Shown: positions 1-64,000 of the stretch, piece by piece
Layout of the letters: every line of letters begins with the position of its first letter
How positions within the stretch are numbered: the stretch's first letter is position 1
Source of the DNA: Rickettsia typhi
GTDB taxonomy: Bacteria; Pseudomonadota; Alphaproteobacteria; Rickettsiales; UBA1997
Length of the DNA: 64,000 nt
Direction of reading: 5' to 3'
Assembly (NCBI GenBank): GCA_945865905.1
Contig: CAMBFC010000004.1
Location: 20,553 to 84,552 of the forward strand
Notes under the pieces: generated by a model
The model's database searches: none
The model's input: the letters and a program-made list of their open reading frames with translations, nothing else
Told to the model about the DNA's origin: nothing
Made by a program: the position numbers and the translations under genes

Positions 1-392
1 CGGGCCTCCTCCCTAGTAGGGCCACCCTCATCTTCACTTTTAAGCCCAGAAGAATATGTTGTAACTTCGCGCTGAATAGGGGAGGACGCAAGTGTTCCAT
101 CTTCGTTTACAGCTATAGGATTATCGTATTGATCAATAAGATTTTTTTTGTAATCTCTTGCTAACTTGACGCCAGGTTTAAACCACTTCTTGGCAAGCAT
201 CTCATCATGGCAAGTATGAACACGCAAATCCGTTCCATCAAAATCATCCATTTCAAAATCTTTTCCCAGGGCCTTAGCCTCTTGGATTGCTTTGCGCACC
301 ACAGCTTCTTTTGCCTCATATTCTTTATATTCTTTGCGCATTTCTTCTACATTTACATAAAGTGGTTTATTAGTAGTTACTTTTGGAGGCAT
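1..392 (-). CDS. hypothetical protein, N-terminal part (gene continues past the left edge)
   Basis: Hand translation of the minus strand from ATG at 392-390 (MPPKVTTNKPLYVNVEEMRKEYKEY...) stays open to position 2 with no stop. It is not on the ORF track because it is truncated by the edge. No family recognised. Confidence 0.45.
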   Translation of the reverse strand, partial: MPPKVTTNKPLYVNVEEMRKEYKEYEAKEAVVRKAIQEAKALGKDFEMDDFDGTDLRVHTCHDEMLAKKWFKPGVKLARDYKKNLIDQYDNPIAVNEDGTLASSPIQREVTTYSSGLKSEDEGGPTREEA

Positions 393-486
393 AAAAAAAT
401 TATTTAAAATTAAAAAAATATTACAATTCTCACTTATAACACAAAATTGAAGATGATGCAACTAAATTATATCTTCAAGCAAATTA

Positions 487-2064
487 TTAATGTCTAAAAT
501 GTCGCGTTTCAATAAAATAAAGCGCGATATTTTTTGCATCCGCCATTGCAATCACTTCTTCATCTCGAATTGATCCTTGTGGAGCCACGATAGCCTTGAT
601 TCCGGCCGCGGCCGCAATTTCAATATTATCCGCAAAAGGAAAAAACGCATCGCTGGCGAGATAGGCGCCTCTAGCTTTATCAACGGTTTGCGCGCCATCA
701 AAAAAGTTGGCTGCTTTTTTGCAAGCAATCTCGCAAGCATCTACACGACTGGTTTGACCAGCCCCCATCCCCACCGTTTGAAGATCTTGTACAATAACAA
801 TCGCATTTGATTTTACATGTTTGCATGCGGTCATCGCAAAAACCAATTGATCAAGCTCAGTGCTTGATACGCCTAGCTTGCTAGCCTGTTTTAAATCTGA
901 TTTTGTGATATTTTTTTGATCAAGATCTTGCACCAAAAACCCTCCCGAGATAGATTTTATCTGGGTTTGCGAAGATTTTTTAAAATCTGCAATCAATACT
1001 CGAAGATTTTTTTTCGTCGCTAAAATTTCTTGCGCTTTTGCATCAATTTCTTTAGCAATTATCACTTCAAAAAATATCTTAGAAAGCTCTTGTGCCAAGG
1101 CTTCATCAATTTTTCCGTTAAGCGCAACGATTCCGCCAAAAGCTGATTTTGGATCGGCTTGTAATGCTTTTTTATAGGCATTAGATAAATTGTCGCTTAT
1201 TGCTACACCACAGGGATTAGCATGCTTTACGATCACGCAAGCAGGCTGCAAAAATTCCATCGCCAAATTATATGCCGCATCAGAATCATTAAAATTATTA
1301 TAGCTTAATTCTTTGCCTTGAAGTTGATTGGCGTTAACGATTCCACTGGTTGAATTGCTATAAACTGCCGCTTTTTGATGAGCATTTTCGCCGTAGCGCA
1401 AAGATTGCTTTAGCGCGCCTTGAAGTGAAATTTTTTGCACAAAACCATTGCCCTCAACGCGCGCAGCCAAACTATCCATAAAATAATCCGCAATCGCCAC
1501 ATCATAATCAGCGATATTTTTAAAAGCGCGCGCCGCCATGTTTTTTCTAAATTCAAAGCTGGTTGCGCCATTATTTTTTTCTAATTCTTCTTGCAAAAGT
1601 TGATAATCTTGCGCCGCAGTAACCACCGCCTTATAAGCAAAATTTTTGCCCGCAGAACGCACCATTGCTGGGCCGCCAATATCAATATTTTCTATGATTT
1701 CTTCTTCATTATCAGTGCGCGCCAAAGTTTCAACAAAAGGATAAAGATTTATAATTAGCAAATCGATTGATTCAATTTGGTTTTCTGCCGCTTGTTTTTG
1801 GTGAGTTTTATCATCCAAAACACCAAGCAACCCGCCATGAACCTTGGGGTGCAAAGTTTTAACTCGACCATCCATAATTTCAGCAAAACCGGTAAATTCA
1901 GAAATATCTTTGGCGGGGATTTTGTTTTCTTGCAGCAATTTAAAAGTGCCTCCCGTTGAGATAATTTCGATATTTTTTGCTGCTAAATATTTGGCAAGGT
2001 CGACGATTCCTGATTTATCGGAAACTGAGATTAGACAGCGGGAGATTTTTTGTAGGTTTTGCAT
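487..2064 (-). CDS. purH: bifunctional AICAR formyltransferase / IMP cyclohydrolase
   Basis: 525 aa. The N-terminal MGS-like domain (ISVSDKSGIVDLAKYL...STGGT) and the AICARFT C-terminal region are typical of PurH. ATG start. Confidence 0.93.
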   Translation of the reverse strand: MQNLQKISRCLISVSDKSGIVDLAKYLAAKNIEIISTGGTFKLLQENKIPAKDISEFTGFAEIMDGRVKTLHPKVHGGLLGVLDDKTHQKQAAENQIESIDLLIINLYPFVETLARTDNEEEIIENIDIGGPAMVRSAGKNFAYKAVVTAAQDYQLLQEELEKNNGATSFEFRKNMAARAFKNIADYDVAIADYFMDSLAARVEGNGFVQKISLQGALKQSLRYGENAHQKAAVYSNSTSGIVNANQLQGKELSYNNFNDSDAAYNLAMEFLQPACVIVKHANPCGVAISDNLSNAYKKALQADPKSAFGGIVALNGKIDEALAQELSKIFFEVIIAKEIDAKAQEILATKKNLRVLIADFKKSSQTQIKSISGGFLVQDLDQKNITKSDLKQASKLGVSSTELDQLVFAMTACKHVKSNAIVIVQDLQTVGMGAGQTSRVDACEIACKKAANFFDGAQTVDKARGAYLASDAFFPFADNIEIAAAAGIKAIVAPQGSIRDEEVIAMADAKNIALYFIETRHFRH

Positions 2065-2155
2065 TTTTTAATTTGTTGTTTTTGGGGCGCGATTGCTGCA
2101 GGGATTTTAGTAGGTGAATTTAAAAAAGAAAGAAAATATCGCGGCGCTGCCCCTC

Positions 2156-2279
2156 CTCTGCCTCTCAGGCAGTGATGGTCTAGCGAGATTTTATTTGAAC
2201 TTTTGCTGTTTTTTAATAGGGTTGTAAATGAAGGAAATCTTGACTAGAGGGAATTTACCAGCAAAAAATCAAACTCGAC
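2156..2279 (+). repeat. degenerate copy of hairpin-element core A (no mirrored arms)
   Basis: CTCTGCCTCTCAGGCAGTGATGGTCTAG...TTGAACTTTTGCTG matches the left half of the cores at 2338-2410 and 3341-3428. The right end is reduced to ATCAAACTCGAC (2268-2279), and the interior has extra sequence. Confidence 0.4.
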
Positions 2280-2286
2280 AAACTCA

Positions 2287-2461
2287 CAATTCGAGAAAAT
2301 CTCATGGGATAAATTAAGTTGGGGTGGCGGTCCTCTGCTCCTCAGACAGTGATGGTCTAGTCTTGATTTTGGTTAAACTATTGCTATTTTCAGACCATCA
2401 AAACTCGGCTCAGAGGACCGCCACCCCAACTTAATTTATCCCATGAGATTTTCTCGAATTG
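2287..2461 (+). repeat. long hairpin element, core A, 51-bp perfect inverted arms
   Basis: Positions 2288-2337 are the exact reverse complement of 2411-2460 (checked base by base), and 2287/2461 also pair. The 73-nt core contains the inner stem GATGGTCT/AGACCATC. The element ends 4 bp from the parA stop codon. Confidence 0.9.
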
Positions 2462-2465
2462 CCGA

Positions 2466-3260
2466 TCACTCCCCCAAGCTCTCTCGCAACAAAACCTCTT
2501 GCGCCAACTTAATATAAGCCACCGACCCCGGACATTTTGGATCATAAACTATCCCCGGCAACCCATGAGAAGGCGCCTCCGACAATTTAACATTTCGTGG
2601 AATCGAACTTTTAAACACCTTATCCTTCAAAAAACTGCGCACATCAACTTCAACTTGCTCAGTTAATTTATTGCGACGATCATGCATTGTCAGAATTATG
2701 CCGCTAATTTTGAGGTGATGGTTGAGGTTTTCTTTAATAAGATCTAAGCTGGTTAATAAATGACTTAGTCCTTCAAGCGCAAAAAACTCACATTGCATTG
2801 GAATCAAAACCGCATCAGAAGCAACTAAGGCGTTGATAGTTAAAAGACCTAAAGATGGAGGACAGTCAATTATAATAACATCATAATCATGAACCACATC
2901 CTTAAGTGTATTGCGCAAACAAAATTCGCGCTTTTCAATATTTACCAGCTCAACCTCACAAGCCGCAAGATCTACCGTTGAAGTGATTATGTGAAGATTT
3001 GGCAGTTTATGCGGCAATATTACATCACGAATTGATGATTCGCCGATAATAGCCTCGTAGATTGTTTTTTGTCTTTGTGATTGAAAAATACCAAGACCCG
3101 TGCTTGCGTTTCCTTGCGGGTCAAAATCTATTACCAAGGTTTTTTTCTTGATTGCAGCAAAGGCTGTGGCTAAATTTACTACGGTAGTGGTCTTTCCCAC
3201 TCCGCCTTTTTGATTAACTACAGAAAAAACTTTGGCGCGCTTTTGTTGATTTTTTATCAT
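2466..3260 (-). CDS. parA: chromosome partitioning ATPase ParA/Soj
   Basis: 264 aa with the deviant Walker A NQKGGVGKTTT and DFDPQGNAS, giving full-length ParA-family similarity. Confidence 0.92.
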   Translation of the reverse strand: MIKNQQKRAKVFSVVNQKGGVGKTTTVVNLATAFAAIKKKTLVIDFDPQGNASTGLGIFQSQRQKTIYEAIIGESSIRDVILPHKLPNLHIITSTVDLAACEVELVNIEKREFCLRNTLKDVVHDYDVIIIDCPPSLGLLTINALVASDAVLIPMQCEFFALEGLSHLLTSLDLIKENLNHHLKISGIILTMHDRRNKLTEQVEVDVRSFLKDKVFKSSIPRNVKLSEAPSHGLPGIVYDPKCPGSVAYIKLAQEVLLRESLGE

Positions 3261-3275
3261 AGTGTTTTGATTTTT

Positions 3276-3291
3276 TGTTTCATGTGGAACA
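3276..3291. promoter_or_regulatory. parS-like centromere site TGTTTCATGTGGAACA
   Basis: Matches the parS consensus TGTTNCACGTGAAACA at 14 of 16 positions. It lies 16 bp upstream of the parA start. The identical 16-mer occurs inverted at 4444-4459. Confidence 0.6.
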
Positions 3292-3304
3292 TTTTGGTTT
3301 TGGC

Positions 3305-3465
3305 ATTAATTCGGGATAAAGTTTGTTAGAAAGGAGCGCTACTCTGCCTCTCAGACAGTGATGGTCTGGTCTTGATCTTGGCTGAACTTTGGCTGCGTTC
3401 AGCAGGCCATCAAAACTCGATTCAGAGCAGCGCTCCTTTCTCAACAAACTTTATCCCGAATTAAT
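3305..3465 (+). repeat. long hairpin element, core A, 36/37-bp arms
   Basis: Arm ATTAATTCGGGATAAAGTTTGTTAGAAAGGAGCGCT (3305-3340) pairs with 3429-3465 apart from a single 1-nt indel. The core is homologous to 2338-2410. It sits between the parB stop and the parA start. Confidence 0.88.
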
Positions 3466-3483
3466 GTTACTTTTATTTTTAGG

Positions 3484-4413
3484 CTATTGGCTCAATTTTT
3501 TAACTAAATAATAGATCTTATCCAGCTCTGCAAAATCTATAGCGATTTTTCCAGAACTCTTAAACTGATTATAATTAATCCTAACTTTAGTATCTAATAA
3601 TGTAGATAGTTGGTTTTCTAAATCAGCCAAATGGCCAGAATTTATAAACTTAACTTTTGATTCATTACGAACCAAAACTGGATTATTTTTTAATTTCTCA
3701 ACCCTTTCATCACGAGCAACTTCTTCTACCTCTCTAACCGTTAATGCGCTTTCAACAATCTTTTTAGCCAAAGCTTCAGGATCTTTAGAATTGATAATTG
3801 CGCGCGCATGACCCATTGAGATAAGTTTTTTTTCAAGCAATGCATGAACCGATTTTGGCAAAGTTAGCAGGCGCAAAATATTAGCGACATGACTACGACT
3901 CTTGCCAGTTTTTTGTGCAATTTGCTCTTGGCTATAAGAAAACTCATCCATCAATTGTTTATATCCGTAAGACTCTTCGATTAGCGACAGATCTGCGCGT
4001 TGCACATTTTCAATTATTGCAATTTCTAAAGCCTCGTGATTGTTTATTTTTTTGATTATTGCTGGCATTTTTGTTAGGCCAACAATTTTTGCCGCACGAT
4101 ATCTTCTTTCTCCCGCAACAATCTCGTAATATCCCTCTTCATCACTTTTGCGCAAAATTATTGGCTGAATAACGCCATGCTCTTTGATTGAGTGCGCCAA
4201 ATCTTCTAATTCATCTTGATGAAAATTGCGTCTTGGCTGATAGACTCCAGCAATAATTTTTGAAATAGAAACTTCATCAATCGCTATAGAATTTTTTGAT
4301 TGAGGCTGATTTGATACAAAAGATTGAGCGACCAAATTATTTTTTTTACTATCTCCAAGCAATGCCGATAATCCTCTACCAAGCTTCTGATCTTGTTTTG
4401 CTATGTCTTTCAT
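3484..4413 (-). CDS. parB: chromosome partitioning protein ParB/Spo0J
   Basis: 309 aa with LGRGLSALL, the ParB box VAGERRYRAAK and an HTH region. Confidence 0.92.
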   Translation of the reverse strand: MKDIAKQDQKLGRGLSALLGDSKKNNLVAQSFVSNQPQSKNSIAIDEVSISKIIAGVYQPRRNFHQDELEDLAHSIKEHGVIQPIILRKSDEEGYYEIVAGERRYRAAKIVGLTKMPAIIKKINNHEALEIAIIENVQRADLSLIEESYGYKQLMDEFSYSQEQIAQKTGKSRSHVANILRLLTLPKSVHALLEKKLISMGHARAIINSKDPEALAKKIVESALTVREVEEVARDERVEKLKNNPVLVRNESKVKFINSGHLADLENQLSTLLDTKVRINYNQFKSSGKIAIDFAELDKIYYLVKKLSQ

Positions 4414-4443
4414 AATCTATATCTGTTAAATTAAACACCAAAA

Positions 4444-4459
4444 TGTTCCACATGAAACA
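4444..4459. promoter_or_regulatory. parS-like centromere site TGTTCCACATGAAACA
   Basis: Exact reverse complement of the 16-mer at 3276-3291. It lies 31 bp upstream of the parB start. Confidence 0.6.
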
Positions 4460-4519
4460 ATATTGGTCATAAATAATTTAACATTCAAGAATATTTTTTA
4501 ATTAATTATGAACTTACTC

Positions 4520-5314
4520 CTACTTTAAAACATCCTTCATTAAATAAAACCCAGCCTGTTGCCCGCTTCCCCAAATCGCCGCACGAATAGCTCCAGAGGC
4601 AAAAACATTGCGGTTGGTAGCCTTGTGAGTAAGCTCGACCCTTTCACCATCTGCAGCAAAAATAACAGTATGATCACCAATAACATCACCGCCACGAAGC
4701 GTTGCAAACCCAATCTCACCTTTTTTGCGAGGATTATTAACGCCAACACGCTCCATATTTGCAACATCTTTTAAATCAACGCCGCGACCCTTGGCAACAG
4801 ACGCTCCAAGTGATAGAGCCGTGCCAGAAGGCGCGTCAATCTTGTTGCGGTGATGCATCTCTACAATCTCTACATCATAATCTTCACGCAAAATTGCCGC
4901 AACTTTTTCTGCTAAGCTAAAGAGAACATTTACTCCAACTGACATGTTAGAAGACCAGATGATTACTGCTTGCTTGGCATATTCTGCAAGTTTTTGCTTG
5001 TCGGCCTCGGCAAAGCCAGTGGTGCCACAAACAAAAATCTTTTTATGTTCCACAGCTTTTTGAGCGCATTCTAAGCTAAATGCTGGCGAAGAAAAATCAA
5101 TCACCGCGTCGCAGTTTTTGAAAAAACTATCAAGATCAGAGGTTATTTTATAGCCAGTTTTTTCTTGTCCAAGAAACTCACCTAAATCTATGCCATCAAA
5201 ATTGTTGCCTTTGCGAACGAATCCTGCGGTTAGTTCTGCGATTGGGTCTGCAGTGACTAATTCTGCGATTACTTTGCCCATTCTGCCGGAAATTCCTGTG
5301 ACGCCGATTTTCAT
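4520..5314 (-). CDS. dapB: 4-hydroxy-tetrahydrodipicolinate reductase
   Basis: 264 aa with the N-terminal Rossmann motif MKIGVTGISGRMG and EMHHRNKIDAPSGTA, both typical of DapB. Confidence 0.9.
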   Translation of the reverse strand: MKIGVTGISGRMGKVIAELVTADPIAELTAGFVRKGNNFDGIDLGEFLGQEKTGYKITSDLDSFFKNCDAVIDFSSPAFSLECAQKAVEHKKIFVCGTTGFAEADKQKLAEYAKQAVIIWSSNMSVGVNVLFSLAEKVAAILREDYDVEIVEMHHRNKIDAPSGTALSLGASVAKGRGVDLKDVANMERVGVNNPRKKGEIGFATLRGGDVIGDHTVIFAADGERVELTHKATNRNVFASGAIRAAIWGSGQQAGFYLMKDVLK

Positions 5315-5362
5315 ACTATAATATTTTAAGTTTTTATAACGCGTTTATAGATTGTGCCGCAA

Positions 5363-5449
5363 TGATAAATTATGTGTGATTGGAGATCATTTTATTTCGC
5401 GCGCGAGCACAGCTACATAAAATGACCTCCAATCACACATAATTTATCA
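5363..5449 (-). repeat. long hairpin element, core C (GTAG loop read on the minus strand), 33-bp arms
   Basis: Arms 5363-5395 and 5417-5449 are complementary except for one position (plus-strand A vs C, which is U-G on the minus strand). The loop 5396-5416 is TTCGCGCGCGAGCACAGCTAC. Confidence 0.88.
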
Positions 5450-5548
5450 TAACGCACCTCGTAACAAATATCTGTAATAACAAATAAGGCTATTAGTAAT
5501 AAATACAAGTATCAAGTGATGACATGCTCTCAAAACTGGTGCGTTACA

Positions 5549-5629
5549 GATAAATTCTCTACCGCTTATTAATTTTATGTAGCTGTGCTTGCGCGCGAAA
5601 TAAAATTAATAAGCGGTAGAGAATTTATC
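5549..5629 (+). repeat. long hairpin element, core C, 30-bp perfect arms
   Basis: GATAAATTCTCTACCGCTTATTAATTTTAT (5549-5578) is the exact reverse complement of 5600-5629. The 21-nt loop is GTAGCTGTGCTTGCGCGCGAA (5579-5599). Confidence 0.9.
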
Positions 5630-5670
5630 GTGAAAGCAAGATCTATAAACCCCCGCAACCAATAATAAGC

Positions 5671-6576
5671 CTAGTTAACTTTAATATTCCATTTTTTAAC
5701 GAGATAGGCTTCTACGGAATCTCTTTCATTCGTTGTTAATGAGCGATCGAACATTATTATTTCTCCGATTTTTCCTGTGAAGAAATACGAATGATCGGGG
5801 CCTGATCCGATGCTTACGCCGCGAATATTTTGTGTGCCGCCATATGTAGATGCTGCGCTTGTTTGCTCAACTTTATTTGCTCTGGTACTAAGCGTTACAC
5901 CATTTCTTTCGCTGAAAGTAAGTAGGTAAGGAAAGGAGAGGCCGATAAATTGGGAAACGGCACCTATTACAGTTGAGTTTCCAGCATAACCTACTTGATT
6001 TTGCATCATTCCATCGGATCTGATATACATATAAAAGTATCCATCATTTACCATATTTAAAGATTCACTTACACCTACGCTTGATAAAATATATGATGCA
6101 ACACTGGGATTAGTATATTTTGTAATAACAAAAATTGTAAATGAGGTGAGGGAGGCACTTACAGTATTGTCTATATAATCATCAACTCCATCAAAAGATA
6201 GGCAGGGCAAGCCCTTAATACAATTTTCTGTATAGGTTGGTCGATTGCTGCCACTTGAAACCGCATTATATTTAGTGTTGGAAGTTGCATTTAGATCGCG
6301 CCAGGTACTGATTGCAGATCCATTTTCGATATCAACATCAAAACTCTCTTCTGCAGTGGTTTCAACCCAAAACATTATGCCTGTCATTGCATTCATTGGG
6401 GCATTTTGTGTTAACTGGCGCGCTGTTGAAAGCTGATATTTTCTTATTAAGCTACTTGCGTTGGTGACGCCAGCAATAATAATGCCAATAATTAGCAAAA
6501 CTATTGATAATTCAATCAAAGAAAAAGCCTTCTTTCTGGTGAATTTTTCTTTGATAAAATTGGCGATTTTTTTCAT
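5671..6576 (-). CDS. prepilin-type N-terminal methylation-domain protein with LamG/concanavalin-like C-terminal domain
   Basis: 301 aa. The KKAFSLIELSIVLLIIGIIIAG class-III signal/pilin N-terminus is clear. The LamG-type jelly-roll assignment for the C-terminal region (FTGKIGEIIMFDRSLT) is less certain. Confidence 0.7.
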   Translation of the reverse strand: MKKIANFIKEKFTRKKAFSLIELSIVLLIIGIIIAGVTNASSLIRKYQLSTARQLTQNAPMNAMTGIMFWVETTAEESFDVDIENGSAISTWRDLNATSNTKYNAVSSGSNRPTYTENCIKGLPCLSFDGVDDYIDNTVSASLTSFTIFVITKYTNPSVASYILSSVGVSESLNMVNDGYFYMYIRSDGMMQNQVGYAGNSTVIGAVSQFIGLSFPYLLTFSERNGVTLSTRANKVEQTSAASTYGGTQNIRGVSIGSGPDHSYFFTGKIGEIIMFDRSLTTNERDSVEAYLVKKWNIKVN

Positions 6577-6710
6577 TATATTTTAGTAACTATATTTTGC
6601 TTGCAGTTGGACGGCAATTACTTTAATATTTGTACATATGCTGATTATAAACTTTCTCTCGTCAAGAATTTTATAAACAATACTGATTCAAACAATCAAT
6701 AAATTCTAAA

Positions 6711-9521
6711 ATGACACAAGCTCAACCATTTAAAATTGCCGTTGCAAAAGATATCGTGCCAGTTTCTATCGCTGATGAAATGAAAAAATCCTACCTCGAT
6801 TATGCGATGAGCGTGATCGTGGCGCGCGCTATTCCTGATGCTTGCGATGGCTTGAAACCAGTGCATCGCCGCATTCTTTATGCGATGTATGAAGGTGGTT
6901 ATGATTATAATAAAGCATTTAAAAAATCGGCGAGAATTGTCGGTGAAGTGATGGGCAAATATCACCCACATGGTGATTCGGCGATCTATGAATCTTTGGT
7001 TCGTATGGCGCAAGATTTTTCGATGAGTTTGCCATTGATTGATGGGCAAGGTAACTTCGGATCAATTGATGATGATCCTGCGGCGGCGATGCGTTATACT
7101 GAGTCTCGTTTGGCGAAAGTTACGCATACAATGTTGGATGATTTGGATAAGGATACAGTAGATTTTGTTCCTAACTATGACGGTTCTGAGAGAGAGCCGC
7201 GTGTTATGCCGGCGCGTTTTCCTAACTTGTTGGTTAATGGCTCGAGCGGGATCGCTGTTGGTATGGCAACGAATATTCCTCCGCATAATTTGGGTGAGGT
7301 GATTGATGGCGTTTTGGCTTATATTGATAATCGTGATGTTACGGTTGATGATTTGTTGAAGATTATTCCGGGGCCAGATTTTCCTACTGGTGGGATTATT
7401 TTGGGACGCAGCGGTTATGATTCGGCGGCTCGCACTGGGCGCGGTTCAGTGATTATGCGCGGTCGTCACAAGATCGAGAAAATGAGCGGTGGCAAACAGG
7501 CGATTATTATCACCGAGGTGCCTTATCAGGTCAATAAAGCCAAGCTTGTAGAGAAAATCGCTGAGCTGGTGAAAGAGAAAAAAATTGAAGGCATCACTGA
7601 TCTGCGCGATGAATCTTCTCGCGATGGAATCCGCGTTGTTATTGAGTTGCGCCGTGATGCGATGGAAGAAGTTATCATCAATCAACTTTATAGTTTCACC
7701 GTTTTGCAAAGCAATTTTGGCGTGAACATGTTGGCGTTGAACCATGGCAAACCTGAGTTGCTCAATATTCTTGATGTGATCAGAATTTTCACTAACTTCC
7801 GCGAAACAGTTGTGGCAAGGCGCACCAACTTCTTGCTTAACAAGGCGCGCGACAAAACTCACATCTTAATCGGCTTGGCTGTAGCAGTGGGCAATATTGA
7901 TGAAGTTGTTGAATTGATCAAAAAATCAAAAGATGCAGCAGAAGCAAAAGAAAAACTTCTCGGTCGCAGCTGGCCCGCAGATACAGTGATGACCATCATG
8001 AAATTGGTGCAAGATAAAGGCAACATTATCAAAGATGGCAAGTTTTATTTCACCGAATTGCAAGCAAAAGCGATTCTCGATATGCGTCTTGCACGCTTGA
8101 CAGGCCTTGAAATGGACAAGATCAACGAAGAGTTGAAAAACTTAGCCGCAGAAATTGCTGGTTACCTAGAAATTCTTGGCGATCGCAATGTTTTATTAGC
8201 TGTTGTTAAAAGAGAATTAGCAGAAGTTAAAGAACAATTTGCTGTTCCGCGCCGCTCTAGCATTGAAGATAGCGAGTTTGAAGTTGATATGGAAGATTTA
8301 ATTCCAAAAGAAGATATGGTTATTGTTGCCACATTAAATGGCTATATTAAACGAGTTGCACTTTCGGCTTATCGCACGCAAAGACGCGGTGGGCGCGGGC
8401 GCTCTGCGATGGATGTTCGCGAAGAAGATATCGCTACTGATATTTTTGTTGCTAATACTCACACGCCGATTTTGTTCTTTTCTAGCAAAGGAAAATGTTA
8501 TAAATTGAAGGCTTATAAACTTCCGCTGGGCAATCCACAAGCGCGTGGAAGAGCTTTGGTGAATTTGCTGCCAATTGATCAAGATGAAAAAATCTCGACA
8601 ATTTTGGCGCTTCCTGAAGATGAATCTAAATGGAATGATTTGAGTATCATCTTCGCTACTGCATCTGGCGATGTGCGTCGCAACTCAATGGATCAATTTG
8701 CTGATATTCGTTCGAGCGGCAAAATCGCGATGAAACTCGAAGGTGATGATTCGTTGATTGGCGTGAATCTATGCGGCGAAAAAGATGACATTTTGCTTTC
8801 TACTAAAAATGGAAAATGTATTCGTTTTCCTGTTGAAAAATTGCGTATTTTCCAAAGTCGCAACTCAACTGGCGTACGCGGAATCAAAATGGATAGCGGC
8901 AATAAAGTTATGGCAATGTCAGTATTGACGCATGCTGGCGACGATTCTGAATTAAAAGAAAAATATCTCAATATTAATCTTGAAAAACGCTTGGCACTTA
9001 AAAACGCTTTGATTTTTAACAAAAAATTGAAAGAAAATCCAAGCGATGATTTGTTGGTGCAGCCGCTTGAAGTGCCTGTTATTAAAGGCGCAGAGCTTGC
9101 TCAAGATGTGATTGAAAAAATGGCGGTGGATGAAGAATTTATTTTCACCATCACGGAGAATGGCTATGGCAAACGCTCTTCGGCCTATGAATATAGAATT
9201 ACGAATCGTGGCGGTTCGGGAATTACCAACATTATCACTTCGAAAAGAAATGGCGATGTGGTGGCGAGCTTCCCAATTGAAGGCAATGATCAGGTGATGA
9301 TTATTACTGATAAAGGCACGCTGATTCGCACAGAAATTGGCACGGTGAGAATTTCGGGAAGAAATACTCAAGGTGTTACGCTCATTAAAGCTAAGGATGA
9401 AAAAGTGGTTTCGGTCGCTAGAATCGCGCATACTGGCAATAAAGAAGTTGACGAGGCGGAAGTTGGAGAGGAAATTTCTGGCGAAGCTTCGGATGGCGCT
9501 GATGTTGGTGCGGCGGAATAA
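6711..9521 (+). CDS. gyrA: DNA gyrase subunit A
   Basis: 936 aa with [14 protein letters not shown], the active-site region AAMRYTE and C-terminal beta-pinwheel repeats. An acidic tail is present. Confidence 0.95.
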
Positions 9522-9530
9522 ATTATTACA

Positions 9531-9565
9531 ATTTCAACTGTCGACAAATTGTCGACAACTGAAAT
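9531..9565. promoter_or_regulatory. 35-nt imperfect palindrome with two GTCGAC cores (candidate operator)
   Basis: ATTTCAACTGTCGACAAATTGTCGACAACTGAAAT is self-complementary at 29 of 35 positions. It lies between the gyrA stop and the DUF4160 gene. Function is unproven. Confidence 0.3.
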
Positions 9566-9573
9566 ATGAAAAA

Positions 9574-9598
9574 GGGTGGGTACAATTTGTACCCACCC
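9574..9598. repeat. 25-nt perfect palindrome GGGTGGGTACAATTTGTACCCACCC
   Basis: 12-bp arms around a single central T. It may be the gyrA 3' stem-loop, but no T-tract follows. Confidence 0.4.
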
Positions 9599-9632
9599 CC
9601 AAGATTAAAAAACACCAAAAAAAACCAATTTT

Positions 9633-9893
9633 ATGCCAGAGATTAGTCGCTTTTTCGGCATTGTGATTTACATGTATTTTAATGATCACAATCCACCACA
9701 TTTTCATGTGCAATATGAAAAATATCGAGCAACTATTGACATAAATAACTTGGGAATTGTCGATGGATCTCTGCCACCTAAAGCCTTGTCTTTAGTGATT
9801 GAATGGGCAAGCATTCATCAGAAAGAATTGCTCAAAAACTGGGAAAGTATTAAAAAAATCGGCGAGTTCGATAAAATAAAACCGTTAGCTTAA
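9633..9893 (+). CDS. DUF4160 family protein
   Basis: 86 aa. MPEISRFFGIVIYMYFNDHNPPHFHVQY is the hallmark DUF4160 N-terminus. Confidence 0.8.
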   Translation: MPEISRFFGIVIYMYFNDHNPPHFHVQYEKYRATIDINNLGIVDGSLPPKALSLVIEWASIHQKELLKNWESIKKIGEFDKIKPLA

Positions 9894-9894
9894 A

Positions 9895-10131
9895 ATGAAT
9901 AGCATAATTTCAGCGAAATATCTGAAAGATTATAAAATTGAGATCGTTTTTGATGATGGAAAAAAGGGCGTGGTTGATCTTGCGCAAATTTTAGAAAATG
10001 ATCATCGTAAAATTTTTAAGGAGCTGTTGGATAAGAAAAAATTTTGTGAGTTTAAGGTGGATGCGGATACTGTGGTTTGGAAAAATGGGTTGGATTTGGC
10101 GCCAGAATTTTTGTATGGAATTGTAAATTAG
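9895..10131 (+). CDS. DUF2442 family protein
   Basis: 78 aa with the Y.I.I.F.DG..G.VDL pattern. It starts 1 nt after the DUF4160 stop, which is the usual two-gene pairing. Confidence 0.75.
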   Translation: MNSIISAKYLKDYKIEIVFDDGKKGVVDLAQILENDHRKIFKELLDKKKFCEFKVDADTVVWKNGLDLAPEFLYGIVN

Positions 10132-10155
10132 TCATCTAATAAATATCTCTAAAAA

Positions 10156-11649
10156 ATGTACACAATAAAAGGTAAAGATTTCGATTATGAAGTTGTAATT
10201 GGCTGCGAGATCCACGCGCAAGTGGCTTCGCATTCTAAACTATTTTCACGTGCGCCGGCTAGCTTTGGTGCGCCGCAAAATTCGCAAGTTTCTTTGGTGG
10301 ATGCAGCTTTTCCCGGAATGTTGCCTGTGATTAACGAAGAATGCGTTAAACAAGCGGTGAAAACTGGTTTTGGCATTAATGCACAAATTAATTTGCGTTC
10401 GGTTTTTGATCGCAAAAATTATTTTTATGCCGATTTGCCGCAAGGTTATCAAATCTCGCAGTTCTTAGAGCCAATTGTGGGCGAAGGGTCTGTTGAAATT
10501 GATGTTGCAGAAAATGAAACTAGTGAAGGTGGTCGAAATTCTAGCGGCAAAAATTATATCAAAAAAACGATTCGTGTTGAAAGAATTCACCTTGAGCAAG
10601 ATGCGGGAAAATCAATTCATGATCAAGATCCGCGCTGCACTTTAATCGATTTGAACCGCTCGGGTGTTGCTTTGATGGAAATTGTTTCTAAGCCTGATAT
10701 GAGTAGCCCTGCAGAAGCGGCAGAATATGTCAAAAAAATTCGCGCGATTGTGCGCGCGCTTGGCACCTCTGATGGCGATATGGAGAAGGGCAATTTGCGT
10801 TGCGATGCCAATGTTTCGGTACGCAAAGTTGGAGCCACGCAATTAGGCACGCGTTGCGAAATTAAAAATTTAAACTCAATGCGCAACATCGCGCGAGCCA
10901 TTGAATTTGAAGCGGCGCGGCAGGTTGAAATCATCGAAGATGGCGGCGTGATTAAACAAGAAACACGACTTTTTGATGCGATAACAGGCGAAACACGCAC
11001 CATGCGCAGCAAAGAAGATGCGATGGATTATCGCTATTTTCCTGATCCCGATTTGCCTCCTTTGGTTTTAACGCAAGAGTTTGTTGATGCAATCCGCGCC
11101 TCACTTCCCGAGCTTCCTGATGCAAAAAAAATGCGCTATGTTAAAGATTATGGCATCTCAGAATATGATGCCGGCGTATTAGTTTTTGATAGCGATATTT
11201 CAGGATATTTTGAAAAATTAATCGCCAAACACGAACCAAAACTAAGCATCACCTGGCTTACAGTCGAGCTATTTGGCCGCATGAATAAACTTGGCATTAA
11301 TTTTGAAAATTTAAAAATTTCCGCCGATCAATTAAGCGGCTTGCTCGATCTAATTAAAGATGGTTCAATTTCAGGAAAAATTGCCAAAGATGTTTTGGAT
11401 TTTATGATTGAAACTGGCGAAGATGCTGCTAAGATCGTTGAAGCAAAAGGCTTCAAGCAAGTTTCTGATAGCGGCGCAATCGAAAAAATCATCGATGAAG
11501 TTCTCGGCAAAAATCAACAATCAGTTGATGATTTTAAAGCCGGAAAAGAACGCGCTTTCGGATTTTTAATCGGCCAAATCATGAAAGAAAGCAAAGGGCA
11601 AGCCAATCCAGCGGTGGTTAATGAATTATTGAAAAAGAAATTGAGCTAA
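10156..11649 (+). CDS. gatB: Asp-tRNA(Asn)/Glu-tRNA(Gln) amidotransferase subunit B
   Basis: 497 aa with [20 protein letters not shown] and the C-terminal GatB/YqeY domain. Confidence 0.93.
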
Positions 11650-11667
11650 AGTTTATTATTCGTAAAA

Positions 11668-11814
11668 GATAAATTACCTACTGCCAATTGACTAGGCAGA
11701 GGGTCTGAGGCGAGTTCTGCTCTTCATCGCAAGCTACGCTTGCTTTAAATCAGATGAAAGCGATGTCTGAGCAGCAGACCCTCTGCCTAGTCAATTGGCA
11801 GTAGGTAATTTATC
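11668..11814 (-). repeat. long hairpin element, core B, 40-bp perfect arms
   Basis: Positions 11668-11707 are the exact reverse complement of 11775-11814. The 67-nt core CTGAGGCGAGTTCTGC...GATGTCTGAGCAGCAG is homologous, in inverse orientation, to the core of 41881-42001. The element starts 19 bp after the gatB stop. Confidence 0.9.
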
Positions 11815-11843
11815 GCTAAACGAGATCTAAAAACACAAAAAAA

Positions 11844-13265
11844 ATGAAAAAAACACTCTACGATAAAATTTGGAACAATCACTTAGTCGATGACGATGGC
11901 TCATCAGCCCTTATCTATGTTGATCGCCAACTAATTCACGAAGTAACTTCACCGCAAGCATTTGAAGGCTTACGCATAACAGGCCGTAAGCCGCGCAACG
12001 CTTCAATGCATTTAGCGGTGGCTGATCACAATGTTCCTACCACTACAGCGGATAGGGGCCATGGCACTTCTGGCATTAAGGATAAAACTTCACGCATTCA
12101 AGTTGAAACACTAGAAAAAAACTGCAAAGAATTTGGCATTCGCTATTTTGATCTTGATGATAAAAAGCAGGGGATCGTTCATATTGTTGGGCCAGAGCAG
12201 GGTTTAACCCAACCCGGAATGGTGATTGTTTGTGGCGATTCACATACTTCAACGCATGGAGCCTTTGGCGCTCTAGCATTTGGCATCGGCACTTCTGAGG
12301 TTGAGCATGTTTTGGCAACACAAACCCTCATCCAAAAACGCGCTAAAAATATGCTGGTGCAAGTAGATGGCAAGCTGGGTTTTGGCGTTTTGGCAAAGGA
12401 TATTATTTTGGCAATTATTGGCAAACTTGGCACAGCGGGTGGCACTGGCTATGTGATCGAATTTGCTGGCGAGGCGATCGCAGCCCTTTCAATGGAAGGC
12501 CGCATGACAATTTGCAATATGGCAATTGAGGCAGGAGCTCGCGCTGGGCTTATTGCACCAGATCAAACTACTTATGCTTATTTAAAAGGCCGCCCGCTAG
12601 CCCCACAAGGCACTGATTTTGAAAAGGCCATAACATACTGGGATTCACTAAAATCTGATGCTGGCGCCAAATATGACGCAACAATCACGCTTCACGCTGA
12701 TGATATTGCGCCGCAAGTTACTTGGGGCACTAGCCCTGAAGATGCTTTGCCAATAACCGCCAATGTGCCTTCACCGCAAGATTTTAAAGATCTTGGCAAA
12801 CAAGATGCGGTGAAACGCTCGCTCGAATATATGGGCCTTAAAAGCGGCGCCCCACTTGAATCGGTGGCAATTGATAAAGTTTTTATCGGATCATGCACTA
12901 ACGGCCGCATTGAGGATTTTCGCGCTGCCGCGGCGGTTGCTAAAGGTCGCAAAATTGCGGCAAATATCAAGTTAGCAATGGTGGTTCCTGGTTCGGGCCT
13001 TGTTAAAGAACAGGCAGAAAAAGAAGGTTTGGATAAAATTTTTACTGAAGCAGGCTTTGAATGGCGGGCTCCGGGATGTTCAATGTGTTTGGCAATGAAC
13101 GCTGATAAATTAGAAAATGGCGAACGCTGCGCCTCAACTTCTAACCGAAATTTTGAAGGAAGACAAGGTCGTGGAGGCAGAACACACCTGCTCAGCCCAA
13201 CAATGGCGGTGGCTGCAGCCATTATGGGCCATCTAACCGATGTGCGAAAATTGCAAAAAAATTAA
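11844..13265 (+). CDS. leuC: 3-isopropylmalate dehydratase large subunit
   Basis: 473 aa aconitase-family protein with the LeuC-type N-terminus (LYDKIW..H) and the cluster-ligand region [10 protein letters not shown]. Confidence 0.9.
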
Positions 13266-13270
13266 TAATT

Positions 13271-14584
13271 ATGCAAGCGCTTCAATCAGGAGAAGTCCAG
13301 CCAACGCAAAATTATGAAGTGCTTGCTACTGGCTTTACCAGCCAACCAAGCGGCACTCCAACAAATTATTCCGATACAGCAACTTTTAGTCGCGGTATTG
13401 ATCTAGCAAAAAACATCACCGCATTATTTTCATCAATAATTATTTCTTCCATTGCCTATGGCATAATGGTTGCGCTAATTGCCTTTACCGCACATTCTCA
13501 AATTAAAAACGAAGTCTTAATTTCTCTTTCTTCTGCCACGCAAATTGGTGCCGGCATTATGTTTGGAAGGTTTTTGCCAATTTTGGGACGCAAAATTGGC
13601 ATGATTAATTGTGTTCGGTTGGCCAGTCTTTTATCGGCCTTTTGCGCGATTGTGATGTATTTTTATGTCGATTATTTCATGTGGATTGCTGTCGTTTTTT
13701 TCTTTGGTGCAGCACTTTTTATTGCGGGCGTAACCAGACAAACTTTGATGATTAATTTGGCGCCACCACACACAAAATCAATCATTATATCGTTTGGCGG
13801 CATGCTAGTGGCAATTGGCAACGGCTTTGGCCCAATTTTTCTTGAAACAATAAAAACCTCAAACCAGTTTACCTCTTACGCTGTAGTCGCCTTGCTTTAT
13901 TTACTTTCGATTTTGCCTTTAGCTCGTCTCAAAAAAAATGAAATAAAAATAAAACAAGAAAAAAAAATCGGAATTTGGCGCTATATTCAGACCTCTCCCA
14001 AGATAATGTTTGCAGGCTTTTGCGTTAATTATTCGCTTTCTTCAACAAGCGCATTTCTTATTATTTATGGATTAAATATTGGCTTGCCAGAAGGTGAGGC
14101 GACAATGCTTTATTCAGTGTTATTATTTGGCACAATTTTTTCTATTCCGCTCGGATATTTGGCCGATATTGTTAATCGACGCATCTTAATGATTTCTTCT
14201 GCAGCCCTGTCTTTGGCTTGCGCAATCTCTCTTTATTTAACTCAAGATCCAACGCAAATTCACATGCTGCTCTTCATAATTTTTGGCTGTATGACAGGCA
14301 CAAAGCTTCCCGCCATAATATTAATCAATGAAAAATACAAACCAACACAACGCCTATCGGTTAACGCCGCTTTTTCAAAATTCTGCTTAATAGGAAATAT
14401 CGTTGGAATTTTTTCTACTGGCATTATTATGAAGCTATTCGGACCAAGTGGGTTATGGCTTTCAATCACTGTAATTCTTACTTTTTATTTATTATTTTGT
14501 GCTTACAACTACGCTCACAAAATAATCAAAGGTGATTTAAAATTTAGTAGATTTTCTTTTAGCAACAAATCAAAAATGGAATAA
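13271..14584 (+). CDS. MFS-type transporter
   Basis: 437 aa, about 12 predicted hydrophobic helices after a polar N-terminus of about 50 aa. No specific subfamily recognised. Confidence 0.65.
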   Translation: MQALQSGEVQPTQNYEVLATGFTSQPSGTPTNYSDTATFSRGIDLAKNITALFSSIIISSIAYGIMVALIAFTAHSQIKNEVLISLSSATQIGAGIMFGRFLPILGRKIGMINCVRLASLLSAFCAIVMYFYVDYFMWIAVVFFFGAALFIAGVTRQTLMINLAPPHTKSIIISFGGMLVAIGNGFGPIFLETIKTSNQFTSYAVVALLYLLSILPLARLKKNEIKIKQEKKIGIWRYIQTSPKIMFAGFCVNYSLSSTSAFLIIYGLNIGLPEGEATMLYSVLLFGTIFSIPLGYLADIVNRRILMISSAALSLACAISLYLTQDPTQIHMLLFIIFGCMTGTKLPAIILINEKYKPTQRLSVNAAFSKFCLIGNIVGIFSTGIIMKLFGPSGLWLSITVILTFYLLFCAYNYAHKIIKGDLKFSRFSFSNKSKME

Positions 14585-14594
14585 ATAATCAAAT

Positions 14595-15467
14595 ATGAGC
14601 AACTGTAAAATTCGCTGTTTCTTTAAAAAAATTTGCTTCTTTGGCAAAAATAAAAATGCTGTCGTAGCGCATTTGGCGCTAAACGGAGTCATTGGTAAAG
14701 ATGGAAAAATGAGCAGCGGCCTAAATATTGAAAACACCTTTCCTTTGCTAAAAAAAGCTTTTGAGATGAGCAATATTAAGGCGGTGGCAATCACAATTAA
14801 TTCTCCCGGTGGTTCGCCAGTGCAGTCAGAGCTTATCTACAACGCCATTCGCGAATTATCAGCGGAGAAAAAAATTCCCGTTTATACTTTTGCCCGCGAT
14901 GTTGCGGCATCAGGCGGCTATTGGTTGCTGCTTGCTGGCGATGAAATTTATGCGCATCAAGCTTCAATTATTGGCAGCATCGGCGTGATTTTTTCTGGCT
15001 TTGGATTTGTTGATACAATCAAAAAACTCGGCATCGAGCGCCGCATTTACACCGAAGGAAAAAACAAGGCCATTCTCGATCCCTTTATGCCTGAAGAACA
15101 AGAAAATATCGCCATCTTAAAAGAGGCTCAACGCGATATTTTTGAAGGGTTCAAAGAGCTTGTGCTATCAAGGCGCGCCGGCAAATTAAAAGGCGACCAA
15201 GCTTTTCTCGATGATAAAATTTTTACTGGCGCATTTTGGTCGGGACGCAAGGCTGCAAAACTAGGCTTAATTGACGCGATCGCTGATATGCGCAGCAAAA
15301 TGAAAGAAAAATTTGGTGATAAAGTTGAGATTAAAAATATTTCGGTGAAAAAAGGATTTATCAAATCATTATTTTCAGAAAAAAGTGATTTGGCCCTTGC
15401 CAATGTAACCTTCAGTCTTATTGACAAGATCGAAGAAAGAATTAATTTTAACCGTTTTGGTCTATAA
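14595..15467 (+). CDS. sppA: S49 family signal-peptide peptidase (SppA/SohB-like)
   Basis: 290 aa with INSPGGSPVQSE and ARDVAASGGYWL, which are typical S49 motifs. Confidence 0.8.
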   Translation: MSNCKIRCFFKKICFFGKNKNAVVAHLALNGVIGKDGKMSSGLNIENTFPLLKKAFEMSNIKAVAITINSPGGSPVQSELIYNAIRELSAEKKIPVYTFARDVAASGGYWLLLAGDEIYAHQASIIGSIGVIFSGFGFVDTIKKLGIERRIYTEGKNKAILDPFMPEEQENIAILKEAQRDIFEGFKELVLSRRAGKLKGDQAFLDDKIFTGAFWSGRKAAKLGLIDAIADMRSKMKEKFGDKVEIKNISVKKGFIKSLFSEKSDLALANVTFSLIDKIEERINFNRFGL

Positions 15468-15536
15468 ATTCAACTCTTGAAACCTTGCAATTGAAAGCTA
15501 TTCTTACACTTAATCATACTTAATTTTATAAATTTT

Positions 15537-16805
15537 ATGTCATTTTTTAGTTCAAACCTCGCCAAAGCAGACGCAGCAATCGCTAGCGCCATTAGCAAAG
15601 AACTCGATCGTCAAAAATATCAGATCGAACTTATTGCTTCTGAAAACATCGTTAGCAGCGCAGTTCTAGAGGCGCAAGGCTCAGTGTTCACTAACAAATA
15701 TGCTGAGGGCTATCCGGCAAAACGCTATTATGGCGGATGTGAATTTGCTGATGAAGTTGAGGCGCTTGCAATTTCGCGCCTTTGCGAGATTTTTGGCGCA
15801 AAATTTGCCAATGTGCAGCCGCATTCTGGCGCTTCTGCAAATTTGGCGGTTTATTTGGCTTGCTTGCAACCGGGTGATACAATTTTAGGAATGTCTCTCG
15901 CAGCAGGCGGGCACTTGACTCACGGGGCGCAACGCACAATTTCTGGCATGTGGTTTAAATCAGTTCAATATGGCATTCGCCTTGATGATGGCTTGATCGA
16001 TTATGATCAAATGGAAGCTTTGGCGCGCGAACATAAACCAAAAATGATCATTGCAGGAATCTCTTCATATCCTCGCATTGTAGATTGGGCACGCTTTCGC
16101 AAGGTTGCGGATGAAATCGGCGCCTTATTGATGGTTGATATGGCGCATGTTGCAGGCTTGGTGGCTGCGGGCATTTATCCAACACCTGTTGGCGTGGCTG
16201 ATATTGTTACCTCTACCACACACAAAACCCTGCGCGGGCCTCGTGGTGGTGTGATTCTCACTAATAATGAAGAGCTTGCCAAAAAAATAAATTCGGCAGT
16301 TTTCCCCGGTTTGCAAGGTGGGCCGTTAATGCATGTGATTGCAGCTAAAGCAGTGGCTTTTGGCGAAGTATTGCAGCCTTCTTTTAAAGATTATGCCAAA
16401 CAAGTTGTGTTAAATGCGCAAGCTCTTGCTAAAGTTTTAATGCAGCGCGGGCTTAAAATCACTACTGGCGGAACTGATTGCCACCTTATGGTTGTTGATC
16501 TCACGCCACTTGAAACTCTAACCGGAAAAGAAGCTGAAAAAGTTTTGGAACATGCTGGATTAACTTGCAACAAAAATGCGATTCCTAATGATCCGCGCTC
16601 TCCTTTTGTTACTTCAGGACTTCGCTTTGGAACGCCCGCAGGCACTACTCGCGGCTTTAAAGAGTCTCAGTTTGAAGAAATCGGCAATTTGATTTGCGAT
16701 GTTTTGGAAGGGTTTGTGAAAAATGGTGAAGAGGGGAATGTTGCTGTGGTGCAGCAAGTTAAGGCGCGGGTTACTGAGCTTTGCAAGCAGTTTCCGATTT
16801 ATTAG
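15537..16805 (+). CDS. glyA: serine hydroxymethyltransferase
   Basis: 422 aa with the PLP-site region [14 protein letters not shown]. Confidence 0.95.
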
Positions 16806-16898
16806 GTTTTTGTTTTCTTAGGCTTAAACTTTTGCTTGCGTAAATTTTTTTGCTGAACTCTGGATCTTGTCTTCGGCGTGGTCGGATCTTATCAGGCG

Positions 16899-16914
16899 CT
16901 GCTGCTCAGACACC
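16899..16914 (+). repeat. solo fragment of the core A/B left end (CTGCTGCTCAGACACC)
   Basis: 16-nt identity to 41905-41920. No right end or mirrored arms are found nearby. Confidence 0.35.
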
Positions 16915-17034
16915 TCACTCACAATAAAGTCTTTAGATTTAGAAATCCGCCCCCACACCCAGTTGAGACTTGCTTTCCATCTCAATATCCTCTATAATCA
17001 GCACCAATCCATAAAATTATATTTATAGCAGAAA

Positions 17035-18294
17035 ATGTCACTCCCAAAATTACACATCAAAAACCATCAAGAAATCCGCCTAGTGCAAGGCCATCCGTGG
17101 ATTTATTCTAACGAAATCGCCAATTTTGCCGAGCTAAAACCACTTGAAGATGGATCGCTAGTTGAGGTTTATATTCAAAAAAATAAAGAACCAGTTGGTA
17201 TTGCTTATTTTAATTCGCATCAACTAATTGCAGCAAGGCTTCTCAGCTATAAAGCTGATGAAAAAATCAACGAAGATTTTTTTGTTACAAAATTTTATGC
17301 GGCAAAAAAACTGCGCGAAAAGTTTTTTGATAAACCATTTTATCGCCTTATCCACTCAGAAGCCGATGGGCTTGGTGGGCTAGTAATTGATCGCTTTGAC
17401 AATGTTTTTTCTTGCCAAATTTCAACTGCTGGGATGGAAAAACTCAGCGAATTTTTAGTTGCGGCGCTGCAAAAAGTTTTCCCAAATTGCGCGATTATTT
17501 TTCGTAATGATGTTGAAAGCCGCAAGTTTGAAGGCTTAAGCGCTGAAAATAAAATCGTCAGCGGAGAAATTGCCGACGAAGTTATTTGCGAAGAAAATGG
17601 CCTAAAATTTGCAATTGATGTTAATGCTGGCCAAAAAACTGGCTGGTTTTTTGATCAAAGAGAAAACCGTAATTTTATTGGCAAAATTGCTAAAAATTGC
17701 GATGTTCTTGATGCCTTCTGCTATCAAGGCGGATTTGGCTTGAACGCAATTCAAGGCGGCGCAAAATCTGTTACATTTATTGATTCTTCAAAAGAAGCTT
17801 TAGAAAAAGTTAAGCGCAATTTAGAGATCAATTTTTCAGAAAATGTAACGGACAAATCTGCGGCGGAAAATTCTATCACCCAAGAATCTCGCATTGCAGC
17901 CGCAAAAAAATGTGAATTTTTCAATGATAAAACTTTTGATGTTTTAGAAAAACTGGCACTTGAAAAAAAGCAATTTAACATTGTAATTCTTGATCCGCCA
18001 GCATTTGTAAAATCTAAAAAAGATTTATTTGCTGGGCTTCGTGGCTATGAAAAACTGGTAAGATTGGCGGTGCCTTTGCTCAAAGAAAATGGCATTTTAT
18101 TTTTGGCGTCTTGCTCACATAATGTTTCGCTGCACGATCTTATCGAAGCAGCAAATCATGGCTTGCGCAAGGGTTTGATTGGCAGCAATAGATCGCCAAA
18201 ATTAATTCGCACTCACGGCGCATCTTTTGATCACCCGCTTCATCCTGCTTTAAAAGAAAGTGAATATTTAAAATCGATTTCGTTTTCGGTTTAA
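17035..18294 (+). CDS. rlmI: class I SAM-dependent rRNA methyltransferase, RlmI-like (PUA + MTase)
   Basis: 419 aa with the N-terminal HPWIYSNEI PUA-like motif and the SAM-binding core VLDAFCYQGGFG...ILDPPAF. Confidence 0.8.
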   Translation: MSLPKLHIKNHQEIRLVQGHPWIYSNEIANFAELKPLEDGSLVEVYIQKNKEPVGIAYFNSHQLIAARLLSYKADEKINEDFFVTKFYAAKKLREKFFDKPFYRLIHSEADGLGGLVIDRFDNVFSCQISTAGMEKLSEFLVAALQKVFPNCAIIFRNDVESRKFEGLSAENKIVSGEIADEVICEENGLKFAIDVNAGQKTGWFFDQRENRNFIGKIAKNCDVLDAFCYQGGFGLNAIQGGAKSVTFIDSSKEALEKVKRNLEINFSENVTDKSAAENSITQESRIAAAKKCEFFNDKTFDVLEKLALEKKQFNIVILDPPAFVKSKKDLFAGLRGYEKLVRLAVPLLKENGILFLASCSHNVSLHDLIEAANHGLRKGLIGSNRSPKLIRTHGASFDHPLHPALKESEYLKSISFSV

Positions 18295-18376
18295 TTTTGC
18301 TCTGGCGAAATAGTAGTTAGCTGATTATCTTTAGGTAATCGATAAATTATTAATTGATTAAAATTAATAGATTTTA

Positions 18377-19120
18377 ATGCACAAAACTATGAAAAAAGAT
18401 ATTGTCACCGCAGCTTTTATAATGATTGGCAACGAGATTTTATCTGGGCGCACGCAAGATAAAAACTTAAACTTTCTCGCAAAAAATTTAACTGCGTTTG
18501 GAATCAATCTGCGCGAAGTGCGCGTAGTTGCTGATGTTACGGCCGAAATTATTGACGCGATAAATGCGGTGCGCAAAAAATATGATTATGTTTTTACCTC
18601 TGGCGGAATTGGGCCAACTCACGACGACATCACTTCTGACGCGGTTGCGCGGGCTTTTAATACTAGCTTAATTTTGGATAAAACCGCTGAAGATATTCTT
18701 AAAAAACATTATGGTGAGCAATTAAATGAGGCGCGATTAAAAATGGGATATATCCCGCAAGGCGCTAGTTTGCTGGATAATCCGGTATCTTCTGCCCCCG
18801 GATTTAGAATTGAAAATGTTTTTGTGATGGCTGGTGTGCCCAAAATTTTTGAAGCAATGTATGCGGCGGCAGAAAAAGAATTAATCGGTGGCAAAAAAAC
18901 TGAATCAAAAGAAATCATCACCGAACTTACAGAAGGTTGGCTTGCGAGCGATTTAGAAAATCTGCAAAAAAAATATCCACAAGTTGCAATGGGTTCTTAT
19001 CCTTTTTCTGACGGCACTTCTTTAGTTTTTCGCGCAACAGATTATGTCGCACTGCAAAAATCTTACACTGAAATGATTGAAATTATTGCAAAGATAAATT
19101 CTAATTTGATGATGAGTTAA
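18377..19120 (+). CDS. CinA-like molybdopterin-binding (MoCF_BD) domain protein
   Basis: 247 aa with IGNEILSGRTQDKN and TSGGIGPTHDDIT. The start could instead be the ATG at 18389. Confidence 0.75.
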   Translation: MHKTMKKDIVTAAFIMIGNEILSGRTQDKNLNFLAKNLTAFGINLREVRVVADVTAEIIDAINAVRKKYDYVFTSGGIGPTHDDITSDAVARAFNTSLILDKTAEDILKKHYGEQLNEARLKMGYIPQGASLLDNPVSSAPGFRIENVFVMAGVPKIFEAMYAAAEKELIGGKKTESKEIITELTEGWLASDLENLQKKYPQVAMGSYPFSDGTSLVFRATDYVALQKSYTEMIEIIAKINSNLMMS

Positions 19121-19134
19121 AATAATTTATCAAA

Positions 19135-19950
19135 ATGGAGAAAAAACCTCAAGAATTATCAAAAGAAGAGCAGGCGCAAAAGGCTGAATACCAGCAATTT
19201 GTTAAAGATGCCGCCTTTGATGGCAGCTATTTTAAAGATGCGCTTGATTGGTATATGTTGCGCTATGTTAGCCCTTTGTGCGATAGAACAACAATGATAT
19301 TTGTTTCAATAATTGGCGTTATATCAATTTTTTGCCTGATTCAAATTATTGACGGATTGTTTCCCTTGGTACAAAAGGTTCCGATTGTTATTAGAGCAAA
19401 AGATCAGTCACTCTATAGCCCTTTCATTAAATCCCTTAGAAGCGCTGAAAACAAAGAGTTGCGGGTTGATGATGCGATTGCAAAATACTTATTAGCAATT
19501 TATGTTAATGATCGCGAAAGCTACGATTATCGCAAATCTGAAGTTGAAGATGTTAACCGCAAATTCAATCGCATAAAAAATACTTCTTCATATAACGAGT
19601 ATAAAAATTTTCAGCTCTTTATGAGCAAGGATAACGAAGGCAGTCCGCTCAACGATTTTGGTCATAATGTTTTTCGCACAATTGAGACTCAGAGCGTAAC
19701 ATTTATTGAAAATCAAAATCAGGATTATTACCTTAAACTCAAAACTTTCTTTGAAAGCACCTTGCCAACCGAGGCAGAAGTTCGCTTTGCAGCAACAATG
19801 CACAGTTTTGATGAAAATAATAATGAAAAAAAAGAAACAACAAACTATCTTGTTAAGATCAAATTCACCTTCTCTGGCGCTAACCGCAAAGCCCAAAGTG
19901 GTTTCATGAGTTTTGTGACTAATAGCTATAAATTGTATAAGATAAAATAA
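19135..19950 (+). CDS. virB8: VirB8-like type IV secretion component
   Basis: 271 aa with a cytoplasmic N-terminus, one TM helix (MIFVSIIGVISIFCLIQII), then FPLVQKVPIVIRAKD, which resembles the VirB8 LTPLK..PYVIRVD segment. It is adjacent to a virB9-like gene. Confidence 0.55.
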   Translation: MEKKPQELSKEEQAQKAEYQQFVKDAAFDGSYFKDALDWYMLRYVSPLCDRTTMIFVSIIGVISIFCLIQIIDGLFPLVQKVPIVIRAKDQSLYSPFIKSLRSAENKELRVDDAIAKYLLAIYVNDRESYDYRKSEVEDVNRKFNRIKNTSSYNEYKNFQLFMSKDNEGSPLNDFGHNVFRTIETQSVTFIENQNQDYYLKLKTFFESTLPTEAEVRFAATMHSFDENNNEKKETTNYLVKIKFTFSGANRKAQSGFMSFVTNSYKLYKIK

Positions 19951-19956
19951 TTTTTG

Positions 19957-20883
19957 ATGAAAAAACTTTTGCAAATTATCGGGTTATTTTTTCTTCTTGC
20001 CGATGCCAGTTTGGCTTCGCAGTTGCCGCGCTATTTGGGCACCGAAAAAAAATTTCGCAGCTATGTTTATAATCCTAACGATGTTTATCGCTATTTGGGG
20101 CACTATACCTATCAAGGCTTTATCGAGTTTGAAAGCGATGAAACCATCAGCACAATTTCGATGGGAGATCCTTCTTTGTGGCTGTTTGAACATCTGGGAA
20201 ACCGCTTGTTTCTAAAGCCGGTGGGTGAGGGTGCGTCTCAAACCAACATGACCGTTATCACTAACAAAAAAATCTATCATTTTGAACTTACTGCCAAAGA
20301 AGCTAAAAATATTAGCGATAAGGATTTGGTGTTTGTAGCAAAATTTGTTTATCCTGACGAGAAAGATAAAAACATCATCGAATTTCCTAAAGCAATTGCT
20401 AGCGATGAGCCTGACATGCGCGATCTCAGCATTTATAACTTCAAATATCAATATACTGGAGAAGCGTCGATTGCGCCAGTAAAAGTTTTTGATAATGGTG
20501 ATTTTACTTATTTTCAATTTCCTAGAAAAAATGCCGAATATCCCGCAATTTTTTCTGTTGACGCAGCAGGATTTGAATCAATTGTTAACTTTAGAGCGGC
20601 TGGCGATTACATCATAGTTGAAAAAGTTGCGCCACAATTTACTTTGCGCAATGGCACTGATATTGTCTGTGTTTATAATACTTCTTTATATGCTACTGGC
20701 AAGGCGGTTGATCCTTATAGCAAAGATTCGAAAAAAGCGCCTACTGTCAATAATTTTGCCGCACCATTAGCAACGCCAGCACCGGGGGCAATGCCACAAG
20801 GAATGCCGGGCGGAATTGCGCCATATCCACAATTTCCATCTTACCAATCAACGCCATCGCGAAAACCTCCAACAGTTAATTAG
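19957..20883 (+). CDS. virB9: VirB9-like type IV secretion component with Pro-rich C-terminal tail
   Basis: Signal peptide, an N-domain pattern (YTYQGFIEFESDETISTISMGDPSLW...NRLFLKP...TNMTVIT..KIYHFEL) and a C-domain pattern (VFDNGDFTYFQF...). I took the ATG at 19957; the track starts at the TTG at 19954. Confidence 0.72.
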   Translation: MKKLLQIIGLFFLLADASLASQLPRYLGTEKKFRSYVYNPNDVYRYLGHYTYQGFIEFESDETISTISMGDPSLWLFEHLGNRLFLKPVGEGASQTNMTVITNKKIYHFELTAKEAKNISDKDLVFVAKFVYPDEKDKNIIEFPKAIASDEPDMRDLSIYNFKYQYTGEASIAPVKVFDNGDFTYFQFPRKNAEYPAIFSVDAAGFESIVNFRAAGDYIIVEKVAPQFTLRNGTDIVCVYNTSLYATGKAVDPYSKDSKKAPTVNNFAAPLATPAPGAMPQGMPGGIAPYPQFPSYQSTPSRKPPTVN

Positions 20884-20886
20884 CGC

Positions 20887-21402
20887 ATGAAAAAATCCTA
20901 TTTATTTTTGTGCGTATTGCTGTTTTCTTGCGGCACAAAAGATGTTTCTTATAATTACCCCGATAATCCTGATTACGCTAGAAAAAGCAGGGCGGGCAAT
21001 GCTTTTTCTAAAAGTGATTTCGTGGTTTATGGCAAGAAAAAAAGTGTAGAAAAAGTGGCCGCAGAAAAAACTGAAGAAAAATCAGCGCTGACAAAATCTG
21101 CATTATGGCAATCTAGCGTTGAGGTTGTAGGGGCGCTTTTTCCAATCGCCATTCTTAATTCTGATAATGGCATTATCACAACTGAATGGTATCAAGATGT
21201 GCAAAACAGCAACGAGCGCATTAAAATCAACGCCTTGGTCAAAGGCTATGAGGTAAAAAAAGAAAATTTACAAATCACAATTTTTCGCCAAAAAAAATCT
21301 GCAGGAAAATGGGAAGATGCTAGTCGCGAAAGCTCTGATACCAATGGTCTTTCTGCCAAACTTTTGCAAGACAAAATCTTAGCAATCGCACAAAAAAAAT
21401 AA
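20887..21402 (+). CDS. DUF3576-like lipoprotein
   Basis: 171 aa with lipobox LFSC and LWQSSVEVVGALFPIAILNSDNGIITTEWY. This family is commonly next to leuS in alphaproteobacteria. Confidence 0.6.
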   Translation: MKKSYLFLCVLLFSCGTKDVSYNYPDNPDYARKSRAGNAFSKSDFVVYGKKKSVEKVAAEKTEEKSALTKSALWQSSVEVVGALFPIAILNSDNGIITTEWYQDVQNSNERIKINALVKGYEVKKENLQITIFRQKKSAGKWEDASRESSDTNGLSAKLLQDKILAIAQKK

Positions 21403-21420
21403 TTCCAACAATTTTAAACA

Positions 21421-24093
21421 GTGAAACAAAATTTATCTAATTATAATCATAAAGAATGCGAACCTAAGTGGCAGAAGACTTGGGACGATGCTCAAGTTTT
21501 TAAATTTGACGAAAACTCTGCTAAGCCAAAATTTTATGAGCTCGAGATGTTGCCTTATCCTTCGGGCAAAATTCACATGGGCCACTTACGCAATTATGCA
21601 ATTGGCGATGTAATTGCTCGTTTTAAAATGATGCAGGGCTTTAATGTACTACACCCAATGGGCTTTGATGCTTTTGGTTTGCCAGCCGAAAATGCTGCCT
21701 TGCAACATAAAATTCACCCAGAAAAATGGACGCTCGAAAATATCGAAACGATGCGCGCCGAACTAAAAACAATTGGCCTTTCTATCGATTGGAGCCGCGA
21801 GATTGCTACCTGTTTGCCTGATTATTACAAACATGAACAAAAGATTTTTCTCGATTTTTTAAAGGCTGGATTAGCCTATCAAAAAGAATCTTTGGTTAAT
21901 TGGGATCCGATTGATAATACCGTTTTGGCCAATGAGCAAGTGATCGATGGCCGCGGTTGGCGCAGTGGCGCGCTGGTTGAAAAGAAAAAACTTCGTCAAT
22001 GGTTTTTAAAAATTTCTGATTTTTCGGAAGAATTATTGCAAGAGCTAAAAGTTTTAAATGGTTGGGACGAGCGGGTTTTAACCATGCAAGAAAAATGGAT
22101 TGGAAAATCAGAGGGGCTGGTGGTTGATTTTAAATTGTCGGATATAAATGACAAAATTCAAGTTTATACAACGCGCCCTGACACCTTATTTGGCGCGGCT
22201 TTTATCGCTATTTCTGCACATCATCCTGTGGCGTTAAAATTGGCGCAAAATAATTCTGCGATTAAAGAATTTATTGCGCAGTGCGATAAAAATGCTATTG
22301 ATGAACAAACGCTAGAAACCCAAGAGAAGAAAGGCGTGGCGACGGGTTTGCAAGTTGAACATCCGCTTGATTCAAACTGGAAAATAGATGTTTATGTTGC
22401 CAATTTTGTCTTGATGGATTATGGCACGGGAGCTGTGTTTGGGTGCCCTGCGCATGATGCGCGCGATTTTGAATTTGCGATAAAATACAATTTGCCGATC
22501 AAGCAAGTTGTTGCGCCGCTTGATTCATCTAAAAATACCTTCGCATCGCAAAATAGAAACCTTACTTCTGAATCGATCAATTCTCATATCAGCACTACAG
22601 AACTGCCATTTCTTGAAGATGGTATAATTATAAATTCTGATTTTCTCAATGGCCTTACTTGCGAGCAAGCGCAGCACAAAGTTGCAGAAATTCTCTGCGG
22701 CAAAAATCAAGCACAGCGCAAAACAAATTTTCGTCTGCGTGATTGGGGTGTCTCGCGCCAGCGCTATTGGGGCTGCCCAATTCCAATTTTATATTTAGAA
22801 GACGGATCTGCGGTGCCAGTGCCACAAGATCAACTGCCAGTTGAGCTGCCAAAGGATGTTGTTTTTACTGGCACCGGAAATCCTCTCGCAAATCACCCCA
22901 CTTGGAAACACACAACCTACACCGATGCTAGCGGCAAAACACAAAAAGCCATTCGCGAAACCGACACTTTCGATACATTTTTTGAAAGCTCGTGGTATTT
23001 TTTGCGCTATATATCGAAAGCCGAAGATAAAGCCTTTGACAGAGATGTGGTAAATAAATTTATGCCCGTCGATCAATATGTTGGCGGCATCGAGCACGCA
23101 GTTTTGCATTTGCTTTATGCGCGCTTTTTTACTAAAGCATTAAAAAAATGTGGTTACCTAGATTTTAGTGAACCATTTAAAAACCTACTCACACAAGGGA
23201 TGGTCTGCCATCACACTTTTAAAAATCAAAAAGGTGAATGGGTTTTTCCTAGCGAAGCGGTTGAGGTTGAAGCCGGAAAATTCATCCATGAAAAAACCCG
23301 CGAAGCCTTGGTGCGCGGCCGTAGTGAAAAAATGAGCAAATCGAAAAAAAATGTCGTTGAGCCATTGCACATCGTCGAAGCCTACGGAGCAGACACTGCG
23401 CGGCTTTTTATGCTTTCAGATTCTCCTGCGTCACGCGATTTAGAATGGTCAGAAAGTGGCGTCGATGGCGCGTGGAAATATGTCAATCGCTTATGGAAAT
23501 TGGTGGCATCTCATGCCAATCAAATTGATCATGGCCCTTTGCAGCCTCTTGCAACCTATAACGAGGAGCAATTGCAAATAATAAAACTCACTCACAAAAC
23601 AATCGCAATGGTTGGTGATGAATTCGAAAAAATCGGCTTCAATCGAGCAATTGCAAAGATCCGCGAGTTTTCAAATGCACTAGAAAAATTTGCAACGCAA
23701 AATGATAATGCCGCAAACCAAGGCAGCTCTAACGATAGCGCCAAAAAAAATGCAGAAGTAATGCATTTTGCTCTCACAAATTTAGTGATTTTATTTGCGC
23801 CAATAATGCCTCATTTAGCTGAAGAATGCTGGGCCGCTCTAGGCAATAAAAACTTGGTTACTCAAGCAAAATTTCCGCAATTTGATGGACAATTGATCAG
23901 CGAAAATTCTGTAAAAATTGCTGTGCAAGTTATGGGAAAACTTCGCGCTGTGCTCGAAATGTCAAAAGGCGCGAGCCGCGAAGATGTTGAGTTAGCGGCA
24001 TTACAAAATGAAAATGTGCAGAAATTTTTGGAAGGAAAAACTGCTAAAAAAATTATTGCGGTGCCGGATAAAATGATAAATTTTGTGTTGTAA
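21421..24093 (+). CDS. leuS: leucine--tRNA ligase
   Basis: 890 aa with the HMGH and KMSKS motifs and a CP1 editing domain. GTG start. Confidence 0.94.
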   Translation: MKQNLSNYNHKECEPKWQKTWDDAQVFKFDENSAKPKFYELEMLPYPSGKIHMGHLRNYAIGDVIARFKMMQGFNVLHPMGFDAFGLPAENAALQHKIHPEKWTLENIETMRAELKTIGLSIDWSREIATCLPDYYKHEQKIFLDFLKAGLAYQKESLVNWDPIDNTVLANEQVIDGRGWRSGALVEKKKLRQWFLKISDFSEELLQELKVLNGWDERVLTMQEKWIGKSEGLVVDFKLSDINDKIQVYTTRPDTLFGAAFIAISAHHPVALKLAQNNSAIKEFIAQCDKNAIDEQTLETQEKKGVATGLQVEHPLDSNWKIDVYVANFVLMDYGTGAVFGCPAHDARDFEFAIKYNLPIKQVVAPLDSSKNTFASQNRNLTSESINSHISTTELPFLEDGIIINSDFLNGLTCEQAQHKVAEILCGKNQAQRKTNFRLRDWGVSRQRYWGCPIPILYLEDGSAVPVPQDQLPVELPKDVVFTGTGNPLANHPTWKHTTYTDASGKTQKAIRETDTFDTFFESSWYFLRYISKAEDKAFDRDVVNKFMPVDQYVGGIEHAVLHLLYARFFTKALKKCGYLDFSEPFKNLLTQGMVCHHTFKNQKGEWVFPSEAVEVEAGKFIHEKTREALVRGRSEKMSKSKKNVVEPLHIVEAYGADTARLFMLSDSPASRDLEWSESGVDGAWKYVNRLWKLVASHANQIDHGPLQPLATYNEEQLQIIKLTHKTIAMVGDEFEKIGFNRAIAKIREFSNALEKFATQNDNAANQGSSNDSAKKNAEVMHFALTNLVILFAPIMPHLAEECWAALGNKNLVTQAKFPQFDGQLISENSVKIAVQVMGKLRAVLEMSKGASREDVELAALQNENVQKFLEGKTAKKIIAVPDKMINFVL

Positions 24094-24132
24094 ATTTTAT
24101 TTATACACCAACTTTAATTTGCGGAAGAGAAA

Positions 24133-25983
24133 ATGATTCGAGAAAAAACTAGTTCTCTATCTTACATTGTCAACGCTTGCAAGCCTTTCAAATTTTATAT
24201 TGGGCTGCATCTTTTTGTTATTTTATTTGCTGCAATTGATATGTCCCTTTGGCCCTATCTTTCAAAATTGCTGATTGATTCTGTTGCGGCGGCAGGGCGA
24301 GAAGACACTCTTGCTAAAACAGAAAATGCTCTTATTTTGCTAGCGATTATTACAGCGCTTCCCGGCTTTGTTTGGCGCCTTTGTGACTATTCTTGGACAA
24401 AAATGATCCCCGCCTTAAAAGCAAAAATCACCATCGAGGCAATTGAAGCAATCGCCGCCCATTCACATAACTTTTTTCAAAATAATTTCACTGGCGCTAT
24501 CGTCAATAGAATCAAGGATCTCAACAATTGCACGCCAAGAATAATTGAAATAATTTTATACAGCTTTTTAAAAACTTTTTTATGTATTTTTATCGCATTT
24601 TTTACAGTTTTTTTTGTGCATAAATTCTTCGCTTTTGGCCTGCTTGTTTGGGGAATTTTATTTATTTTTATTGCGATAAAAACATCGACAAAAACTATCT
24701 CGATGTCCAGCAAAATAGCTGATCAAAGCTCTAAAATCACTGGCAATATTGCCGATTTATTTGGCAATATTAATAATATCAAATTTTTTGTTAATCACAA
24801 TTTAGAAAAAAACCGCACACAAAATTTGTGTAATACTTACACCAATCTTTCCGAAAAACGCGGATTCTTTCTACTTAAATTGCAAGGAGTTCAAGCGGCC
24901 ACTTTTGCGATTTATTTTATTTTTTGTATTGTATTATTAGTTCATCTTTATTCGCAAGGCCAAGTGACTCTAGGTGATTTTGCGTTAATTTTTACTATAA
25001 ATTCTTGGATGATCAATGAAATGTGGAACATGTCTAACGAGATGCGCCACTTTTTAGAAGAATTTGGCACGCTAAAACAAGCGCTAAAAATTGTTGATGA
25101 ACCAATCGAAGTTAAGGATGTTGAAAATGCCAAAACGCTTGAAATTGGCGATTGCAATGAGGGCGAAATTATTTTTGAAAATGTTGAATTTTCTTATAAA
25201 GAAAAAGATCCTGCAACAGAAATAAAGCCATTGGATTGGTCGCAGATTGGCCTTTTGCATCAACCGCCTCTAGGCGCCAACGATAAAACTGCATTTTTTT
25301 CCAATCAATCTATTACTATTAAAGCAGGGCAAAAAGTGGGCTTGGTTGGCCATTCTGGTGGCGGCAAATCAACTTTTATCAATTTAATTTTGCGCGCCTT
25401 TGATTTAACTAGCGGCAGAATTTTAATCAATAAACAAGATATTTCGCAAGTGACACAAGGTTCGTTGCGAGGCGCAATTGGCTTGATTCCACAGGATCCA
25501 TCACTTTTTCATCGCACACTTTTTGAAAATATTTCTTATGCAAAAAACGATGCTACAAAAGATGAAATTATTGCTGCAGCAAAAAAAGCCCATGCCCATA
25601 AATTTATTGAGGAATTGCCGCAAGGCTATGAATCTTTGGTTGGCGAGCGCGGCATTAAACTTTCGGGTGGGCAGCGCCAAAGAATTGCAATTGCACGCGC
25701 TTTTCTCAAAAATGCCCCGATTTTGATCCTTGATGAAGCAACTAGCCAACTCGATTCTATCACCGAAAATCTAATTCAAGAAAGCTTAAAAGACCTACTA
25801 AAAAACAAAACCGCCCTAATAATCGCCCATCGCTTGGCAACTTTGCAGTTTTGTGATCGAATTTTAGTATTTGATAGCGGCAAAATCGTTGAAGATGGCT
25901 CGCACCTAGATCTGCTTGCTTCTAACGGCACCTACAAAAAGCTTTGGAACGCCCAAGTTGGCGGTTTTTTAGCTGAAGGCTAG
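24133..25983 (+). CDS. ABC exporter, fused permease/ATPase (MsbA-like architecture)
   Basis: 616 aa with a 6-TM domain, then Walker A GHSGGGKST, signature LSGGQRQR and Walker B ILILDEATS. There is an insertion of about 30 aa ahead of Walker A. Confidence 0.85.
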   Translation: MIREKTSSLSYIVNACKPFKFYIGLHLFVILFAAIDMSLWPYLSKLLIDSVAAAGREDTLAKTENALILLAIITALPGFVWRLCDYSWTKMIPALKAKITIEAIEAIAAHSHNFFQNNFTGAIVNRIKDLNNCTPRIIEIILYSFLKTFLCIFIAFFTVFFVHKFFAFGLLVWGILFIFIAIKTSTKTISMSSKIADQSSKITGNIADLFGNINNIKFFVNHNLEKNRTQNLCNTYTNLSEKRGFFLLKLQGVQAATFAIYFIFCIVLLVHLYSQGQVTLGDFALIFTINSWMINEMWNMSNEMRHFLEEFGTLKQALKIVDEPIEVKDVENAKTLEIGDCNEGEIIFENVEFSYKEKDPATEIKPLDWSQIGLLHQPPLGANDKTAFFSNQSITIKAGQKVGLVGHSGGGKSTFINLILRAFDLTSGRILINKQDISQVTQGSLRGAIGLIPQDPSLFHRTLFENISYAKNDATKDEIIAAAKKAHAHKFIEELPQGYESLVGERGIKLSGGQRQRIAIARAFLKNAPILILDEATSQLDSITENLIQESLKDLLKNKTALIIAHRLATLQFCDRILVFDSGKIVEDGSHLDLLASNGTYKKLWNAQVGGFLAEG

Positions 25984-26012
25984 AAACATAAGGCTATATT
26001 TTACAAATATTC

Positions 26013-26041
26013 TTGACTCAAGGTGAAAATTCGTATATAAT
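26013..26041 (+). promoter_or_regulatory. near-consensus sigma70-type promoter
   Basis: TTGACT (26013-26018), a 17-nt spacer, then TATAAT (26036-26041). It lies 32 nt upstream of the 26074 ATG. Confidence 0.55.
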
Positions 26042-26073
26042 GGGCAGCTCAATTATTAATTTAAGATATAGAT

Positions 26074-26805
26074 ATGCCTACTACACAATATGAAGCGACC
26101 GCATCTAGCGCCCCTCAAGAAAGAGATATAGCGGCACCAAAAGAAACCTCAGCAAGAATAGCTGCCATCTCTGCGCAGGGGCTCGCTACAACATTGGTTT
26201 ATGCCGATGAGGCCTATTTGAACAAAATGCTTTTAACCCCTCGAGGAGCTTTAAAAAAGCCGACCGCAGAAGGCCTGCAAGATATTGCCCTTAGAATTGG
26301 TGAGATGCAAAATCTTGCCCCAACTATTGCAATTGCGGTTACGGATGTGGCAAATTTTGAAAAAGAACATTGCACTGGCGAATCTCCTTACAACCTAACT
26401 TCGCAGCAAGCAGGCGTAGCAGAACAACTTCTTGTGCAAGGCATTGCTTTAAGACGCCAATTTATAGATTTATTAGCCCAAATCAAAGATGTTTCTCCCG
26501 ATCTTTTGACGCAATTGTTAAAAAATATTAGCAATCCCATTGAATATCCCGCTACTAAAGAAGCGCGACTTGCGACCTTATCAATAAATGAGGAAAATTT
26601 GCAAAAAATAAAGGAATCGGTTGATAAAACAATTACAAAAATAGGCTCACAAAAAGAGAGCGCTCCCAAAAGTTCAATCAGCAATATTTCAGTTGAAGCG
26701 CTTGCCTCAGAACAAAATAAAGATTTGCCAAAAAACGCGCCTAGTGAAGCATTTGGAAAAGCACTTGCAACACGACATCAGACTGCCGTAGCAAGCGCTG
26801 CATAG
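26074..26805 (+). CDS. hypothetical protein (Ala/Gln-rich, no recognised domain)
   Basis: 243-aa ORF in an otherwise empty interval, preceded by a consensus promoter. No family recognised. Confidence 0.5.
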   Translation: MPTTQYEATASSAPQERDIAAPKETSARIAAISAQGLATTLVYADEAYLNKMLLTPRGALKKPTAEGLQDIALRIGEMQNLAPTIAIAVTDVANFEKEHCTGESPYNLTSQQAGVAEQLLVQGIALRRQFIDLLAQIKDVSPDLLTQLLKNISNPIEYPATKEARLATLSINEENLQKIKESVDKTITKIGSQKESAPKSSISNISVEALASEQNKDLPKNAPSEAFGKALATRHQTAVASAA

Positions 26806-26819
26806 GTTGTGGGCTTTTT

Positions 26820-27623
26820 TTAAATTTGCACTCGAGAAAATAACCGCATAAAATTCTGCGTCGTTTGCGCCGCAACCTCTTGCCACTCTAGGCCTTTTAG
26901 CTGCGCCACAAATTCAACAACATTTTTGGTATAAGCTGGCTGATTAGTTTTGCCGCGATACGGAACTGGCGCTAAGTAAGGCGCATCGGTCTCTGTGAGT
27001 AGTGATTCTAGTGGCAAAAATTTTACGATTTGCTGCAAATCTATCGCATTTTTAAAAGTGACAATTCCTGAAATTGAAATATACACATCAAGATCCAGAG
27101 CCTTGCGCGCCAAGCTTTCTGAACTTGAAAAACAATGTAAAAGCGCGGGAAATTTTTTGTTTTTTTGCTCACTTTCTAAAATTTCCATCATATCACTATC
27201 AGCATCGCGCGAATGAATAATCAGCGGCAAGCCACTCTGCTGCGAGGTTTGTATGTGTTCGATAAAGCTGTGTTTTTGATTTTGCGGCGATACATCTTTG
27301 TAATAATAATCCAATCCAGTTTCGCCAATTCCAATAATTTTTTTCTCACGCGCGCAAATTTCTAAAAGCTGTGCAGCGTTGATTTTAGGATCCTCATCAA
27401 CATTATTGGGGTGAACGCCCAGCGAGGCATAAACATTTTTATAACGCTTGGTATAGTTTAAAATTTTATCAATTTCGCTAACTCGCGTGCAAATTGTTTG
27501 CAAAATTTTAACCTGCGCGGCGTCGGCATTTTTTATGAGCTCATCAATATTGTGGCCTTGTTTTTCGAGTAGGTCGAGATGGCAATGGCTATCGACTATT
27601 ATTGGGTTTGTGGCGTTTATCAT
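26820..27623 (-). CDS. tatD: TatD-family metal-dependent hydrolase
   Basis: 267 aa with VDSHCHLD, IGETGLDYY and IHSRDA. Confidence 0.88.
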   Translation of the reverse strand: MINATNPIIVDSHCHLDLLEKQGHNIDELIKNADAAQVKILQTICTRVSEIDKILNYTKRYKNVYASLGVHPNNVDEDPKINAAQLLEICAREKKIIGIGETGLDYYYKDVSPQNQKHSFIEHIQTSQQSGLPLIIHSRDADSDMMEILESEQKNKKFPALLHCFSSSESLARKALDLDVYISISGIVTFKNAIDLQQIVKFLPLESLLTETDAPYLAPVPYRGKTNQPAYTKNVVEFVAQLKGLEWQEVAAQTTQNFMRLFSRVQI

Positions 27624-28162
27624 AATTTTTTATTGCGAATTGCGCTTGAAGAAATGTCGTAATTTTTGGTTTGAAAAAGTGATAATTTTGGTAATCGCGA
27701 ATCAAGATTTCTAATACTTAAGGCATTTTGATAAATCTTAAAAGCCCGCGTTTCTTTTGCTTTCAACAAAAAATCAGCCCGTGAAAAAATTGCAAATTCA
27801 ATTGATTTTATTAACGGCAAAAAGTTTTTCCACAGGTGAAATTTTTCTAAATTATCTGCGCCCATAATCCAATAAAATCTTATTTCAGGGTATTTTGATT
27901 TGATTTTTTTTACTAATTTATAAGTTGAAAAGCTATCTTTTTCAAAATCTTTGGTAAAGATTTTTGGATGATTTTTTGTGATTTCTAAACAACCTTTTAG
28001 CCTTGCTAGATAAGATTCTGTAGCCTTTTCTTTAAGAGGATTTTGCGAAGTTGGAATCCACCAAACTTGATTTAGGCCAAGCTTTTGCAGCGCCAATTCG
28101 CTGATGTGAATATGTCCTTGGTGCGCTGGATTAAAGCTTCCGCCGAGTAGACCAATTTTCAT
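27620..28162 (-). CDS. nadD: nicotinate-nucleotide adenylyltransferase
   Basis: 180 aa. GGSFNPAHQGH is the (H/T)xGH nucleotidyltransferase motif. It overlaps tatD by 4 nt. Confidence 0.85.
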   Translation of the reverse strand: MKIGLLGGSFNPAHQGHIHISELALQKLGLNQVWWIPTSQNPLKEKATESYLARLKGCLEITKNHPKIFTKDFEKDSFSTYKLVKKIKSKYPEIRFYWIMGADNLEKFHLWKNFLPLIKSIEFAIFSRADFLLKAKETRAFKIYQNALSIRNLDSRLPKLSLFQTKNYDISSSAIRNKKL

Positions 28163-29019
28163 TATCCGAAAATAATTGCCAATAAAATTAAAATTCCTAC
28201 AACAACATTAGCCTTAAATGCCTTTAAACACAAGGGTGGAGAAGAATAATCGCAACGCAGCACTAAAAATATTTCATAAAAAAATGCCGCGGCGGAGAAA
28301 AAATAAAATCGCGCACCAAAGTTTTGCAAAACTCCCACCAAAAAAACTAATGCAAACATTGCTATCGAAAGCGCAATTAGCGTGACCTGCGGCCTTGATG
28401 AAAATTTTATCGCACTTGATTTAACGCCGATTTTAATATCATCTTCAATATCTTGAAAAGCGTAAATTGTATCATAGATTAGAGTCCAAATTATACAGGC
28501 GACAAATAGCGCCATTGTTGATACGAAGAGCTTTTCATTGATCGCCAAATCGGCCATCAAAATCCCGTAATTAAAAGTGATTCCAAGAAAAATTTGTGGA
28601 TAAAAAGTGACCCGCTTCATTAAAGGATAAAGCGCCACCAATCCTAGAGCGATAAAGCCCGCAATGACAGTATAATGATTGAATTGTAATAAAATAATCA
28701 ATCCTGCAAACAGCAACAAAGCCAGCAAAATCAAGGCCTCTCGCAATTTTAGAGCGCCACTTGCTAAGGGTCGCAACTTGGTGCGCGCCACTTTTGCATC
28801 AAAATCACGATCAAAAATATCATTGACGATACAGCCAGCAGAACGCATAAGCACTGCTCCGATGATAAAAAGCAGCACATCTTTGATCAAAGCGTCCACA
28901 GAAAATTCGGTTGAATTTTTTGCCGCTAAAAAAATCCCAAACAAGCAGGGAAGAGCCAGCAGCACTATTCCAACTGGGCGATTTAGACGAATTAAATCAA
29001 TATAGGACCTAATTTTCAT
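28162..29019 (-). CDS. ubiA: 4-hydroxybenzoate polyprenyltransferase
   Basis: UbiA motifs NDIFDRDFD and YAFQDIEDD. I chose the ATG at 29019 (MKIRSYIDLIRLNRP), which gives the usual length of about 285 aa. The track start at 29154 would leave no room for the divergent pccA promoter. Confidence 0.8.
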   Translation of the reverse strand: MKIRSYIDLIRLNRPVGIVLLALPCLFGIFLAAKNSTEFSVDALIKDVLLFIIGAVLMRSAGCIVNDIFDRDFDAKVARTKLRPLASGALKLREALILLALLLFAGLIILLQFNHYTVIAGFIALGLVALYPLMKRVTFYPQIFLGITFNYGILMADLAINEKLFVSTMALFVACIIWTLIYDTIYAFQDIEDDIKIGVKSSAIKFSSRPQVTLIALSIAMFALVFLVGVLQNFGARFYFFSAAAFFYEIFLVLRCDYSSPPLCLKAFKANVVVGILILLAIIFG

Positions 29020-29178
29020 AATTTTGATGCGAGTTATAAAATGCAGAATCTTCTTAGGGCTCGAACTTAACTCTATTAATTTATGAAACAAAGCATTCTT
29101 CAATATAATAGAAACATTTGATTTTTGCTTCTGATTGGCTAATATCAACGACATTATTACTTTAACTATTTGATAAAT

Positions 29179-31218
29179 ATGTCAACGAAGTTTACAGCAC
29201 ACAAATTGCTCATCGCTAATCGTGGCGAAATTGCTTGTCGAATCATCAAAACTTGTCGTCGTTTGGGTATTAAAACCGTCGCGGTTTACTCTGATGCTGA
29301 TACTAATTCACTTTTTGTGCAAATGGCTGACGAGGCCGTCAATATTGGGCACTCGCCATCTTCACAAAGCTATCTTAGCATTGAAAAAATTCTTGCCGCG
29401 GTTAAAAAAACTGGCGCCACTATGGTGCATCCCGGTTATGGATTTTTATCCGAAAATCGTCTTTTTGCCAAAGCCTTAGAAAAAGTCGGCGTAATTTTTG
29501 TTGGCCCTTCAGTTCATTCAATTGAAGCAATGGGTGATAAAATTGAATCGAAAAAAATTGCGCTTGAGGCCAAGGTTAGTGCGGTTCCTGGGCATATGGG
29601 GATTATCAAGGATGATAAAGAGGCGATCAAAATTGCTGAAAAAATTGGCTTTCCTGTGATGGTTAAAGCCTCTGCTGGCGGTGGTGGAAAGGGGATGCGT
29701 ATTGTTTATAAAAAAGAAGATGTTGCCGAGGCTTTTCTTTCGGCCTCAAACGAAGCGCGCAACAGTTTTTCTGATGATCGTATTTTTATCGAGAAATTTA
29801 TTGAAAATCCGCGCCATATCGAAATTCAAATTATTGCCGATAAAGCTGGCAACACAATATGCCTAGGAGAGCGCGAATGCTCGATCCAACGCAATAACCA
29901 AAAAGTAATCGAAGAGGCGCCAAGTTCATTTGTTGATGAAAAAACTCGTCAAAAAATGTATGAACAATCGGTGTCTTTGGCAAAGCGCGTTGGCTATTTT
30001 TCGGCCGGCACCATCGAATATATCATGGACAAAAACAAGAATTTTTACTTCTTGGAAATGAACACGCGCTTGCAAGTTGAACATCCTGTTACTGAACTAA
30101 TCACCGGCCTTGATATTGTTGAACTGATGATCCGCGTCGCTCTAGGCGAAAACCTTCCTTTCAAGCAACAAGATATCAAGCTTAAGGGCTGGGCAATGGA
30201 ATCGCGCATTTATGCCGAAGACCCTTCGCGCGGCTTCCTACCTTCATCGGGACGAATCAATCTTTATATTGAGCCAGAAGAAAATGCCAATGTGCGCGTC
30301 GATTCAGGCGTTTACGAAGGCGGCGAGGTCAGCATGTTCTACGATGCGATGATTGCCAAGCTTTGCACTTATGGCAAAAACCGCGCCGAAGCAATTGAGC
30401 ATATGCGCCACGCTCTAGGCGGATTCGCTATTGGCGGCGTTTCACACAATATCAGCTTCCTCGAAACCATCATGCGTAATGAGCGTTTTACTAGCGGCGA
30501 TATTTCTACCGCCTTCATCAAGCAAGAGTTTCCTAAAGGATTTGCAGGAAATGAACTAGACTCTGCAGCCACACAAGTATTGATTGCGAGCTCATTACAT
30601 ATTTTTCTCAAAAACTACGAACGCAACGGGCGCATGACTGGCCAGCTTTCGCATGCCGAAAAACAAATCTCTGATCGTTGGGTTGTTATAATCGACGAAG
30701 CATCATTTTTGGTTGATGTGCTTGAGCGCTCGCCAGAACGCTTGCTAGTTATTTGCGATCGCAAAGAAATCGAGCTTGAATCATCATGGATTCAAGGCGA
30801 GAAACTTTTTCGCGGCAAAGTTAACGGCAAAAATATCGGCGTAAAAATTCGCGAAAATAACAATACTGGTGGATATTTATTGCAATATTCTGGCTCTGAT
30901 ACTTTTGTCAATGTCTACTCTCCGCGCACTGCAGAGCTTACAAAGTTCATGCCAAAAATCGAGAAAAACGCTAAGCCAAAAAATCTTACTTCGCCAATTA
31001 CCGGCAAAATTATTCGCTTTAAAGTGCAAGAGGGCGATGAAGTAAAAGCGGGACAAGAGCTTGTTATTATTGAGGCGATGAAGATGGAAAATATCATTCG
31101 CACCGATCATGATGTTGTAATTGGCAAAATTAAATTTGCCGAAGGCGAGCCGGTAGGAATTGGACAAGTGGTTATTGAGTTTATCAATCAAACTGCGCCT
31201 GTTGCGGCAAAAAAATAA
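29179..31218 (+). CDS. pccA: acyl-CoA (propionyl/acetyl-CoA) carboxylase alpha subunit: biotin carboxylase + BCCP
   Basis: LLIANRGEIACR, an ATP-grasp domain and the C-terminal biotinyl motif EAMKME. I took the ATG at 29179; the track uses the TTG at 29170. Confidence 0.88.
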   Translation: MSTKFTAHKLLIANRGEIACRIIKTCRRLGIKTVAVYSDADTNSLFVQMADEAVNIGHSPSSQSYLSIEKILAAVKKTGATMVHPGYGFLSENRLFAKALEKVGVIFVGPSVHSIEAMGDKIESKKIALEAKVSAVPGHMGIIKDDKEAIKIAEKIGFPVMVKASAGGGGKGMRIVYKKEDVAEAFLSASNEARNSFSDDRIFIEKFIENPRHIEIQIIADKAGNTICLGERECSIQRNNQKVIEEAPSSFVDEKTRQKMYEQSVSLAKRVGYFSAGTIEYIMDKNKNFYFLEMNTRLQVEHPVTELITGLDIVELMIRVALGENLPFKQQDIKLKGWAMESRIYAEDPSRGFLPSSGRINLYIEPEENANVRVDSGVYEGGEVSMFYDAMIAKLCTYGKNRAEAIEHMRHALGGFAIGGVSHNISFLETIMRNERFTSGDISTAFIKQEFPKGFAGNELDSAATQVLIASSLHIFLKNYERNGRMTGQLSHAEKQISDRWVVIIDEASFLVDVLERSPERLLVICDRKEIELESSWIQGEKLFRGKVNGKNIGVKIRENNNTGGYLLQYSGSDTFVNVYSPRTAELTKFMPKIEKNAKPKNLTSPITGKIIRFKVQEGDEVKAGQELVIIEAMKMENIIRTDHDVVIGKIKFAEGEPVGIGQVVIEFINQTAPVAAKK

Positions 31219-31223
31219 ATATC

Positions 31224-32129
31224 ATGAAGCCTGTTGCAAGCGAACAAAAAGGCTCACTATTTGTCGCTGCCTCAGCGCTTTCTTACGGGTTTATATGCTA
31301 TTTTGGCCTCAGCATTATCAACGATGGATTCTCGCCTTATAACACGATGTTTTGGCGCTTTCTTGTCGCATCAATATTTTTATTTTTGTTATTGTTGCCA
31401 AAAATAAAAAAGCTTCATGCCTCTCGCGAAAAAATAACCTCTTTGTTGCTCTCTGGCGCTGTTTTTCATGGCAGCGCAACTTCACTTTATTTTCTCTCGG
31501 CAACCTATATTGGCAGCGGCCTCGCAACGGTTTTGCTTTTTACCCATCCACTTACTGTGGTGATTTTTAATCGTATTTTTTATAAGACGCAAATTGCTAA
31601 AATTTGCTATATTTCCTTTATCCTCATAATTATTGGAATGGCTTTTGTGGCCGATATTGGCGGCACAAATTTTAATTTTATTGGCGTTGCCATTGGCATG
31701 CTTTCCTCCGTTTTTTTTGGCCTTTATATTGTTTCGGGCAAAAAAAATAATATCGATCCGCTATTATCAACTTTTATAATTTGCTGCGGATGCATCATTG
31801 TTTGTCTAGCTTTCACACTACTTCACGGCAGTTTTCAAGTTCCTCAAACCATCGAGATTTGGAAAAATATTTTTGGCCTCGCAATAATTTGCACCGCTTT
31901 TCCAATTTTATTATTTCTCAAGGGGCTGCCTGCAATTTCTTCAGAAAAAGCCGCGATAATTTCTATGATTGAACCACCAATAGTGATGCTGGTTGGTTTT
32001 ATTTTTTTAGCTGAGAGAATTTCTTTTTGGCAGCTAGTTGGGGCCTTGATAATTATGGCTGCAGCACTGATTGTAGTAATTGAAAAACCGGGAAAGAAAA
32101 AAACTTTTGCACAAGATCATTTTTTATAA
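31224..32129 (+). CDS. EamA/DMT family transporter
   Basis: 301 aa, 10 hydrophobic helices, duplicated EamA-type organisation. Confidence 0.7.
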   Translation: MKPVASEQKGSLFVAASALSYGFICYFGLSIINDGFSPYNTMFWRFLVASIFLFLLLLPKIKKLHASREKITSLLLSGAVFHGSATSLYFLSATYIGSGLATVLLFTHPLTVVIFNRIFYKTQIAKICYISFILIIIGMAFVADIGGTNFNFIGVAIGMLSSVFFGLYIVSGKKNNIDPLLSTFIICCGCIIVCLAFTLLHGSFQVPQTIEIWKNIFGLAIICTAFPILLFLKGLPAISSEKAAIISMIEPPIVMLVGFIFLAERISFWQLVGALIIMAAALIVVIEKPGKKKTFAQDHFL

Positions 32130-32163
32130 AAATGATTCTTGTTTTGCGCTAATGCCAAAATAG

Positions 32164-32844
32164 CTATTCACTAATAATTTTCACGATTTTTGTTGTCGCA
32201 ATCAATAAAATTGATCCCACAAAAACACAAATCCCGCTCAATAATTTTAATGAGAAATAAAAATTATCTGCGTTAACGCCTCCCTCTAAACCATTGCTAA
32301 CAGAGCCTCCACAGCCAATCAATAAAATCGGAATAATTAACGGCAACGCCAAAATCGCCAATAGCGGCGCCTGATTTTCTGCAATATTTAAGCTGCCACA
32401 AAAAGCACAAACAAAATTTATCGCAAAACTAGCAAGCGAAATCAAAATTATAAAATGCCAGATAAAGCCATAATCTGCGGCCATCGCGGCCATTATAAAA
32501 GGAATGACGCATAAAATTGGCAGGCAAAAAATTAGCCACGAAGAAATGATTTTAGCAAAAATAAACACCTCGAGATTGGGGCAAAAAATTATCATCTGCT
32601 CAATCGTGCCATCGCGATAATCTTCTGCAAGAAAATCGCCATTAGCAAAAATTAACGAGAAAAGTAGCGAAAACCAGATAATATTGCACATCAAGAATTG
32701 CTGCGAGACACCTTGATCCGCTTGATTTTGCGCTAAAATAAAAAACACTGCGCAAGAGATCACAAAAAATAAAATATTTTGCAAAAACCGCGAGAGATTT
32801 TTTCCTGCTCGCAAAAGATTTTGTTGGAGAAAAATTAGAAACAT
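32164..32844 (-). CDS. ccmB: heme exporter protein B
   Basis: 226 aa, 6 TM helices. FLAEDYRDGTIEQM matches the CcmB F..D..DG.LEQL motif. Confidence 0.7.
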   Translation of the reverse strand: MFLIFLQQNLLRAGKNLSRFLQNILFFVISCAVFFILAQNQADQGVSQQFLMCNIIWFSLLFSLIFANGDFLAEDYRDGTIEQMIIFCPNLEVFIFAKIISSWLIFCLPILCVIPFIMAAMAADYGFIWHFIILISLASFAINFVCAFCGSLNIAENQAPLLAILALPLIIPILLIGCGGSVSNGLEGGVNADNFYFSLKLLSGICVFVGSILLIATTKIVKIISE

Positions 32845-32856
32845 ATTTAATCCCCC

Positions 32857-34296
32857 CTATTTATTGCGCCCATAAATATCGCTGAAGCGCACAATATCAT
32901 CTTCGCCCAAATAACCACCGGTCTGCACCTCAATGATTTCTAGTGACTCTGGCCCTTTATTTTCTAGTCGATGTTTTTTTCCTAGCGGAATAAAAGTTGA
33001 CTCGCCTTGCTTGAGCGTAAATTCTTTATCCTCGCAAGTTACGATGGCATTGCCTCTAACCACAATCCAATGCTCGGCGCGATGATGGTGCATTTGTAGC
33101 GAAAGTGATGCGCCTTGCTTAACAACAATGCGTTTAACCTTAAAACCATTGGCCTCATCCAGTGTTTCAAAACTTCCCCACGGGCGCAAAACTTTAGTGT
33201 GAGAACTGCATTCTGGCCGTTTTTGTTCTTTCAAAAGCTCAAAAATTTTCTTCACATCTTGCGCGTGATCTTTGTGCGCTACCAAAACTACATCTTTTAG
33301 ATTAACCACAATAATGTCTTCTAAGCCTAGAGCGGCAACGATTCCGCTTTGTGAATTAATATAACAATTTTTGCTTTTTAGGGCAACAACATCACCAAGA
33401 AAACTATTTTTATTTTCATCTTGCGGAGAATTTTGTGCAATCGCATCCCAATTTCCAACATCATCCCAACCAACATCAAGCGGCACCACCGCTATCTTGC
33501 CAGCCGAAGCTAATTTTTCCATCACCGCATAATCGGCAGAAATATTTGGCGATTTAGTGAACGATTCTTCGTCTAAGCGAATAAAATCAAGATCTTGCGC
33601 AGCCTTTAAATACGAGACTTCGCAGGCTTCACCAATTTCTGGTTGCAGTTTTTTTAGCTCTTCTAAATATACCGAGGCGCGCAACATAAAAATTCCACTA
33701 TTCCACACATAGCCACCTTGATTTACAAAGCTTGTCGCTGTTTCTTTATTTGGCTTTTCGACAAATTTTTCTACCAAAAAACCCACAGAATTTTTAATTG
33801 GCGCACCTTCTTTAATATATCCATAACCAGTCTCGGTGCGGCTTGGCACGATTCCAAAAGTGATGAGATAATTTTGTTTTGCAATTGCAGCGGCTTTTTT
33901 TACAACTTCAAAAAAGCCCTTCTCGTCTTTAATTATATGGTCTGAAGGCATTACCAACATTAAATCATTTTCGGCGCCAAAATTTTTTAACACATCTAAA
34001 GCCGCAACAGCAATGGCCGGAGCAGTATTGCGACCAATTGGCTCGAGAATAATTGATTCAGCCTTCAAGCCAAATGCAGCAAGGCTTTCTGCCGCAATAA
34101 AGCGATGCTCGTTATTGCAAATTATCAATGAATTGGTGAAAGTATTTTTGTCACTCACGCGCAAAGCAGTGTCTTGAAACAAAGAATTTTTGCCAAAAAA
34201 ACTTAAAAATTGCTTAGGATTTAAAGCGCGCGAAAGCGGCCACAAGCGAGTTCCCGAGCCACCTGATAAAATTACTGGAATTATTTTTTGATCCAT
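32857..34296 (-). CDS. manC: mannose-1-phosphate guanylyltransferase / mannose-6-phosphate isomerase
   Basis: 479 aa with PVILSGGSGTRLWPLSR and the C-terminal cupin region (RPWG...MHHHRAEHWIVV). Confidence 0.9.
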   Translation of the reverse strand: MDQKIIPVILSGGSGTRLWPLSRALNPKQFLSFFGKNSLFQDTALRVSDKNTFTNSLIICNNEHRFIAAESLAAFGLKAESIILEPIGRNTAPAIAVAALDVLKNFGAENDLMLVMPSDHIIKDEKGFFEVVKKAAAIAKQNYLITFGIVPSRTETGYGYIKEGAPIKNSVGFLVEKFVEKPNKETATSFVNQGGYVWNSGIFMLRASVYLEELKKLQPEIGEACEVSYLKAAQDLDFIRLDEESFTKSPNISADYAVMEKLASAGKIAVVPLDVGWDDVGNWDAIAQNSPQDENKNSFLGDVVALKSKNCYINSQSGIVAALGLEDIIVVNLKDVVLVAHKDHAQDVKKIFELLKEQKRPECSSHTKVLRPWGSFETLDEANGFKVKRIVVKQGASLSLQMHHHRAEHWIVVRGNAIVTCEDKEFTLKQGESTFIPLGKKHRLENKGPESLEIIEVQTGGYLGEDDIVRFSDIYGRNK

Positions 34297-34303
34297 AAAT
34301 AAA

Positions 34304-35149
34304 CTATTCTGATTCTTTCTGCTTTTTTAAAAGCGCCTTCTGTTTTTTAGTAATTTGCTTAATGTTTTCAACGCTTAGCAAATTTTCTGGCATGACGCCT
34401 CCTATTTCTTTTATCGCTTGCCTAACTTTTTTACCAACCTCAAAATGCGTATTATTAGCTGATTGCTTGCCTCTCACGCCTTCGCGCTCAATCTTTGCTG
34501 CCGTTTGCGTAATTCTAAAAATATTCGCACCCAACTCTTCGCTGCCCATATGATCTAGAATATCCTTCTTTGCCGCAACACCTTTTCTATCAGCAATCGC
34601 TTTTTTATCAAGCCCTCCATACAATCCCTTATATCCAGCATTTTGAAATATTGCGTAATCAAGCGGCAATACTACGCCCGCACCCTTCGCTACACCTGAT
34701 AATCTACTATTGTGAGTTTTAATTTCTTGCCGCAATGCCAATCTTTTTTCATCTTCGCTCAAGCGGCTCAGCTCTTGGTCTCGCAGCTCTTGCCTTCTAG
34801 TTTGCACCGCAAAATATGTTTGCGCAAAGGCGACGGTCTCTTTTCGCGAATCGGCATTTTGCGCGATCAAGTAACAGGCATATCTCGTCAACTTCACATC
34901 GTCCACCGGCTTAGATGCGGCGCCACTCGCGACGATTTTGTTGACGTCAACAAAATGGGAAGAGGCCTTATGTTTAGAGCCTTTGCAAGCCTCCTTCGCC
35001 TTATCAATCACTAAAGCAAAATTTCGCCATTCATCATATCCAAGCAATTTTTGCAAATCTCGCCCATGCCAAAACTCGGTCTGCGCCTCGTCTTTAAGGG
35101 CTTTAGCTTCAAATTCTTTAACGAATTTATCGATTATGGTGTCTTTCAT
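34304..35149 (-). CDS. dinD: DNA-damage-inducible protein D homolog
   Basis: 281 aa, collinear with E. coli DinD as I remember it: LTRYACYLIAQNADSRKE, AQTYFAVQTRRQE, EDEKRL.LR, YAIFQNAGYKGLYGGLD, ILDHMGSEELGAN, FEVGKKVRQ. Confidence 0.8.
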   Translation of the reverse strand: MKDTIIDKFVKEFEAKALKDEAQTEFWHGRDLQKLLGYDEWRNFALVIDKAKEACKGSKHKASSHFVDVNKIVASGAASKPVDDVKLTRYACYLIAQNADSRKETVAFAQTYFAVQTRRQELRDQELSRLSEDEKRLALRQEIKTHNSRLSGVAKGAGVVLPLDYAIFQNAGYKGLYGGLDKKAIADRKGVAAKKDILDHMGSEELGANIFRITQTAAKIEREGVRGKQSANNTHFEVGKKVRQAIKEIGGVMPENLLSVENIKQITKKQKALLKKQKESE

Positions 35150-35168
35150 TTTGTGGTGTGTTTTTGGT

Positions 35169-36665
35169 TTATATTATTAACGCAAAATCTTCGTTTAGAG
35201 CATCGTAAACTCCCTTAGAAGATTTTGTGAAAATCTTATCACGAATTTTATCTCTTTCTATTTTATCAACATTTACATTAAGAGATTCAATATCAGTTAA
35301 GGTCATAGGATTTATCATTGATCCCATTCCTAGCCTTATGGAAGAAGGAGGAGCCTTAACACATGGCCTAAAATAATTTTGCACTTTTTGCTCAACTTTT
35401 TGAGCATTTTCATAATTCGTGTAAAAAACTTTATGACTTACATAATCGCTTTTGGCATCATTAATATCATAAGTTATATTAAAACAATCCTCTCCTAAGA
35501 ATCTGCTCAAATTATCCTCAATAAACCCAAAGCCTAAAAAATAAAGCTTACGCGAATCTTTCCGCAGCCTATCAAAAAAATCTTTATCGGAATTTCTTTC
35601 TTCACCGATAATTTTAATCTCTTTTTCCGCCACATCTTTTATTTTTTGGAATATATCAGAAATGCCGATGCTGGGATTTCTTAAATCAGCCTTTAGCCCT
35701 CCATATTGATACCCACAATTTTTTAGCCCCCCATAAGGATGAAAGATCTTATTCTTTATCTCCTCTGCAAAATCAGGCATTTGCTTATCTAGATAATACT
35801 CTAGACTTCTATCATAGTTAAAATTTATTATTTGAATCTTGTTAATATTTTCTTTGATTATTTCTTTTGCCTTCTCGGATCTTTTCTTCTCATCACTTTC
35901 TTCAAATTCTGCAAAAGATTTATTAGCGTAACTGTTGATTATTGCTTCTCGAAGCCATCGATACCAAATTTTGTGCTCAGCATTAAAGATTTTTGCATTT
36001 TCAGCTTTTAATAACCAATAGACGATTAGCTCTTTGCCAGCATTGACCAAATCGTCATTGGTATATTTTCTATCCACCTCTCCATCCCCAAGATCTATCT
36101 CAACATCAACTAATTTATACTTTATTGAGGTCAAAAAATTATCAATACTTTCTGGATGGTAATGTTTTAAAAGCGCCGCCAATCTTAGGTGGTTTTTAAA
36201 ACCCAACTTTATTGCTATTTTTTCTACAAAAAATTTGTGACGCTCGCTGTCTGGGCCCCATAGCTCTTCAATTATGGGGTGTTTCCACCTTTCGCCACAA
36301 GCATGAATCGTGGGGCGCTGCTGCCCATCGCACCAAGACCATCCTTCTTGGATAAGACCATGTTTAGACAACGCCACTCGAATACTAACCGCTCCTCTAA
36401 GCGCAATTAAATCTTTGTCTACAATTTCTTGAACAAACTTCCCATTATCAGAACTACTTGGGGTAAGCTCTTCCGCCATTTGACGAAGGTATCCTTTTCT
36501 CCCATATAACAGCAAGTCACTTTCAAAATCCATCATTTGCCTTATTAATTCTTCACCTGTAGGCATAGACACTCCTGCCTTAATATATTCTTGACGATCC
36601 TCTTTGCGCACAACTTTACAAAAATCATGGCTTGCCCCCGCCCCAATAACAATAACCGTTTCCAT
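35169..36665 (-). CDS. SIR2-like (SIR2_2/ThsA-type) domain protein, candidate NADase
   Basis: 498 aa. Motif order VIVIGAGAS ... INFNYDRSLE ... IFHPYGG ... LYFLGFGFIEDNL parallels the ThsA-type GAG.S / TTNYD / HG / FVGFSF.D.N motifs. A long insert (about 250 aa) lies between motifs 1 and 2. AT-rich coding sequence. Confidence 0.55.
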   Translation of the reverse strand: METVIVIGAGASHDFCKVVRKEDRQEYIKAGVSMPTGEELIRQMMDFESDLLLYGRKGYLRQMAEELTPSSSDNGKFVQEIVDKDLIALRGAVSIRVALSKHGLIQEGWSWCDGQQRPTIHACGERWKHPIIEELWGPDSERHKFFVEKIAIKLGFKNHLRLAALLKHYHPESIDNFLTSIKYKLVDVEIDLGDGEVDRKYTNDDLVNAGKELIVYWLLKAENAKIFNAEHKIWYRWLREAIINSYANKSFAEFEESDEKKRSEKAKEIIKENINKIQIINFNYDRSLEYYLDKQMPDFAEEIKNKIFHPYGGLKNCGYQYGGLKADLRNPSIGISDIFQKIKDVAEKEIKIIGEERNSDKDFFDRLRKDSRKLYFLGFGFIEDNLSRFLGEDCFNITYDINDAKSDYVSHKVFYTNYENAQKVEQKVQNYFRPCVKAPPSSIRLGMGSMINPMTLTDIESLNVNVDKIERDKIRDKIFTKSSKGVYDALNEDFALII

Positions 36666-36672
36666 AAATTAT

Positions 36673-37521
36673 CTATCTTTGAGTTGCAAAATGCCGCAGA
36701 ACATTGCTGCCCTTGCCAACCTTTAAATTAGAGGCTGCGCAGGCATAAACATAATCATTGGCTTTTTTTACACTTGCAAGCAAACTCATTTTTTTTGCCA
36801 CATTGCACGCAATCGCCGAAGCCAGTGTACAGCCAGTTCCATGCAGTTTTTTTACTGCGACTTTTTTATTAGAAATTTTATAAAAATTATTTTTATTAGC
36901 TGCCAAATCCTTTGCTATCAAGGCTTTACCCGGCCCATCCATCAACAAAATATTTGTTATCGCCCCATCTTTTGCTGGCAAATGCCCGCCTTTTATCAAA
37001 ACATTTTGCGCGCCCAACTCCTTTATTATCAAGGCCGCTTGCCCCATATCATCTAGGTTTTTTATTTTCATTTTTGCCAAAACTTGCGCTTCATCAATAT
37101 TTGGCGTAACCAAAAATGCACCGTCAAGAAGCTTTGATTTTAAAGCCTCTACAGCATTTGCTTCCAATAATAAATGGCCACTGGTAGAAACCATTACTGT
37201 ATCTAAAATTAACGGAATTTTTTTTGCTTTGCGCGAAAGCACATCTGCCACGCAATCAATGATTTCAGCGCTTGAAAGCATACCAATTTTTATCGCATCA
37301 AACTTTATATCATCCAAAACCATCTCTAATTGCTGACGCAAAAATGCAATTGGCGGATTAAAAACCGCCTCAACGCCTTGTGTATTCTGGGCCGTGAGAG
37401 AAGTAACAACCGCACTCGCATAAACTTTATGCGCTGTTGCAGTTTTTATATCCGCCTGCAAACCCGCGCCACCACAAGGATCGGAGCCGGCGATGATTAA
37501 TATTTTAGAAATTTTGGTCAT
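36673..37521 (-). CDS. thiD: hydroxymethylpyrimidine/phosphomethylpyrimidine kinase
   Basis: 282 aa with AGSDPCGGAGLQADIKT and the ribokinase-fold C-terminal motif GTGCTLASAIA. Confidence 0.88.
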   Translation of the reverse strand: MTKISKILIIAGSDPCGGAGLQADIKTATAHKVYASAVVTSLTAQNTQGVEAVFNPPIAFLRQQLEMVLDDIKFDAIKIGMLSSAEIIDCVADVLSRKAKKIPLILDTVMVSTSGHLLLEANAVEALKSKLLDGAFLVTPNIDEAQVLAKMKIKNLDDMGQAALIIKELGAQNVLIKGGHLPAKDGAITNILLMDGPGKALIAKDLAANKNNFYKISNKKVAVKKLHGTGCTLASAIACNVAKKMSLLASVKKANDYVYACAASNLKVGKGSNVLRHFATQR

Positions 37522-37587
37522 TTTAGAATCTAATCCAATTAAATATTTTAATTATTAAGTCATTGACTTTATTGGGCCCAAGCCATG

Positions 37588-37631
37588 TTTGCGTCTAATT
37601 TGCGTCTAATTTGCGTCTAATTTGCGTCTAA
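37588..37631. repeat. perfect tandem repeat, 4 x 11 bp (TTTGCGTCTAA)
   Basis: Units at 37588, 37599, 37610 and 37621 are identical. It spans the last 4 codons and the stop of the 37617-39302 gene, and lies 67-110 bp upstream of the thiD start. Confidence 0.95.
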
Positions 37632-39302
37632 TTTTGGACACAATTCCCAAATTGCATTTTTCCCTTTTTGCGCACATCTTATGATGCCTTTTTTATGCAT
37701 AGAGTGTAATAAATTTTTGATTTTATGCTGCTTTTGGCTCTCACTCAGAACATTGGACAACCTACCTAATAATATCTCGTCGACATCTTTTCTGCTAGCC
37801 CTGCCGTATTGCCTTAGATATTTAACAAGAAATTCTCGATTGGTTATGTCGTTAAATGCCTTATTTTTGATATAAACAACTTTATCTTTCTCTGAAATTG
37901 CCAATTCCGCAGCAATAAAAAGATTGGGATACCTTCCTTCAGCCAATCTTTTTTTCTTTAATTTATCAGCAAGACTTTTCTCAATAACTTGTTTTTTTTG
38001 TACTTTGTCTAAAGATATCGCTTCAGATAAATCTATCTCATCAAACTTAGCCATTAAAATTTTGACATAATTCTCATCTATGATTTTCCCGTATATTACA
38101 ACTTTTACATCGTTGTTAGAAAAATCATAATCAGGCATTGGAAAGAATCTTTTTTTCTGCTCCAAAAACATTTTTTTAATGCCACTACCATGAGCTTCAA
38201 GCATTGTAAAATTAATCATCGCCTCCACCAAATAGCGATTTCTATAAAAACTTTGCGGCGCATCTCGCTCAATAACACTTTCGATTGTTTGCGGAATAAA
38301 ACTACCACCATTTTCAAAAACTAATCGATCGGAACCTTCATTGGAAACAAACTCTATAACGCTTATTCGCTTATTTAATTGATAATCTTGATGTGCAATG
38401 CAGTTTAACAGGGCCTCTCTAATAACATCAACATCATACGAATCCATTTCAATCGGAAACAGCGTATTATTTGGCAAATAACGAAAACGCAGATTTCTGA
38501 TTTTAGCCAAAACCTTATCAACGCTCAGAATAAATGGCGGATAGAAATCCTCGCCGCCAAGTTCTAAATTTTCACTATTTTTTAAAATCCAAGTGATTTT
38601 CGCAGTTCCTGTTAAATAATAGTTGGCAGATTCTTTTTTACCAAGCAAAACCATAGACGCGTTACTAACTTCTCCGCGCGGCGTTATAACTTCTGCTTTT
38701 TTCAAAAAAATTTCATCATTCCAAGAATTTATTTCTTCTTTCGATACCTTCTTATGCCTTTCTGCAAACTTTTTTCTTGCTTCTCTTATTGCCTCCTCAT
38801 CCAAATCTTCAAGGGTTGCCCCTTCGCAAATTTTCTTTGACCAATCATGTCCAAAAATTATATTTTGCTTGTCGTTAGATAGCGGCACTAAAGACTCTCC
38901 ATTTCTGCCATAAGCAAGCCCACCCCTTACAGTGGTCGGTTTGTTTTTGGCCGCAGGAACTTCAAATATTACCACTCTTTTTCCTTCAAATTCTTCGTCA
39001 AGAATATTGGTAAAAGTAATGTCTTTTGTTACATCCAAAATTTCTTTTTTTAGCTTTTCCAAACCACCAGATTTTTTATAATTTGTTCCAACAATATCTC
39101 TTTTTTTAGTTTTTAGATTAATTTTATCGTCAACGCCAAGAATTAAATAAGCCCTTTCTGCGCCTTGCAGATTGGCTTCATTTGAAAGGGCGGAAAAATA
39201 TTTTTCTAACTTTTCTTTGTCAAAATCATTTTCAGCTTTTTTAAACTCCAAAACTTCACTTTCGTTTTTGGTTAGAAATTTTTCTATATCGGTTTTTTTC
39301 AT
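37617..39302 (-). CDS. Schlafen/AlbA_2 + HATPase_c_4 + C-terminal wHTH protein (COG2865-type putative regulator)
   Basis: 561 aa with N-terminal ESEVLEFKKA (AlbA_2/Schlafen-like), central REALLNCIAHQDY (HATPase_c_4 hallmark) and a C-terminal winged-helix-like KNLLHSMHKKGII...WEL. Confidence 0.7.
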   Translation of the reverse strand: MKKTDIEKFLTKNESEVLEFKKAENDFDKEKLEKYFSALSNEANLQGAERAYLILGVDDKINLKTKKRDIVGTNYKKSGGLEKLKKEILDVTKDITFTNILDEEFEGKRVVIFEVPAAKNKPTTVRGGLAYGRNGESLVPLSNDKQNIIFGHDWSKKICEGATLEDLDEEAIREARKKFAERHKKVSKEEINSWNDEIFLKKAEVITPRGEVSNASMVLLGKKESANYYLTGTAKITWILKNSENLELGGEDFYPPFILSVDKVLAKIRNLRFRYLPNNTLFPIEMDSYDVDVIREALLNCIAHQDYQLNKRISVIEFVSNEGSDRLVFENGGSFIPQTIESVIERDAPQSFYRNRYLVEAMINFTMLEAHGSGIKKMFLEQKKRFFPMPDYDFSNNDVKVVIYGKIIDENYVKILMAKFDEIDLSEAISLDKVQKKQVIEKSLADKLKKKRLAEGRYPNLFIAAELAISEKDKVVYIKNKAFNDITNREFLVKYLRQYGRASRKDVDEILLGRLSNVLSESQKQHKIKNLLHSMHKKGIIRCAQKGKNAIWELCPKLDAN

Positions 39303-39310
39303 TTGCTGAT

Positions 39311-39472
39311 TTATTTTTTGGTGATTTTTTTCAAGCTATCCAGATATTGCTGTAGGGCGATGCGCATAACAGCGCTGCGGCTGCGGTCTTGCTCTTTGGC
39401 AATTTTGTCGAAGGTCTTGGTCATTAGGTGGGGAATTTTTATGGTGATGGTGTCGATTTTTTCTTCGGTCAT
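39311..39472 (-). CDS. ribbon-helix-helix (CopG/MetJ-type) protein, 53 aa
   Basis: Hand-translated as MTEEKIDTITIKIPHLMTKTFDKIAKEQDRSRSAVMRIALQQYLDSLKKITKK, which has the classic RHH beta-strand plus RSRS..MR.AL..YL helix. It is below the ORF-track size cut-off. Its stop is 8 nt before the next gene's start. Confidence 0.65.
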   Translation of the reverse strand: MTEEKIDTITIKIPHLMTKTFDKIAKEQDRSRSAVMRIALQQYLDSLKKITKK

Positions 39473-39523
39473 ATTTTGTAATACTTAGTAATATTGAATA
39501 ATCCTTGAAGAGATTAAATAATA

Positions 39524-40507
39524 TTAGATATTTTTATCAACCTTTTCTTTATTGTCTTCGTTAATATGCCGGTTAGATAAATATTTTTGATAAAGCTCTT
39601 TTGCCTCTTTCTTGGCATCCCCATCACCCTTCATATAAATAGAGTTGTTAAGCAATTTGCCTTGCACAAGACCAGCTATGTCCTTTAAAAATTCGCCTGA
39701 AATCTTATTATTTTTACTAGCAATTATTTTTTCTAACTCTTGGATTGTATCAAAAATTACCCGCTCTGTAAATTCAAATTTTTCAAGAATATATTTGCTC
39801 CAGAGGCGCGGTATCTCTTTGTACTTTTCTTTCTGATTCACTTCTTTCGAAGAGTCTTGAAATGCCATAACTTCAATTTCCAAAACCTTATCATGCAGTA
39901 TATTGAATATTTGATAGTTAGCCCCGCTTGTAGAAAATTGCAAATCCGGTCTACTTTCAAGCACCTTCCCAGTCCCCTCCGCAATACCATTAGTATATGA
40001 ATCAAGTTTAAGAATTTCAAAAGCAGATTTTCCAATTGGCTGAGGCGTAATCCATTGATAAATGCGCTGCGCCAAACAAAAACTCACATCATAATCATTT
40101 CTTTCATTTTGATCTAATGAAGAAATTTGATAATCTATTTTGCTAATTAATTCGTGATAAAAACAAAACTCTCTGAAACTTTTTCGTAAAAAATCTCTTT
40201 GATAATCGGTTAAAGACTTTTCGTTAAATTCCAGCTGTCGTTTTGCTCTTGTATTTTCTAATTCTGCTTGGTTTTCGTTAAATTTTTTCTGCTTTTTTTG
40301 TATTTCATATGCTAACCACCCAATAGCTGCGGTTGCGCAGAAAGAAAGAAAAGAAATAATATTTTGAATATCTTGTGTGAGGCTACTGCTTTTACCTTGT
40401 TCTAAATAAATGGGCTCAATAAAAACATGAAGAAATAGCCCTGCGCTTAAGAAAAGGAGGATCGCCAAAATAAACCCTCCGAGTAAATCTCTAAATTTTT
40501 CTTTCAT
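39524..40507 (-). CDS. hypothetical 2-TM membrane protein with coiled-coil/cytoplasmic domain
   Basis: 327 aa with two N-terminal hydrophobic helices (LLGGFILAILLFLSAGLFLHVFI; IISFLSFCATAAIGWLAYEI). No family recognised. Very AT-rich (17 GC in the 60 nt at 39541-39600). Confidence 0.55.
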   Translation of the reverse strand: MKEKFRDLLGGFILAILLFLSAGLFLHVFIEPIYLEQGKSSSLTQDIQNIISFLSFCATAAIGWLAYEIQKKQKKFNENQAELENTRAKRQLEFNEKSLTDYQRDFLRKSFREFCFYHELISKIDYQISSLDQNERNDYDVSFCLAQRIYQWITPQPIGKSAFEILKLDSYTNGIAEGTGKVLESRPDLQFSTSGANYQIFNILHDKVLEIEVMAFQDSSKEVNQKEKYKEIPRLWSKYILEKFEFTERVIFDTIQELEKIIASKNNKISGEFLKDIAGLVQGKLLNNSIYMKGDGDAKKEAKELYQKYLSNRHINEDNKEKVDKNI

Positions 40508-40510
40508 ATT

Positions 40511-41827
40511 TTATAACTCAAAAACCGTCTTCCCAGCCACTACAGTTCTGATTGCGCGACCCTTCACCGCAAATCCCTCAAACGGAGAATTTTTTGATTT
40601 GCTGTGGAATTTTTCACACTCAATCACCCATTCGTGATTTAAATCAATCAACACCAGATCAGCGCGGGCGCCATTTGCAATAACTCCGCCATCAAAATTA
40701 ATTATTTCTGCCGCATTACAAGTCATCTTTGCTAGCAAATCTACAAGACTTAAAACTCCTTGGTGATAAAGCGTTAGACTCAATGGCAACATGGTTTCAA
40801 CACCTACGATACCAAAAGTTGCTTCTTCGAGTGGTTTATTTTTTGAAGCCAAATCATGCGGCGCGTGATCAGTTGCAATCGCATCGATCAACCCTGTGCG
40901 AAGGCCTTCTATCAAGGCACGACGATCTTCTTCGCTTCTTAGTGGCGGGTTCATTTTAGCGTTAGTTCCGCTTTTCAAAACTTGCGTATCATTCAACATA
41001 AAATGGTGTGGAGACACTTCAGTTGTAGCCTTTAAGCCTTTTTCTTTAGCGCGTCTAATTGCATCCAGCGCTTCTTTTGTTGAGCAGTGCAAGAGGTGAT
41101 ATCTTCCACCAATTGCCTCTAAAATCGCCAAATCTCGCTCTACAATCACACTTTCTGAAATATTTGGAATACCACGCACACCCAACTCTAATGATGTTTT
41201 ACCTTCATTAATACAGCCTTTATTTGAAAGATTGAGATCTTCGGCATGTTGCGCGATTACAACATTTAAATTTTTAGAATATTCGAAAGCGCGACGCATA
41301 ACATTGGCGTTCATCACTGGCAAGCCATCATCGGTGAAACCTACGGCCCCAGCGTCTTTCAAGGCATTCATATCTGTCAATTCTTCGCCTTTCATGGCTT
41401 TAGTAATACAGCCGTAAGCCTTGACATTGCAATGCGCAACCTCTTTTGCCTTCAAGCGCAAATAATCGAAGGTAAGTGTTGAATCTAGTGTTGGCGCGGT
41501 GTTTGGCTGGCACACAACTGTGGTTATTCCACCTACAACCGCTGATTTGCTGCCTGAAGAAAGATCTTCTTTGTGAGTTTGACCCGGATCACGAAAATGC
41601 ACCTGAATATCAATCAGGCCCGCAGTAAGCACATGGCCGCCGCACTCGATAATTTCTGCGCCATCAACTGCGCCAAGGGTTTGGCCAAAATCTGCAATTT
41701 TATCGCCAATTGTTAATAGATCACCAACCTTATCATATCCTGATTTAGCATCAATTATTCGAGCATTTTTATAGAGGATTTTTTTGTCTTGTACGATTGG
41801 GTTTGTGTATGGAAGATCAAATTTCAT
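40511..41827 (-). CDS. pyrC: dihydroorotase
   Basis: 438 aa amidohydrolase with IDIQVHFRDPG, the AQHAED region and ATDHAPH. Confidence 0.9.
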   Translation of the reverse strand: MKFDLPYTNPIVQDKKILYKNARIIDAKSGYDKVGDLLTIGDKIADFGQTLGAVDGAEIIECGGHVLTAGLIDIQVHFRDPGQTHKEDLSSGSKSAVVGGITTVVCQPNTAPTLDSTLTFDYLRLKAKEVAHCNVKAYGCITKAMKGEELTDMNALKDAGAVGFTDDGLPVMNANVMRRAFEYSKNLNVVIAQHAEDLNLSNKGCINEGKTSLELGVRGIPNISESVIVERDLAILEAIGGRYHLLHCSTKEALDAIRRAKEKGLKATTEVSPHHFMLNDTQVLKSGTNAKMNPPLRSEEDRRALIEGLRTGLIDAIATDHAPHDLASKNKPLEEATFGIVGVETMLPLSLTLYHQGVLSLVDLLAKMTCNAAEIINFDGGVIANGARADLVLIDLNHEWVIECEKFHSKSKNSPFEGFAVKGRAIRTVVAGKTVFEL

Positions 41828-41880
41828 ATGTTTTTTGTTTTTGAATCTTGGGTTATAGTCCTTGGTTTACGGTGAGAGTT

Positions 41881-42001
41881 GGAGCGACGAGGCTCTGCTG
41901 CTCAGACACCGCATCCATCTGATTTAAAGCGAGCGTAGCTCGCGATGGAGTGCAGAACTCGCCTCAGAGCCTCGTCGCTCCAACTCTCACCTGCTATGGT
42001 T
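41881..42001 (+). repeat. long hairpin element, core B, 27-bp perfect arms
   Basis: GGTGAGAGTTGGAGCGACGAGGCTCTG (41881-41907) is the exact reverse complement of 41975-42001. The core is homologous to 11708-11774 in the opposite orientation. It lies 31 bp after the hemE stop. Confidence 0.9.
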
Positions 42002-42032
42002 TTTTCTTTACTATTTCTAGTTTTTACAAATT

Positions 42033-43073
42033 TTACGACTTTTCTTCTCTTACAATCTTCACCACTAATTCTACATTTTCAATCGGAGTTTCTTGTAAGA
42101 TTCCGTGGCCTAAATTAAAAATAAATGGATATTCGCCGAAAACTTTTAGAATTTCGCGTGTTTCTTTTTCAATCTCAACCTTAGAGCCATAAGCTAAAAG
42201 TTGATTATCGAGATTGCCTTGGATCACGACCCCTAACTCTTTTTGTAAATTTTCTTTGACCCATAATTTAGGCAGGTTTTGATCCACCGCAACAACATCT
42301 GGGCGCACTTCTCTCACAAAATTTTTATATAAAACACCGGCGCCCCTAGGAAAACAAATAATTGGCGTTTGTGGAAATTCTTGACGAATTTGTGCGACAA
42401 TTTTTTTTGTTGGTTCAATCACCCATTTTTGAAATTCACTTTCTGGCAAGATGCCGGCCCAAGAATCAAATAACTTAACTACATCCGCGCCAGCATTGAT
42501 TTGTTCACGCAAATAAATCACCACTGATTGCGTTAAAATATCAATTAGTTTAGCAAAAAATTGGGGATTTTTTATCGCTGTTTTACGAACTAAATCGAAA
42601 TTTTTTGATGAACCACCTTCAATCATATAACAAGCCATCGTAAAAGGTGATCCTGAAAATCCGATTAAAGTTTTATCTTTTGAAAGCTCTTTTTTTGTAA
42701 GGCGAAGTGTTTCAAACACTGGCTGCAAATGCGAAACGATTTTATTAATATCTAATTTTTCTAAATCTTTTTCATCAACAACTTTTTGTAAAACAGGGCC
42801 TTCATTTTTTATAAAATCAACCTTTAAACCAAGTGCATCAGGAATAACTAAAATATCAGAAAAAATAATCGCCGCATCAAAATCGAATCTTTTAATCGGT
42901 TGAAGCGTAACCTCTGAGGCTAGTTTTGAATTATAGCATAAATCTAAAAAGTTTTTTACATCTTTACGAATTTCACGATATTCTGGCAAATATCTTCCTG
43001 CTTGTCTCATTATCCAAATTGGTTGCGAAGAAGGTTTTTCTTTTTTATGAATTATATTTAATATTTTATTCAT
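42033..43073 (-). CDS. hemE: uroporphyrinogen decarboxylase
   Basis: 346 aa with PIWIMRQAGRYLPEY and FSDILVIPDALG. Confidence 0.93.
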   Translation of the reverse strand: MNKILNIIHKKEKPSSQPIWIMRQAGRYLPEYREIRKDVKNFLDLCYNSKLASEVTLQPIKRFDFDAAIIFSDILVIPDALGLKVDFIKNEGPVLQKVVDEKDLEKLDINKIVSHLQPVFETLRLTKKELSKDKTLIGFSGSPFTMACYMIEGGSSKNFDLVRKTAIKNPQFFAKLIDILTQSVVIYLREQINAGADVVKLFDSWAGILPESEFQKWVIEPTKKIVAQIRQEFPQTPIICFPRGAGVLYKNFVREVRPDVVAVDQNLPKLWVKENLQKELGVVIQGNLDNQLLAYGSKVEIEKETREILKVFGEYPFIFNLGHGILQETPIENVELVVKIVREEKS

Positions 43074-43328
43074 TTAATTTGATTATTATTATAGTGCTGT
43101 GAGTTATTTTATTATTAATTATTAACAAAATTATTAACAGTTATTTTTTTTAAAAAGCCCTAAAATATTGATCTTGTTAAAAGTTATCAACAGATGATGA
43201 GTTGTTAAAAAACTTATAAACATGTTAATAAAGATAAGAAACCGATGTTAATAAATTTGATGGTTTTTTGAGAAATAAATGAAATGTTTATAAAGTAAAA
43301 GTTATTAACAAATTACTAACAGATAAAA
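43074..43328. other. candidate chromosomal replication origin (oriC)
   Basis: AT-rich 255-bp gap between divergent hemE and bolA. It holds at least 8 TTATNAACA-type 9-mers (43119, 43131, 43184, 43214, 43223rc, 43246rc, 43302, 43313) and a T8A5 tract (43144-43156). hemE-linked origins are known in alphaproteobacteria. Confidence 0.55.
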
Positions 43329-43577
43329 ATGGAAGAAATAATTCGCCAAAAATTAACAAAAGAACTGCAGCCAAAATTTTTGGAAATAAAAAATAATTCA
43401 TATTTGCATAAAGGTCACGCAGGCGATAACGGCACGATGGAAACGCATTTTGCGATTATAATTGAGGCGGAAGAATTGAAAAATTTATCGCGTATAAAGG
43501 CCCATCAAAGAGTGAATAATATTATAAAAGACGAGTTCAATAAAGGTTTGCACGCTCTAGAAATTAAAATTCTGTAA
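43329..43577 (+). CDS. bolA: BolA family protein
   Basis: 82 aa with NNSYLHKGHAG...HFAIIIEAEEL...R.KAHQ.V, the typical BolA pattern. Confidence 0.8.
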   Translation: MEEIIRQKLTKELQPKFLEIKNNSYLHKGHAGDNGTMETHFAIIIEAEELKNLSRIKAHQRVNNIIKDEFNKGLHALEIKIL

Positions 43578-43612
43578 TCAGATCAAAAATTATTCTAAAA
43601 ACTTTTAATTAA

Positions 43613-44914
43613 TTAAGCTTTGGCTTCTTGTTTAATAAGCCCGATAGAGGAGGCGTCGCGCTTTTTTTCTTCATCCTTAGAAAGATATTCCATCTCTGGA
43701 TTAGATCCATCAGTGACAGTTTTTTTAGTTATATTAACTGATTTGATATTTTTCTTAGAAGGAGCTTCAAACATTGTTTCAAGAAGAATGTTTTCAGTGA
43801 TTGCTCGCAAGCCACGCGCACCAGTCTTTCTTGAAATTGCTCTTTTAGCGATTTCGGTTACTGCGGCTTCTTCAAAAGTTAATTCTATTTTATCAAGATT
43901 AAATAATTTTTGATATTGCTTAGTGATAGAATTTTTTGGTTCAGTAAGAATTTTTATTAAATCAGCTTCGGTCAATCCCTCAAGAGGAGCAACGATAGGC
44001 AATCTTCCAACTAACTCAGGAATTAAGCCAAATTTAATTAAATCTTCTGGCTCAACTTCATTAAATACATCTTTTCTTTCGCCATCATCAGTAGTACGAA
44101 TATCGGCACCAAAACCAATAGCAGAGCCTTTTCCACGAGAAATAATAATTTTTTCCAAGCCAGAAAAAGAACCAGCGCAAATAAATAAAATATTGCGAGT
44201 ATCAACCTGAACATATTCTTGCTGAGAAGTCTTGCGCCCCGGCTGCGTAGGCACCGAAGCCACTGTTCCTTCAATAATTTTTAACAAACCTTGCTGCACG
44301 CCTTCACCAGAAATATCGCGCGTTTTGGCGCCGTCTTCTGATTTGCGAGCGATTTTGTCAATTTCATCAATATAAACAATGCCGCGTTGGGTTTTTTCAA
44401 TATCAAAATTTGCCGATTGCAACAAGCGCGCAATAATATTTTCTACATCATCACCAACATAGCCAGCTTCAGTTAAAGAGGTTGCGTCAGCCATAGTGAA
44501 AGGCACGTCAAGAATGCGCGCCAAAGTTTGAGCCAATAAAGTTTTGCCGCAACCAGTGGGCCCAATCATTAAGATATTGGATTTGTTAAGTTCAATCCCA
44601 TCAGAAGCCAGCGTGTTAACAGAATCAATTCGCTTATAATGATTATAAACCGCCACTGCTAAAACTTTTTTCGCATGATCTTGTCCTACAACAAAATCAT
44701 TAAGAATTTTGATGATGTCTTGTGGCGTAGGCTTAGAGCCGTCTTCACGCGCAAGTGGTGACTTTTTGTTATCTTCGCGCAAAATATCTGTGCAAAGCCC
44801 GATACATTCATTGCAAATAAAAACAGTTGGTCCAGCGATAAGTTTTTTTACTTCACCTTGGTTTTTGCCGCAAAATGAACAAGCCAAATCGTGGGGAGCG
44901 TTATCTTTTTTCAT
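43613..44914 (-). CDS. clpX: ATP-dependent Clp protease ATP-binding subunit ClpX
   Basis: 433 aa with the zinc-binding N-terminus CSFCGK...CNEC and Walker A GPTGCGKT. Confidence 0.95.
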
Positions 44915-45546
44915 TAGTCTTTTTTATCATGTTTTTCTGGTCTTCTATCGATAACTTCATCGATAATGCCAAATTCTTTAGCTTTTTCTGGAGACATAAA
45001 GTTATCGCGCTCCATTGATTTTTCAATCACGCCAATTTTTTGCCCAGTATGTTTTGCATAAATCTCATTTAAACGACGCTTCAATGCCAAAGTTTCTTGA
45101 GCGTGAATCTCGATATCTGTAGCTTGCCCTTGATATCCGCCTGAAGGTTGATGAATCATGATGCGTGAATTTGGCAGACAAAATCTTTTGCCAGCAGCGC
45201 CCGCAGTAAGAAGCAGCGAGCCCATTGAAGCCGCTTGCCCAATACATAAAGTCGCAACATCAGGCTTGATATATTGCATAGTGTCATACATCGCCAACCC
45301 AGATGTAACAATGCCTCCCGGTGAATTAATATAAAAATAAATATCTTTTTTTGGATCTTCTGATTCTAAAAAAAGCAACTGCGCCACAATCAGCGAAGAC
45401 ACTTGATCATTGACTTGGCCCGATAAAAAAATAATTCTTTCTTTGAGTAAGCGCGAATAAATATCGAAGGATCTTTCGCCGCGAGCAGTTTGCTCAATAA
45501 CCATTGGAACCAAGTAATTGGCTTGTTCGAAGATTCTTTCTGACAT
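44914..45546 (-). CDS. clpP: ATP-dependent Clp protease proteolytic subunit
   Basis: [23 protein letters not shown] and the catalytic region GQAASMGS. I chose the ATG at 45546; the track start at 45579 is a TTG that adds 11 aa. Confidence 0.92.
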
Positions 45547-45695
45547 TTTAAGAAGATGGTTTTTTGATTTAAATTGCAAAATTTGATGCTCAAAATCTAA
45601 AACAAAAAAAGAAATAAAGCAACTCTTGTAAGTTTGTGCAAAAAAATTATATTGCCTGCGTACTATTTAATAATAAATTTTTTTTAAACAAGAGT

Positions 45696-46238
45696 ATGTC
45701 GGAAGAAAAAAACAATCCTCAAAATAATGAAGAGCAAACACAACAAGATGCCGCTTTGCCAGAGCAGCAAAAAATTTCTGAGCTAGAAGAAAAGCTTGCC
45801 AAGGCCAATGATCAAATCTTGCGGGGCATGGCAGAGCTAGAAAATACACGCCGCCGCGCTCGCGACGAACTTGATAAAACTAGCAAATTTGCCATTTCAA
45901 ATTTTATTTCAGAACTGGTATTGCCAATCGAAACCTTCTTTTTGGTGTGTGATAATGCTCCAAAAGATCAGATCGAAAAAAGCCCCGAGATCAAGCATTT
46001 TGCCGATGCAGTTGATATGACAAAAAAAGAGCTGATGAAAATTCTTGAAAAAAATCAGGTGCGTCGCATTTCTCCGCTCAATGAAAAATTCGATCACAAT
46101 TTTCATGAAGCCATCGCGCATATCGAAAGTGATAAAGATGAGGGCGTTGTAGTTCAGGTAATTCAAGCTGGCTACACAATTGGCGATAGATTGATTCGTC
46201 CAGCATTGGTTGGCGTTTCAAAGGGCAAAGTCGCATAA
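45696..46238 (+). CDS. grpE: nucleotide exchange factor GrpE
   Basis: Has the ..AE.EN.RRR pattern and the C-terminal beta-domain (GYTIGDRLIRPALVGV). I chose the ATG at 45696 (MSEEKNN); the track start at 45636 is a GTG that adds a hydrophobic 20 aa. Confidence 0.9.
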   Translation: MSEEKNNPQNNEEQTQQDAALPEQQKISELEEKLAKANDQILRGMAELENTRRRARDELDKTSKFAISNFISELVLPIETFFLVCDNAPKDQIEKSPEIKHFADAVDMTKKELMKILEKNQVRRISPLNEKFDHNFHEAIAHIESDKDEGVVVQVIQAGYTIGDRLIRPALVGVSKGKVA

Positions 46239-46339
46239 AATCAGCAATTAAAATCCGGCCTCACAAAGCCCGAGATCTTCGCCAATACTTGGCTATTGCA
46301 AAATAAACCTCAGCCTCTACACTCACCAACCCTTTTACT

Positions 46340-46415
46340 GGGATTGTAGCTCAGCGGTTAGAGCAGGATGCTCATAACGTCTTGGTCGTGGGTTCGATCC
46401 CCACCGATCCCACCA
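46340..46415 (+). tRNA. tRNA with CAT anticodon (elongator Met, or Ile2 if lysidine-modified); CCA encoded
   Basis: Hand-folded cloverleaf: acceptor GGGATTG/CGATCCC, D-arm GCTC/GAGC, anticodon loop CTCATAA, T-arm GTGGG/CCCAC with TTCGATC, discriminator A plus CCA. It lacks initiator features (1-72 is paired; no GGG/CCC anticodon stem). Confidence 0.88.
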
Positions 46416-46587
46416 TTCTCGTTTGTTTTTGAGTATGGGTAAAAAGGATAATTCGCGGGCAACTGCAAATTATAGCGGGTTTCAAGTGATTTTATATAAA
46501 TCCTTTGAATCTTTCGCACTATGAATCTCTAGGTCAAATGGCTTTCTACCTTTAGGTTCGCTTATATTAATTTTAATTAAAAACGAT

Positions 46588-46794
46588 ATGCCAAAAATGA
46601 AAACAAACTCGGGGGCTAAGAAGAGATTCAAGATCACCGGCACGGGCAAAATTCTCCATAAACAGGCGGGAAAACGACATAATCTCGGCAAAAAAAGTCA
46701 AAAACGCATTCGCAATTTGCGTGGTTCAGCTGTTCTGGCTGAAGGCTTTACAGCTAGTGTTATGAAGTTCAAGCTTCCATATGGTCTAAAATAA
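46588..46794 (+). CDS. rpmI: 50S ribosomal protein L35
   Basis: 68 aa, [21 protein letters not shown]. Confidence 0.93.
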
Positions 46795-46808
46795 ATTAAA
46801 GGAGAATT

Positions 46809-47168
46809 ATGAGCCGTGTAAAAAGAGGTGTCACCAAAAGAGCGCGACACAAAAAAGTTTTAAAAATGGCGAAAGGCTATCGTGGCCGCGCTAAAAATTG
46901 TTTCCGCATCGCAATTGAAAAAGTTGAGAAAGCGTTACAATATTCATATCGTGATAGAAAAGTTCGTAAGCGTGATTTTCGTGCTTTGTGGATTCAGCGT
47001 ATCAACGCTGCTGTTCGTGAGCAAGGAATGATCTATTCTACTTTTATCAATGGTTTAAAATTAGCAAAAATTGATCTTGATCGCAAAGTGCTTTCAGATC
47101 TTGCAATTAAACAGCCAGAAGTGTTTCAAGAAATTGTTGCTAAGGCAAAAAAAGCTTTGGCTTCTTAA
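46809..47168 (+). CDS. rplT: 50S ribosomal protein L20
   Basis: 119 aa, [26 protein letters not shown], preceded by an AAAGGAG Shine-Dalgarno sequence. Confidence 0.94.
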
Positions 47169-47190
47169 GGTTTATTGTCAGATTTATTGT

Positions 47191-47220
47191 CGGCGGGCGG
47201 GCCCCTGAGCTCGTCTGCCG
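47191..47220 (+). other. plus-strand RNA stem-loop (12 bp incl. 3 G-U) downstream of rplT
   Basis: CGGCGGGCGGGC / loop CCCTGA / GCTCGTCTGCCG. It pairs only on the plus strand, since the three G-U pairs become A-C on the minus strand. No T-tract follows, so terminator function is uncertain. Confidence 0.35.
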
Positions 47221-47288
47221 CAATCATGATCTAGGCCTGTCTGACAAAAACATGTGGTGCACTAATAAAAAAGATTAAAGCAGCAAGC

Positions 47289-47765
47289 ATGAAACTCTAC
47301 ACCGCCCTCATTAAAAAAGATCAAAGCAACAAAATCGAAGATGTGGTTTTGCTTAAAGAAGGCTTCTCTTTGATGGCTTTTTTATTTAGTGGCGTATGGT
47401 TTCTGTTTCATAAAATGTGGTTAAACGCTGTAATTATTTTTGCCATCAGTTATTTTTTACAATCTTTGGGCGAAGCCGGAGTGCTTTCTACGATTGATCT
47501 GATGTTTTTAGAATTTTCCTTTATTGTTATTATTGCTTATAACGCCAATTGCTGGTTCAGCGAAGATTTGTTGCGTCGCGGCTATCAAATAAGTGGATTT
47601 GTTTTGGCTTCTAGCAAAGCTGAGGCCAGAATCAAAGCGGTGCAGTCGCTTTATGTTGATTATTCTGATTTGAGCATTGATGAATTCAGCGACGCAATCA
47701 TTGATCCCAAAGGCTATCGCAAGCATTTGCAAGAACAAAAAAATGAGCCTTATTTTTCTGTATAA
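47289..47765 (+). CDS. DUF2628 family membrane protein
   Basis: 158 aa. KEGFSLMAFLFSGVWFLFHKMW is typical of DUF2628. Confidence 0.7.
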   Translation: MKLYTALIKKDQSNKIEDVVLLKEGFSLMAFLFSGVWFLFHKMWLNAVIIFAISYFLQSLGEAGVLSTIDLMFLEFSFIVIIAYNANCWFSEDLLRRGYQISGFVLASSKAEARIKAVQSLYVDYSDLSIDEFSDAIIDPKGYRKHLQEQKNEPYFSV

Positions 47766-47768
47766 ATT

Positions 47769-48404
47769 ATGAAAACTGTAATAATTGATTATGGATCGGG
47801 CAATTTGCAATCGGTCTTCAACGCGCTTTTATCCTTGAATCTCGGGCATGAAATTCTCATTTCGGATCGTCCAGAAGTCTTAAAAACAGCAACACATTTA
47901 ATTTTGCCGGGTGTTGGCACTTTTTCTGATTGCATGCAAGGATTAAAAGCCATAGAAGGTCTAGGAGAGGCGCTGCACAAACAGGTGATGATAGAACAAA
48001 AACCTTTGTTGGGCATTTGTGTTGGTATGCAAGTTTTGGCTTCAAAAGGTTATGAAAATGCCGAGACTCTAGGTCTTGGATTTATCGATGGCAAAGTGGT
48101 AAAAATTGAAGCCAGTGGTGATCTTAAAATTCCGCATATGGGCTGGAACGATCTAATCATTAGGCCCGAACAGGCGGCGCATCCAATTTTAAAAGGCATA
48201 AAAAACGGCGATCATGTTTATTTTGCTAATAGTTTTCACTTTTTGTGTCAAAATGAAGGCAATGTCTTGGCGCAGGTAGAATATGGCTCTAAGCTTAATG
48301 CGATGATTGCAAAAAAGAACATTGTTGGCATTCAATTTCATCCAGAAAAAAGTGGCGAGGTTGGATTGCAAATTTTGAAGAATTTTTTGAATTGGCGTTA
48401 TTAA
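47769..48404 (+). CDS. hisH: imidazole glycerol phosphate synthase, glutamine amidotransferase subunit
   Basis: 211 aa with IIDYGSGNL, GICVGMQ (catalytic Cys) and the HPEKS triad. Confidence 0.92.
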   Translation: MKTVIIDYGSGNLQSVFNALLSLNLGHEILISDRPEVLKTATHLILPGVGTFSDCMQGLKAIEGLGEALHKQVMIEQKPLLGICVGMQVLASKGYENAETLGLGFIDGKVVKIEASGDLKIPHMGWNDLIIRPEQAAHPILKGIKNGDHVYFANSFHFLCQNEGNVLAQVEYGSKLNAMIAKKNIVGIQFHPEKSGEVGLQILKNFLNWRY

Positions 48405-48412
48405 AAATTGAT

Positions 48413-49516
48413 ATGCTAAAAGCTCACAAATATCTTTCTCAAATTGAAACTTACAAACCGGGAAAAGCTAAAATCTCTGGCGCAGCAAATATAAAAATAG
48501 CAAAACTATCTTCCAACGAAAATGCCCTAGGGTCAAGCCCACTGGCGCTTGCTGCTTATCGCGATCATGCTGATGCGGTTTTTCGTTATGCCGATGGATC
48601 TTGCATTTTGTTGCGCGAGGCCTTGGCGCAGCTGCATAAAATTAATGCAGAAAAAATAGTTTGTGGCGCGGGGTCAGATGAAATTATTGCGCTTTTAACT
48701 TCGGCATTTGCGGGCGTAGGCGATGAAATAATTTATAGCAAGCACGGGTTTTTAATGTATCCAATCTCGGCGAAGCGCGTAGGCGCTGATGCGGTGATGG
48801 TTGATGAAAATAGTTTAAAAACAGATGTTGGGGCAATTTTAAAAGCAATTACACCAAAAACAAAAATAATTTTTATTGCCAATCCCAATAATCCAACTGG
48901 TTCTTATCTTAATAAAGACGAGGTTGCGTGGTTAATTTCTTCTGTGCCAAAAAATATTCTTATTGTGCTGGATCATGCTTACGAAGAGTTCGCGCAAGGG
49001 CTTGCAGCCGATTATCCTGATGCGATTGCTTTAGTAAATCAACATGAAAATGTGGTAGTAACGCGCACCTTCTCCAAGGTCTACGGCCTTGCCTCTCTAA
49101 GAATTGGTTGGTGTTATGGCTCTGCTTATGTTGCAGAAATTCTTAACAAAATGCGCGGACCTTTTAATGTTGGTGGGCCGGCTCAAGCGGCTGCTGTTGC
49201 GGCTTTGCAAGATGTTGAGTTTTTTGAAAAATCACTCGCGCATAATAAAAAATGGTTGGAGAAATTTTTTGCAGAAATCTCTCAGCTCAATCAAATCAAG
49301 GCCCATCCATCAATTGCAAATTTTATTTTGCTTGATTTTGGCAGTGTAGAATCATGCAAAAAAGCTAATGAAAAATTATTAGCGGAGGGAATCATTCTGC
49401 GCGAAATGGAGGCATATCATTTGCCGAGCTGCCTACGGATGACCATTGGCAGCGCTGAAGAAAATATTAAGCTTTTACCATTGCTTGAAGCTGTTAATCA
49501 AATTATTTGTATCTAA
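48413..49516 (+). CDS. hisC: histidinol-phosphate aminotransferase
   Basis: Class-II aminotransferase with SSNEN, NPNNPTG and the TFSKVYGLASLRIG PLP-lysine region. I chose the ATG at 48413; the track TTG at 48392 overlaps hisH. Confidence 0.88.
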   Translation: MLKAHKYLSQIETYKPGKAKISGAANIKIAKLSSNENALGSSPLALAAYRDHADAVFRYADGSCILLREALAQLHKINAEKIVCGAGSDEIIALLTSAFAGVGDEIIYSKHGFLMYPISAKRVGADAVMVDENSLKTDVGAILKAITPKTKIIFIANPNNPTGSYLNKDEVAWLISSVPKNILIVLDHAYEEFAQGLAADYPDAIALVNQHENVVVTRTFSKVYGLASLRIGWCYGSAYVAEILNKMRGPFNVGGPAQAAAVAALQDVEFFEKSLAHNKKWLEKFFAEISQLNQIKAHPSIANFILLDFGSVESCKKANEKLLAEGIILREMEAYHLPSCLRMTIGSAEENIKLLPLLEAVNQIICI

Positions 49517-49533
49517 CAACTAAATTAATAAAT

Positions 49534-50148
49534 ATGTTTGATAATTTCAATGATTCTGATACACAGAGCTTTGTTTTCTCGCTGCTCTTGTTAGTTTTTT
49601 TAATTAGTAGTTTAATTTTTCGTCGTGAAATTGCACTTTCTAAAGCTTTAAAATATCTGGCGCTTTGGACTTTGATTGCTTTGGTGGGAGTTGGTCTTTA
49701 TGCCTATCGTTATCAATTTACTGATTTTAAAGAAAAGATGCTCGAGGCGATTAACCCTACAGCAGTAAGGGTTAATGATAGGGGTGAAATGGTGATTAAT
49801 CTTTCTAGTGAGGGGCATTTTTTTATTGATGTTACAATTAATGGTATATCAATGCGCTTTATGATTGATACGGGAGCAAGTGATATTGTGATTGATAAAA
49901 ACCAAGCGCAAAAACTTGGCATTAATATACAAGACTTAGTTTTTAATAAACGCTACGAAACCGCTAACGGCAGGTCTTACGGGGCGAGTGTGGTTTTGCA
50001 AGAAGTACAAGTTGGCAATGCTAAATTTCATAATATCGCCGCTTCAGTTAATAGTGCAGAGTTGGGAACGCCACTTTTGGGAATGAGCTTTTTGCGACAG
50101 TTTAAGAAATATGAGTTCTATCAAGAGCGATTGGTGTTGACTTTATAG
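49534..50148 (+). CDS. membrane-anchored retropepsin-like aspartic protease (TIGR02281/APRc type)
   Basis: N-terminal TM helices followed by GHFFIDVTINGISMRFMIDTGASDIVI, the DTG retropepsin signature. ATG at 49534; the track uses the TTG at 49507. Confidence 0.8.
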   Translation: MFDNFNDSDTQSFVFSLLLLVFLISSLIFRREIALSKALKYLALWTLIALVGVGLYAYRYQFTDFKEKMLEAINPTAVRVNDRGEMVINLSSEGHFFIDVTINGISMRFMIDTGASDIVIDKNQAQKLGINIQDLVFNKRYETANGRSYGASVVLQEVQVGNAKFHNIAASVNSAELGTPLLGMSFLRQFKKYEFYQERLVLTL

Positions 50149-50204
50149 GATTGTTGTAAAGGCTATTAGATCAGAAGTTTATTTTGTTAATTAATAAATA
50201 ATTT

Positions 50205-52331
50205 ATGTCAAAAACTGAATTAAAACCATCTCAGAAACTTGTGGCCCTAATTAAAGAGGCGTTGATAGATGGTGATAGAAAAAAATTTGTTAAAGAGGCG
50301 ATAAGATTGAAAGATGCAAAGATAATAGTTAGTCCGGAAATTCAATCTGCGCTGAAAGAAGTTCTTGAAAAAAAGAAAGGCGATATTGTCGGGGCATATA
50401 TTGCAATATTTGGTAGGGATAAGAATTTTCTAGAGGCTTACCAAAAGCGAAGCGATATTTTTAAAGGCTTTGCTGAAACTGCAAGTTATAGTAGAGAAGT
50501 GGCAGCTCTTTCAGACCTCATAAGTAAATCTAATCAAGAATTGTATGGTTTAGATCAGGTTGTAAAATCTCCAACGCCAGTAGCTCAAAAGAGCCCCAGC
50601 TTAGAGTCTGGTCTCGATGTGTCGAAAGATGTCTCGTCACAAGCTGTTGTGGCTATAGAAGAGAAGGCTAAGCCAGATCTTGTTGGTGAGCTGGTGGTTA
50701 AAATTTCTGATAGAATACTTCATAACAAAACTGTAAGCGAGTTATCTTTTGTAAAAATAATGCCTTTGAAGGAGGGCAAGGATGGCAATGAACGCATCAA
50801 AAAACTTTTGATAAAAGCGGTGAGCGAAGGAAGTTCGTTTGGGGGGGAGAGAGGAGAAGAGCCTATTGAGTCATCTAGGGCGGGGGTTAATAATCCTAAT
50901 AAAAGATATGATGTTGTGGAGGCTTATTTGGAAGCGCGCAAAAAGGATACTTCATATAAAATCGAGGATGACGTTTGTTATCAAGATGTATTGAAAGTGG
51001 TTGTGGGGCAGTATAGAGAGGCTGCTAGCAAAGATGCTACAAGTGGCACTGAATTTCTTTTACATAGCGCTTGTTTTGTGGACCGTGTTAAGAAATGTAA
51101 AGATTTATATCAAAATGTTTCTGATATATACGACAAAGAATTAGCGGAGGCTAAAGCCATTGGAGAGAGACGAAGACAAAAAAGAGAGGTTGAGGAGGGG
51201 GAGAAGGCAAAAGCTTGGAATTTAGCTTTGGATTTGGAGAAAAAGAGAGGAGCTGCCCCTGTTGATGGGCATAGAGATTTTATGAGCGAAATTAAGGCGC
51301 CTGAAGGGGGTCCGGAAGATCCGGAATCTGAATATTATTCGGATGACTTTGAATCTGAATCTGATGATGAAGGGGTAGTGCGCGCTGCTGCGCTTGCTAA
51401 TCAGGAGAGAAGAGAGCGCACTGAAAAGAGGGGGCTGGCTTCTGAGCGAGAGAGGAGGGCTTTTGACAAAGCATTGAGTAAAATGAATGGAGCGTCAGAT
51501 AAAGATAACAAGAGTCATTTGGGGTCGCTCACTTCGACAGGGGAGGAAAGAAAATCTATCATTCCTCAACCCATCAAAGGAGATTCAAGAAGGGCAACCT
51601 ATGCTGCAAACGCTCAGGATCAAGAGGCTAATCCAAACATAATGGCCGCGCAAGAGACTAGAAAGCCTGTTATTTCTGAAAGTGCAAAAAAATTGTTGCA
51701 AGGAATTAAGGATAGAGAGGCGAGAAAAACAGCTGCGGCTTCGGCTGCTAAGGCAGAACAAGAGTCGCAGAGGGTGCTCGCTAGTGAAACAAGATCTGAG
51801 TTGATAAAGGGGCTACCCAGCTTTAAAAAAAGAACTCCTGAGGAAGAGCGTGCGCAAGATGCTGCAAGAGAGCGTGCGGCAATTGCCGCGTTTGCCGCTG
51901 GCGGCTCTCGTGCTTCTGGTGGCGCGATTCGCAGAGAGGTGCCACTAGCAGCGAGGCTTGAGACAAGGGTTGCGGCGCCAAATAGCGCAACAGATTACGG
52001 CCTTCAGGGTCCGCGTGGAAGTGTTTCAGCAAAATATTTGCCGGGAAGTAATAAAATGCGCTCTTCGGCAGAATATGACTCGGGTCAGGGCAGCAGCAGA
52101 GGAAGCTCTGCGGAGGATTTGAGTGCTGCAGCTGTTGATTCTGGAGCTAAAAACAATTCGAGAAGAATAAGCTTTGATGCCGGTGAAAAGCAAACACCTG
52201 AAAGGTTAAAATCATCTCGAGGCCCAAAAAACCCGGGTAATGGTATAGTGTCTCGTGGTACAGTTCGTCGGCTAACTAGCACATCTCTTGGCGGAGGTCT
52301 CCAAGGCAATGAAACCCCTCGCGCACAATGA
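50205..52331 (+). CDS. large orphan protein, charged/disordered C-terminal two thirds
   Basis: 708-aa uninterrupted ORF that fills the interval and overlaps truB by ATGA. No domain recognised. It has E/R/K/S/A-rich low complexity and is locally GC-rich (34 GC in the 60 nt at 51361-51420). Confidence 0.65.
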   Translation: MSKTELKPSQKLVALIKEALIDGDRKKFVKEAIRLKDAKIIVSPEIQSALKEVLEKKKGDIVGAYIAIFGRDKNFLEAYQKRSDIFKGFAETASYSREVAALSDLISKSNQELYGLDQVVKSPTPVAQKSPSLESGLDVSKDVSSQAVVAIEEKAKPDLVGELVVKISDRILHNKTVSELSFVKIMPLKEGKDGNERIKKLLIKAVSEGSSFGGERGEEPIESSRAGVNNPNKRYDVVEAYLEARKKDTSYKIEDDVCYQDVLKVVVGQYREAASKDATSGTEFLLHSACFVDRVKKCKDLYQNVSDIYDKELAEAKAIGERRRQKREVEEGEKAKAWNLALDLEKKRGAAPVDGHRDFMSEIKAPEGGPEDPESEYYSDDFESESDDEGVVRAAALANQERRERTEKRGLASERERRAFDKALSKMNGASDKDNKSHLGSLTSTGEERKSIIPQPIKGDSRRATYAANAQDQEANPNIMAAQETRKPVISESAKKLLQGIKDREARKTAAASAAKAEQESQRVLASETRSELIKGLPSFKKRTPEEERAQDAARERAAIAAFAAGGSRASGGAIRREVPLAARLETRVAAPNSATDYGLQGPRGSVSAKYLPGSNKMRSSAEYDSGQGSSRGSSAEDLSAAAVDSGAKNNSRRISFDAGEKQTPERLKSSRGPKNPGNGIVSRGTVRRLTSTSLGGGLQGNETPRAQ

Positions 52332-53044
52332 ATTTTGCAACCGAAAATTACTGGCTCAACATCGATAAGCCCGTAGGCATTAGCTCGGCGCGGGCGGTGG
52401 CGATTGTTAAGCGGCTTACTAAGGCTAAAAAAGTTGGTCATGGAGGCACGCTAGATCCCTTTGCTGATGGCATTCTTCCTATCGCCGTCAACAAGGCCAC
52501 CAAAACCGCCGAGGCAATGATGGCGGCGCGCAAGCAATATCGTTTTCGTATTCAATGGGGCGAATTTCGTGATACTGATGATGTTGAGGGGCAGGTTGAA
52601 GAATCAAGCGCAGCGAGGCCTTCTAGCGCAGAGCTAATCTCGATTCTGCCACAATTTGTTGGCAAAATTCAGCAAACACCATCGCGGTTTTCTGCAATAA
52701 AAATCAACGGCCAACGCGCTTATGATCTTGCTCGCGACGGCGTTGCCTTTGAAATGAAATCGCGCGAAATCGAAATTTTCTCACTAAAATTGCTCAGCAA
52801 TAATCAAAATTTTTGCGAAATAGAAATTGAATGCTCAAAGGGAACCTATGTGCGTTCATTGGCTCGCGCTATTGCACAAAAATTGCAAGCCTGCGGATAT
52901 GTTTCAAAATTAACCCGTTTGCAAGTGGGGCGATTTTTGTATCAAAACAAAATATCGCTTGAAACCTTAAAAAATGCCACTAGATTTGACGGCACATTGT
53001 TAGATGGCTCGCTGCTTTTGCTGCAAGATGCTATTAAGATGTGA
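52328..53044 (+). CDS. truB: tRNA pseudouridine(55) synthase (short form, no PUA domain)
   Basis: 238 aa with GHGGTLDPFADGILPIAV, containing the catalytic Asp motif. Confidence 0.88.
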   Translation: MNFATENYWLNIDKPVGISSARAVAIVKRLTKAKKVGHGGTLDPFADGILPIAVNKATKTAEAMMAARKQYRFRIQWGEFRDTDDVEGQVEESSAARPSSAELISILPQFVGKIQQTPSRFSAIKINGQRAYDLARDGVAFEMKSREIEIFSLKLLSNNQNFCEIEIECSKGTYVRSLARAIAQKLQACGYVSKLTRLQVGRFLYQNKISLETLKNATRFDGTLLDGSLLLLQDAIKM

Positions 53045-53130
53045 TGCAATCATAGGCTTTTGGGCCTTTAAGATCAAGCCTTCGGGCTAGTTTAAAAGTT
53101 CAAAATCAATATTAAAATAAACAAAAAAAG

Positions 53131-53403
53131 ATGTCTACTCTTACCCAAAAAACTAAGCAAGAAGTGATCAAAACATTCGCGCCAACCAAAGCTGATACTG
53201 GTTCAGTTGAAGTTCAGGCCGCTGTTATGACCAAACAGATTGAAAATTTAACCGAACATTTAAAGATCCACAAAAAAGATCATTCATCTCGTCGCGGGCT
53301 TTTGATCCTTGTGGGCAAAAGAAGAAGATTGCTTGATTATCTTAAAGATAAATCAAAAGATCGCTATGAAGCGTTGATTAAAAAATTAGAAATTAGAAAA
53401 TAG
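53131..53403 (+). CDS. rpsO: 30S ribosomal protein S15
   Basis: 90 aa with [30 protein letters not shown]. Confidence 0.94.
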
Positions 53404-53424
53404 TTGCTTTAAGTTTTCGTTCGT

Positions 53425-53509
53425 TACAGAGAATCACTCTTCTGATATTTATTTATGTAGCTGTGCTTGCGCGCGAAATAAATGAATATCAGAAGAGTGA
53501 TTCTCTGTA
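53425..53509 (+). repeat. long hairpin element, core C, 32-bp arms, in the rpsO-pnp leader
   Basis: Arms 53425-53456 and 53478-53509 are complementary except for one U-G position on the plus strand. The loop 53457-53477, GTAGCTGTGCTTGCGCGCGAA, is identical to 5579-5599. Confidence 0.9.
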
Positions 53510-53688
53510 GTTCGAGAACTTTATAAATAAGATTTTCAAAATGAATTCTTCAATTTTCAAAATGTTGTTAAAGTGTTGCCTCTGTTGTTCTGTGTGTTGT
53601 TTGAAGTTCAAATGTTAAATCACAAATTTCAGATTGTTTTTTGCCTATAAAAGGTGTGTCAAAATGTTAGTAATCAAAAATAATAAAT

Positions 53689-56136
53689 ATGTTTAATATA
53701 ATAAAAAAAGAAATTAACTGGAACGGAAAAATCCTCAGTTTAGAAACAGGAAAAGTTGCTCGTCAGGCCAGCGGATCAGTTATGGCAAAGCTTGGAGGCA
53801 CAACTATACTTTGTGCAGTTACCGTTGCAAAAAAAGCCGTTGAAGGTGCTGATTTTTTACCTCTTACTGTTAACTACATCGAAAAATCATATGCCGCAGG
53901 TAAAATTCCGGGGGGATTTTTTAAGAGAGAAGCTAAGCCATCGGATAACGCTACTCTAGTATCGCGCTTGATTGATCGTCCGATCCGTCCCTTGTTTCCT
54001 GCTAATTTTCACAATGAAATAAATGTGGTTTGCACAGTTCTTTCTTATGATCCAACTTGCAATGCCGATATTCTTGGATTGATCGCTGCTTCTGCTGCGC
54101 TTGAAATCTCTGAAGTGCCTTTTGAAGGCCCAGTTGGGTGCTCTCGCGTTGGTCATATTAATGGCGAATTTGTTCTTAACCCTAGCAACGAAGAACTTAA
54201 AAATTCTCGTCTTGATCTAGTTGTTGCAGGTACCGAAACCTCAGTTTTGATGGTTGAATCTGAAGCAAAAGAATTGACAGAAGTTGAAATGCTTGCTGCA
54301 GTAAACTTTGGTCATGCAGGCTTTCTTCCAGTGATCGAAATGATCAAAGAATTCAAAGCTGAGGCTGGCAAAGAAAAAATGCAAATCGTTGCTCACGATT
54401 ACTCTGCGTTGAAAAAAGACATGACTTCTTTTATCGAAAGCAGATTAACTGATGCTTATAAATTGCAAAAAAAGCAAGATCGTAGCGGCGCGCTTGAATT
54501 GATCAAAGCTGATTCTGTTGCTAAATTTGTCAACGAAGAAACTGGAATTTGCAAAGTTAAAGTTGGATCAATTTTCAAAAAACTCGAGCAAGAAATCGTT
54601 CGTGGCAATATCGTAAAAAGCTCGGTTCGTATTGATGGACGCGCGCCAGATCAAATTCGCCAAATCACTTGCGAAATTGGTGTTTTGCCACAAGTTCATG
54701 GTTCGGCACTTTTCACTCGCGGAGAAACTCAAGCTTTAGTTATTGCTACTCTAGGCTCTTCTCGTGATGAACAAATGATCGAAGGATTAGATGGCATGCA
54801 AAAAGAAGCTTTCATGTTGCACTATAATTTCCCTCCATATTCTGTTGGTGAAACTGGCCGTTTAGGCACGCCTGGTCGTCGCGAAATTGGTCACGGCAAA
54901 TTGGCTTGGAGAGCTTTAAATCCTATTTTCCCACATAACCAAGAAGGCTTCCCTTACGTTACTCGTATCGTTTCTGAAATCACTGAATCTAACGGTTCAT
55001 CTTCTATGGCTTCTGTTTGTGGCGCTTCACTTGCACTTATGGATGCTGGTGTTCCAATCAAAGAACCAGTTTCTGGGATCGCGATGGGCCTTGTTAAAGA
55101 AGGCGATAACTATGTAATTTTATCTGATATTATGGGTGATGAAGATCATCTTGGTGATATGGATTTTAAAGTTGCGGGAACAAAAAACGGTATTACTGCT
55201 TTGCAAATGGATATCAAAATCAAAGGCATCACTGCTGAGATTATGGATAAAGCCTTGCAACAAGCTTATGCTGGCCGTATCCACATCTTGGGCAAAATCA
55301 CTGAAGTTATGGCGGCTCCTAGAGCTGAGCTTAATGGCAATGTGCCAAGAGTTGAAATCATGAACATCAACCCGAAAAAAATCCGTGAAGTAATCGGATC
55401 TCGTGGTAAAGTTATCAAAGAAATCTGCGCTAATTCTGGCGCGGTTGTTGATATCGATGATGATGGTACTGTTAAAATTAGCTCAAGCAATAATGATAAT
55501 ATCAAAAAAGCTGTGGCAATGATTAACGATATCGTTTTTGAACCAGAAATCGGCGATATTTTTGAAGGCCCAGTTGTTAAAGTTATTGATGCTGGTGCTT
55601 TTGTAAGCATTGCGCCTAATCGTGATGGTTTTGTTCATATTTCTGAACTTGCAGAATATCGCGTTGATTTTGTTGAAGATGTAATCAATGAAGGCGATGT
55701 TATTAAAGTTAAAGTTATTGGTTTCGATAAAAAAGGTCGTCCGAAATTGTCTTTCCGTTGTGTTGATCAAAACACTGGCGAAGACATTTCTGATCGTATT
55801 GCAAACAAACCAGCTATGGTTGATGAAAGAGAATCTGGCGGCGATGATCGTCGTGGTGGCTCTTCTGATCGTGGCGATAGACGCGGCGGTGATCGCGGTG
55901 GAGATAGACGCGGTGGCGGTGATCGTGGTGGTCGTGATGACAGACGCGGCGGCTCTTCTGATCGCGGAGATCGCGGTGGTGATAGAGGTGGTCGTGATCG
56001 CGATGATCGCGGTGGCGATAGAGATCGCGGAAGTCGTGATGATCGCGGTGGAGATCGCGGTTATCGTGGCGATGATCGTCGTAGCGCTCCTGCTCCAGTT
56101 GAAGAAAAACCAAAACGCCGTGGATTTTTCGGTTAG
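53689..56136 (+). CDS. pnp: polyribonucleotide nucleotidyltransferase (PNPase) with Arg/Gly/Asp-repeat C-terminal extension
   Basis: 815 aa with two RNase PH domains, KH and S1 (GDIFEGPVVKVIDAGAFVSI...). A tail of about 115 aa follows that is rich in RGG/GDR repeats. Confidence 0.95.
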   Translation: MFNIIKKEINWNGKILSLETGKVARQASGSVMAKLGGTTILCAVTVAKKAVEGADFLPLTVNYIEKSYAAGKIPGGFFKREAKPSDNATLVSRLIDRPIRPLFPANFHNEINVVCTVLSYDPTCNADILGLIAASAALEISEVPFEGPVGCSRVGHINGEFVLNPSNEELKNSRLDLVVAGTETSVLMVESEAKELTEVEMLAAVNFGHAGFLPVIEMIKEFKAEAGKEKMQIVAHDYSALKKDMTSFIESRLTDAYKLQKKQDRSGALELIKADSVAKFVNEETGICKVKVGSIFKKLEQEIVRGNIVKSSVRIDGRAPDQIRQITCEIGVLPQVHGSALFTRGETQALVIATLGSSRDEQMIEGLDGMQKEAFMLHYNFPPYSVGETGRLGTPGRREIGHGKLAWRALNPIFPHNQEGFPYVTRIVSEITESNGSSSMASVCGASLALMDAGVPIKEPVSGIAMGLVKEGDNYVILSDIMGDEDHLGDMDFKVAGTKNGITALQMDIKIKGITAEIMDKALQQAYAGRIHILGKITEVMAAPRAELNGNVPRVEIMNINPKKIREVIGSRGKVIKEICANSGAVVDIDDDGTVKISSSNNDNIKKAVAMINDIVFEPEIGDIFEGPVVKVIDAGAFVSIAPNRDGFVHISELAEYRVDFVEDVINEGDVIKVKVIGFDKKGRPKLSFRCVDQNTGEDISDRIANKPAMVDERESGGDDRRGGSSDRGDRRGGDRGGDRRGGGDRGGRDDRRGGSSDRGDRGGDRGGRDRDDRGGDRDRGSRDDRGGDRGYRGDDRRSAPAPVEEKPKRRGFFG

Positions 56137-56165
56137 TTTATAAAAATTTTTAAGTTATTTATCAG

Positions 56166-56204
56166 CCTCCGCAATTGTATAAAATCAGTTGCGGAGGTTT
56201 TTTA
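56166..56204 (+). terminator. rho-independent terminator of pnp
   Basis: CCTCCGCAA (56166-56174), a 14-nt loop, TTGCGGAGG (56189-56197), then TTTTTT. Confidence 0.8.
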
Positions 56205-56323
56205 TTGGAATCAAGGATTTATTTGGCGAGAAAAAAAGATAGTCCATCTAAATAGATATTTTTATGGAAAGAATTTATAAATTTTTTTATAATCAGATAT
56301 TCAAATAAATTAAAATTATCATT

Positions 56324-56554
56324 ATGCCAATTGCTCAAGAAAAACTAGAATCACTTTTGCGCGCAGGATTCCCCAATGCTCAACTTGAAATTGTTGACAC
56401 TGTTGGCGATCAAGATCATTATAGTGTTAAAATTATTGATGAAGTTTTTGCTGGCAAAACTAGAGTTGAACAGCATAAAATGGTCAATACAGCTTTGGCG
56501 GGGCATCTTGGTGGGGCGCTTCATGCCTTGCAAATCAAGACCTCAGCAAATTAA
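56324..56554 (+). CDS. BolA-family protein (second paralog)
   Basis: 76 aa with DHYSVKIIDEVFAGKTRVEQHKMV...LHALQIKT. It lies directly upstream of a monothiol glutaredoxin. Confidence 0.75.
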   Translation: MPIAQEKLESLLRAGFPNAQLEIVDTVGDQDHYSVKIIDEVFAGKTRVEQHKMVNTALAGHLGGALHALQIKTSAN

Positions 56555-56569
56555 TTAATAAAAAATAAT

Positions 56570-56893
56570 ATGAGAAATATTTCTGAAGAAATTGAACAAA
56601 TTATCCAAAATAATGATGTTGTGCTTTTTATGAAAGGCACGAAAGATATGCCGCAATGTGGCTTTTCTGCAACGGTTTCGCATATTTTAACGCAGCTTGG
56701 TGTTGAATTTTTTGATGTGGACATTTTGCGTGATGCAGAAATTCGTCAAGGGATTAAAGAATTTTCTGATTGGCCAACGATTCCGCAGGTTTATATTAAA
56801 GGTGAGTTTGTTGGTGGCTGTGATATTGTGAAAGAAATGTTTCAAGCGGGTGAGTTGCAAGAAATGTTGAAGGAAAAACAAATTATTGCATAG
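56570..56893 (+). CDS. grxD: monothiol glutaredoxin (Grx4 family)
   Basis: 107 aa with VVLFMKGTKDMPQCGFS and WPTIPQVYI.GEFVGGCDI. Confidence 0.92.
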   Translation: MRNISEEIEQIIQNNDVVLFMKGTKDMPQCGFSATVSHILTQLGVEFFDVDILRDAEIRQGIKEFSDWPTIPQVYIKGEFVGGCDIVKEMFQAGELQEMLKEKQIIA

Positions 56894-56926
56894 TTTAACC
56901 GCGCACCAAAGTTTATCAAAACAAAA

Positions 56927-57865
56927 ATGACCAACTACGCAATTGAAATTAAAGGTTTGAACAAAACCTACAAAGCGAAGAAAAAATCCCCCGCAAAAGT
57001 TGCGTTGAAAAATATTGATTTGCAGATCAAGAAGGGTTCGTTCTTTGGGCTTCTAGGGCCAAACGGTGCGGGCAAATCTACGATTATTAATATTTTAGCA
57101 GGATTGGTTAACAAAACTTCGGGCCAAGTTAAAATTGCGGGGATCGATATTGATGAAGATCAAAAGGGCTCTAAGTTCAAGATTGGTATAGTTCCGCAAG
57201 AGTTGGTGATTGATCCATTTTTTAATGTGCGTGAAACTTTAGAAATTTATGCGGGATATTTTGGCCTGCGAAAAAACGAGCGCAGAACCGATGAAATCAT
57301 TGAGGCTCTAGGGTTAAAGGATAAAGCTTTGGCAACTCCGCGCAGTTTATCTGGTGGAATGAGACGGCGATTATTAGTGGCAAAAGCTTTAGTGCACTCA
57401 CCAGAAATTTTAGTTTTAGATGAGCCGACCGCTGGCGTAGATGTTGAGCTGCGCACACAATTATGGAATTATGTTCGCAAACTAAATGCCGATGGAACCA
57501 CCATTTTATTAACCACACATTATCTTGAAGAAGCCGAAGAATTATGCGATGAGATCGCTGTTATCAACCATGGTAGCGTGATTGCGGTTGATAAAAAAAC
57601 TAACCTAATGCAATTGTTGAGCAGCAAAGAATTAATCATCAACTTCACAAAAGATCTAGATTACAAAATATTACAATTGCCAGCGGAGGCCCACGCCAAG
57701 CAGATCGAGGCCGATCAAATATCAATTTCTTACGATCCGATGAAAATTGCAGTGGAAAAAATATTTAATTCAGTTTCAAATACAGGCGTTGGAATAAAAG
57801 ATATTTCAACAAAGCAGCCAGATTTAGAGGAAGTTTTTAAATTTTTAGTCAAATCAAAAACTTAA
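56927..57865 (+). CDS. ABC transporter ATP-binding protein (ABC-2/DrrA-like)
   Basis: 312 aa with Walker A GPNGAGKST, signature LSGGMRRR and Walker B ILVLDEPT. No adjacent permease gene. Confidence 0.85.
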   Translation: MTNYAIEIKGLNKTYKAKKKSPAKVALKNIDLQIKKGSFFGLLGPNGAGKSTIINILAGLVNKTSGQVKIAGIDIDEDQKGSKFKIGIVPQELVIDPFFNVRETLEIYAGYFGLRKNERRTDEIIEALGLKDKALATPRSLSGGMRRRLLVAKALVHSPEILVLDEPTAGVDVELRTQLWNYVRKLNADGTTILLTTHYLEEAEELCDEIAVINHGSVIAVDKKTNLMQLLSSKELIINFTKDLDYKILQLPAEAHAKQIEADQISISYDPMKIAVEKIFNSVSNTGVGIKDISTKQPDLEEVFKFLVKSKT

Positions 57866-58771
57866 ATGAAGCGCGATTTAATCAGCATCGATCAGCTCTC
57901 TGTTGCAGAGATAGATAAAATCCACAAGCTTGCAAATAAATATTTTTTCAAACCAAAGCAAAATAAAAATCTCGCTGGAAAATTGCTGGTGAATTTCTTT
58001 TTTGAAAATTCTACGCGCACCAGAATGTCATTTGAAATTGCGGCGAAGCGCTCTGGTTGCGATGTGGTGAATCTTGATATTTCTCTCTCTTCTCTCAAAA
58101 AAGGTGAATCGATAATTGATACAGCAAAAACTATCAACGCGATGCGGCCCGATTTTGTTGCAATCAGGCACAATTCTAGCGGAATCGTAGAATTACTCAA
58201 AAAATATATTGATGCATCGCTGATCAACGCCGGAGACGGAACAAATGAACATCCTAGCCAAGCATTGCTCGATAGTTTTGTGATTCGTCAACATAAAGGC
58301 GATTTGTCAAAATTAAAAATTGCGATTTGCGGCGATGTTTTACATTCGCGAGTGGCGCGCTCAAACATAAAATTGCTGAAAAAATTCGGTGCAGAGATTC
58401 GTGTGATTACGCCACCAACTCTTATGCCTGTTGATTATAAGCAATGGTTGCAAGAAAAATTTGATATTAAAGTTTTTGATAATTTGGCGGATGGAATTGT
58501 TGGAGTTGATGTGGTGATGATGCTGCGGATTCAGCAAGAGCGCATGCTGGGCTGCTACATTCCTTCTCTGGCAGAATATGCTAAAATTTATGGATTGACG
58601 CATGAGAAATTGCAATTGGCGCATAAGGGTGCTCTGGTGTTGCATCCGGGGCCAATTAATCGCGATGTAGAAATTTCGGCAGAGTTGGCGGATGATGAAT
58701 CGGTGAGTTTGATTTTAGAGCAGGTTGAGGCTGGAGTTGCGGTGCGGCAGGCTTTGCTCGAATTGTTATAA
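57866..58771 (+). CDS. pyrB: aspartate carbamoyltransferase catalytic subunit
   Basis: 301 aa with FFENSTRTR, HPSQALLD and HPGPINR. Confidence 0.92.
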   Translation: MKRDLISIDQLSVAEIDKIHKLANKYFFKPKQNKNLAGKLLVNFFFENSTRTRMSFEIAAKRSGCDVVNLDISLSSLKKGESIIDTAKTINAMRPDFVAIRHNSSGIVELLKKYIDASLINAGDGTNEHPSQALLDSFVIRQHKGDLSKLKIAICGDVLHSRVARSNIKLLKKFGAEIRVITPPTLMPVDYKQWLQEKFDIKVFDNLADGIVGVDVVMMLRIQQERMLGCYIPSLAEYAKIYGLTHEKLQLAHKGALVLHPGPINRDVEISAELADDESVSLILEQVEAGVAVRQALLELL

Positions 58772-58999
58772 TATCACTACACTTTCCCCCTCAAAAAAAT
58801 CACCCAAAAAAATCGGTTGCATTAAAGAATTTTAAAGTTTTTATTTGCATTTAAAAATAAATAAAATATCGTCCCGCGCTCTTTTAAAAAGTTCTGATTT
58901 TTTCGAAAAAATTAAATAGGTCGCGAGACCTAGGCGGCACAGGAAAAAATCAGGATAAATTTTAGGTAATTTTTTTAATTTTTATCTACTTAAAACGAA

Positions 59000-60340
59000 A
59001 TGGAAAAAACACAAGAACCTGACGGCCGAGTCGTCGCCCAAAATACTACCTCTAAAATTCACTTTGTTGATTTTAGCAAAAGCAAAAAATCGAAAGCAGC
59101 AAGCGTAGTTGCTTCTAATTCAACGGTTTTAGAAAATGTTTTTGCTTCTAAGCCATCTTTTCCAGTTTATTTTATTAGGCCACAATCCTTGAAGCGCGCC
59201 GCTTCGTGGTTTTTAGAAAACTTCAAATCATTTCGCAATTTTTCTGGAAAAAATCTTTCTGGCGATGTTTTATATTCAGTAAAAAGCAACCCAGACGCTG
59301 CGGTTTTGCAACATTTATTTGATGCAGGAATCCGTCATTTTGATGTTGCTTCTTTGGCAGAAATCACCCTAATTCAGGATTTATTTGGCAAAAAAGCCAG
59401 CATGTATTTCATGCATCCAATCAAATCTCGTGAGGCAATTTACGAAGCTTATTTTAATCACGGCATTCGCGATTTTTCACTCGATTCATTCGATGAGTTG
59501 AAAAAAATCTTAGAAGTTACCGTCGGCGCCAAAGATCTTGGCTTGCATGTGCGTTTGGCAATTCCTAATTCTCGTTCGGCAATCGATTTATCGGGCAAAT
59601 TTGGTGTGTTGCCGCGCAAATCTGTGGCGCTTTTGCGCAAAGTTCGCACAGCTGCAAAGCGTTTTGGCGTGTGCTTTCATGTTGGTTCGCAATGTATGGA
59701 TCCAACCCAATATCGCGCTACTTTAATGATCGTAAAAGATGCTATCGCGCAAGCAAAAGTTAAGCTTGATGTGCTTGATATCGGCGGTGGTTTTCCTTCG
59801 ATTTATCCAGGAATGACGCCACCAAACATGCAGAGCTATGTTGATGAAATTCAAGATGCTTTGATGATGATGCCGCTTGATAATAATTGTCGCATTTGGT
59901 GCGAACCCGGTCGTGCATTGGTTGCAGAATCTGGATCATTGCTAGTTCGCGTTGAAGGTCGCAAAGGCAATATGCTTTATATTAATGATGGAACTTACGG
60001 CGGCTTGTTTGATGCGGGTGTGCCAGCTTTTATTTATCCAACAAAATCTCTGCGTATCAAAAAAGGCCGTGCTTTATCAAGCAATAATGTGCCTTTTGGA
60101 TTTTATGGTCCAACCTGCGATTCGCTTGATACGATGAAGGGTCCATTTTATCTACCAGAAAATATTGCAGAAGGTGATTACATTGAAATCGGACAACTTG
60201 GCGCTTATTCAAAAAGCATCAGAACTGAATTTAACGGCTTCAACCAAACAATACAAATTGAAGTAAGCGACGAGCCCCTCGAAAGCATGTATAAAACTGC
60301 TGAAGAAGAAGAGGCTGCAACAAATAACTTAAATTCTTAA
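59000..60340 (+). CDS. type III PLP-dependent decarboxylase, ornithine decarboxylase-like
   Basis: 446 aa with YSVKSNPD (PLP-Lys region), DIGGGFP, EPGRALVA and GPTCDSLD. The N-terminal ~50 aa may precede the true start. Confidence 0.8.
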   Translation: MEKTQEPDGRVVAQNTTSKIHFVDFSKSKKSKAASVVASNSTVLENVFASKPSFPVYFIRPQSLKRAASWFLENFKSFRNFSGKNLSGDVLYSVKSNPDAAVLQHLFDAGIRHFDVASLAEITLIQDLFGKKASMYFMHPIKSREAIYEAYFNHGIRDFSLDSFDELKKILEVTVGAKDLGLHVRLAIPNSRSAIDLSGKFGVLPRKSVALLRKVRTAAKRFGVCFHVGSQCMDPTQYRATLMIVKDAIAQAKVKLDVLDIGGGFPSIYPGMTPPNMQSYVDEIQDALMMMPLDNNCRIWCEPGRALVAESGSLLVRVEGRKGNMLYINDGTYGGLFDAGVPAFIYPTKSLRIKKGRALSSNNVPFGFYGPTCDSLDTMKGPFYLPENIAEGDYIEIGQLGAYSKSIRTEFNGFNQTIQIEVSDEPLESMYKTAEEEEAATNNLNS

Positions 60341-60345
60341 TCAAA

Positions 60346-61377
60346 ATGGCTGCAAAAAAAGTTACTAAAAAAGATCTTTTAAAAAGAGAAGTTAAGCATA
60401 TTGATATCACATCTTTTGATGCGCGTCCAATTCTTGATCAAATGGATCACATGTCTTTCACCTCGCGTGATTTGGCTCGTGCAACACAAATTTTCAACAT
60501 GATGTTGAAAGATGATAAATGTTCAACAATTTTAACGCTTGCAGGATCTACCTCTGCCGGTGGTTGCATGAAAGTTTATGCCGATATGATTAAATTTGGC
60601 ATGATCGATGCAATCGTTGCAACTGGCGCTTCTATCGTTGATATGGATTTTTTTGAAGCGCTTGGCTTCAAGCATTATCAAGGCACGCCGTTTGTTGATG
60701 ATAAATTTTTGCGCGATAATTATATCGATCGCATTTACGATACTTACATCGATGAAGAAAGTTTGCAAAATTGCGATAACACAATTTTTAAAATCGCAAA
60801 TTCTCTAGAGCCACGCCCTTACTCATCTCGTGAGTTTATCTATGAAATGGGAAAATATTTAAAGAAACATGGCAAGAAAAAAGAATCTCTAATTGAGCTT
60901 GCTTATGATCACAATGTGCCAATTTTTTGCCCCGCTTTTGTTGATTCTTCTGCTGGTTTCGGTCTAGTTTTACATCAAGTAAAAAACCCGAAAAAACATA
61001 TGACAATTGATGCGATCGCTGATTTTAAAGAGTTAACCGAAATCAAAATCAAAGCCGGAACAACAGGCTTGTTAATGATCGGCGGCGGTGTGCCAAAAAA
61101 TTTCGTGCAAGATACTGTAGTGTGCGCCGAAATTCTCGGTCATGAAGTTGATATGCATAAATATGCTGTGCAAATTACTGTAGCAGATTCTCGCGATGGC
61201 GCTTGCTCATCTTCAACTTTAAAAGAAGCTTGCTCTTGGGGCAAAGTTGATCTTGCTTATGAGCAAATGGTTTTTGCTGAAGCGACTTCAGTTGTTCCGC
61301 TTATGGTTTCTGATGCTTACCATCGTGGCTTTTGGAAAAAAAGAAAAAGAAGAAATTTTGCAAAAATGTTTGCTTAG
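60346..61377 (+). CDS. deoxyhypusine synthase-like protein (candidate homospermidine synthase)
   Basis: 343 aa. LTLAGSTSAGGCMKVYADMIKFGMIDAIVATGASIVDMD and IGGGVPKNF are typical of the DHS family. Confidence 0.78.
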   Translation: MAAKKVTKKDLLKREVKHIDITSFDARPILDQMDHMSFTSRDLARATQIFNMMLKDDKCSTILTLAGSTSAGGCMKVYADMIKFGMIDAIVATGASIVDMDFFEALGFKHYQGTPFVDDKFLRDNYIDRIYDTYIDEESLQNCDNTIFKIANSLEPRPYSSREFIYEMGKYLKKHGKKKESLIELAYDHNVPIFCPAFVDSSAGFGLVLHQVKNPKKHMTIDAIADFKELTEIKIKAGTTGLLMIGGGVPKNFVQDTVVCAEILGHEVDMHKYAVQITVADSRDGACSSSTLKEACSWGKVDLAYEQMVFAEATSVVPLMVSDAYHRGFWKKRKRRNFAKMFA

Positions 61378-61396
61378 TGTTTATTCGTATATTTTT

Positions 61397-61436
61397 AAAA
61401 TGGTGTAAGGTCTTTTGATCTACGCCATTTTTTTGT
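61397..61436 (+). terminator. probable rho-independent terminator
   Basis: AAAATGGTGTA (61397-61407) pairs with TACGCCATTTT (61421-61431) with one U-G, followed by a T-run. Confidence 0.55.
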
Positions 61437-61520
61437 TTTAAAATTTCCCCGCAATTTCCTTCCAAATTACAAAATGCAAATTATCATCGCATAAATTTTT
61501 AATTTAAAATTTCTCCAACT

Positions 61521-62021
61521 TTGTTCGCAGAAAAATCAATCTCCCGCGTTATAGTTCTTCACCTTGTTGCCGTTCTTTTTGTTATTTTTAACATATCAGA
61601 CATCAAGATTGGAGGGCTTTCAAAGCTTATTCCGCTTTTTGATCTGATGATGGTTTTTTACTTTGCGGTTTTTTATCGCGTCTTTGGATTGTGGTTTATT
61701 TTTCTTCTAGGAATCTGGAACGATGCATTAAATGGAAATCCTCTCGGCCTTACTCCTCTGTGCTATATCGTCCTTATTAAAATTTTTATTACTCTAAATC
61801 AGCGTCTAGTAATTCGTGAAAATTTTAAACAATTATGGCAGCAATTTGCAATTTTTTGTTTTTGTTTTTTATGTTTAAAATGGATAACTTTATCAATGTT
61901 TAATGCCGCTTTTTACAGCGTCACTACTATCTTGGTACAGTTTATTTTAACCACATCTTTTTATGTTTTGATGCATAAATTTTTTGATTATTTATATCAA
62001 AAATTAATTGAAGAGAATTAA
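61521..62021 (+). CDS. mreD: rod shape-determining protein MreD (putative)
   Basis: 166 aa, polytopic, with a WNDALNGNPLGL loop. It lies immediately upstream of mrdA. TTG start on the track. Confidence 0.55.
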   Translation: MFAEKSISRVIVLHLVAVLFVIFNISDIKIGGLSKLIPLFDLMMVFYFAVFYRVFGLWFIFLLGIWNDALNGNPLGLTPLCYIVLIKIFITLNQRLVIRENFKQLWQQFAIFCFCFLCLKWITLSMFNAAFYSVTTILVQFILTTSFYVLMHKFFDYLYQKLIEEN

Positions 62022-62093
62022 AGCTAAATTTCTACATGGCATAGGCCATGCCCCGCCTTGCGGGGATCCCCTAGATAATGAATAAATATATAA

Positions 62094-63917
62094 ATGCTGC
62101 GCGATATCCGCAAAAATAAAATTTTTAATCGGCGCACCTTTTTGGTCAACGGAGCGCAATCGGTTCTAACTGCTGCCTTGGTTACGCGTTTGAGTTATTT
62201 GCAATTATGGAAGCATGGTGAATATTCGGTGCAATCAGATAGCAACAGCATTAAACCTATAATAAATCCAGCGCCGCGGGGCATAATTTATGATCGCAAA
62301 GGTGTTGCGATGGCAATGAACGAAAGCAATTATCGCCTATTACTTTATCTTGAAAATAAAAAAAACACTGATGGTTTGGTAGAAAAATTAGCCGAAATTC
62401 TCAATCTTGATGCTGATGCGCAAAAAATTTTTCATACAAAAATAAAAAATGCACGACGCAAAACAATTATTTCTTTGATTGATGGTTTATCTTGGGATGA
62501 TTTGGCGCGGGTTGAAACTAATATTTATCGTCTTCCCGGAATATCAATTGAAAGTGGTATTCATCGGCACTATCCGTTTCCTTACGAGACCGCACATTTC
62601 TTGGGCTATGTTTCGCTTCCTTCTGAAAAAGAAATTAATACCAACGAGTCAAATTTGTTCATGCATCCCGATTTTCGACTAGGAAAAGCAGGCATCGAGA
62701 GAACATTCGATGAGGCTTTGCGCGGAAAATACGGCGTCAAATATGTTGAGGTTAACGCTTTTGAAACACCGCTGCGCACCTTATCAGTAAAGGCTGCAGA
62801 AGAAGGAGCGCAGCTGCATTTAACCATCGATATGGTGCTGCAAAAATTTACCACCGAGCGCATCAAAAATGATGTGGCGTCAGTGGTGGTGATGGATGTT
62901 AAAACTGGTGAAATTTTAACTTATGTTTCTAGTCCCTCTTTTGATCCAAATAATTTTGTTGAGGGCATTCAATATCAATTGTGGAAAGAACTTAACGAAG
63001 ATATTCGCAAGCCGCTCAACAACAAGCCAATCGCAGCACTTTATCCACCAGGTTCAACTTTTAAATTGATGGTGGCTTTGGCGGCGCTAGAAAATGGCGT
63101 TAATCCAAGTAATCGTGTTTTTTGCAACGGCTCTTATCAATCTGGAAGAAGGGCTTTTCATTGCTGGAAAGAAGGTGGGCATGGTTCGGTAGACATGATG
63201 GATGGCATTATGCAATCTTGCAATGTGATGTTTTTTACTTTGGCAAATCAAATTGGCATTGAAAAAGTTTCTGAAATGGCAAAAAGATTTGGCTATGGTG
63301 AAAAATTTGATATCAGTCTTTATGGTGCCAAAGCAGGCAATGTTGCCTCTCCAGAGTGGAAAGAAAAAGTTTATCATCAACCTTGGGTTGGCGGAGACAC
63401 TCTAAACACAGCGATTGGGCAAGGTTTTATGTTGGCAACGCCTTTGCAAATGGCATTAGTAACGGCGCGCTTAGCCAACGGTGGCGTGCCTATCAAGCCT
63501 TATTTGGTGCGCAATCACAACACGCATGAACAGTTTGATAATTTAAAAGAAGAGTCTCTCGTCAAAGATCCTAAGCATGTAAAATTTGTGCTTGAAGGCA
63601 TGAACCGCGTGGTTAATGATCCGCGAGGCACTTCTTATTTTAGAAGAATTATTGAAAAAGGCTATGAAATGGCAGGAAAAACAGGGACTTCGCAAGTGGT
63701 TTCTAAGCGCGAAAAAGAAATGACCAAAGCAGAAAGTGCGTTAAATGTTAATCAAAATCACGCAATTTTTGTTGGATTCGCACCGGTTGATAATCCAAAA
63801 TATGCAATTTCTGTGGTGGTTGAACATGGCAAGAGCGGCTCTGGTGCTGCGGCTCCAATTGGGCATGATGTTTTGCTTGAAGCGCAAATGTTAAACAAAA
63901 AGCCAAGCTTTTCATAA
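62094..63917 (+). CDS. mrdA: penicillin-binding protein 2 (elongasome transpeptidase)
   Basis: 607 aa with an N-terminal anchor, a PBP dimerisation domain, and the STFK, SCN and KTGT motifs. Confidence 0.92.
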   Translation: MLRDIRKNKIFNRRTFLVNGAQSVLTAALVTRLSYLQLWKHGEYSVQSDSNSIKPIINPAPRGIIYDRKGVAMAMNESNYRLLLYLENKKNTDGLVEKLAEILNLDADAQKIFHTKIKNARRKTIISLIDGLSWDDLARVETNIYRLPGISIESGIHRHYPFPYETAHFLGYVSLPSEKEINTNESNLFMHPDFRLGKAGIERTFDEALRGKYGVKYVEVNAFETPLRTLSVKAAEEGAQLHLTIDMVLQKFTTERIKNDVASVVVMDVKTGEILTYVSSPSFDPNNFVEGIQYQLWKELNEDIRKPLNNKPIAALYPPGSTFKLMVALAALENGVNPSNRVFCNGSYQSGRRAFHCWKEGGHGSVDMMDGIMQSCNVMFFTLANQIGIEKVSEMAKRFGYGEKFDISLYGAKAGNVASPEWKEKVYHQPWVGGDTLNTAIGQGFMLATPLQMALVTARLANGGVPIKPYLVRNHNTHEQFDNLKEESLVKDPKHVKFVLEGMNRVVNDPRGTSYFRRIIEKGYEMAGKTGTSQVVSKREKEMTKAESALNVNQNHAIFVGFAPVDNPKYAISVVVEHGKSGSGAAAPIGHDVLLEAQMLNKKPSFS

Positions 63918-64000
63918 TTTTTTCTTGTAATTTAACTTGCAGCATGTAGGATCGGCGCCCTAGAAAAACTTCACAAAAAACTTAAAAAATATTTGTAAAA

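Follow-up and report, generated by a model that had tools for sequence, protein, structure and literature searches.

The 64,000-nucleotide stretch of DNA analysed here (the window), the gene content of which is housekeeping, carries long intergenic hairpins with recurring ends and apices and with variable stems, each stem being mirrored in the opposite arm. This locus raises the question whether such hairpins represent selected structures, as proposed in the original prediction, or copies of a mobile repeat, and by which process their two arms are kept complementary.

Oriented hairpin monomers and their distribution

By means of an inverted-repeat search, seven long inverted repeats with arms of 24–51 nt and a complementarity of 86–100% were detected in the window, and two decayed copies were found alongside them (Table 1). 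All seven full copies originally proposed were thus recovered, and both proposed fragments are real decayed copies: in one, core A survives in its 5' half, and the other is a B remnant, at the orthologous site of which the MAG Jr-213 carries an intact B element (L013, 3383-3455). Long and nearly perfect arms were observed as described, but the given range of 27–51 bp with 0–1 defects has to be widened to 24–51 nt, with 2–3 defects in copy 3304-3466. When folded as RNA, six of the copies gave energies of -52 to -114 kcal/mol, with z-scores between -10.7 and -16.9. As claimed, each copy in the window lies between genes, and the same applies to the non-redundant set introduced below, one ambiguous copy excepted. 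Distances to the nearest stop codon, stated as 4–31 bp, were found to extend from 4 to 41 nt, and one copy (C1) is located upstream of dapB and not behind a stop codon.

Table 1. Hairpin monomers, decayed copies and empty target sites in the window.
Feature	Position	Strand	Arms and details	Basis
A-type monomer with 82-nt core A	2287..2461	-	51-nt arms, 100% complementary including GGGATAAATT clamp; starts 4 nt past parA stop codon	inverted-repeat search; fold -114.3 kcal/mol, z -16.9
A-type monomer between parB and parA, adjoining parS	3304..3466	-	clamp variant GGGATAAAG; arms of 24 nt (100%) and 19 nt (95%)	inverted-repeat search
C-type monomer C1, left half of head-to-head doublet	5362..5450	-	34-bp stem with one G:T pair; 21-nt loop GTAGCTGTGCTCGCGCGCGAA; arms 39 nt at 92%	inverted-repeat search; core C match; fold z -13.2
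C-type monomer C2, right half of doublet 5343-5650	5540..5638	+	30-bp perfect stem, imperfect basal extension TGCGTTACA/GTGAAAGCA; arms 44 nt at 86% overall	inverted-repeat search; core C match; fold z -10.7
B-type monomer between gatB and aconitase-family (leuC-like) gene	11651..11833	+	palindrome 11668-11814; 40-nt arms at 100%; oriented flanks 5' TTATTCGTAAAA, 3' GCTAAACGAGATCTAAAAAC	inverted-repeat search; fold z -15.1
B-type monomer without GATAAAT clamp, downstream of hemE	41871..41991	-	27-nt arms at 100%; 3' flank motif CCAAGATTCAAAAAC at ~41841-41855	inverted-repeat search; fold z -11.8
C-type monomer C3, rpsO-pnp spacer	53425..53509	+	32-bp stem with one T:G pair; arms 37 nt at 92%	inverted-repeat search; core C match; fold z -12.6
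Decayed A-type copy	2156..2279	- (probable, by analogy with B type)	core A 5' half CTCTGCCTCTCAGGCAGTGATGGTCT kept, 3' end degenerate ATCAAACTCGACAAACTCAC; arms no longer paired	0-mismatch A/B motif match at 2157-2171
Truncated B remnant, spacer downstream of SHMT (glyA-like) gene	16898..16912	-	GCTGCTGCTCAGACA	motif match; site orthologous to intact B element
Empty target site, stop codon of 890-aa tRNA-synthetase gene	24084..24098	.	GTGTTGTAA	comparison with relatives
Empty target site, stop codon of OTCase-family gene	58763..58778	.	TTGTTATAA	comparison with relatives

The repeated unit is an oriented monomer of 85–175 nt with conserved and asymmetric flanks (5' YCGTKnnA; 3' ...CRAGATCT-AWAAAC), its polarity being 5' YCGTKnnA-GATAAAT ... 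ATTTATC-...CRAGATCT 3'. The three proposed layers (clamp, mirrored stem and a core of one of three types) proved to be real: a GATAAAT clamp (present in most copies) is followed by a stem of approximately 15–45 bp, an apical module, of which there are at least three types, and the mirrored stem. Module C is a 21-nt loop composed of GTAG and a 5-bp mini-hairpin; the cores of modules A and B comprise approximately 82 and 75 nt, respectively, and have their base in common. Near-invariant unpaired motifs are represented by the C loop and, in A/B, by CTCAGACA and GAACTCG. The tetranucleotide at the 5' foot varies (GTAG, ACAG, AAAG, GCAG, ATAG). Doublets of monomers are frequent. Adjacent monomers are arranged head-to-head in 12 of 12 pairs, separated by linkers of 36–161 nt that are unrelated in sequence, and the termini of such doublets are inverted (...AGATCTTGC / GCAAGATCT...). 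The earlier statement that stems are unrelated between copies holds within the window only, as inclusion of more copies revealed diverged stem families, e.g., GATAAATnnnCTACTGnnnATTG, which is common to B and C copies. Nesting of B inside the C loop was considered and rejected, based on B copies with a GATAAAT shell that contain no remnant of ATTTTAT or the C loop.

Occurrence of the conserved parts exceeded expectation. The shared A/B 5' motif TCTGCNNCTCAGRCA matched six times in the window at 0–1 mismatch and eight times at up to two mismatches, compared to 1.85 matches expected, and eight matches were reached in none of 100 shuffles. Moreover, core C was matched three times (0 expected), and GATAAATT occurred 22 times (8.8 expected), ten of these occurrences being clamps.

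Outside the window, the cores recurred in lake metagenomes and in no fewer than three further MAG species of the Rickettsiales. Among 185,579 species scanned, the A/B pattern matched 19 loci distributed over three MAG species of this order, and two additional matches are likely due to chance; the C pattern matched 15 lake-metagenome contigs. In total, approximately 57 non-redundant copies were gathered, each with palindromic flanks. Representative genomes titled as Rickettsia species provided no A/B match, with the exception of one lake MAG mislabelled 'Rickettsia typhi'. No match was detected in plasmids by blastn, and neither core pattern matched viral contigs (0 matches). At the Rfam gathering threshold, no match was obtained for cores or elements, tRNA-Met being the sole passing match; in E-value mode, only generic miRNA-precursor hairpins appeared (21–46 bits, compared to thresholds of 60–119). 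These results are in line with the original remark that the cores were not recognised as RPE, REP/BIME or ERIC.

Many copies are located at contig ends, palindromes extend to the contig edge in L008, L009 and L023, and Logan contigs stop inside elements, as might occur if the hairpins were fold-back chimeras created by de Bruijn assemblers at inverted repeats. The probability of such an artefact is practically negligible, however, given that the window copies are internal with different genes on either side and that identical structures were recovered from independent assemblies of other samples and by other assemblers (L001-L004, L046).

Filled, empty and decayed sites

Filled and empty versions of the same sites were found between relatives of 98% (L031), 87% (L018) and approximately 80–86% identity (L041, L043, L044). 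L031 carries a 241-nt C-C doublet exactly at the position equivalent to 58763-58778. Furthermore, the spacer matching 24084-24098 was occupied independently in two species, a single B element being present in Baikal-G64 (L018) and a pair of them in Jr-213 (L025). The purH-parA spacer comprises 401 nt in the window vs. 25–66 nt in L041 and L044, and the parA-parB spacer comprises 223 nt vs. 53–78 nt (parS only) in L041, L043 and L044; based on the latter lengths, copy 3304-3466, including both of its arms, represents an insertion. Comparison of L018 with the window fits a TA duplication or a diverged direct duplication of approximately 21 nt at the insertion, and no direct duplication was observed for the L031 insertion relative to the window. 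In general, closely related genomes differ by gains and losses of singlets as well as doublets, most of them directly behind a gene. Moreover, a composite of approximately 400 nt (C, spacer, B) is repeated at different loci within one genome.

Since their presence varies even among close relatives and some copies decay by truncation, the elements behave as mobile, selfish repeats, a category set aside in the original prediction. They are mobile and not locus-conserved.

The hairpins might also be compared to integron attC sites, i.e., folded single-strand sites of cassette capture at the 3' ends of mobile gene cassettes, which likewise combine compensated variable hairpins with conserved ends behind stop codons. 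The pilin-like gene at 5671-6576, downstream of which the C-C doublet is located, is missing between dapB and gyrA in three relatives, and pilin-like paralogs with a lectin domain are found repeatedly in the vicinity of C elements. Nevertheless, most copies adjoin single-copy housekeeping genes, cassette arrays and, on inspection of the sequence, the R''/R' consensus (RYYYAAC, GTTRRRY) are absent, the bases instead being GATAAAT/ATTTATC with the flanks YCGTKnnA and ...CRAGATCT, an integrase was not found in the DNA examined, and a doublet was inserted without an accompanying gene. An attC-like function is therefore very improbable.

Considering architecture, distribution and site turnover, the elements probably constitute a family of mobile palindromic repeats that are small, non-coding and REP/BIME-REPIN- or MITE-like, the family being specific to one lineage, an uncultured freshwater Rickettsiales clade.

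Maintenance of arm complementarity and proposed mechanism

Of the 1721 arm positions contained in 50 elements, 97.7% form Watson-Crick pairs and 40 are mismatched. For the C family, covariation by changes on both sides was observed at 29 of 36 stem pairs, and 94.9% of cells are paired, compared to 67% in shuffles and 37–46% in slid controls. The claim that arm changes are compensated was borne out far beyond controls, with 177 double-changed cells vs. 53 in shuffles; neither this value nor the paired fraction was reached in any of 500 shuffles. Many of the double changes are of the transversion type. Covariation within the B core extends to 14 of 26 pairs, and a 2-bp helix in its interior is among them (GC 13, CG 10, UA 1).

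Such pairing might be maintained by host selection on RNA structure, the hairpins acting within operon mRNAs as RNase III sites, 3'-end stabilisers or attenuators. Perfect double-stranded stems of 30–50 bp would serve as RNase III substrates, and the rpsO-pnp spacer is under RNase III regulation in E. coli. Stems of this length, the presence of one copy in the rpsO-pnp spacer, the almost exclusively intergenic location near stop codons and the tendency of singlets towards the sense orientation (approximately 9 to 3) are consistent with this explanation. Moreover, certain orthologs are better conserved than their own flanks: C3 differs from its counterpart in L036 (flanks 96.3% identical) at one position over 145 nt aligned (element and 30-nt flanks), and the elements of L014 and L028 differ at two positions, the flanks being 86.5% identical. 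A host-level function could therefore also exist. C-family mismatches are biased as well, G:T on the loop strand being observed 12 times vs. one A:C, which suggests a defined active strand. As a general rule, strand-specific wobble bias was rejected: it is solid for the C family only, the A/B arms showing 9 to 2 (p = 0.065) and the B-core helices leaning in the opposite direction.

Several observations argue against selection on RNA. Unlike typical RNA families, C-family stems contain G:U in only 1 of approximately 600 cells outside alignment columns 29-32 (one 4-bp spot), and this near-absence favours a DNA-level palindrome over an RNA stem. Relative to flanking genes, sense orientation was counted 16 times overall and antisense orientation 11 times, and every doublet comprises one monomer of each polarity. 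Because of these three features, a selected structure at the RNA level is not favoured. In addition, relatives do not keep copies at orthologous loci, truncated copies persist, no hairpin is followed by a U-tract, and above-threshold Rfam matches were lacking. Host-selected RNA structures thus appear unlikely; arm-to-arm conversion, the original alternative, is still a good candidate for part of the mechanism.

Intrinsic terminators were rejected as a further candidate: no U-run is located behind the hairpins, the 3' flanks being GTGAAAGCAAGATCT, GCTAAACGAGATCT and similar. A terminator scan returned none built from any element hairpin, and its one in-element match (3351-3369) is a 6-bp stem inside core A of copy 3304-3466.

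Mechanical upkeep of palindromes would represent a DNA-level alternative, according to which the copies are inert relics, their arms being homogenised by replication-associated template switching or inter-copy gene conversion without selection on structure or a dedicated enzyme. Template switching can turn imperfect repeats into perfect ones. Mismatch-free arms reach 40–56 nt in some copies, wobble intermediates are almost absent, and changes between orthologs are mirrored: the C1 ortholog in L026 (flanks 98.1% identical) differs by three clustered substitutions present in both arms, and in the ortholog of B copy 11651-11833 in Baikal-G64 (L020, flanks 88%) 4/4 arm substitutions are mirrored. 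Template switching at quasipalindromes is also documented, such sequences being hotspots of mutations of this origin in E. coli (PMC7202029). In contrast, orthologs in L007 and L029 differ by three uncompensated arm changes, and homogenisation of arms is therefore not obligatory. Moreover, mechanical upkeep leaves unexplained the near-invariant unpaired motifs of C and A/B, the asymmetric conserved flanks, the strict head-to-head doublets, the position-specific G:T bias and the spread to new sites. As a complete explanation, it is regarded as quite improbable.

For mobile palindromic repeats as proposed above, a trans-acting enzyme of structure and sequence specificity would read the conserved apex and clamp, and only foldable single strands would be propagated. 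The most likely candidate is a hypothetical HUH/Y1 single-strand-DNA transposase of the RAYT or IS200 type. In line with the original prediction, no transposase is annotated in the window; transposase, integrase or HUH-motif ORFs were detected neither there nor in approximately 165 kb of element-bearing contigs and in neighbouring stretches, screened by the Pfam context of the window and the stretches just beyond and by a crude HUH-motif search. All-against-all clustering of 172 ORFs from the element-bearing contigs yielded only glutamine amidotransferase and pilin-like lectin-domain families. In addition to the propagation filter for foldability, intrastrand template switching may use one arm as the template for the other, or another copy may serve to convert the whole element; by these two routes, complementarity would be kept at the DNA level. 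Effects on host mRNAs, if any, would be a by-product.

A new mode of hairpin mobility is conceivable but improbable. The long stem would extrude as a cruciform or fold on the lagging-strand template, thereby showing the apex, i.e., the REP-like GTAG mini-hairpin (C) or the CTCAGACA / GAACTCG internal loops (A/B), as single-stranded DNA to a putative structure-specific Rickettsiales enzyme, or, in a variant, the hairpins would be processed into small RNAs carrying the variable stem. Stems drifting freely yet always exactly mirrored would follow, because every transposition would rebuild the second arm with the first as its template.

With approximately 57 copies in at least four species, the elements provide a clean natural data set of palindromes that diverge at many stem positions yet retain Watson-Crick pairing, their apices being conserved, their polarity defined and their head-to-head arrangement in pairs obligatory. 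They would also extend the biology of REPIN/BIME-like repeats to a freshwater Rickettsiales clade that is uncultured and apparently abundant. Public lake metagenomes could directly test whether selection or template switching keeps the arms complementary, and sequence handles for finding the mobilising protein are available in the C loop and in the internal loops of A/B. From a practical point of view, short-read assemblies of these genomes are interrupted at the elements, which mark hotspots of spacer turnover, probably also of rearrangement.

Comparison with known repeat systems

Close parallels are found in REP, BIME and REPIN sequences mobilised by RAYT (TnpA-REP), which share with the elements described here a high copy number, intergenic location and non-coding palindromic nature, the occurrence of decayed singlets and of inverted doublets with variable linker, and hairpins kept by compensatory changes. 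Conserved parts combined with a compensated variable hairpin, originally regarded as the signature of a selected structure or of arm-to-arm conversion, have already been described for REPINs, the hairpins of which show 'common' compensatory changes (PMC3116915). Units are oriented in both cases, TnpA-REP recognising single-stranded REP and not inverted REP (PMC8266576). The C apex, GTAG and a small imperfect hairpin, resembles a REP without further identity, and GTAG is located at the 5' foot in a subset of copies. REPs are defined as 20–50 nt palindromes behind a conserved tetranucleotide, usually GTAG (PMC8266576); in contrast, the monomers analysed here are longer and their 5' tetranucleotide is variable, so that they fall outside the formal definition. 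Conservation also differs, affecting the apex and the short basal clamp around a variable mid-stem here and the arms around a variable spacer in REPINs, and no RAYT gene, which typically has its REPs on either side, was found in the DNA screened above.

MITEs, RPEs, Correia, ERIC and BOX elements are likewise small non-autonomous repeats with long inverted repeats and presence/absence polymorphism; modular or mosaic composition is shared with BOX and BIME, and terminal inverted repeats with classical MITEs, the whole element being an inverted repeat here. Classical MITEs share their termini with a parent IS and are bordered by a short target duplication of fixed length; here, no IS was seen in the DNA examined and no clear short target duplication was found, and the arms are far better matched than those of decaying MITEs. 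RPEs (Rickettsia palindromic elements, RPE-1 to RPE-10) occur in the same host order, and many of them sit in-frame inside genes (PMC10969869), whereas the copies described here are intergenic; the A/B pattern is also confined, among Rickettsia-titled genomes, to the mislabelled lake MAG, a comparison covering the exact pattern in representative genomes. Integron attC sites are similar as imperfect palindromes after stop codons, with a conserved structure of variable sequence that functions on one folded single strand, but differ in their core sites, integrase and cassette arrays, the copies here flanking housekeeping genes. Correction of quasipalindromes by template switching would account for arms of exact Watson-Crick complementarity, for mirrored changes in clusters and for the absence of wobble intermediates; it is, however, a mutational process and not an element family, and apices, polarity, doublets and spread lie beyond it. 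Taken together, the family itself appears to be undescribed, yet it is probably an example of an already known kind of selfish DNA and no new type of system.

Long hairpins in the window and their distribution

The long inverted repeats of the window represent a lineage-specific, multi-copy, mobile and oriented hairpin repeat featuring modular apices, strict head-to-head pairing and complementary arms. All seven hairpins named in the original prediction were recovered by sequence inspection as well as by a mechanical repeat search (see table), and their gene context (purH, parA, parB, dapB, pilin-like gene, gyrA, gatB, hemE, rpsO and pnp) had been assigned correctly. Corrections concern the arm defects, previously given as at most one per copy (2-3 in copy 3304-3466), the distance to the nearest stop codon (4-41 nt) and the copy at 5362-5450, which is located upstream of dapB instead of following a stop codon.

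Long inverted repeats of the window and properties of their arms
Feature	Position	Arms	Remarks
Inverted repeat	2287-2461	51 nt, 100% complementary	
Inverted repeat	3304-3466	24 nt at 100% and 19 nt at 95%	2-3 arm defects
Inverted repeat	5362-5450	39 nt, 92%	
Inverted repeat	5540-5638	44 nt, 86%	inner 30 nt perfect
Inverted repeat	11668-11814	40 nt, 100%	
Inverted repeat	41871-41991	27 nt, 100%	
Inverted repeat	53425-53509	37 nt, 92%	

Motif counts within the window exceed chance for the 5' motif common to the longer A and B cores (six matches at 0-1 mismatch; eight at up to two mismatches vs. 1.85 expected), for the 21-nt C loop (three vs. 0 expected) and for GATAAATT (22 vs. 8.8 expected). 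Single-strand folds of six copies yielded energies of -52 to -114 kcal/mol with z-scores of -10.7 to -16.9. Furthermore, independent assemblies built from other samples with other assemblers (contigs L001-L004 and L046) contain identical copies of the window structures, and the hairpins are therefore not fold-back assembly artefacts.

Beyond the window, A/B cores were searched with the pattern TCTGCNNCTCAGRCA-N40-68-ACTCGNNTCAGA in one genome for each of 185,579 species. Nineteen of the 21 loci obtained reside in three lake Rickettsiales MAGs (Baikal-deep-G64, Jr-7aug17-213 and ZE-13nov19-301); in the two remaining loci, from an Omnitrophus MAG and from Gordonibacter, the core interior is missing, and both are probably chance matches. 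The C loop was found in 15 lake contigs by a metagenome scan and is also present in the Baikal loci, and about 57 distinct copies were counted after removal of duplicates. Plasmids and viral contigs showed no match to the elements. Many copies are located at the ends of their contigs, and among Logan contigs several terminate within an element, as expected of a dispersed hairpin repeat. Short-read assemblies break at these hairpins (contigs L004, L026, L047 and L048 end inside elements), and another B-core copy starts at a Logan contig end about 5.4 kb past the right end of the window (L051, 14155-14181). Judging by the more than 120 cluster representatives of GyrA (≥80% identity) recorded from public metagenomes, the Rickettsiales clade bearing the elements seems to be diverse and widespread.

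Oriented units with complementary arms

Each core copy is enclosed by palindromic sequence measuring between 17 and more than 65 nt. The stems had been regarded as copy-specific, which holds within the window, but stem families emerge when more copies are considered. The family GATAAATnnnCTACTGnnnATTGnCnnGnnAGnGGG is combined with the B core (window 11668 and relatives' contigs L007, L014, L018, L020, L022 and L038), and its basal 23 nt also serve as the stem in C copies, e.g. those in L032 and at window 5549. A-type arms constitute a separate family (window 3304, L017), and several B copies of the relative Jr-213 have ...CTGACCATGC or CCATCAAGCYTAGGGGGAAGYGC in common. Within stem families, copies diverge at many positions, with the differences mirrored in the opposite arm.

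The flanks of a single hairpin (monomer) are asymmetric, consisting of YCGTKnnA on the 5' side (TTATTCGTTGTA, GGTGCGTTACA, TTATTCGTAAAA) and of ...AAGCRAGATCT followed by AWAAAC on the 3' side. In this frame, C loops (GTAGCTGTGC...) are read forward and A/B cores (TCTGC...TCAGA) reversed, and the monomer is an oriented unit of defined polarity. All 12 adjacent pairs are arranged head-to-head with their 5' flanks inward, which has a chance of about 6e-8 under random orientation; these doublets are of the types C-C, C-B and B-B, with gaps of 36-161 nt. A composite of about 400 nt comprising C, spacer and B is repeated, spacer included, at separate loci within a single genome (L007 vs. L014, 83% identity).

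In an alignment of 21 C-family sequences with 36 stem pairs, 29 pairs were changed on both sides. Double-changed cells amounted to 177 compared to 53 in column shuffles, and standard pairs accounted for 94.9% of cells compared to 67%, both values being reached in none of 500 shuffles. Pairing dropped to 37-46% when the partner was slid by 1-3 columns. Likewise, 14 of 26 predicted pairs covary in an alignment of 25 B-core sequences, including a short internal helix first spotted by eye (column 15 with 80: GC 13, CG 10, UA 1), and the motifs CTCAGACA and GAACTCG between the helices are invariant and unpaired. Over the arms of 50 elements, 40 mismatches were counted in 1721 positions.

Orthologous copies were also compared. 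Between window 11668 and L020 (flanks 88% identical), four of four arm substitutions are mirrored, and in the pair window 5362/L026, with flanks 98.1% identical, a cluster of three substitutions (TGATT to AGGCT) is mirrored exactly, besides one G:T resolved to G:C. Three arm changes between L007 and L029 are uncompensated. Elements are more conserved than their own flanks in the pairs L014/L028 and window 53425-53509/L036. The earlier claim that arm complementarity is actively maintained is correct.

Concerning the level at which the stems are maintained, non-Watson-Crick cells of C stems are nearly all G:T on the strand carrying the GTAG loop (12 vs. one A:C, p = 0.003). Ten of these cells are confined to four neighbouring columns, 7-10 bp from the loop, and elsewhere the stem shows one G:U in about 600 cells. 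Stems selected as RNA usually contain several per cent G:U throughout. Transversion-type double changes are common (one pair, e.g., occurs as CG 7, GC 6, AU 4 and UA 4), and the C-stem pattern agrees with a genuine DNA palindrome that tolerates a single weak spot. A/B arms show a bias of 9 to 2 (p = 0.065) and the B-core helices lean the opposite way; strand asymmetry is claimed for C only. Relative to co-directional flanking genes, 16 copies are in sense and 11 in antisense orientation, and doublets always contain both polarities; polarity is therefore a property of the element and not of a host transcript. An RNA-level function is the weaker reading. Intrinsic terminators were rejected, as neither sequence inspection nor a terminator scan revealed a U-run after the hairpin at any copy.

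Filled and empty sites and neighbouring genes

Syntenic regions from three further species were obtained via GyrA relatives. In these relatives, the parA-parB spacer comprises 53-78 nt and contains parS only, compared to 223 nt in the window, where the extra DNA is the entire 163-nt palindrome with both arms. The purH-parA spacer measures 25-66 nt in two relatives vs. 401 nt in the window. Conversely, in L031 (flanks 98% identical) a C-C doublet of 241 nt sits precisely at the stop codon of an OTCase-family gene, where window position 58771 is empty, and L018 (87% identity) harbors a single B copy at the stop codon of a tRNA-synthetase gene, where window position 24093 is empty; two different B copies occupy this spacer in Jr-213. 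Moreover, a truncated remnant was found at window 16898-16912, a site with an intact B copy in Jr-213, and window 2156-2279 is a decayed A copy. Copies thus arrive, get lost and sometimes rot, and the original prediction was not right in inferring that maintained complementarity separates the elements from mobile repeats.

At the L018 and L031 sites alike, the element's 3' end adjoins a stop-codon context, TGTT(G/A)TA(A/G), that is native to the locus. In L018, about 21 nt of the gene end are directly duplicated, in diverged form, on either side of the insertion; no direct duplication was seen at the L031 doublet. The two window genes concerned, whose stop codons serve as insertion sites in relatives, are unrelated and share the terminal sequence TGTT(G/A)TAA (24085-24093 and 58763-58771). 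T(T)AYAAC or AWAAAC follows the 3' end of many copies. These motifs may reflect a target preference.

As originally stated, no transposase is encoded in the window; neither a transposase nor an integrase was found there or in the stretches just outside, the gene content of window and stretches together comprising housekeeping genes, VirB8, CagX, Bro-N proteins and a retropepsin. Likewise, clustering of 172 ORFs from about 165 kb of element-bearing contigs revealed no recurrent mobile-element protein, and no HUH motif was present among 141 ORFs screened from these contigs. Apart from a pilin-like lectin-domain protein, no neighbour of the elements recurs. In the window, the gene of this protein (5671-6576, with an N-terminal methylation motif) has no counterpart in the dapB-gyrA spacer of three relatives; it may be accessory and have come in along with the repeats. 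A C-C doublet lies directly downstream of it, and paralogs in L034, L035 and L038 carry a Laminin_G_3 lectin domain.

Further accessory genes were noted. In the window, a DUF4160/DUF2442 pair (9633-9893 and the neighbouring ORF) separates gyrA from gatB; in the syntenic relative L041 (11979-12496) it lies between gatB and leuC, and Bro-N genes occupy the gyrA-gatB spacer of L041 and L043; both are small accessory genes moving between spacers also used by the repeats. The gatB-leuC spacer of L043 (16102-16330) holds a different repeat, AAAATGGATTGCCACGCCACTAAAACGGCCTGCAATGACGGGGA, in two direct and one inverted copy, which we take to resemble Rickettsia-type palindromic elements. In L044, this spacer is occupied by a long, unrelated hairpin (14648-14807; arms of 57 nt, 86% complementary), and the clade seems to carry several hairpin-repeat families.

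The window contains parS TGTTTCATGTGGAACA at 3276-3291, one mismatch from the palindromic TGTTTCACGTGGAACA of relatives, between parB and parA, in that order; the usual order is parA-parB. Relatives possess one or two copies of TGTTTCACGTGGAACA in the parA-parB spacer and two or three of the related TGTTTCACGTGAAACA in the parB-dapB spacer. Gene content over the whole window (and in L044, 22771-22805) is broader than in classical reduced Rickettsiales, including purH, leuC-like, pyrimidine and polyamine genes, deoxyhypusine synthase and a type IV secretion system (VirB8, CagX). The lowest G+C content of the window occurs at 42000-46500 (0.31 at 42-44 kb), adjoining hemE, with the cumulative GC-skew minimum at about 44-46 kb. 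The replication origin of several alphaproteobacteria lies near hemE, and this region is a possible oriC.

Relation to known repeat systems

Assignment to attC sites was rejected, as was membership in Rfam families, none of which matched above threshold. A comparison with RPEs, made without RPE consensus sequences, revealed no sequence link.

The conserved apex and clamp (GATAAAT...ATTTATC at the hairpin base) would be read by a trans-acting protein on the folded single strand. The arms could be kept identical through the requirement for this folded strand, together with arm-to-arm copying or conversion between copies. For quasipalindromes, template switching has been described in E. coli (PMC7202029).

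Among described systems, the elements come closest to REP, BIME and REPIN sequences, which likewise form inverted doublets separated by linkers of variable sequence; in the hairpins of these sequences, 'compensatory changes ... are common' (PMC3116915). REP transposase recognises the single-stranded REP, not its inverse, in a GTAG-dependent manner (PMC8266576). Both their size and the requirement of a conserved tetranucleotide place the elements described here outside the definition of REPs. Compared to REPINs, the conservation pattern is reversed, with a conserved apex and a variable stem. For these reasons they are not filed as REPs but regarded as working in the manner of REPINs or MITEs. 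The elements are a new family within a known category of repeats.

Follow-up and report, generated by a model that had tools for sequence, protein, structure and literature searches.

A probable head-to-head dimer of MITE-like palindromic repeat units between a pilin-like gene and dapB in a freshwater lineage labelled Rickettsiales

We propose that the intergenic region between a pilin-like gene and dapB holds a head-to-head dimer of a lineage-specific, non-coding, MITE-like mobile palindromic unit of ~115 bp, organized in the manner of REP dimers/REPINs, and we put the probability of this reading at roughly 0.8. The unit belongs to a previously undescribed palindromic repeat family of an uncultured freshwater lineage; a literature search found no description of this family. 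In the initial annotation the same region had been understood as a purpose-built, closed architecture in which two hairpins with complementary loops exert antisense control by kissing. That inference is not upheld, since the outer and middle stems which close the structure are the conserved ends of two inverted copies of one repeat.

RESULTS

Two inverted copies of one unit between the pilin-like gene and dapB

The intergenic region occupies positions 5315-5670 of the window (the whole 64,000 nt stretch of DNA analysed), between the stop of the pilin-like ORF and the start of dapB (Table 1). A repeat finder recovered the hairpins, stems and loops annotated previously, with hairpin A at 5362-5450 (arms 5362-5400/5412-5450) and hairpin B at 5547-5631 (inverted-repeat arms 5540-5583/5595-5638). 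The middle stem (5450-5458/5538-5546) is complementary at 9/9 positions, the outer stem (5343-5352/5641-5650) lies within a 29-nt inverted repeat (5343-5371/5622-5650, 76% complementary), and the apices of A and B are joined by a 35-nt inverted repeat that is 97% complementary. Loop A (TTCGCGCGCGAGCACAGCTAC) and loop B (GTAGCTGTGCTTGCGCGCGAA) are indeed reverse complements at 20/21 positions, and the identical third loop reported for the rpsO–pnp spacer is present, so that the 21-mer occurs three times in the window (5396-5416, 5579-5599 and 53457-53477) versus 0 times in 100 shuffles. When 5330-5660 was folded as RNA, the plus strand gave -125.1 kcal/mol (z = -14.1) and the minus strand -140.5 kcal/mol (z = -15.2), the annotated succession of outer stem, hairpin, middle stem and hairpin being predicted on both strands.

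Two details of the earlier description hold in part only. The stems of the two hairpins had been called unrelated, and their middle 14-17 bp do differ, but the base (AGATAAAT/ATTTATC) and the top (ATTTTAT/ATAAAAT) are shared. The odd loop position had been read as G–U; on a minus-strand transcript of the pilin-like gene and dapB, which is the sense of both flanking genes, it is instead a C–A mismatch, and the loop–loop duplex is predicted at -38.0 kcal/mol on this strand as against -41.9 kcal/mol on the G–U strand. Promoter prediction on the minus strand of this intergenic region gave no sigma-70-like promoter, so that read-through from the pilin-like gene into dapB is plausible and both hairpins are probably carried by one transcript.

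A profile of the repeat family, searched with nhmmer, matched unit A at 5465..5337 on the minus strand (E = 4.5e-27; also found as inverted repeat I2) and unit B at 5534..5656 on the plus strand (E = 4.7e-31; inverted repeat I1), and the matches of the three units in the window have E-values of 1e-20 to 1e-31. Read along the sequence, the ‘outer stem’ GTTTATAGAT/ATCTATAAAC therefore arises where the tails of units A and B pair with each other, and the ‘middle stem’ TAACGCACC/GGTGCGTTA where their 5′ flanks do (that of A reading GGTGCGTTA on the minus strand). Complementary loops, outer stem and middle stem are all present because A and B are two inverted copies of one unit; consequently, the complementarity of the loops, which follows from this inversion, does not by itself indicate an antisense switch. 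Unit C, the third in the window, has the same orientation as rpsO and pnp and is identical in the orthologous contig L035. A further stretch with 4 mismatches to the loop (37228-37248) forms no hairpin and was set aside as a chance match. As regards the window as a whole, sign changes of GC skew track gene-strand switches, and the skew is therefore uninformative on the direction of replication.

Table 1. Positions in the window of the repeat units, their parts and the neighbouring genes
Feature	Position	Strand	Remarks
dapB	4520-5314	minus	Matches DapB_N and DapB_C
Repeat unit A	5343..5458	- (canonical strand minus)	Tail 5343-5361, hairpin 5362-5450, 5′ flank 5451-5458
Apical loop of unit A	5396..5416	-	Minus strand reads GTAGCTGTGCTCGCGCGCGAA, the T12C variant, within the tetraloop
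Spacer, 79 nt	5459..5537	.	Separates the facing 5′ ends of A and B
Repeat unit B	5538..5650	+ (canonical strand plus)	5′ flank GGTGCGTTAC, hairpin 5547-5631, tail GTGAAAGCAAGATCTATAAAC to 5650
Apical loop of unit B	5579..5599	+	Family consensus GTAGCTGTGCTTGCGCGCGAA
Pilin-like ORF	5671-6576	minus	N-terminal methylation motif
Second-family unit	11651..11834	+	5′ flank GTTTATTATTCGTAAAAGATAAAT, stem base and tail ATTTATCG...GAGATCTAAAAAC as in the first family
Second-family apical module, further copy	41886..41976	-	Different stem, tail-like end
Solo unit C	53416..53529	+	Spacer between rpsO (S15) and pnp (PNPase); hairpin 53425-53509, loop 53457-53477
Empty site	58770..58771	.	241-nt head-to-head pair exactly here in contig L024

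Layout and distribution of the family

Approximately 40 units were found. The window contributes 3 and the MAG ‘Rickettsiales bacterium Baikal-deep-G64’ 18; the remainder come from low-GC freshwater metagenome contigs. A scan for the exact loop across 185,579 species (one genome each) returned 13 contigs, all of this MAG, and a slightly degenerate loop pattern returned 32 metagenome contigs, among which the hairpin is confined to those of 33-44% GC. Matches in high-GC contigs (L014-16, L021, L023, L026, L028-30, L032, L034, L036, L038-40, L042 and L044) have no hairpin or shared flanks and were discarded; they are probably chance occurrences within coding sequence. No copies were found in viral contigs, plasmids or phages. 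The family is confined to one freshwater low-GC lineage labelled Rickettsiales. Rfam, applied to the whole window at the gathering threshold, identified one tRNA only, and a permissive search of both repeat regions gave only sub-threshold hits to miRNA precursors, look-alikes attributable to the long hairpins.

Each unit is a palindrome of ~115 bp which comprises a 5′ flank, a long hairpin with the 21-nt loop GTAGCTGTGCTTGCGCGCGAA and a 3′ tail ending GATCTATAAAC. When the copies are oriented alike, each begins with the 5′ flank and the stem base AGATAAAT, continues through 14-17 variable nt to the top ATTTTAT and the loop, and returns along the mirrored stem to the tail, (ATTTATC)GTGGAAGCAAGATCTATAAAC; the ends of the element are written GTTTATAG...CTATAAAC. 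Two types of 5′ flank occur, (GC)ATTATTCGTnn and GTGCGTTAC; the short 5′ end may be written (GTTTAT)TATTCGT or TGCGTTAC, and across pairs the flanks read TGCGTTAC or ATTCGTGG. The stem is AT-rich and 28-37 bp long, with a conserved base and top and a middle that is free to vary provided that it pairs. All units are intergenic, and the gap between two genes is often filled to within a few bases. A promoter of the unit's own in the 5′ flank was rejected, no convincing -35/-10 being present.

A second family with the same ends, and head-to-head pairing of both

Units of a second family begin GTTTAT and end ATAAAC. The one at 11651-11834 exactly fills the gap between two plus-strand ORFs and combines a stem of 40 bp with a different apical module, ~70 nt long; further copies lie at 41886-41976 of the window and in L003, L008, L020 and L041 (82-89% identity). 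Additionally, a third hairpin type occurs in L002 (starting ATTGTTTATAAC and ending GTTATAAACAAT), and in a variant in L022 the 21-nt loop sits in a perfect 44-bp palindrome (GTTAAAAAAT...ATTTTTTAAC). The common termini GTTTAT.../...ATAAAC suggest one machinery acting on several non-autonomous families. A hammerhead-like motif in the apex of the second family, CUGAGGCG, does not fit the core motif and was rejected.

Wherever two units are neighbours they are arranged (-)(+), with the 5′ flanks facing each other and the tails pointing outwards. This applies to ~10 independent loci, among which no tail-to-tail or tandem (head-to-tail) neighbours were seen, and it bears out the expectation attached to the original observation that other copies, too, would form opposed pairs. 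Pairs within the first family are present in the window and in L001, L007, L009, L010 (with its orthologue L031), L018, L024 and L033, and pairs with a member of the second family in L003 (with its orthologue L020), L008 and L041. The spacers range from ~20 nt (L007) to ~110 nt and are unrelated in sequence, the 79-nt spacer of the window being unconserved in other pairs and identical in the 98%-identical strain L017; in L007, with hairpins only ~20 nt apart, there is consequently no room for divergent promoters. The stems of the two partners differ, and the two 5′ flanks of one pair are often of different types, which means that the middle stem is not a conserved feature. Moreover, since the ~70-nt apical module in the mixed dimers does not complement the 21-nt loop, the pairing of units is independent of loop complementarity.

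Filled and empty sites

In contig L024 the sequences corresponding to 59979-58770 and 58771-57552 of the window (98.2% and 95.6% identical, respectively) are separated by a complete head-to-head pair. The site 58770/58771 directly follows the stop codon of the carbamoyltransferase ORF 57866-58771, and a target duplication at the junction could measure 0-3 bp (AA or TAA); the ends of the element resemble the target TTGTTATAA. Given this presence and absence between near-identical strains, the dimer moves, or is lost, as a block. At other loci a unit belonging to a pair in L011 is missing from L027, one orthologous site carries a solo unit in L005 and a pair in L033 (with unrelated stems), and a second-family unit is present in L041 and absent in L002, two contigs whose intergenic DNA is too diverged to set the exact boundaries of that unit. 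Inspection of the loci revealed no transposase, RAYT or other partner protein in them, and a search for an autonomous element, in the form of tail motifs in TIR arrangement 0.5-3 kb apart, produced chance-level hits only in the loci examined.

Compensated stems, strand asymmetry and an invariant apex

An RNAalifold analysis of 37 units yielded 33 consensus pairs. Compensatory double changes occur at 23 of these, with up to 4 Watson–Crick pair types per position, whilst the loop and the five A-T pairs beside it are invariant in this alignment. Among 1036 inner pairs (the 28 nearest the loop in each of the 37 units) 1007 are Watson–Crick; the others comprise 21 G:U on the GTAGC strand, 4 A:C and 4 other mismatches, these last 4 and one A:C all falling in L002, consistent with a one-base register shift. 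The GTAGC (canonical) strand is predicted to fold more stably as RNA than its complement in 35/37 units and, in the second family, in 5/5; with the loop exchanged for GAAA the canonical strand is more stable in 24 units and less stable in 4, with 9 ties. The excess of G:U pairs and the stability bias of the GTAGC strand point to one particular strand that folds, be it as RNA or as single-stranded DNA. For the apex the prediction is a 5-bp GC mini-hairpin closed as G(CUUG)C and flanked by GUA and GAA, a structure which, the apex being invariant, is without support from covariation.

Orthologous loci were compared for nine pairs of units whose flanking DNA is 86-98% identical. Within the units we counted 18 double changes that compensate each other, 9 single changes that leave a wobble pair in place and 8 mismatch changes, 5 of the 8 coming from the L002/L041 comparison, where they probably reflect an indel register shift. 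The loop differs at 4/189 positions, so that it does not drift, as had been anticipated for a functional loop, and the DNA just outside the hairpin differs at up to 23/32. We consider that a perfect loop and a paired stem amid diverging intergenic DNA fit better with selection on each copy (a host function) or with concerted evolution than with simple selfish decay. Together with the invariant centre and the fast, compensated change of the arms, this forms the main weakness of the mobile-element reading. In the comparison of the window with L017 (98.1% identical over 1818 nt), all nine differences among 279 aligned intergenic bases lie inside unit A and consist of three compensated pairs, one wobble fix, one loop base and one tail base. 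Three compensated pairs at 98% identity need gene conversion or fast compensated change, and a single gene-conversion tract from another copy would be the most economical account of the L017 differences. The dapB locus is identical to that of the window in four other assemblies.

These data bear on the main rival explanation, compatible with a mobile origin, in which the unit has become a domesticated structured-RNA module: each copy would be selected as a functional RNA hairpin with the apex as a protein-docking site and the stem as an RNase III/exonuclease-barrier element, and would control the stability or processing of the rpsO–pnp and pilin-like gene–dapB mRNAs. In E. coli the rpsO–pnp spacer has a hairpin cleaved by RNase III. 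The strand asymmetry, the covariation at 23/33 pairs, the conservation of loop and stem where flanks diverge, and the apparent lack of a minus-strand promoter ahead of dapB all agree with such a role, and solo units lean towards the sense of the neighbouring genes (8 sense, 3-5 antisense). This bias is not significant, however, and every dimer has one unit antisense to the local genes; in addition, the invariant apex lends no covariation support, folded single-stranded DNA tolerates G:T wobble as well, and the units match no Rfam family. We regard this explanation as possible, if on balance an unlikely one.

Kissing-loop regulation is not needed to explain the data

That the two 21-nt loops might pair in cis, or in trans with the rpsO–pnp copy, and so control expression has several observations on its side: the near-perfect complementarity, with a free duplex predicted at -38 to -42 kcal/mol, the recurrence of opposed pairs, the stability of the loop sequence in evolution, and the probable presence of both hairpins on one transcript. 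The complementarity, however, is forced by the inversion of the repeat, and a loop common to ~40 copies cannot single out a partner; dimers with the second family, whose apical module is non-complementary, are head-to-head as well, neither middle stem nor spacer is conserved among dimers, the loop is predicted to fold on itself into the G(CUUG)C mini-hairpin, and on the gene-sense strand the central position is C–A. For two closed 21-nt loops, moreover, pairing along all 21 bp would require their stems to melt. What is shared with CopA/CopT (R1) and RNAI/RNAII (ColE1) is a pair of hairpins whose complementary loops could come into contact within one transcript or between two. There, the antisense genes overlap and are encoded in cis, the loops measure ~6-8 nt and each has one specific partner, in contrast to the self-structured 21-nt loops found here, which are shared by all copies and complementary only through inversion; a specific partner pair with short accessible loops is not what we observe. 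A dedicated kissing-loop design is hence not borne out, given the shared loop, the unconserved middle stem, the mixed dimers and the self-folding of the loop, and as a model of regulation at this locus we judge it very improbable.

DISCUSSION

The organization of the family has its closest counterpart in REP families, in which head-to-head dimers, heterodimers with different stems, spacers of 20-100 bp and G:T pairing have been described (PMC3733652). As in REP dimers/REPINs (PMC3733652, PMC3116915), we find intergenic, multi-copy stem–loop repeats that occur mostly as head-to-head dimers with spacers of ~20-100 bp and as heterodimers with different stems, G:T pairs which suggest that one strand folds, a dimer that acts as one mobile block, and a GTAG tetranucleotide, located in this family at the 5′ edge of the loop. 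The likeness does not extend to the dimensions of the unit. REPs measure 20-40 bp, and their stems are GC-rich, 6-13 bp long and topped by tiny loops, whereas the present unit has ~115 bp, an AT-rich stem of 28-37 bp and a 21-nt loop; the REP tag lies unpaired where the stem begins, whereas here the invariant GTAG stands at the apex, just before the 5-bp GC mini-hairpin, and the foot of the long stem has CGTG/CTGT-like bases. In size and stem, then, the family differs from REPs, and in its ~10 independent head-to-head (hetero)dimers it agrees with them.

The other comparison is with bacterial MITEs (Correia/CREE, ERIC/RU-1, RUP and the Rickettsia palindromic elements). Like them, the unit is small (~100-190 bp), non-coding, multi-copy and dispersed, has terminal inverted repeats (GTTTAT...ATAAAC for a unit, ~29 nt at 76% complementarity for the dimer) and shows presence/absence polymorphism; MITEs are also co-transcribed with neighbouring genes and can affect mRNA processing. 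In a typical MITE the terminal repeats are conserved and the interior decays. The reverse is seen here, the centre being most conserved and the inner arms most variable, and this counts against the MITE-like reading. Further differences are that each copy has its own compensated stem, that no clear target-site duplication is present, that two apical modules occur on one set of ends and that, unlike Rickettsia palindromic elements, units are never found inside genes. By analogy only, the mitochondrial hairpin elements (double-hairpin and repetitive hairpin-forming) may also be mentioned as small mobile hairpin repeats in the intergenic spacers of compact genomes, although in a different host compartment.

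On the reading that we prefer, the unit would be a non-autonomous mobile palindromic element which folds on the GTAGC strand. Its conserved ends and apex may serve as recognition sites of a putative transposase, recombinase or host protein, which would act on the folded single strand (ssDNA or RNA), and the stem would need only to pair. Units would accumulate as head-to-head dimers, and dimers would move or vanish as a block; different stems in the two halves may persist because a long perfect palindrome would be unstable, an escape that has been suggested for REP heterodimers (PMC3733652). Read-through in operon mRNAs, as in the pilin-like gene–dapB and rpsO–pnp spacers, would produce dsRNA hairpins of ~30 bp, and by analogy with REP, ERIC and Correia elements these could serve as processing or stability elements.

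A role at the level of DNA was also considered, in which units are extruded as cruciforms or hairpins to be bound by a topoisomerase or by a protein of the nucleoid, of replication or of DNA uptake. Known parallels are the binding of gyrase and IHF to BIME/REP sites and the marking of DNA for import by uptake sequences. The occurrence of units in both orientations relative to genes and strictly between genes, the invariance of a GC-rich apex in an AT-rich genome and the presence in this lineage of genes for type IV pilin-like and ComEC proteins are consistent with a function of this kind. The strand asymmetry of the mismatches is unexpected for a purely duplex or cruciform function, though, no binding protein was identified, and a density of ~3 units per 64 kb is far below that of known uptake sequences, so that we think such a role improbable. 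Other known sites were rejected too: with regard to an integron attC site, the conserved part of the unit is the loop and not the ends, similarity of the arms to dif is only 6-7/11 (Xer/dif-like site), Tn3-type inverted repeats (GGGG...TAAG) are absent, only a half parS-like CGTGAAA is present, and for a DNA uptake sequence the density of units is far too low.

More speculatively, we suggest that the family might be a modular ‘hairpin carrier’, in which one set of ends and a covarying stem present interchangeable apical modules on one folded strand, each copy being kept by selection. Two apical modules do occur on the shared ends, either the 21-nt apex with GUA/GAA and G(CUUG)C or the ~70-nt structured module. 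We hold this to be doubtful. If it were true, there would be an unrecognized apex-reading protein in this freshwater Rickettsiales-like lineage; candidates would be a factor that binds or processes RNA and a nuclease or recombinase specific for hairpin loops.

An attractive regulatory story is thereby made unnecessary, the symmetry of the region arising from repeat biology. What the family offers in its place are clean signals, namely an invariant apex, fully compensated stems, a strand-asymmetric wobble, strictly head-to-head dimers and a filled/empty site, and its unusual traits could justify more should a partner protein be found. Palindromic elements of this sort are markers of variation among strains, and they interrupt metagenome assemblies at the palindrome, as with contigs L027 and L043, a pair that ends inside such a unit. 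Finally, in compact genomes the units may shape mRNA processing, for example in the rpsO–pnp spacer.

A second hairpin family and an empty site

The analyses presented here identify a second dispersed family of hairpins, which has the 5' flank, stem base and tail in common with the usual palindromic unit (the 21-nt-loop family) and is set apart from it by a 40-bp stem and a differing apical module of about 70 nt. One of its copies in the window (copy 1) fills an intergenic gap exactly, and among the contigs of related DNA searched for repeat copies (L numbers), L003, L008, L020 and L041 carry mixed head-to-head dimers, in which a second-family unit is joined to a unit of the first. In addition, we find that L024 carries a head-to-head pair of 241 nt which is missing from the window; the empty site directly follows a carbamoyltransferase ORF's stop codon, and the target sequence there, TTGTTATAA, is similar to the element's own ends.

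Features of the window and of related contigs

Feature	Location	Remark
Second-family hairpin, copy 1	window 11651-11834	+
Second-family hairpin, copy 2	window 41886-41976	-
Empty site for head-to-head pair	window 58770/58771	pair occupies L024 1211-1451
Third long hairpin type	L002 2972-3076	stem 39 bp, loop 27 nt
Perfect 44-bp palindrome	L022 1253-1361	antisense to neighbouring genes on both sides
Imperfect inverted repeat	window 6497-6573	30-nt arms, 77% complementary
Contig ends within one and the same hairpin	L027 1-59; L043 1-75	metagenome contigs
5'-flank remnant and small hairpins	L005 441-634	orthologous place in L033 is second unit of a pair
Additional partial tail-motif copies	L008 4316-4430; L001 157-190; L004 7695-7735; L007 3383-3420	

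Variant hairpins and remnants

The third hairpin type, whose loop reads TGCTCAGAGGATTTACGATCCATTCGC, has termini (ATTGTTTATAAC...GTTATAAACAAT) resembling the ends of the other families (GTTTATAG...CTATAAAC). The L022 palindrome, which has runs of A6 and T6 as internal flanks, combines the 21-nt loop and ATTTAT/ATAAAT top of the usual unit with arms that are unrelated to that unit. Separately, the imperfect inverted repeat covers the start codon and first ~25 codons of the pilin-like ORF, and may be either a chance occurrence or a translation-initiation hairpin.

The hairpin at the ends of L027 and L043 has a common stem, caccaaggcttattg, and apparently the palindrome broke both assemblies at this point. 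In L005, several GC-rich hairpins, small and unrelated (ccccgcaagtgggg, cgccacccgtgtggcg), come after the 5'-flank remnant (cattattcgtg). Finally, the partial tail-motif copies (ATTTATCG...GATCTA...) adjoin complete units on the outside, which suggests tandem duplication or the remnants of lost partner units.
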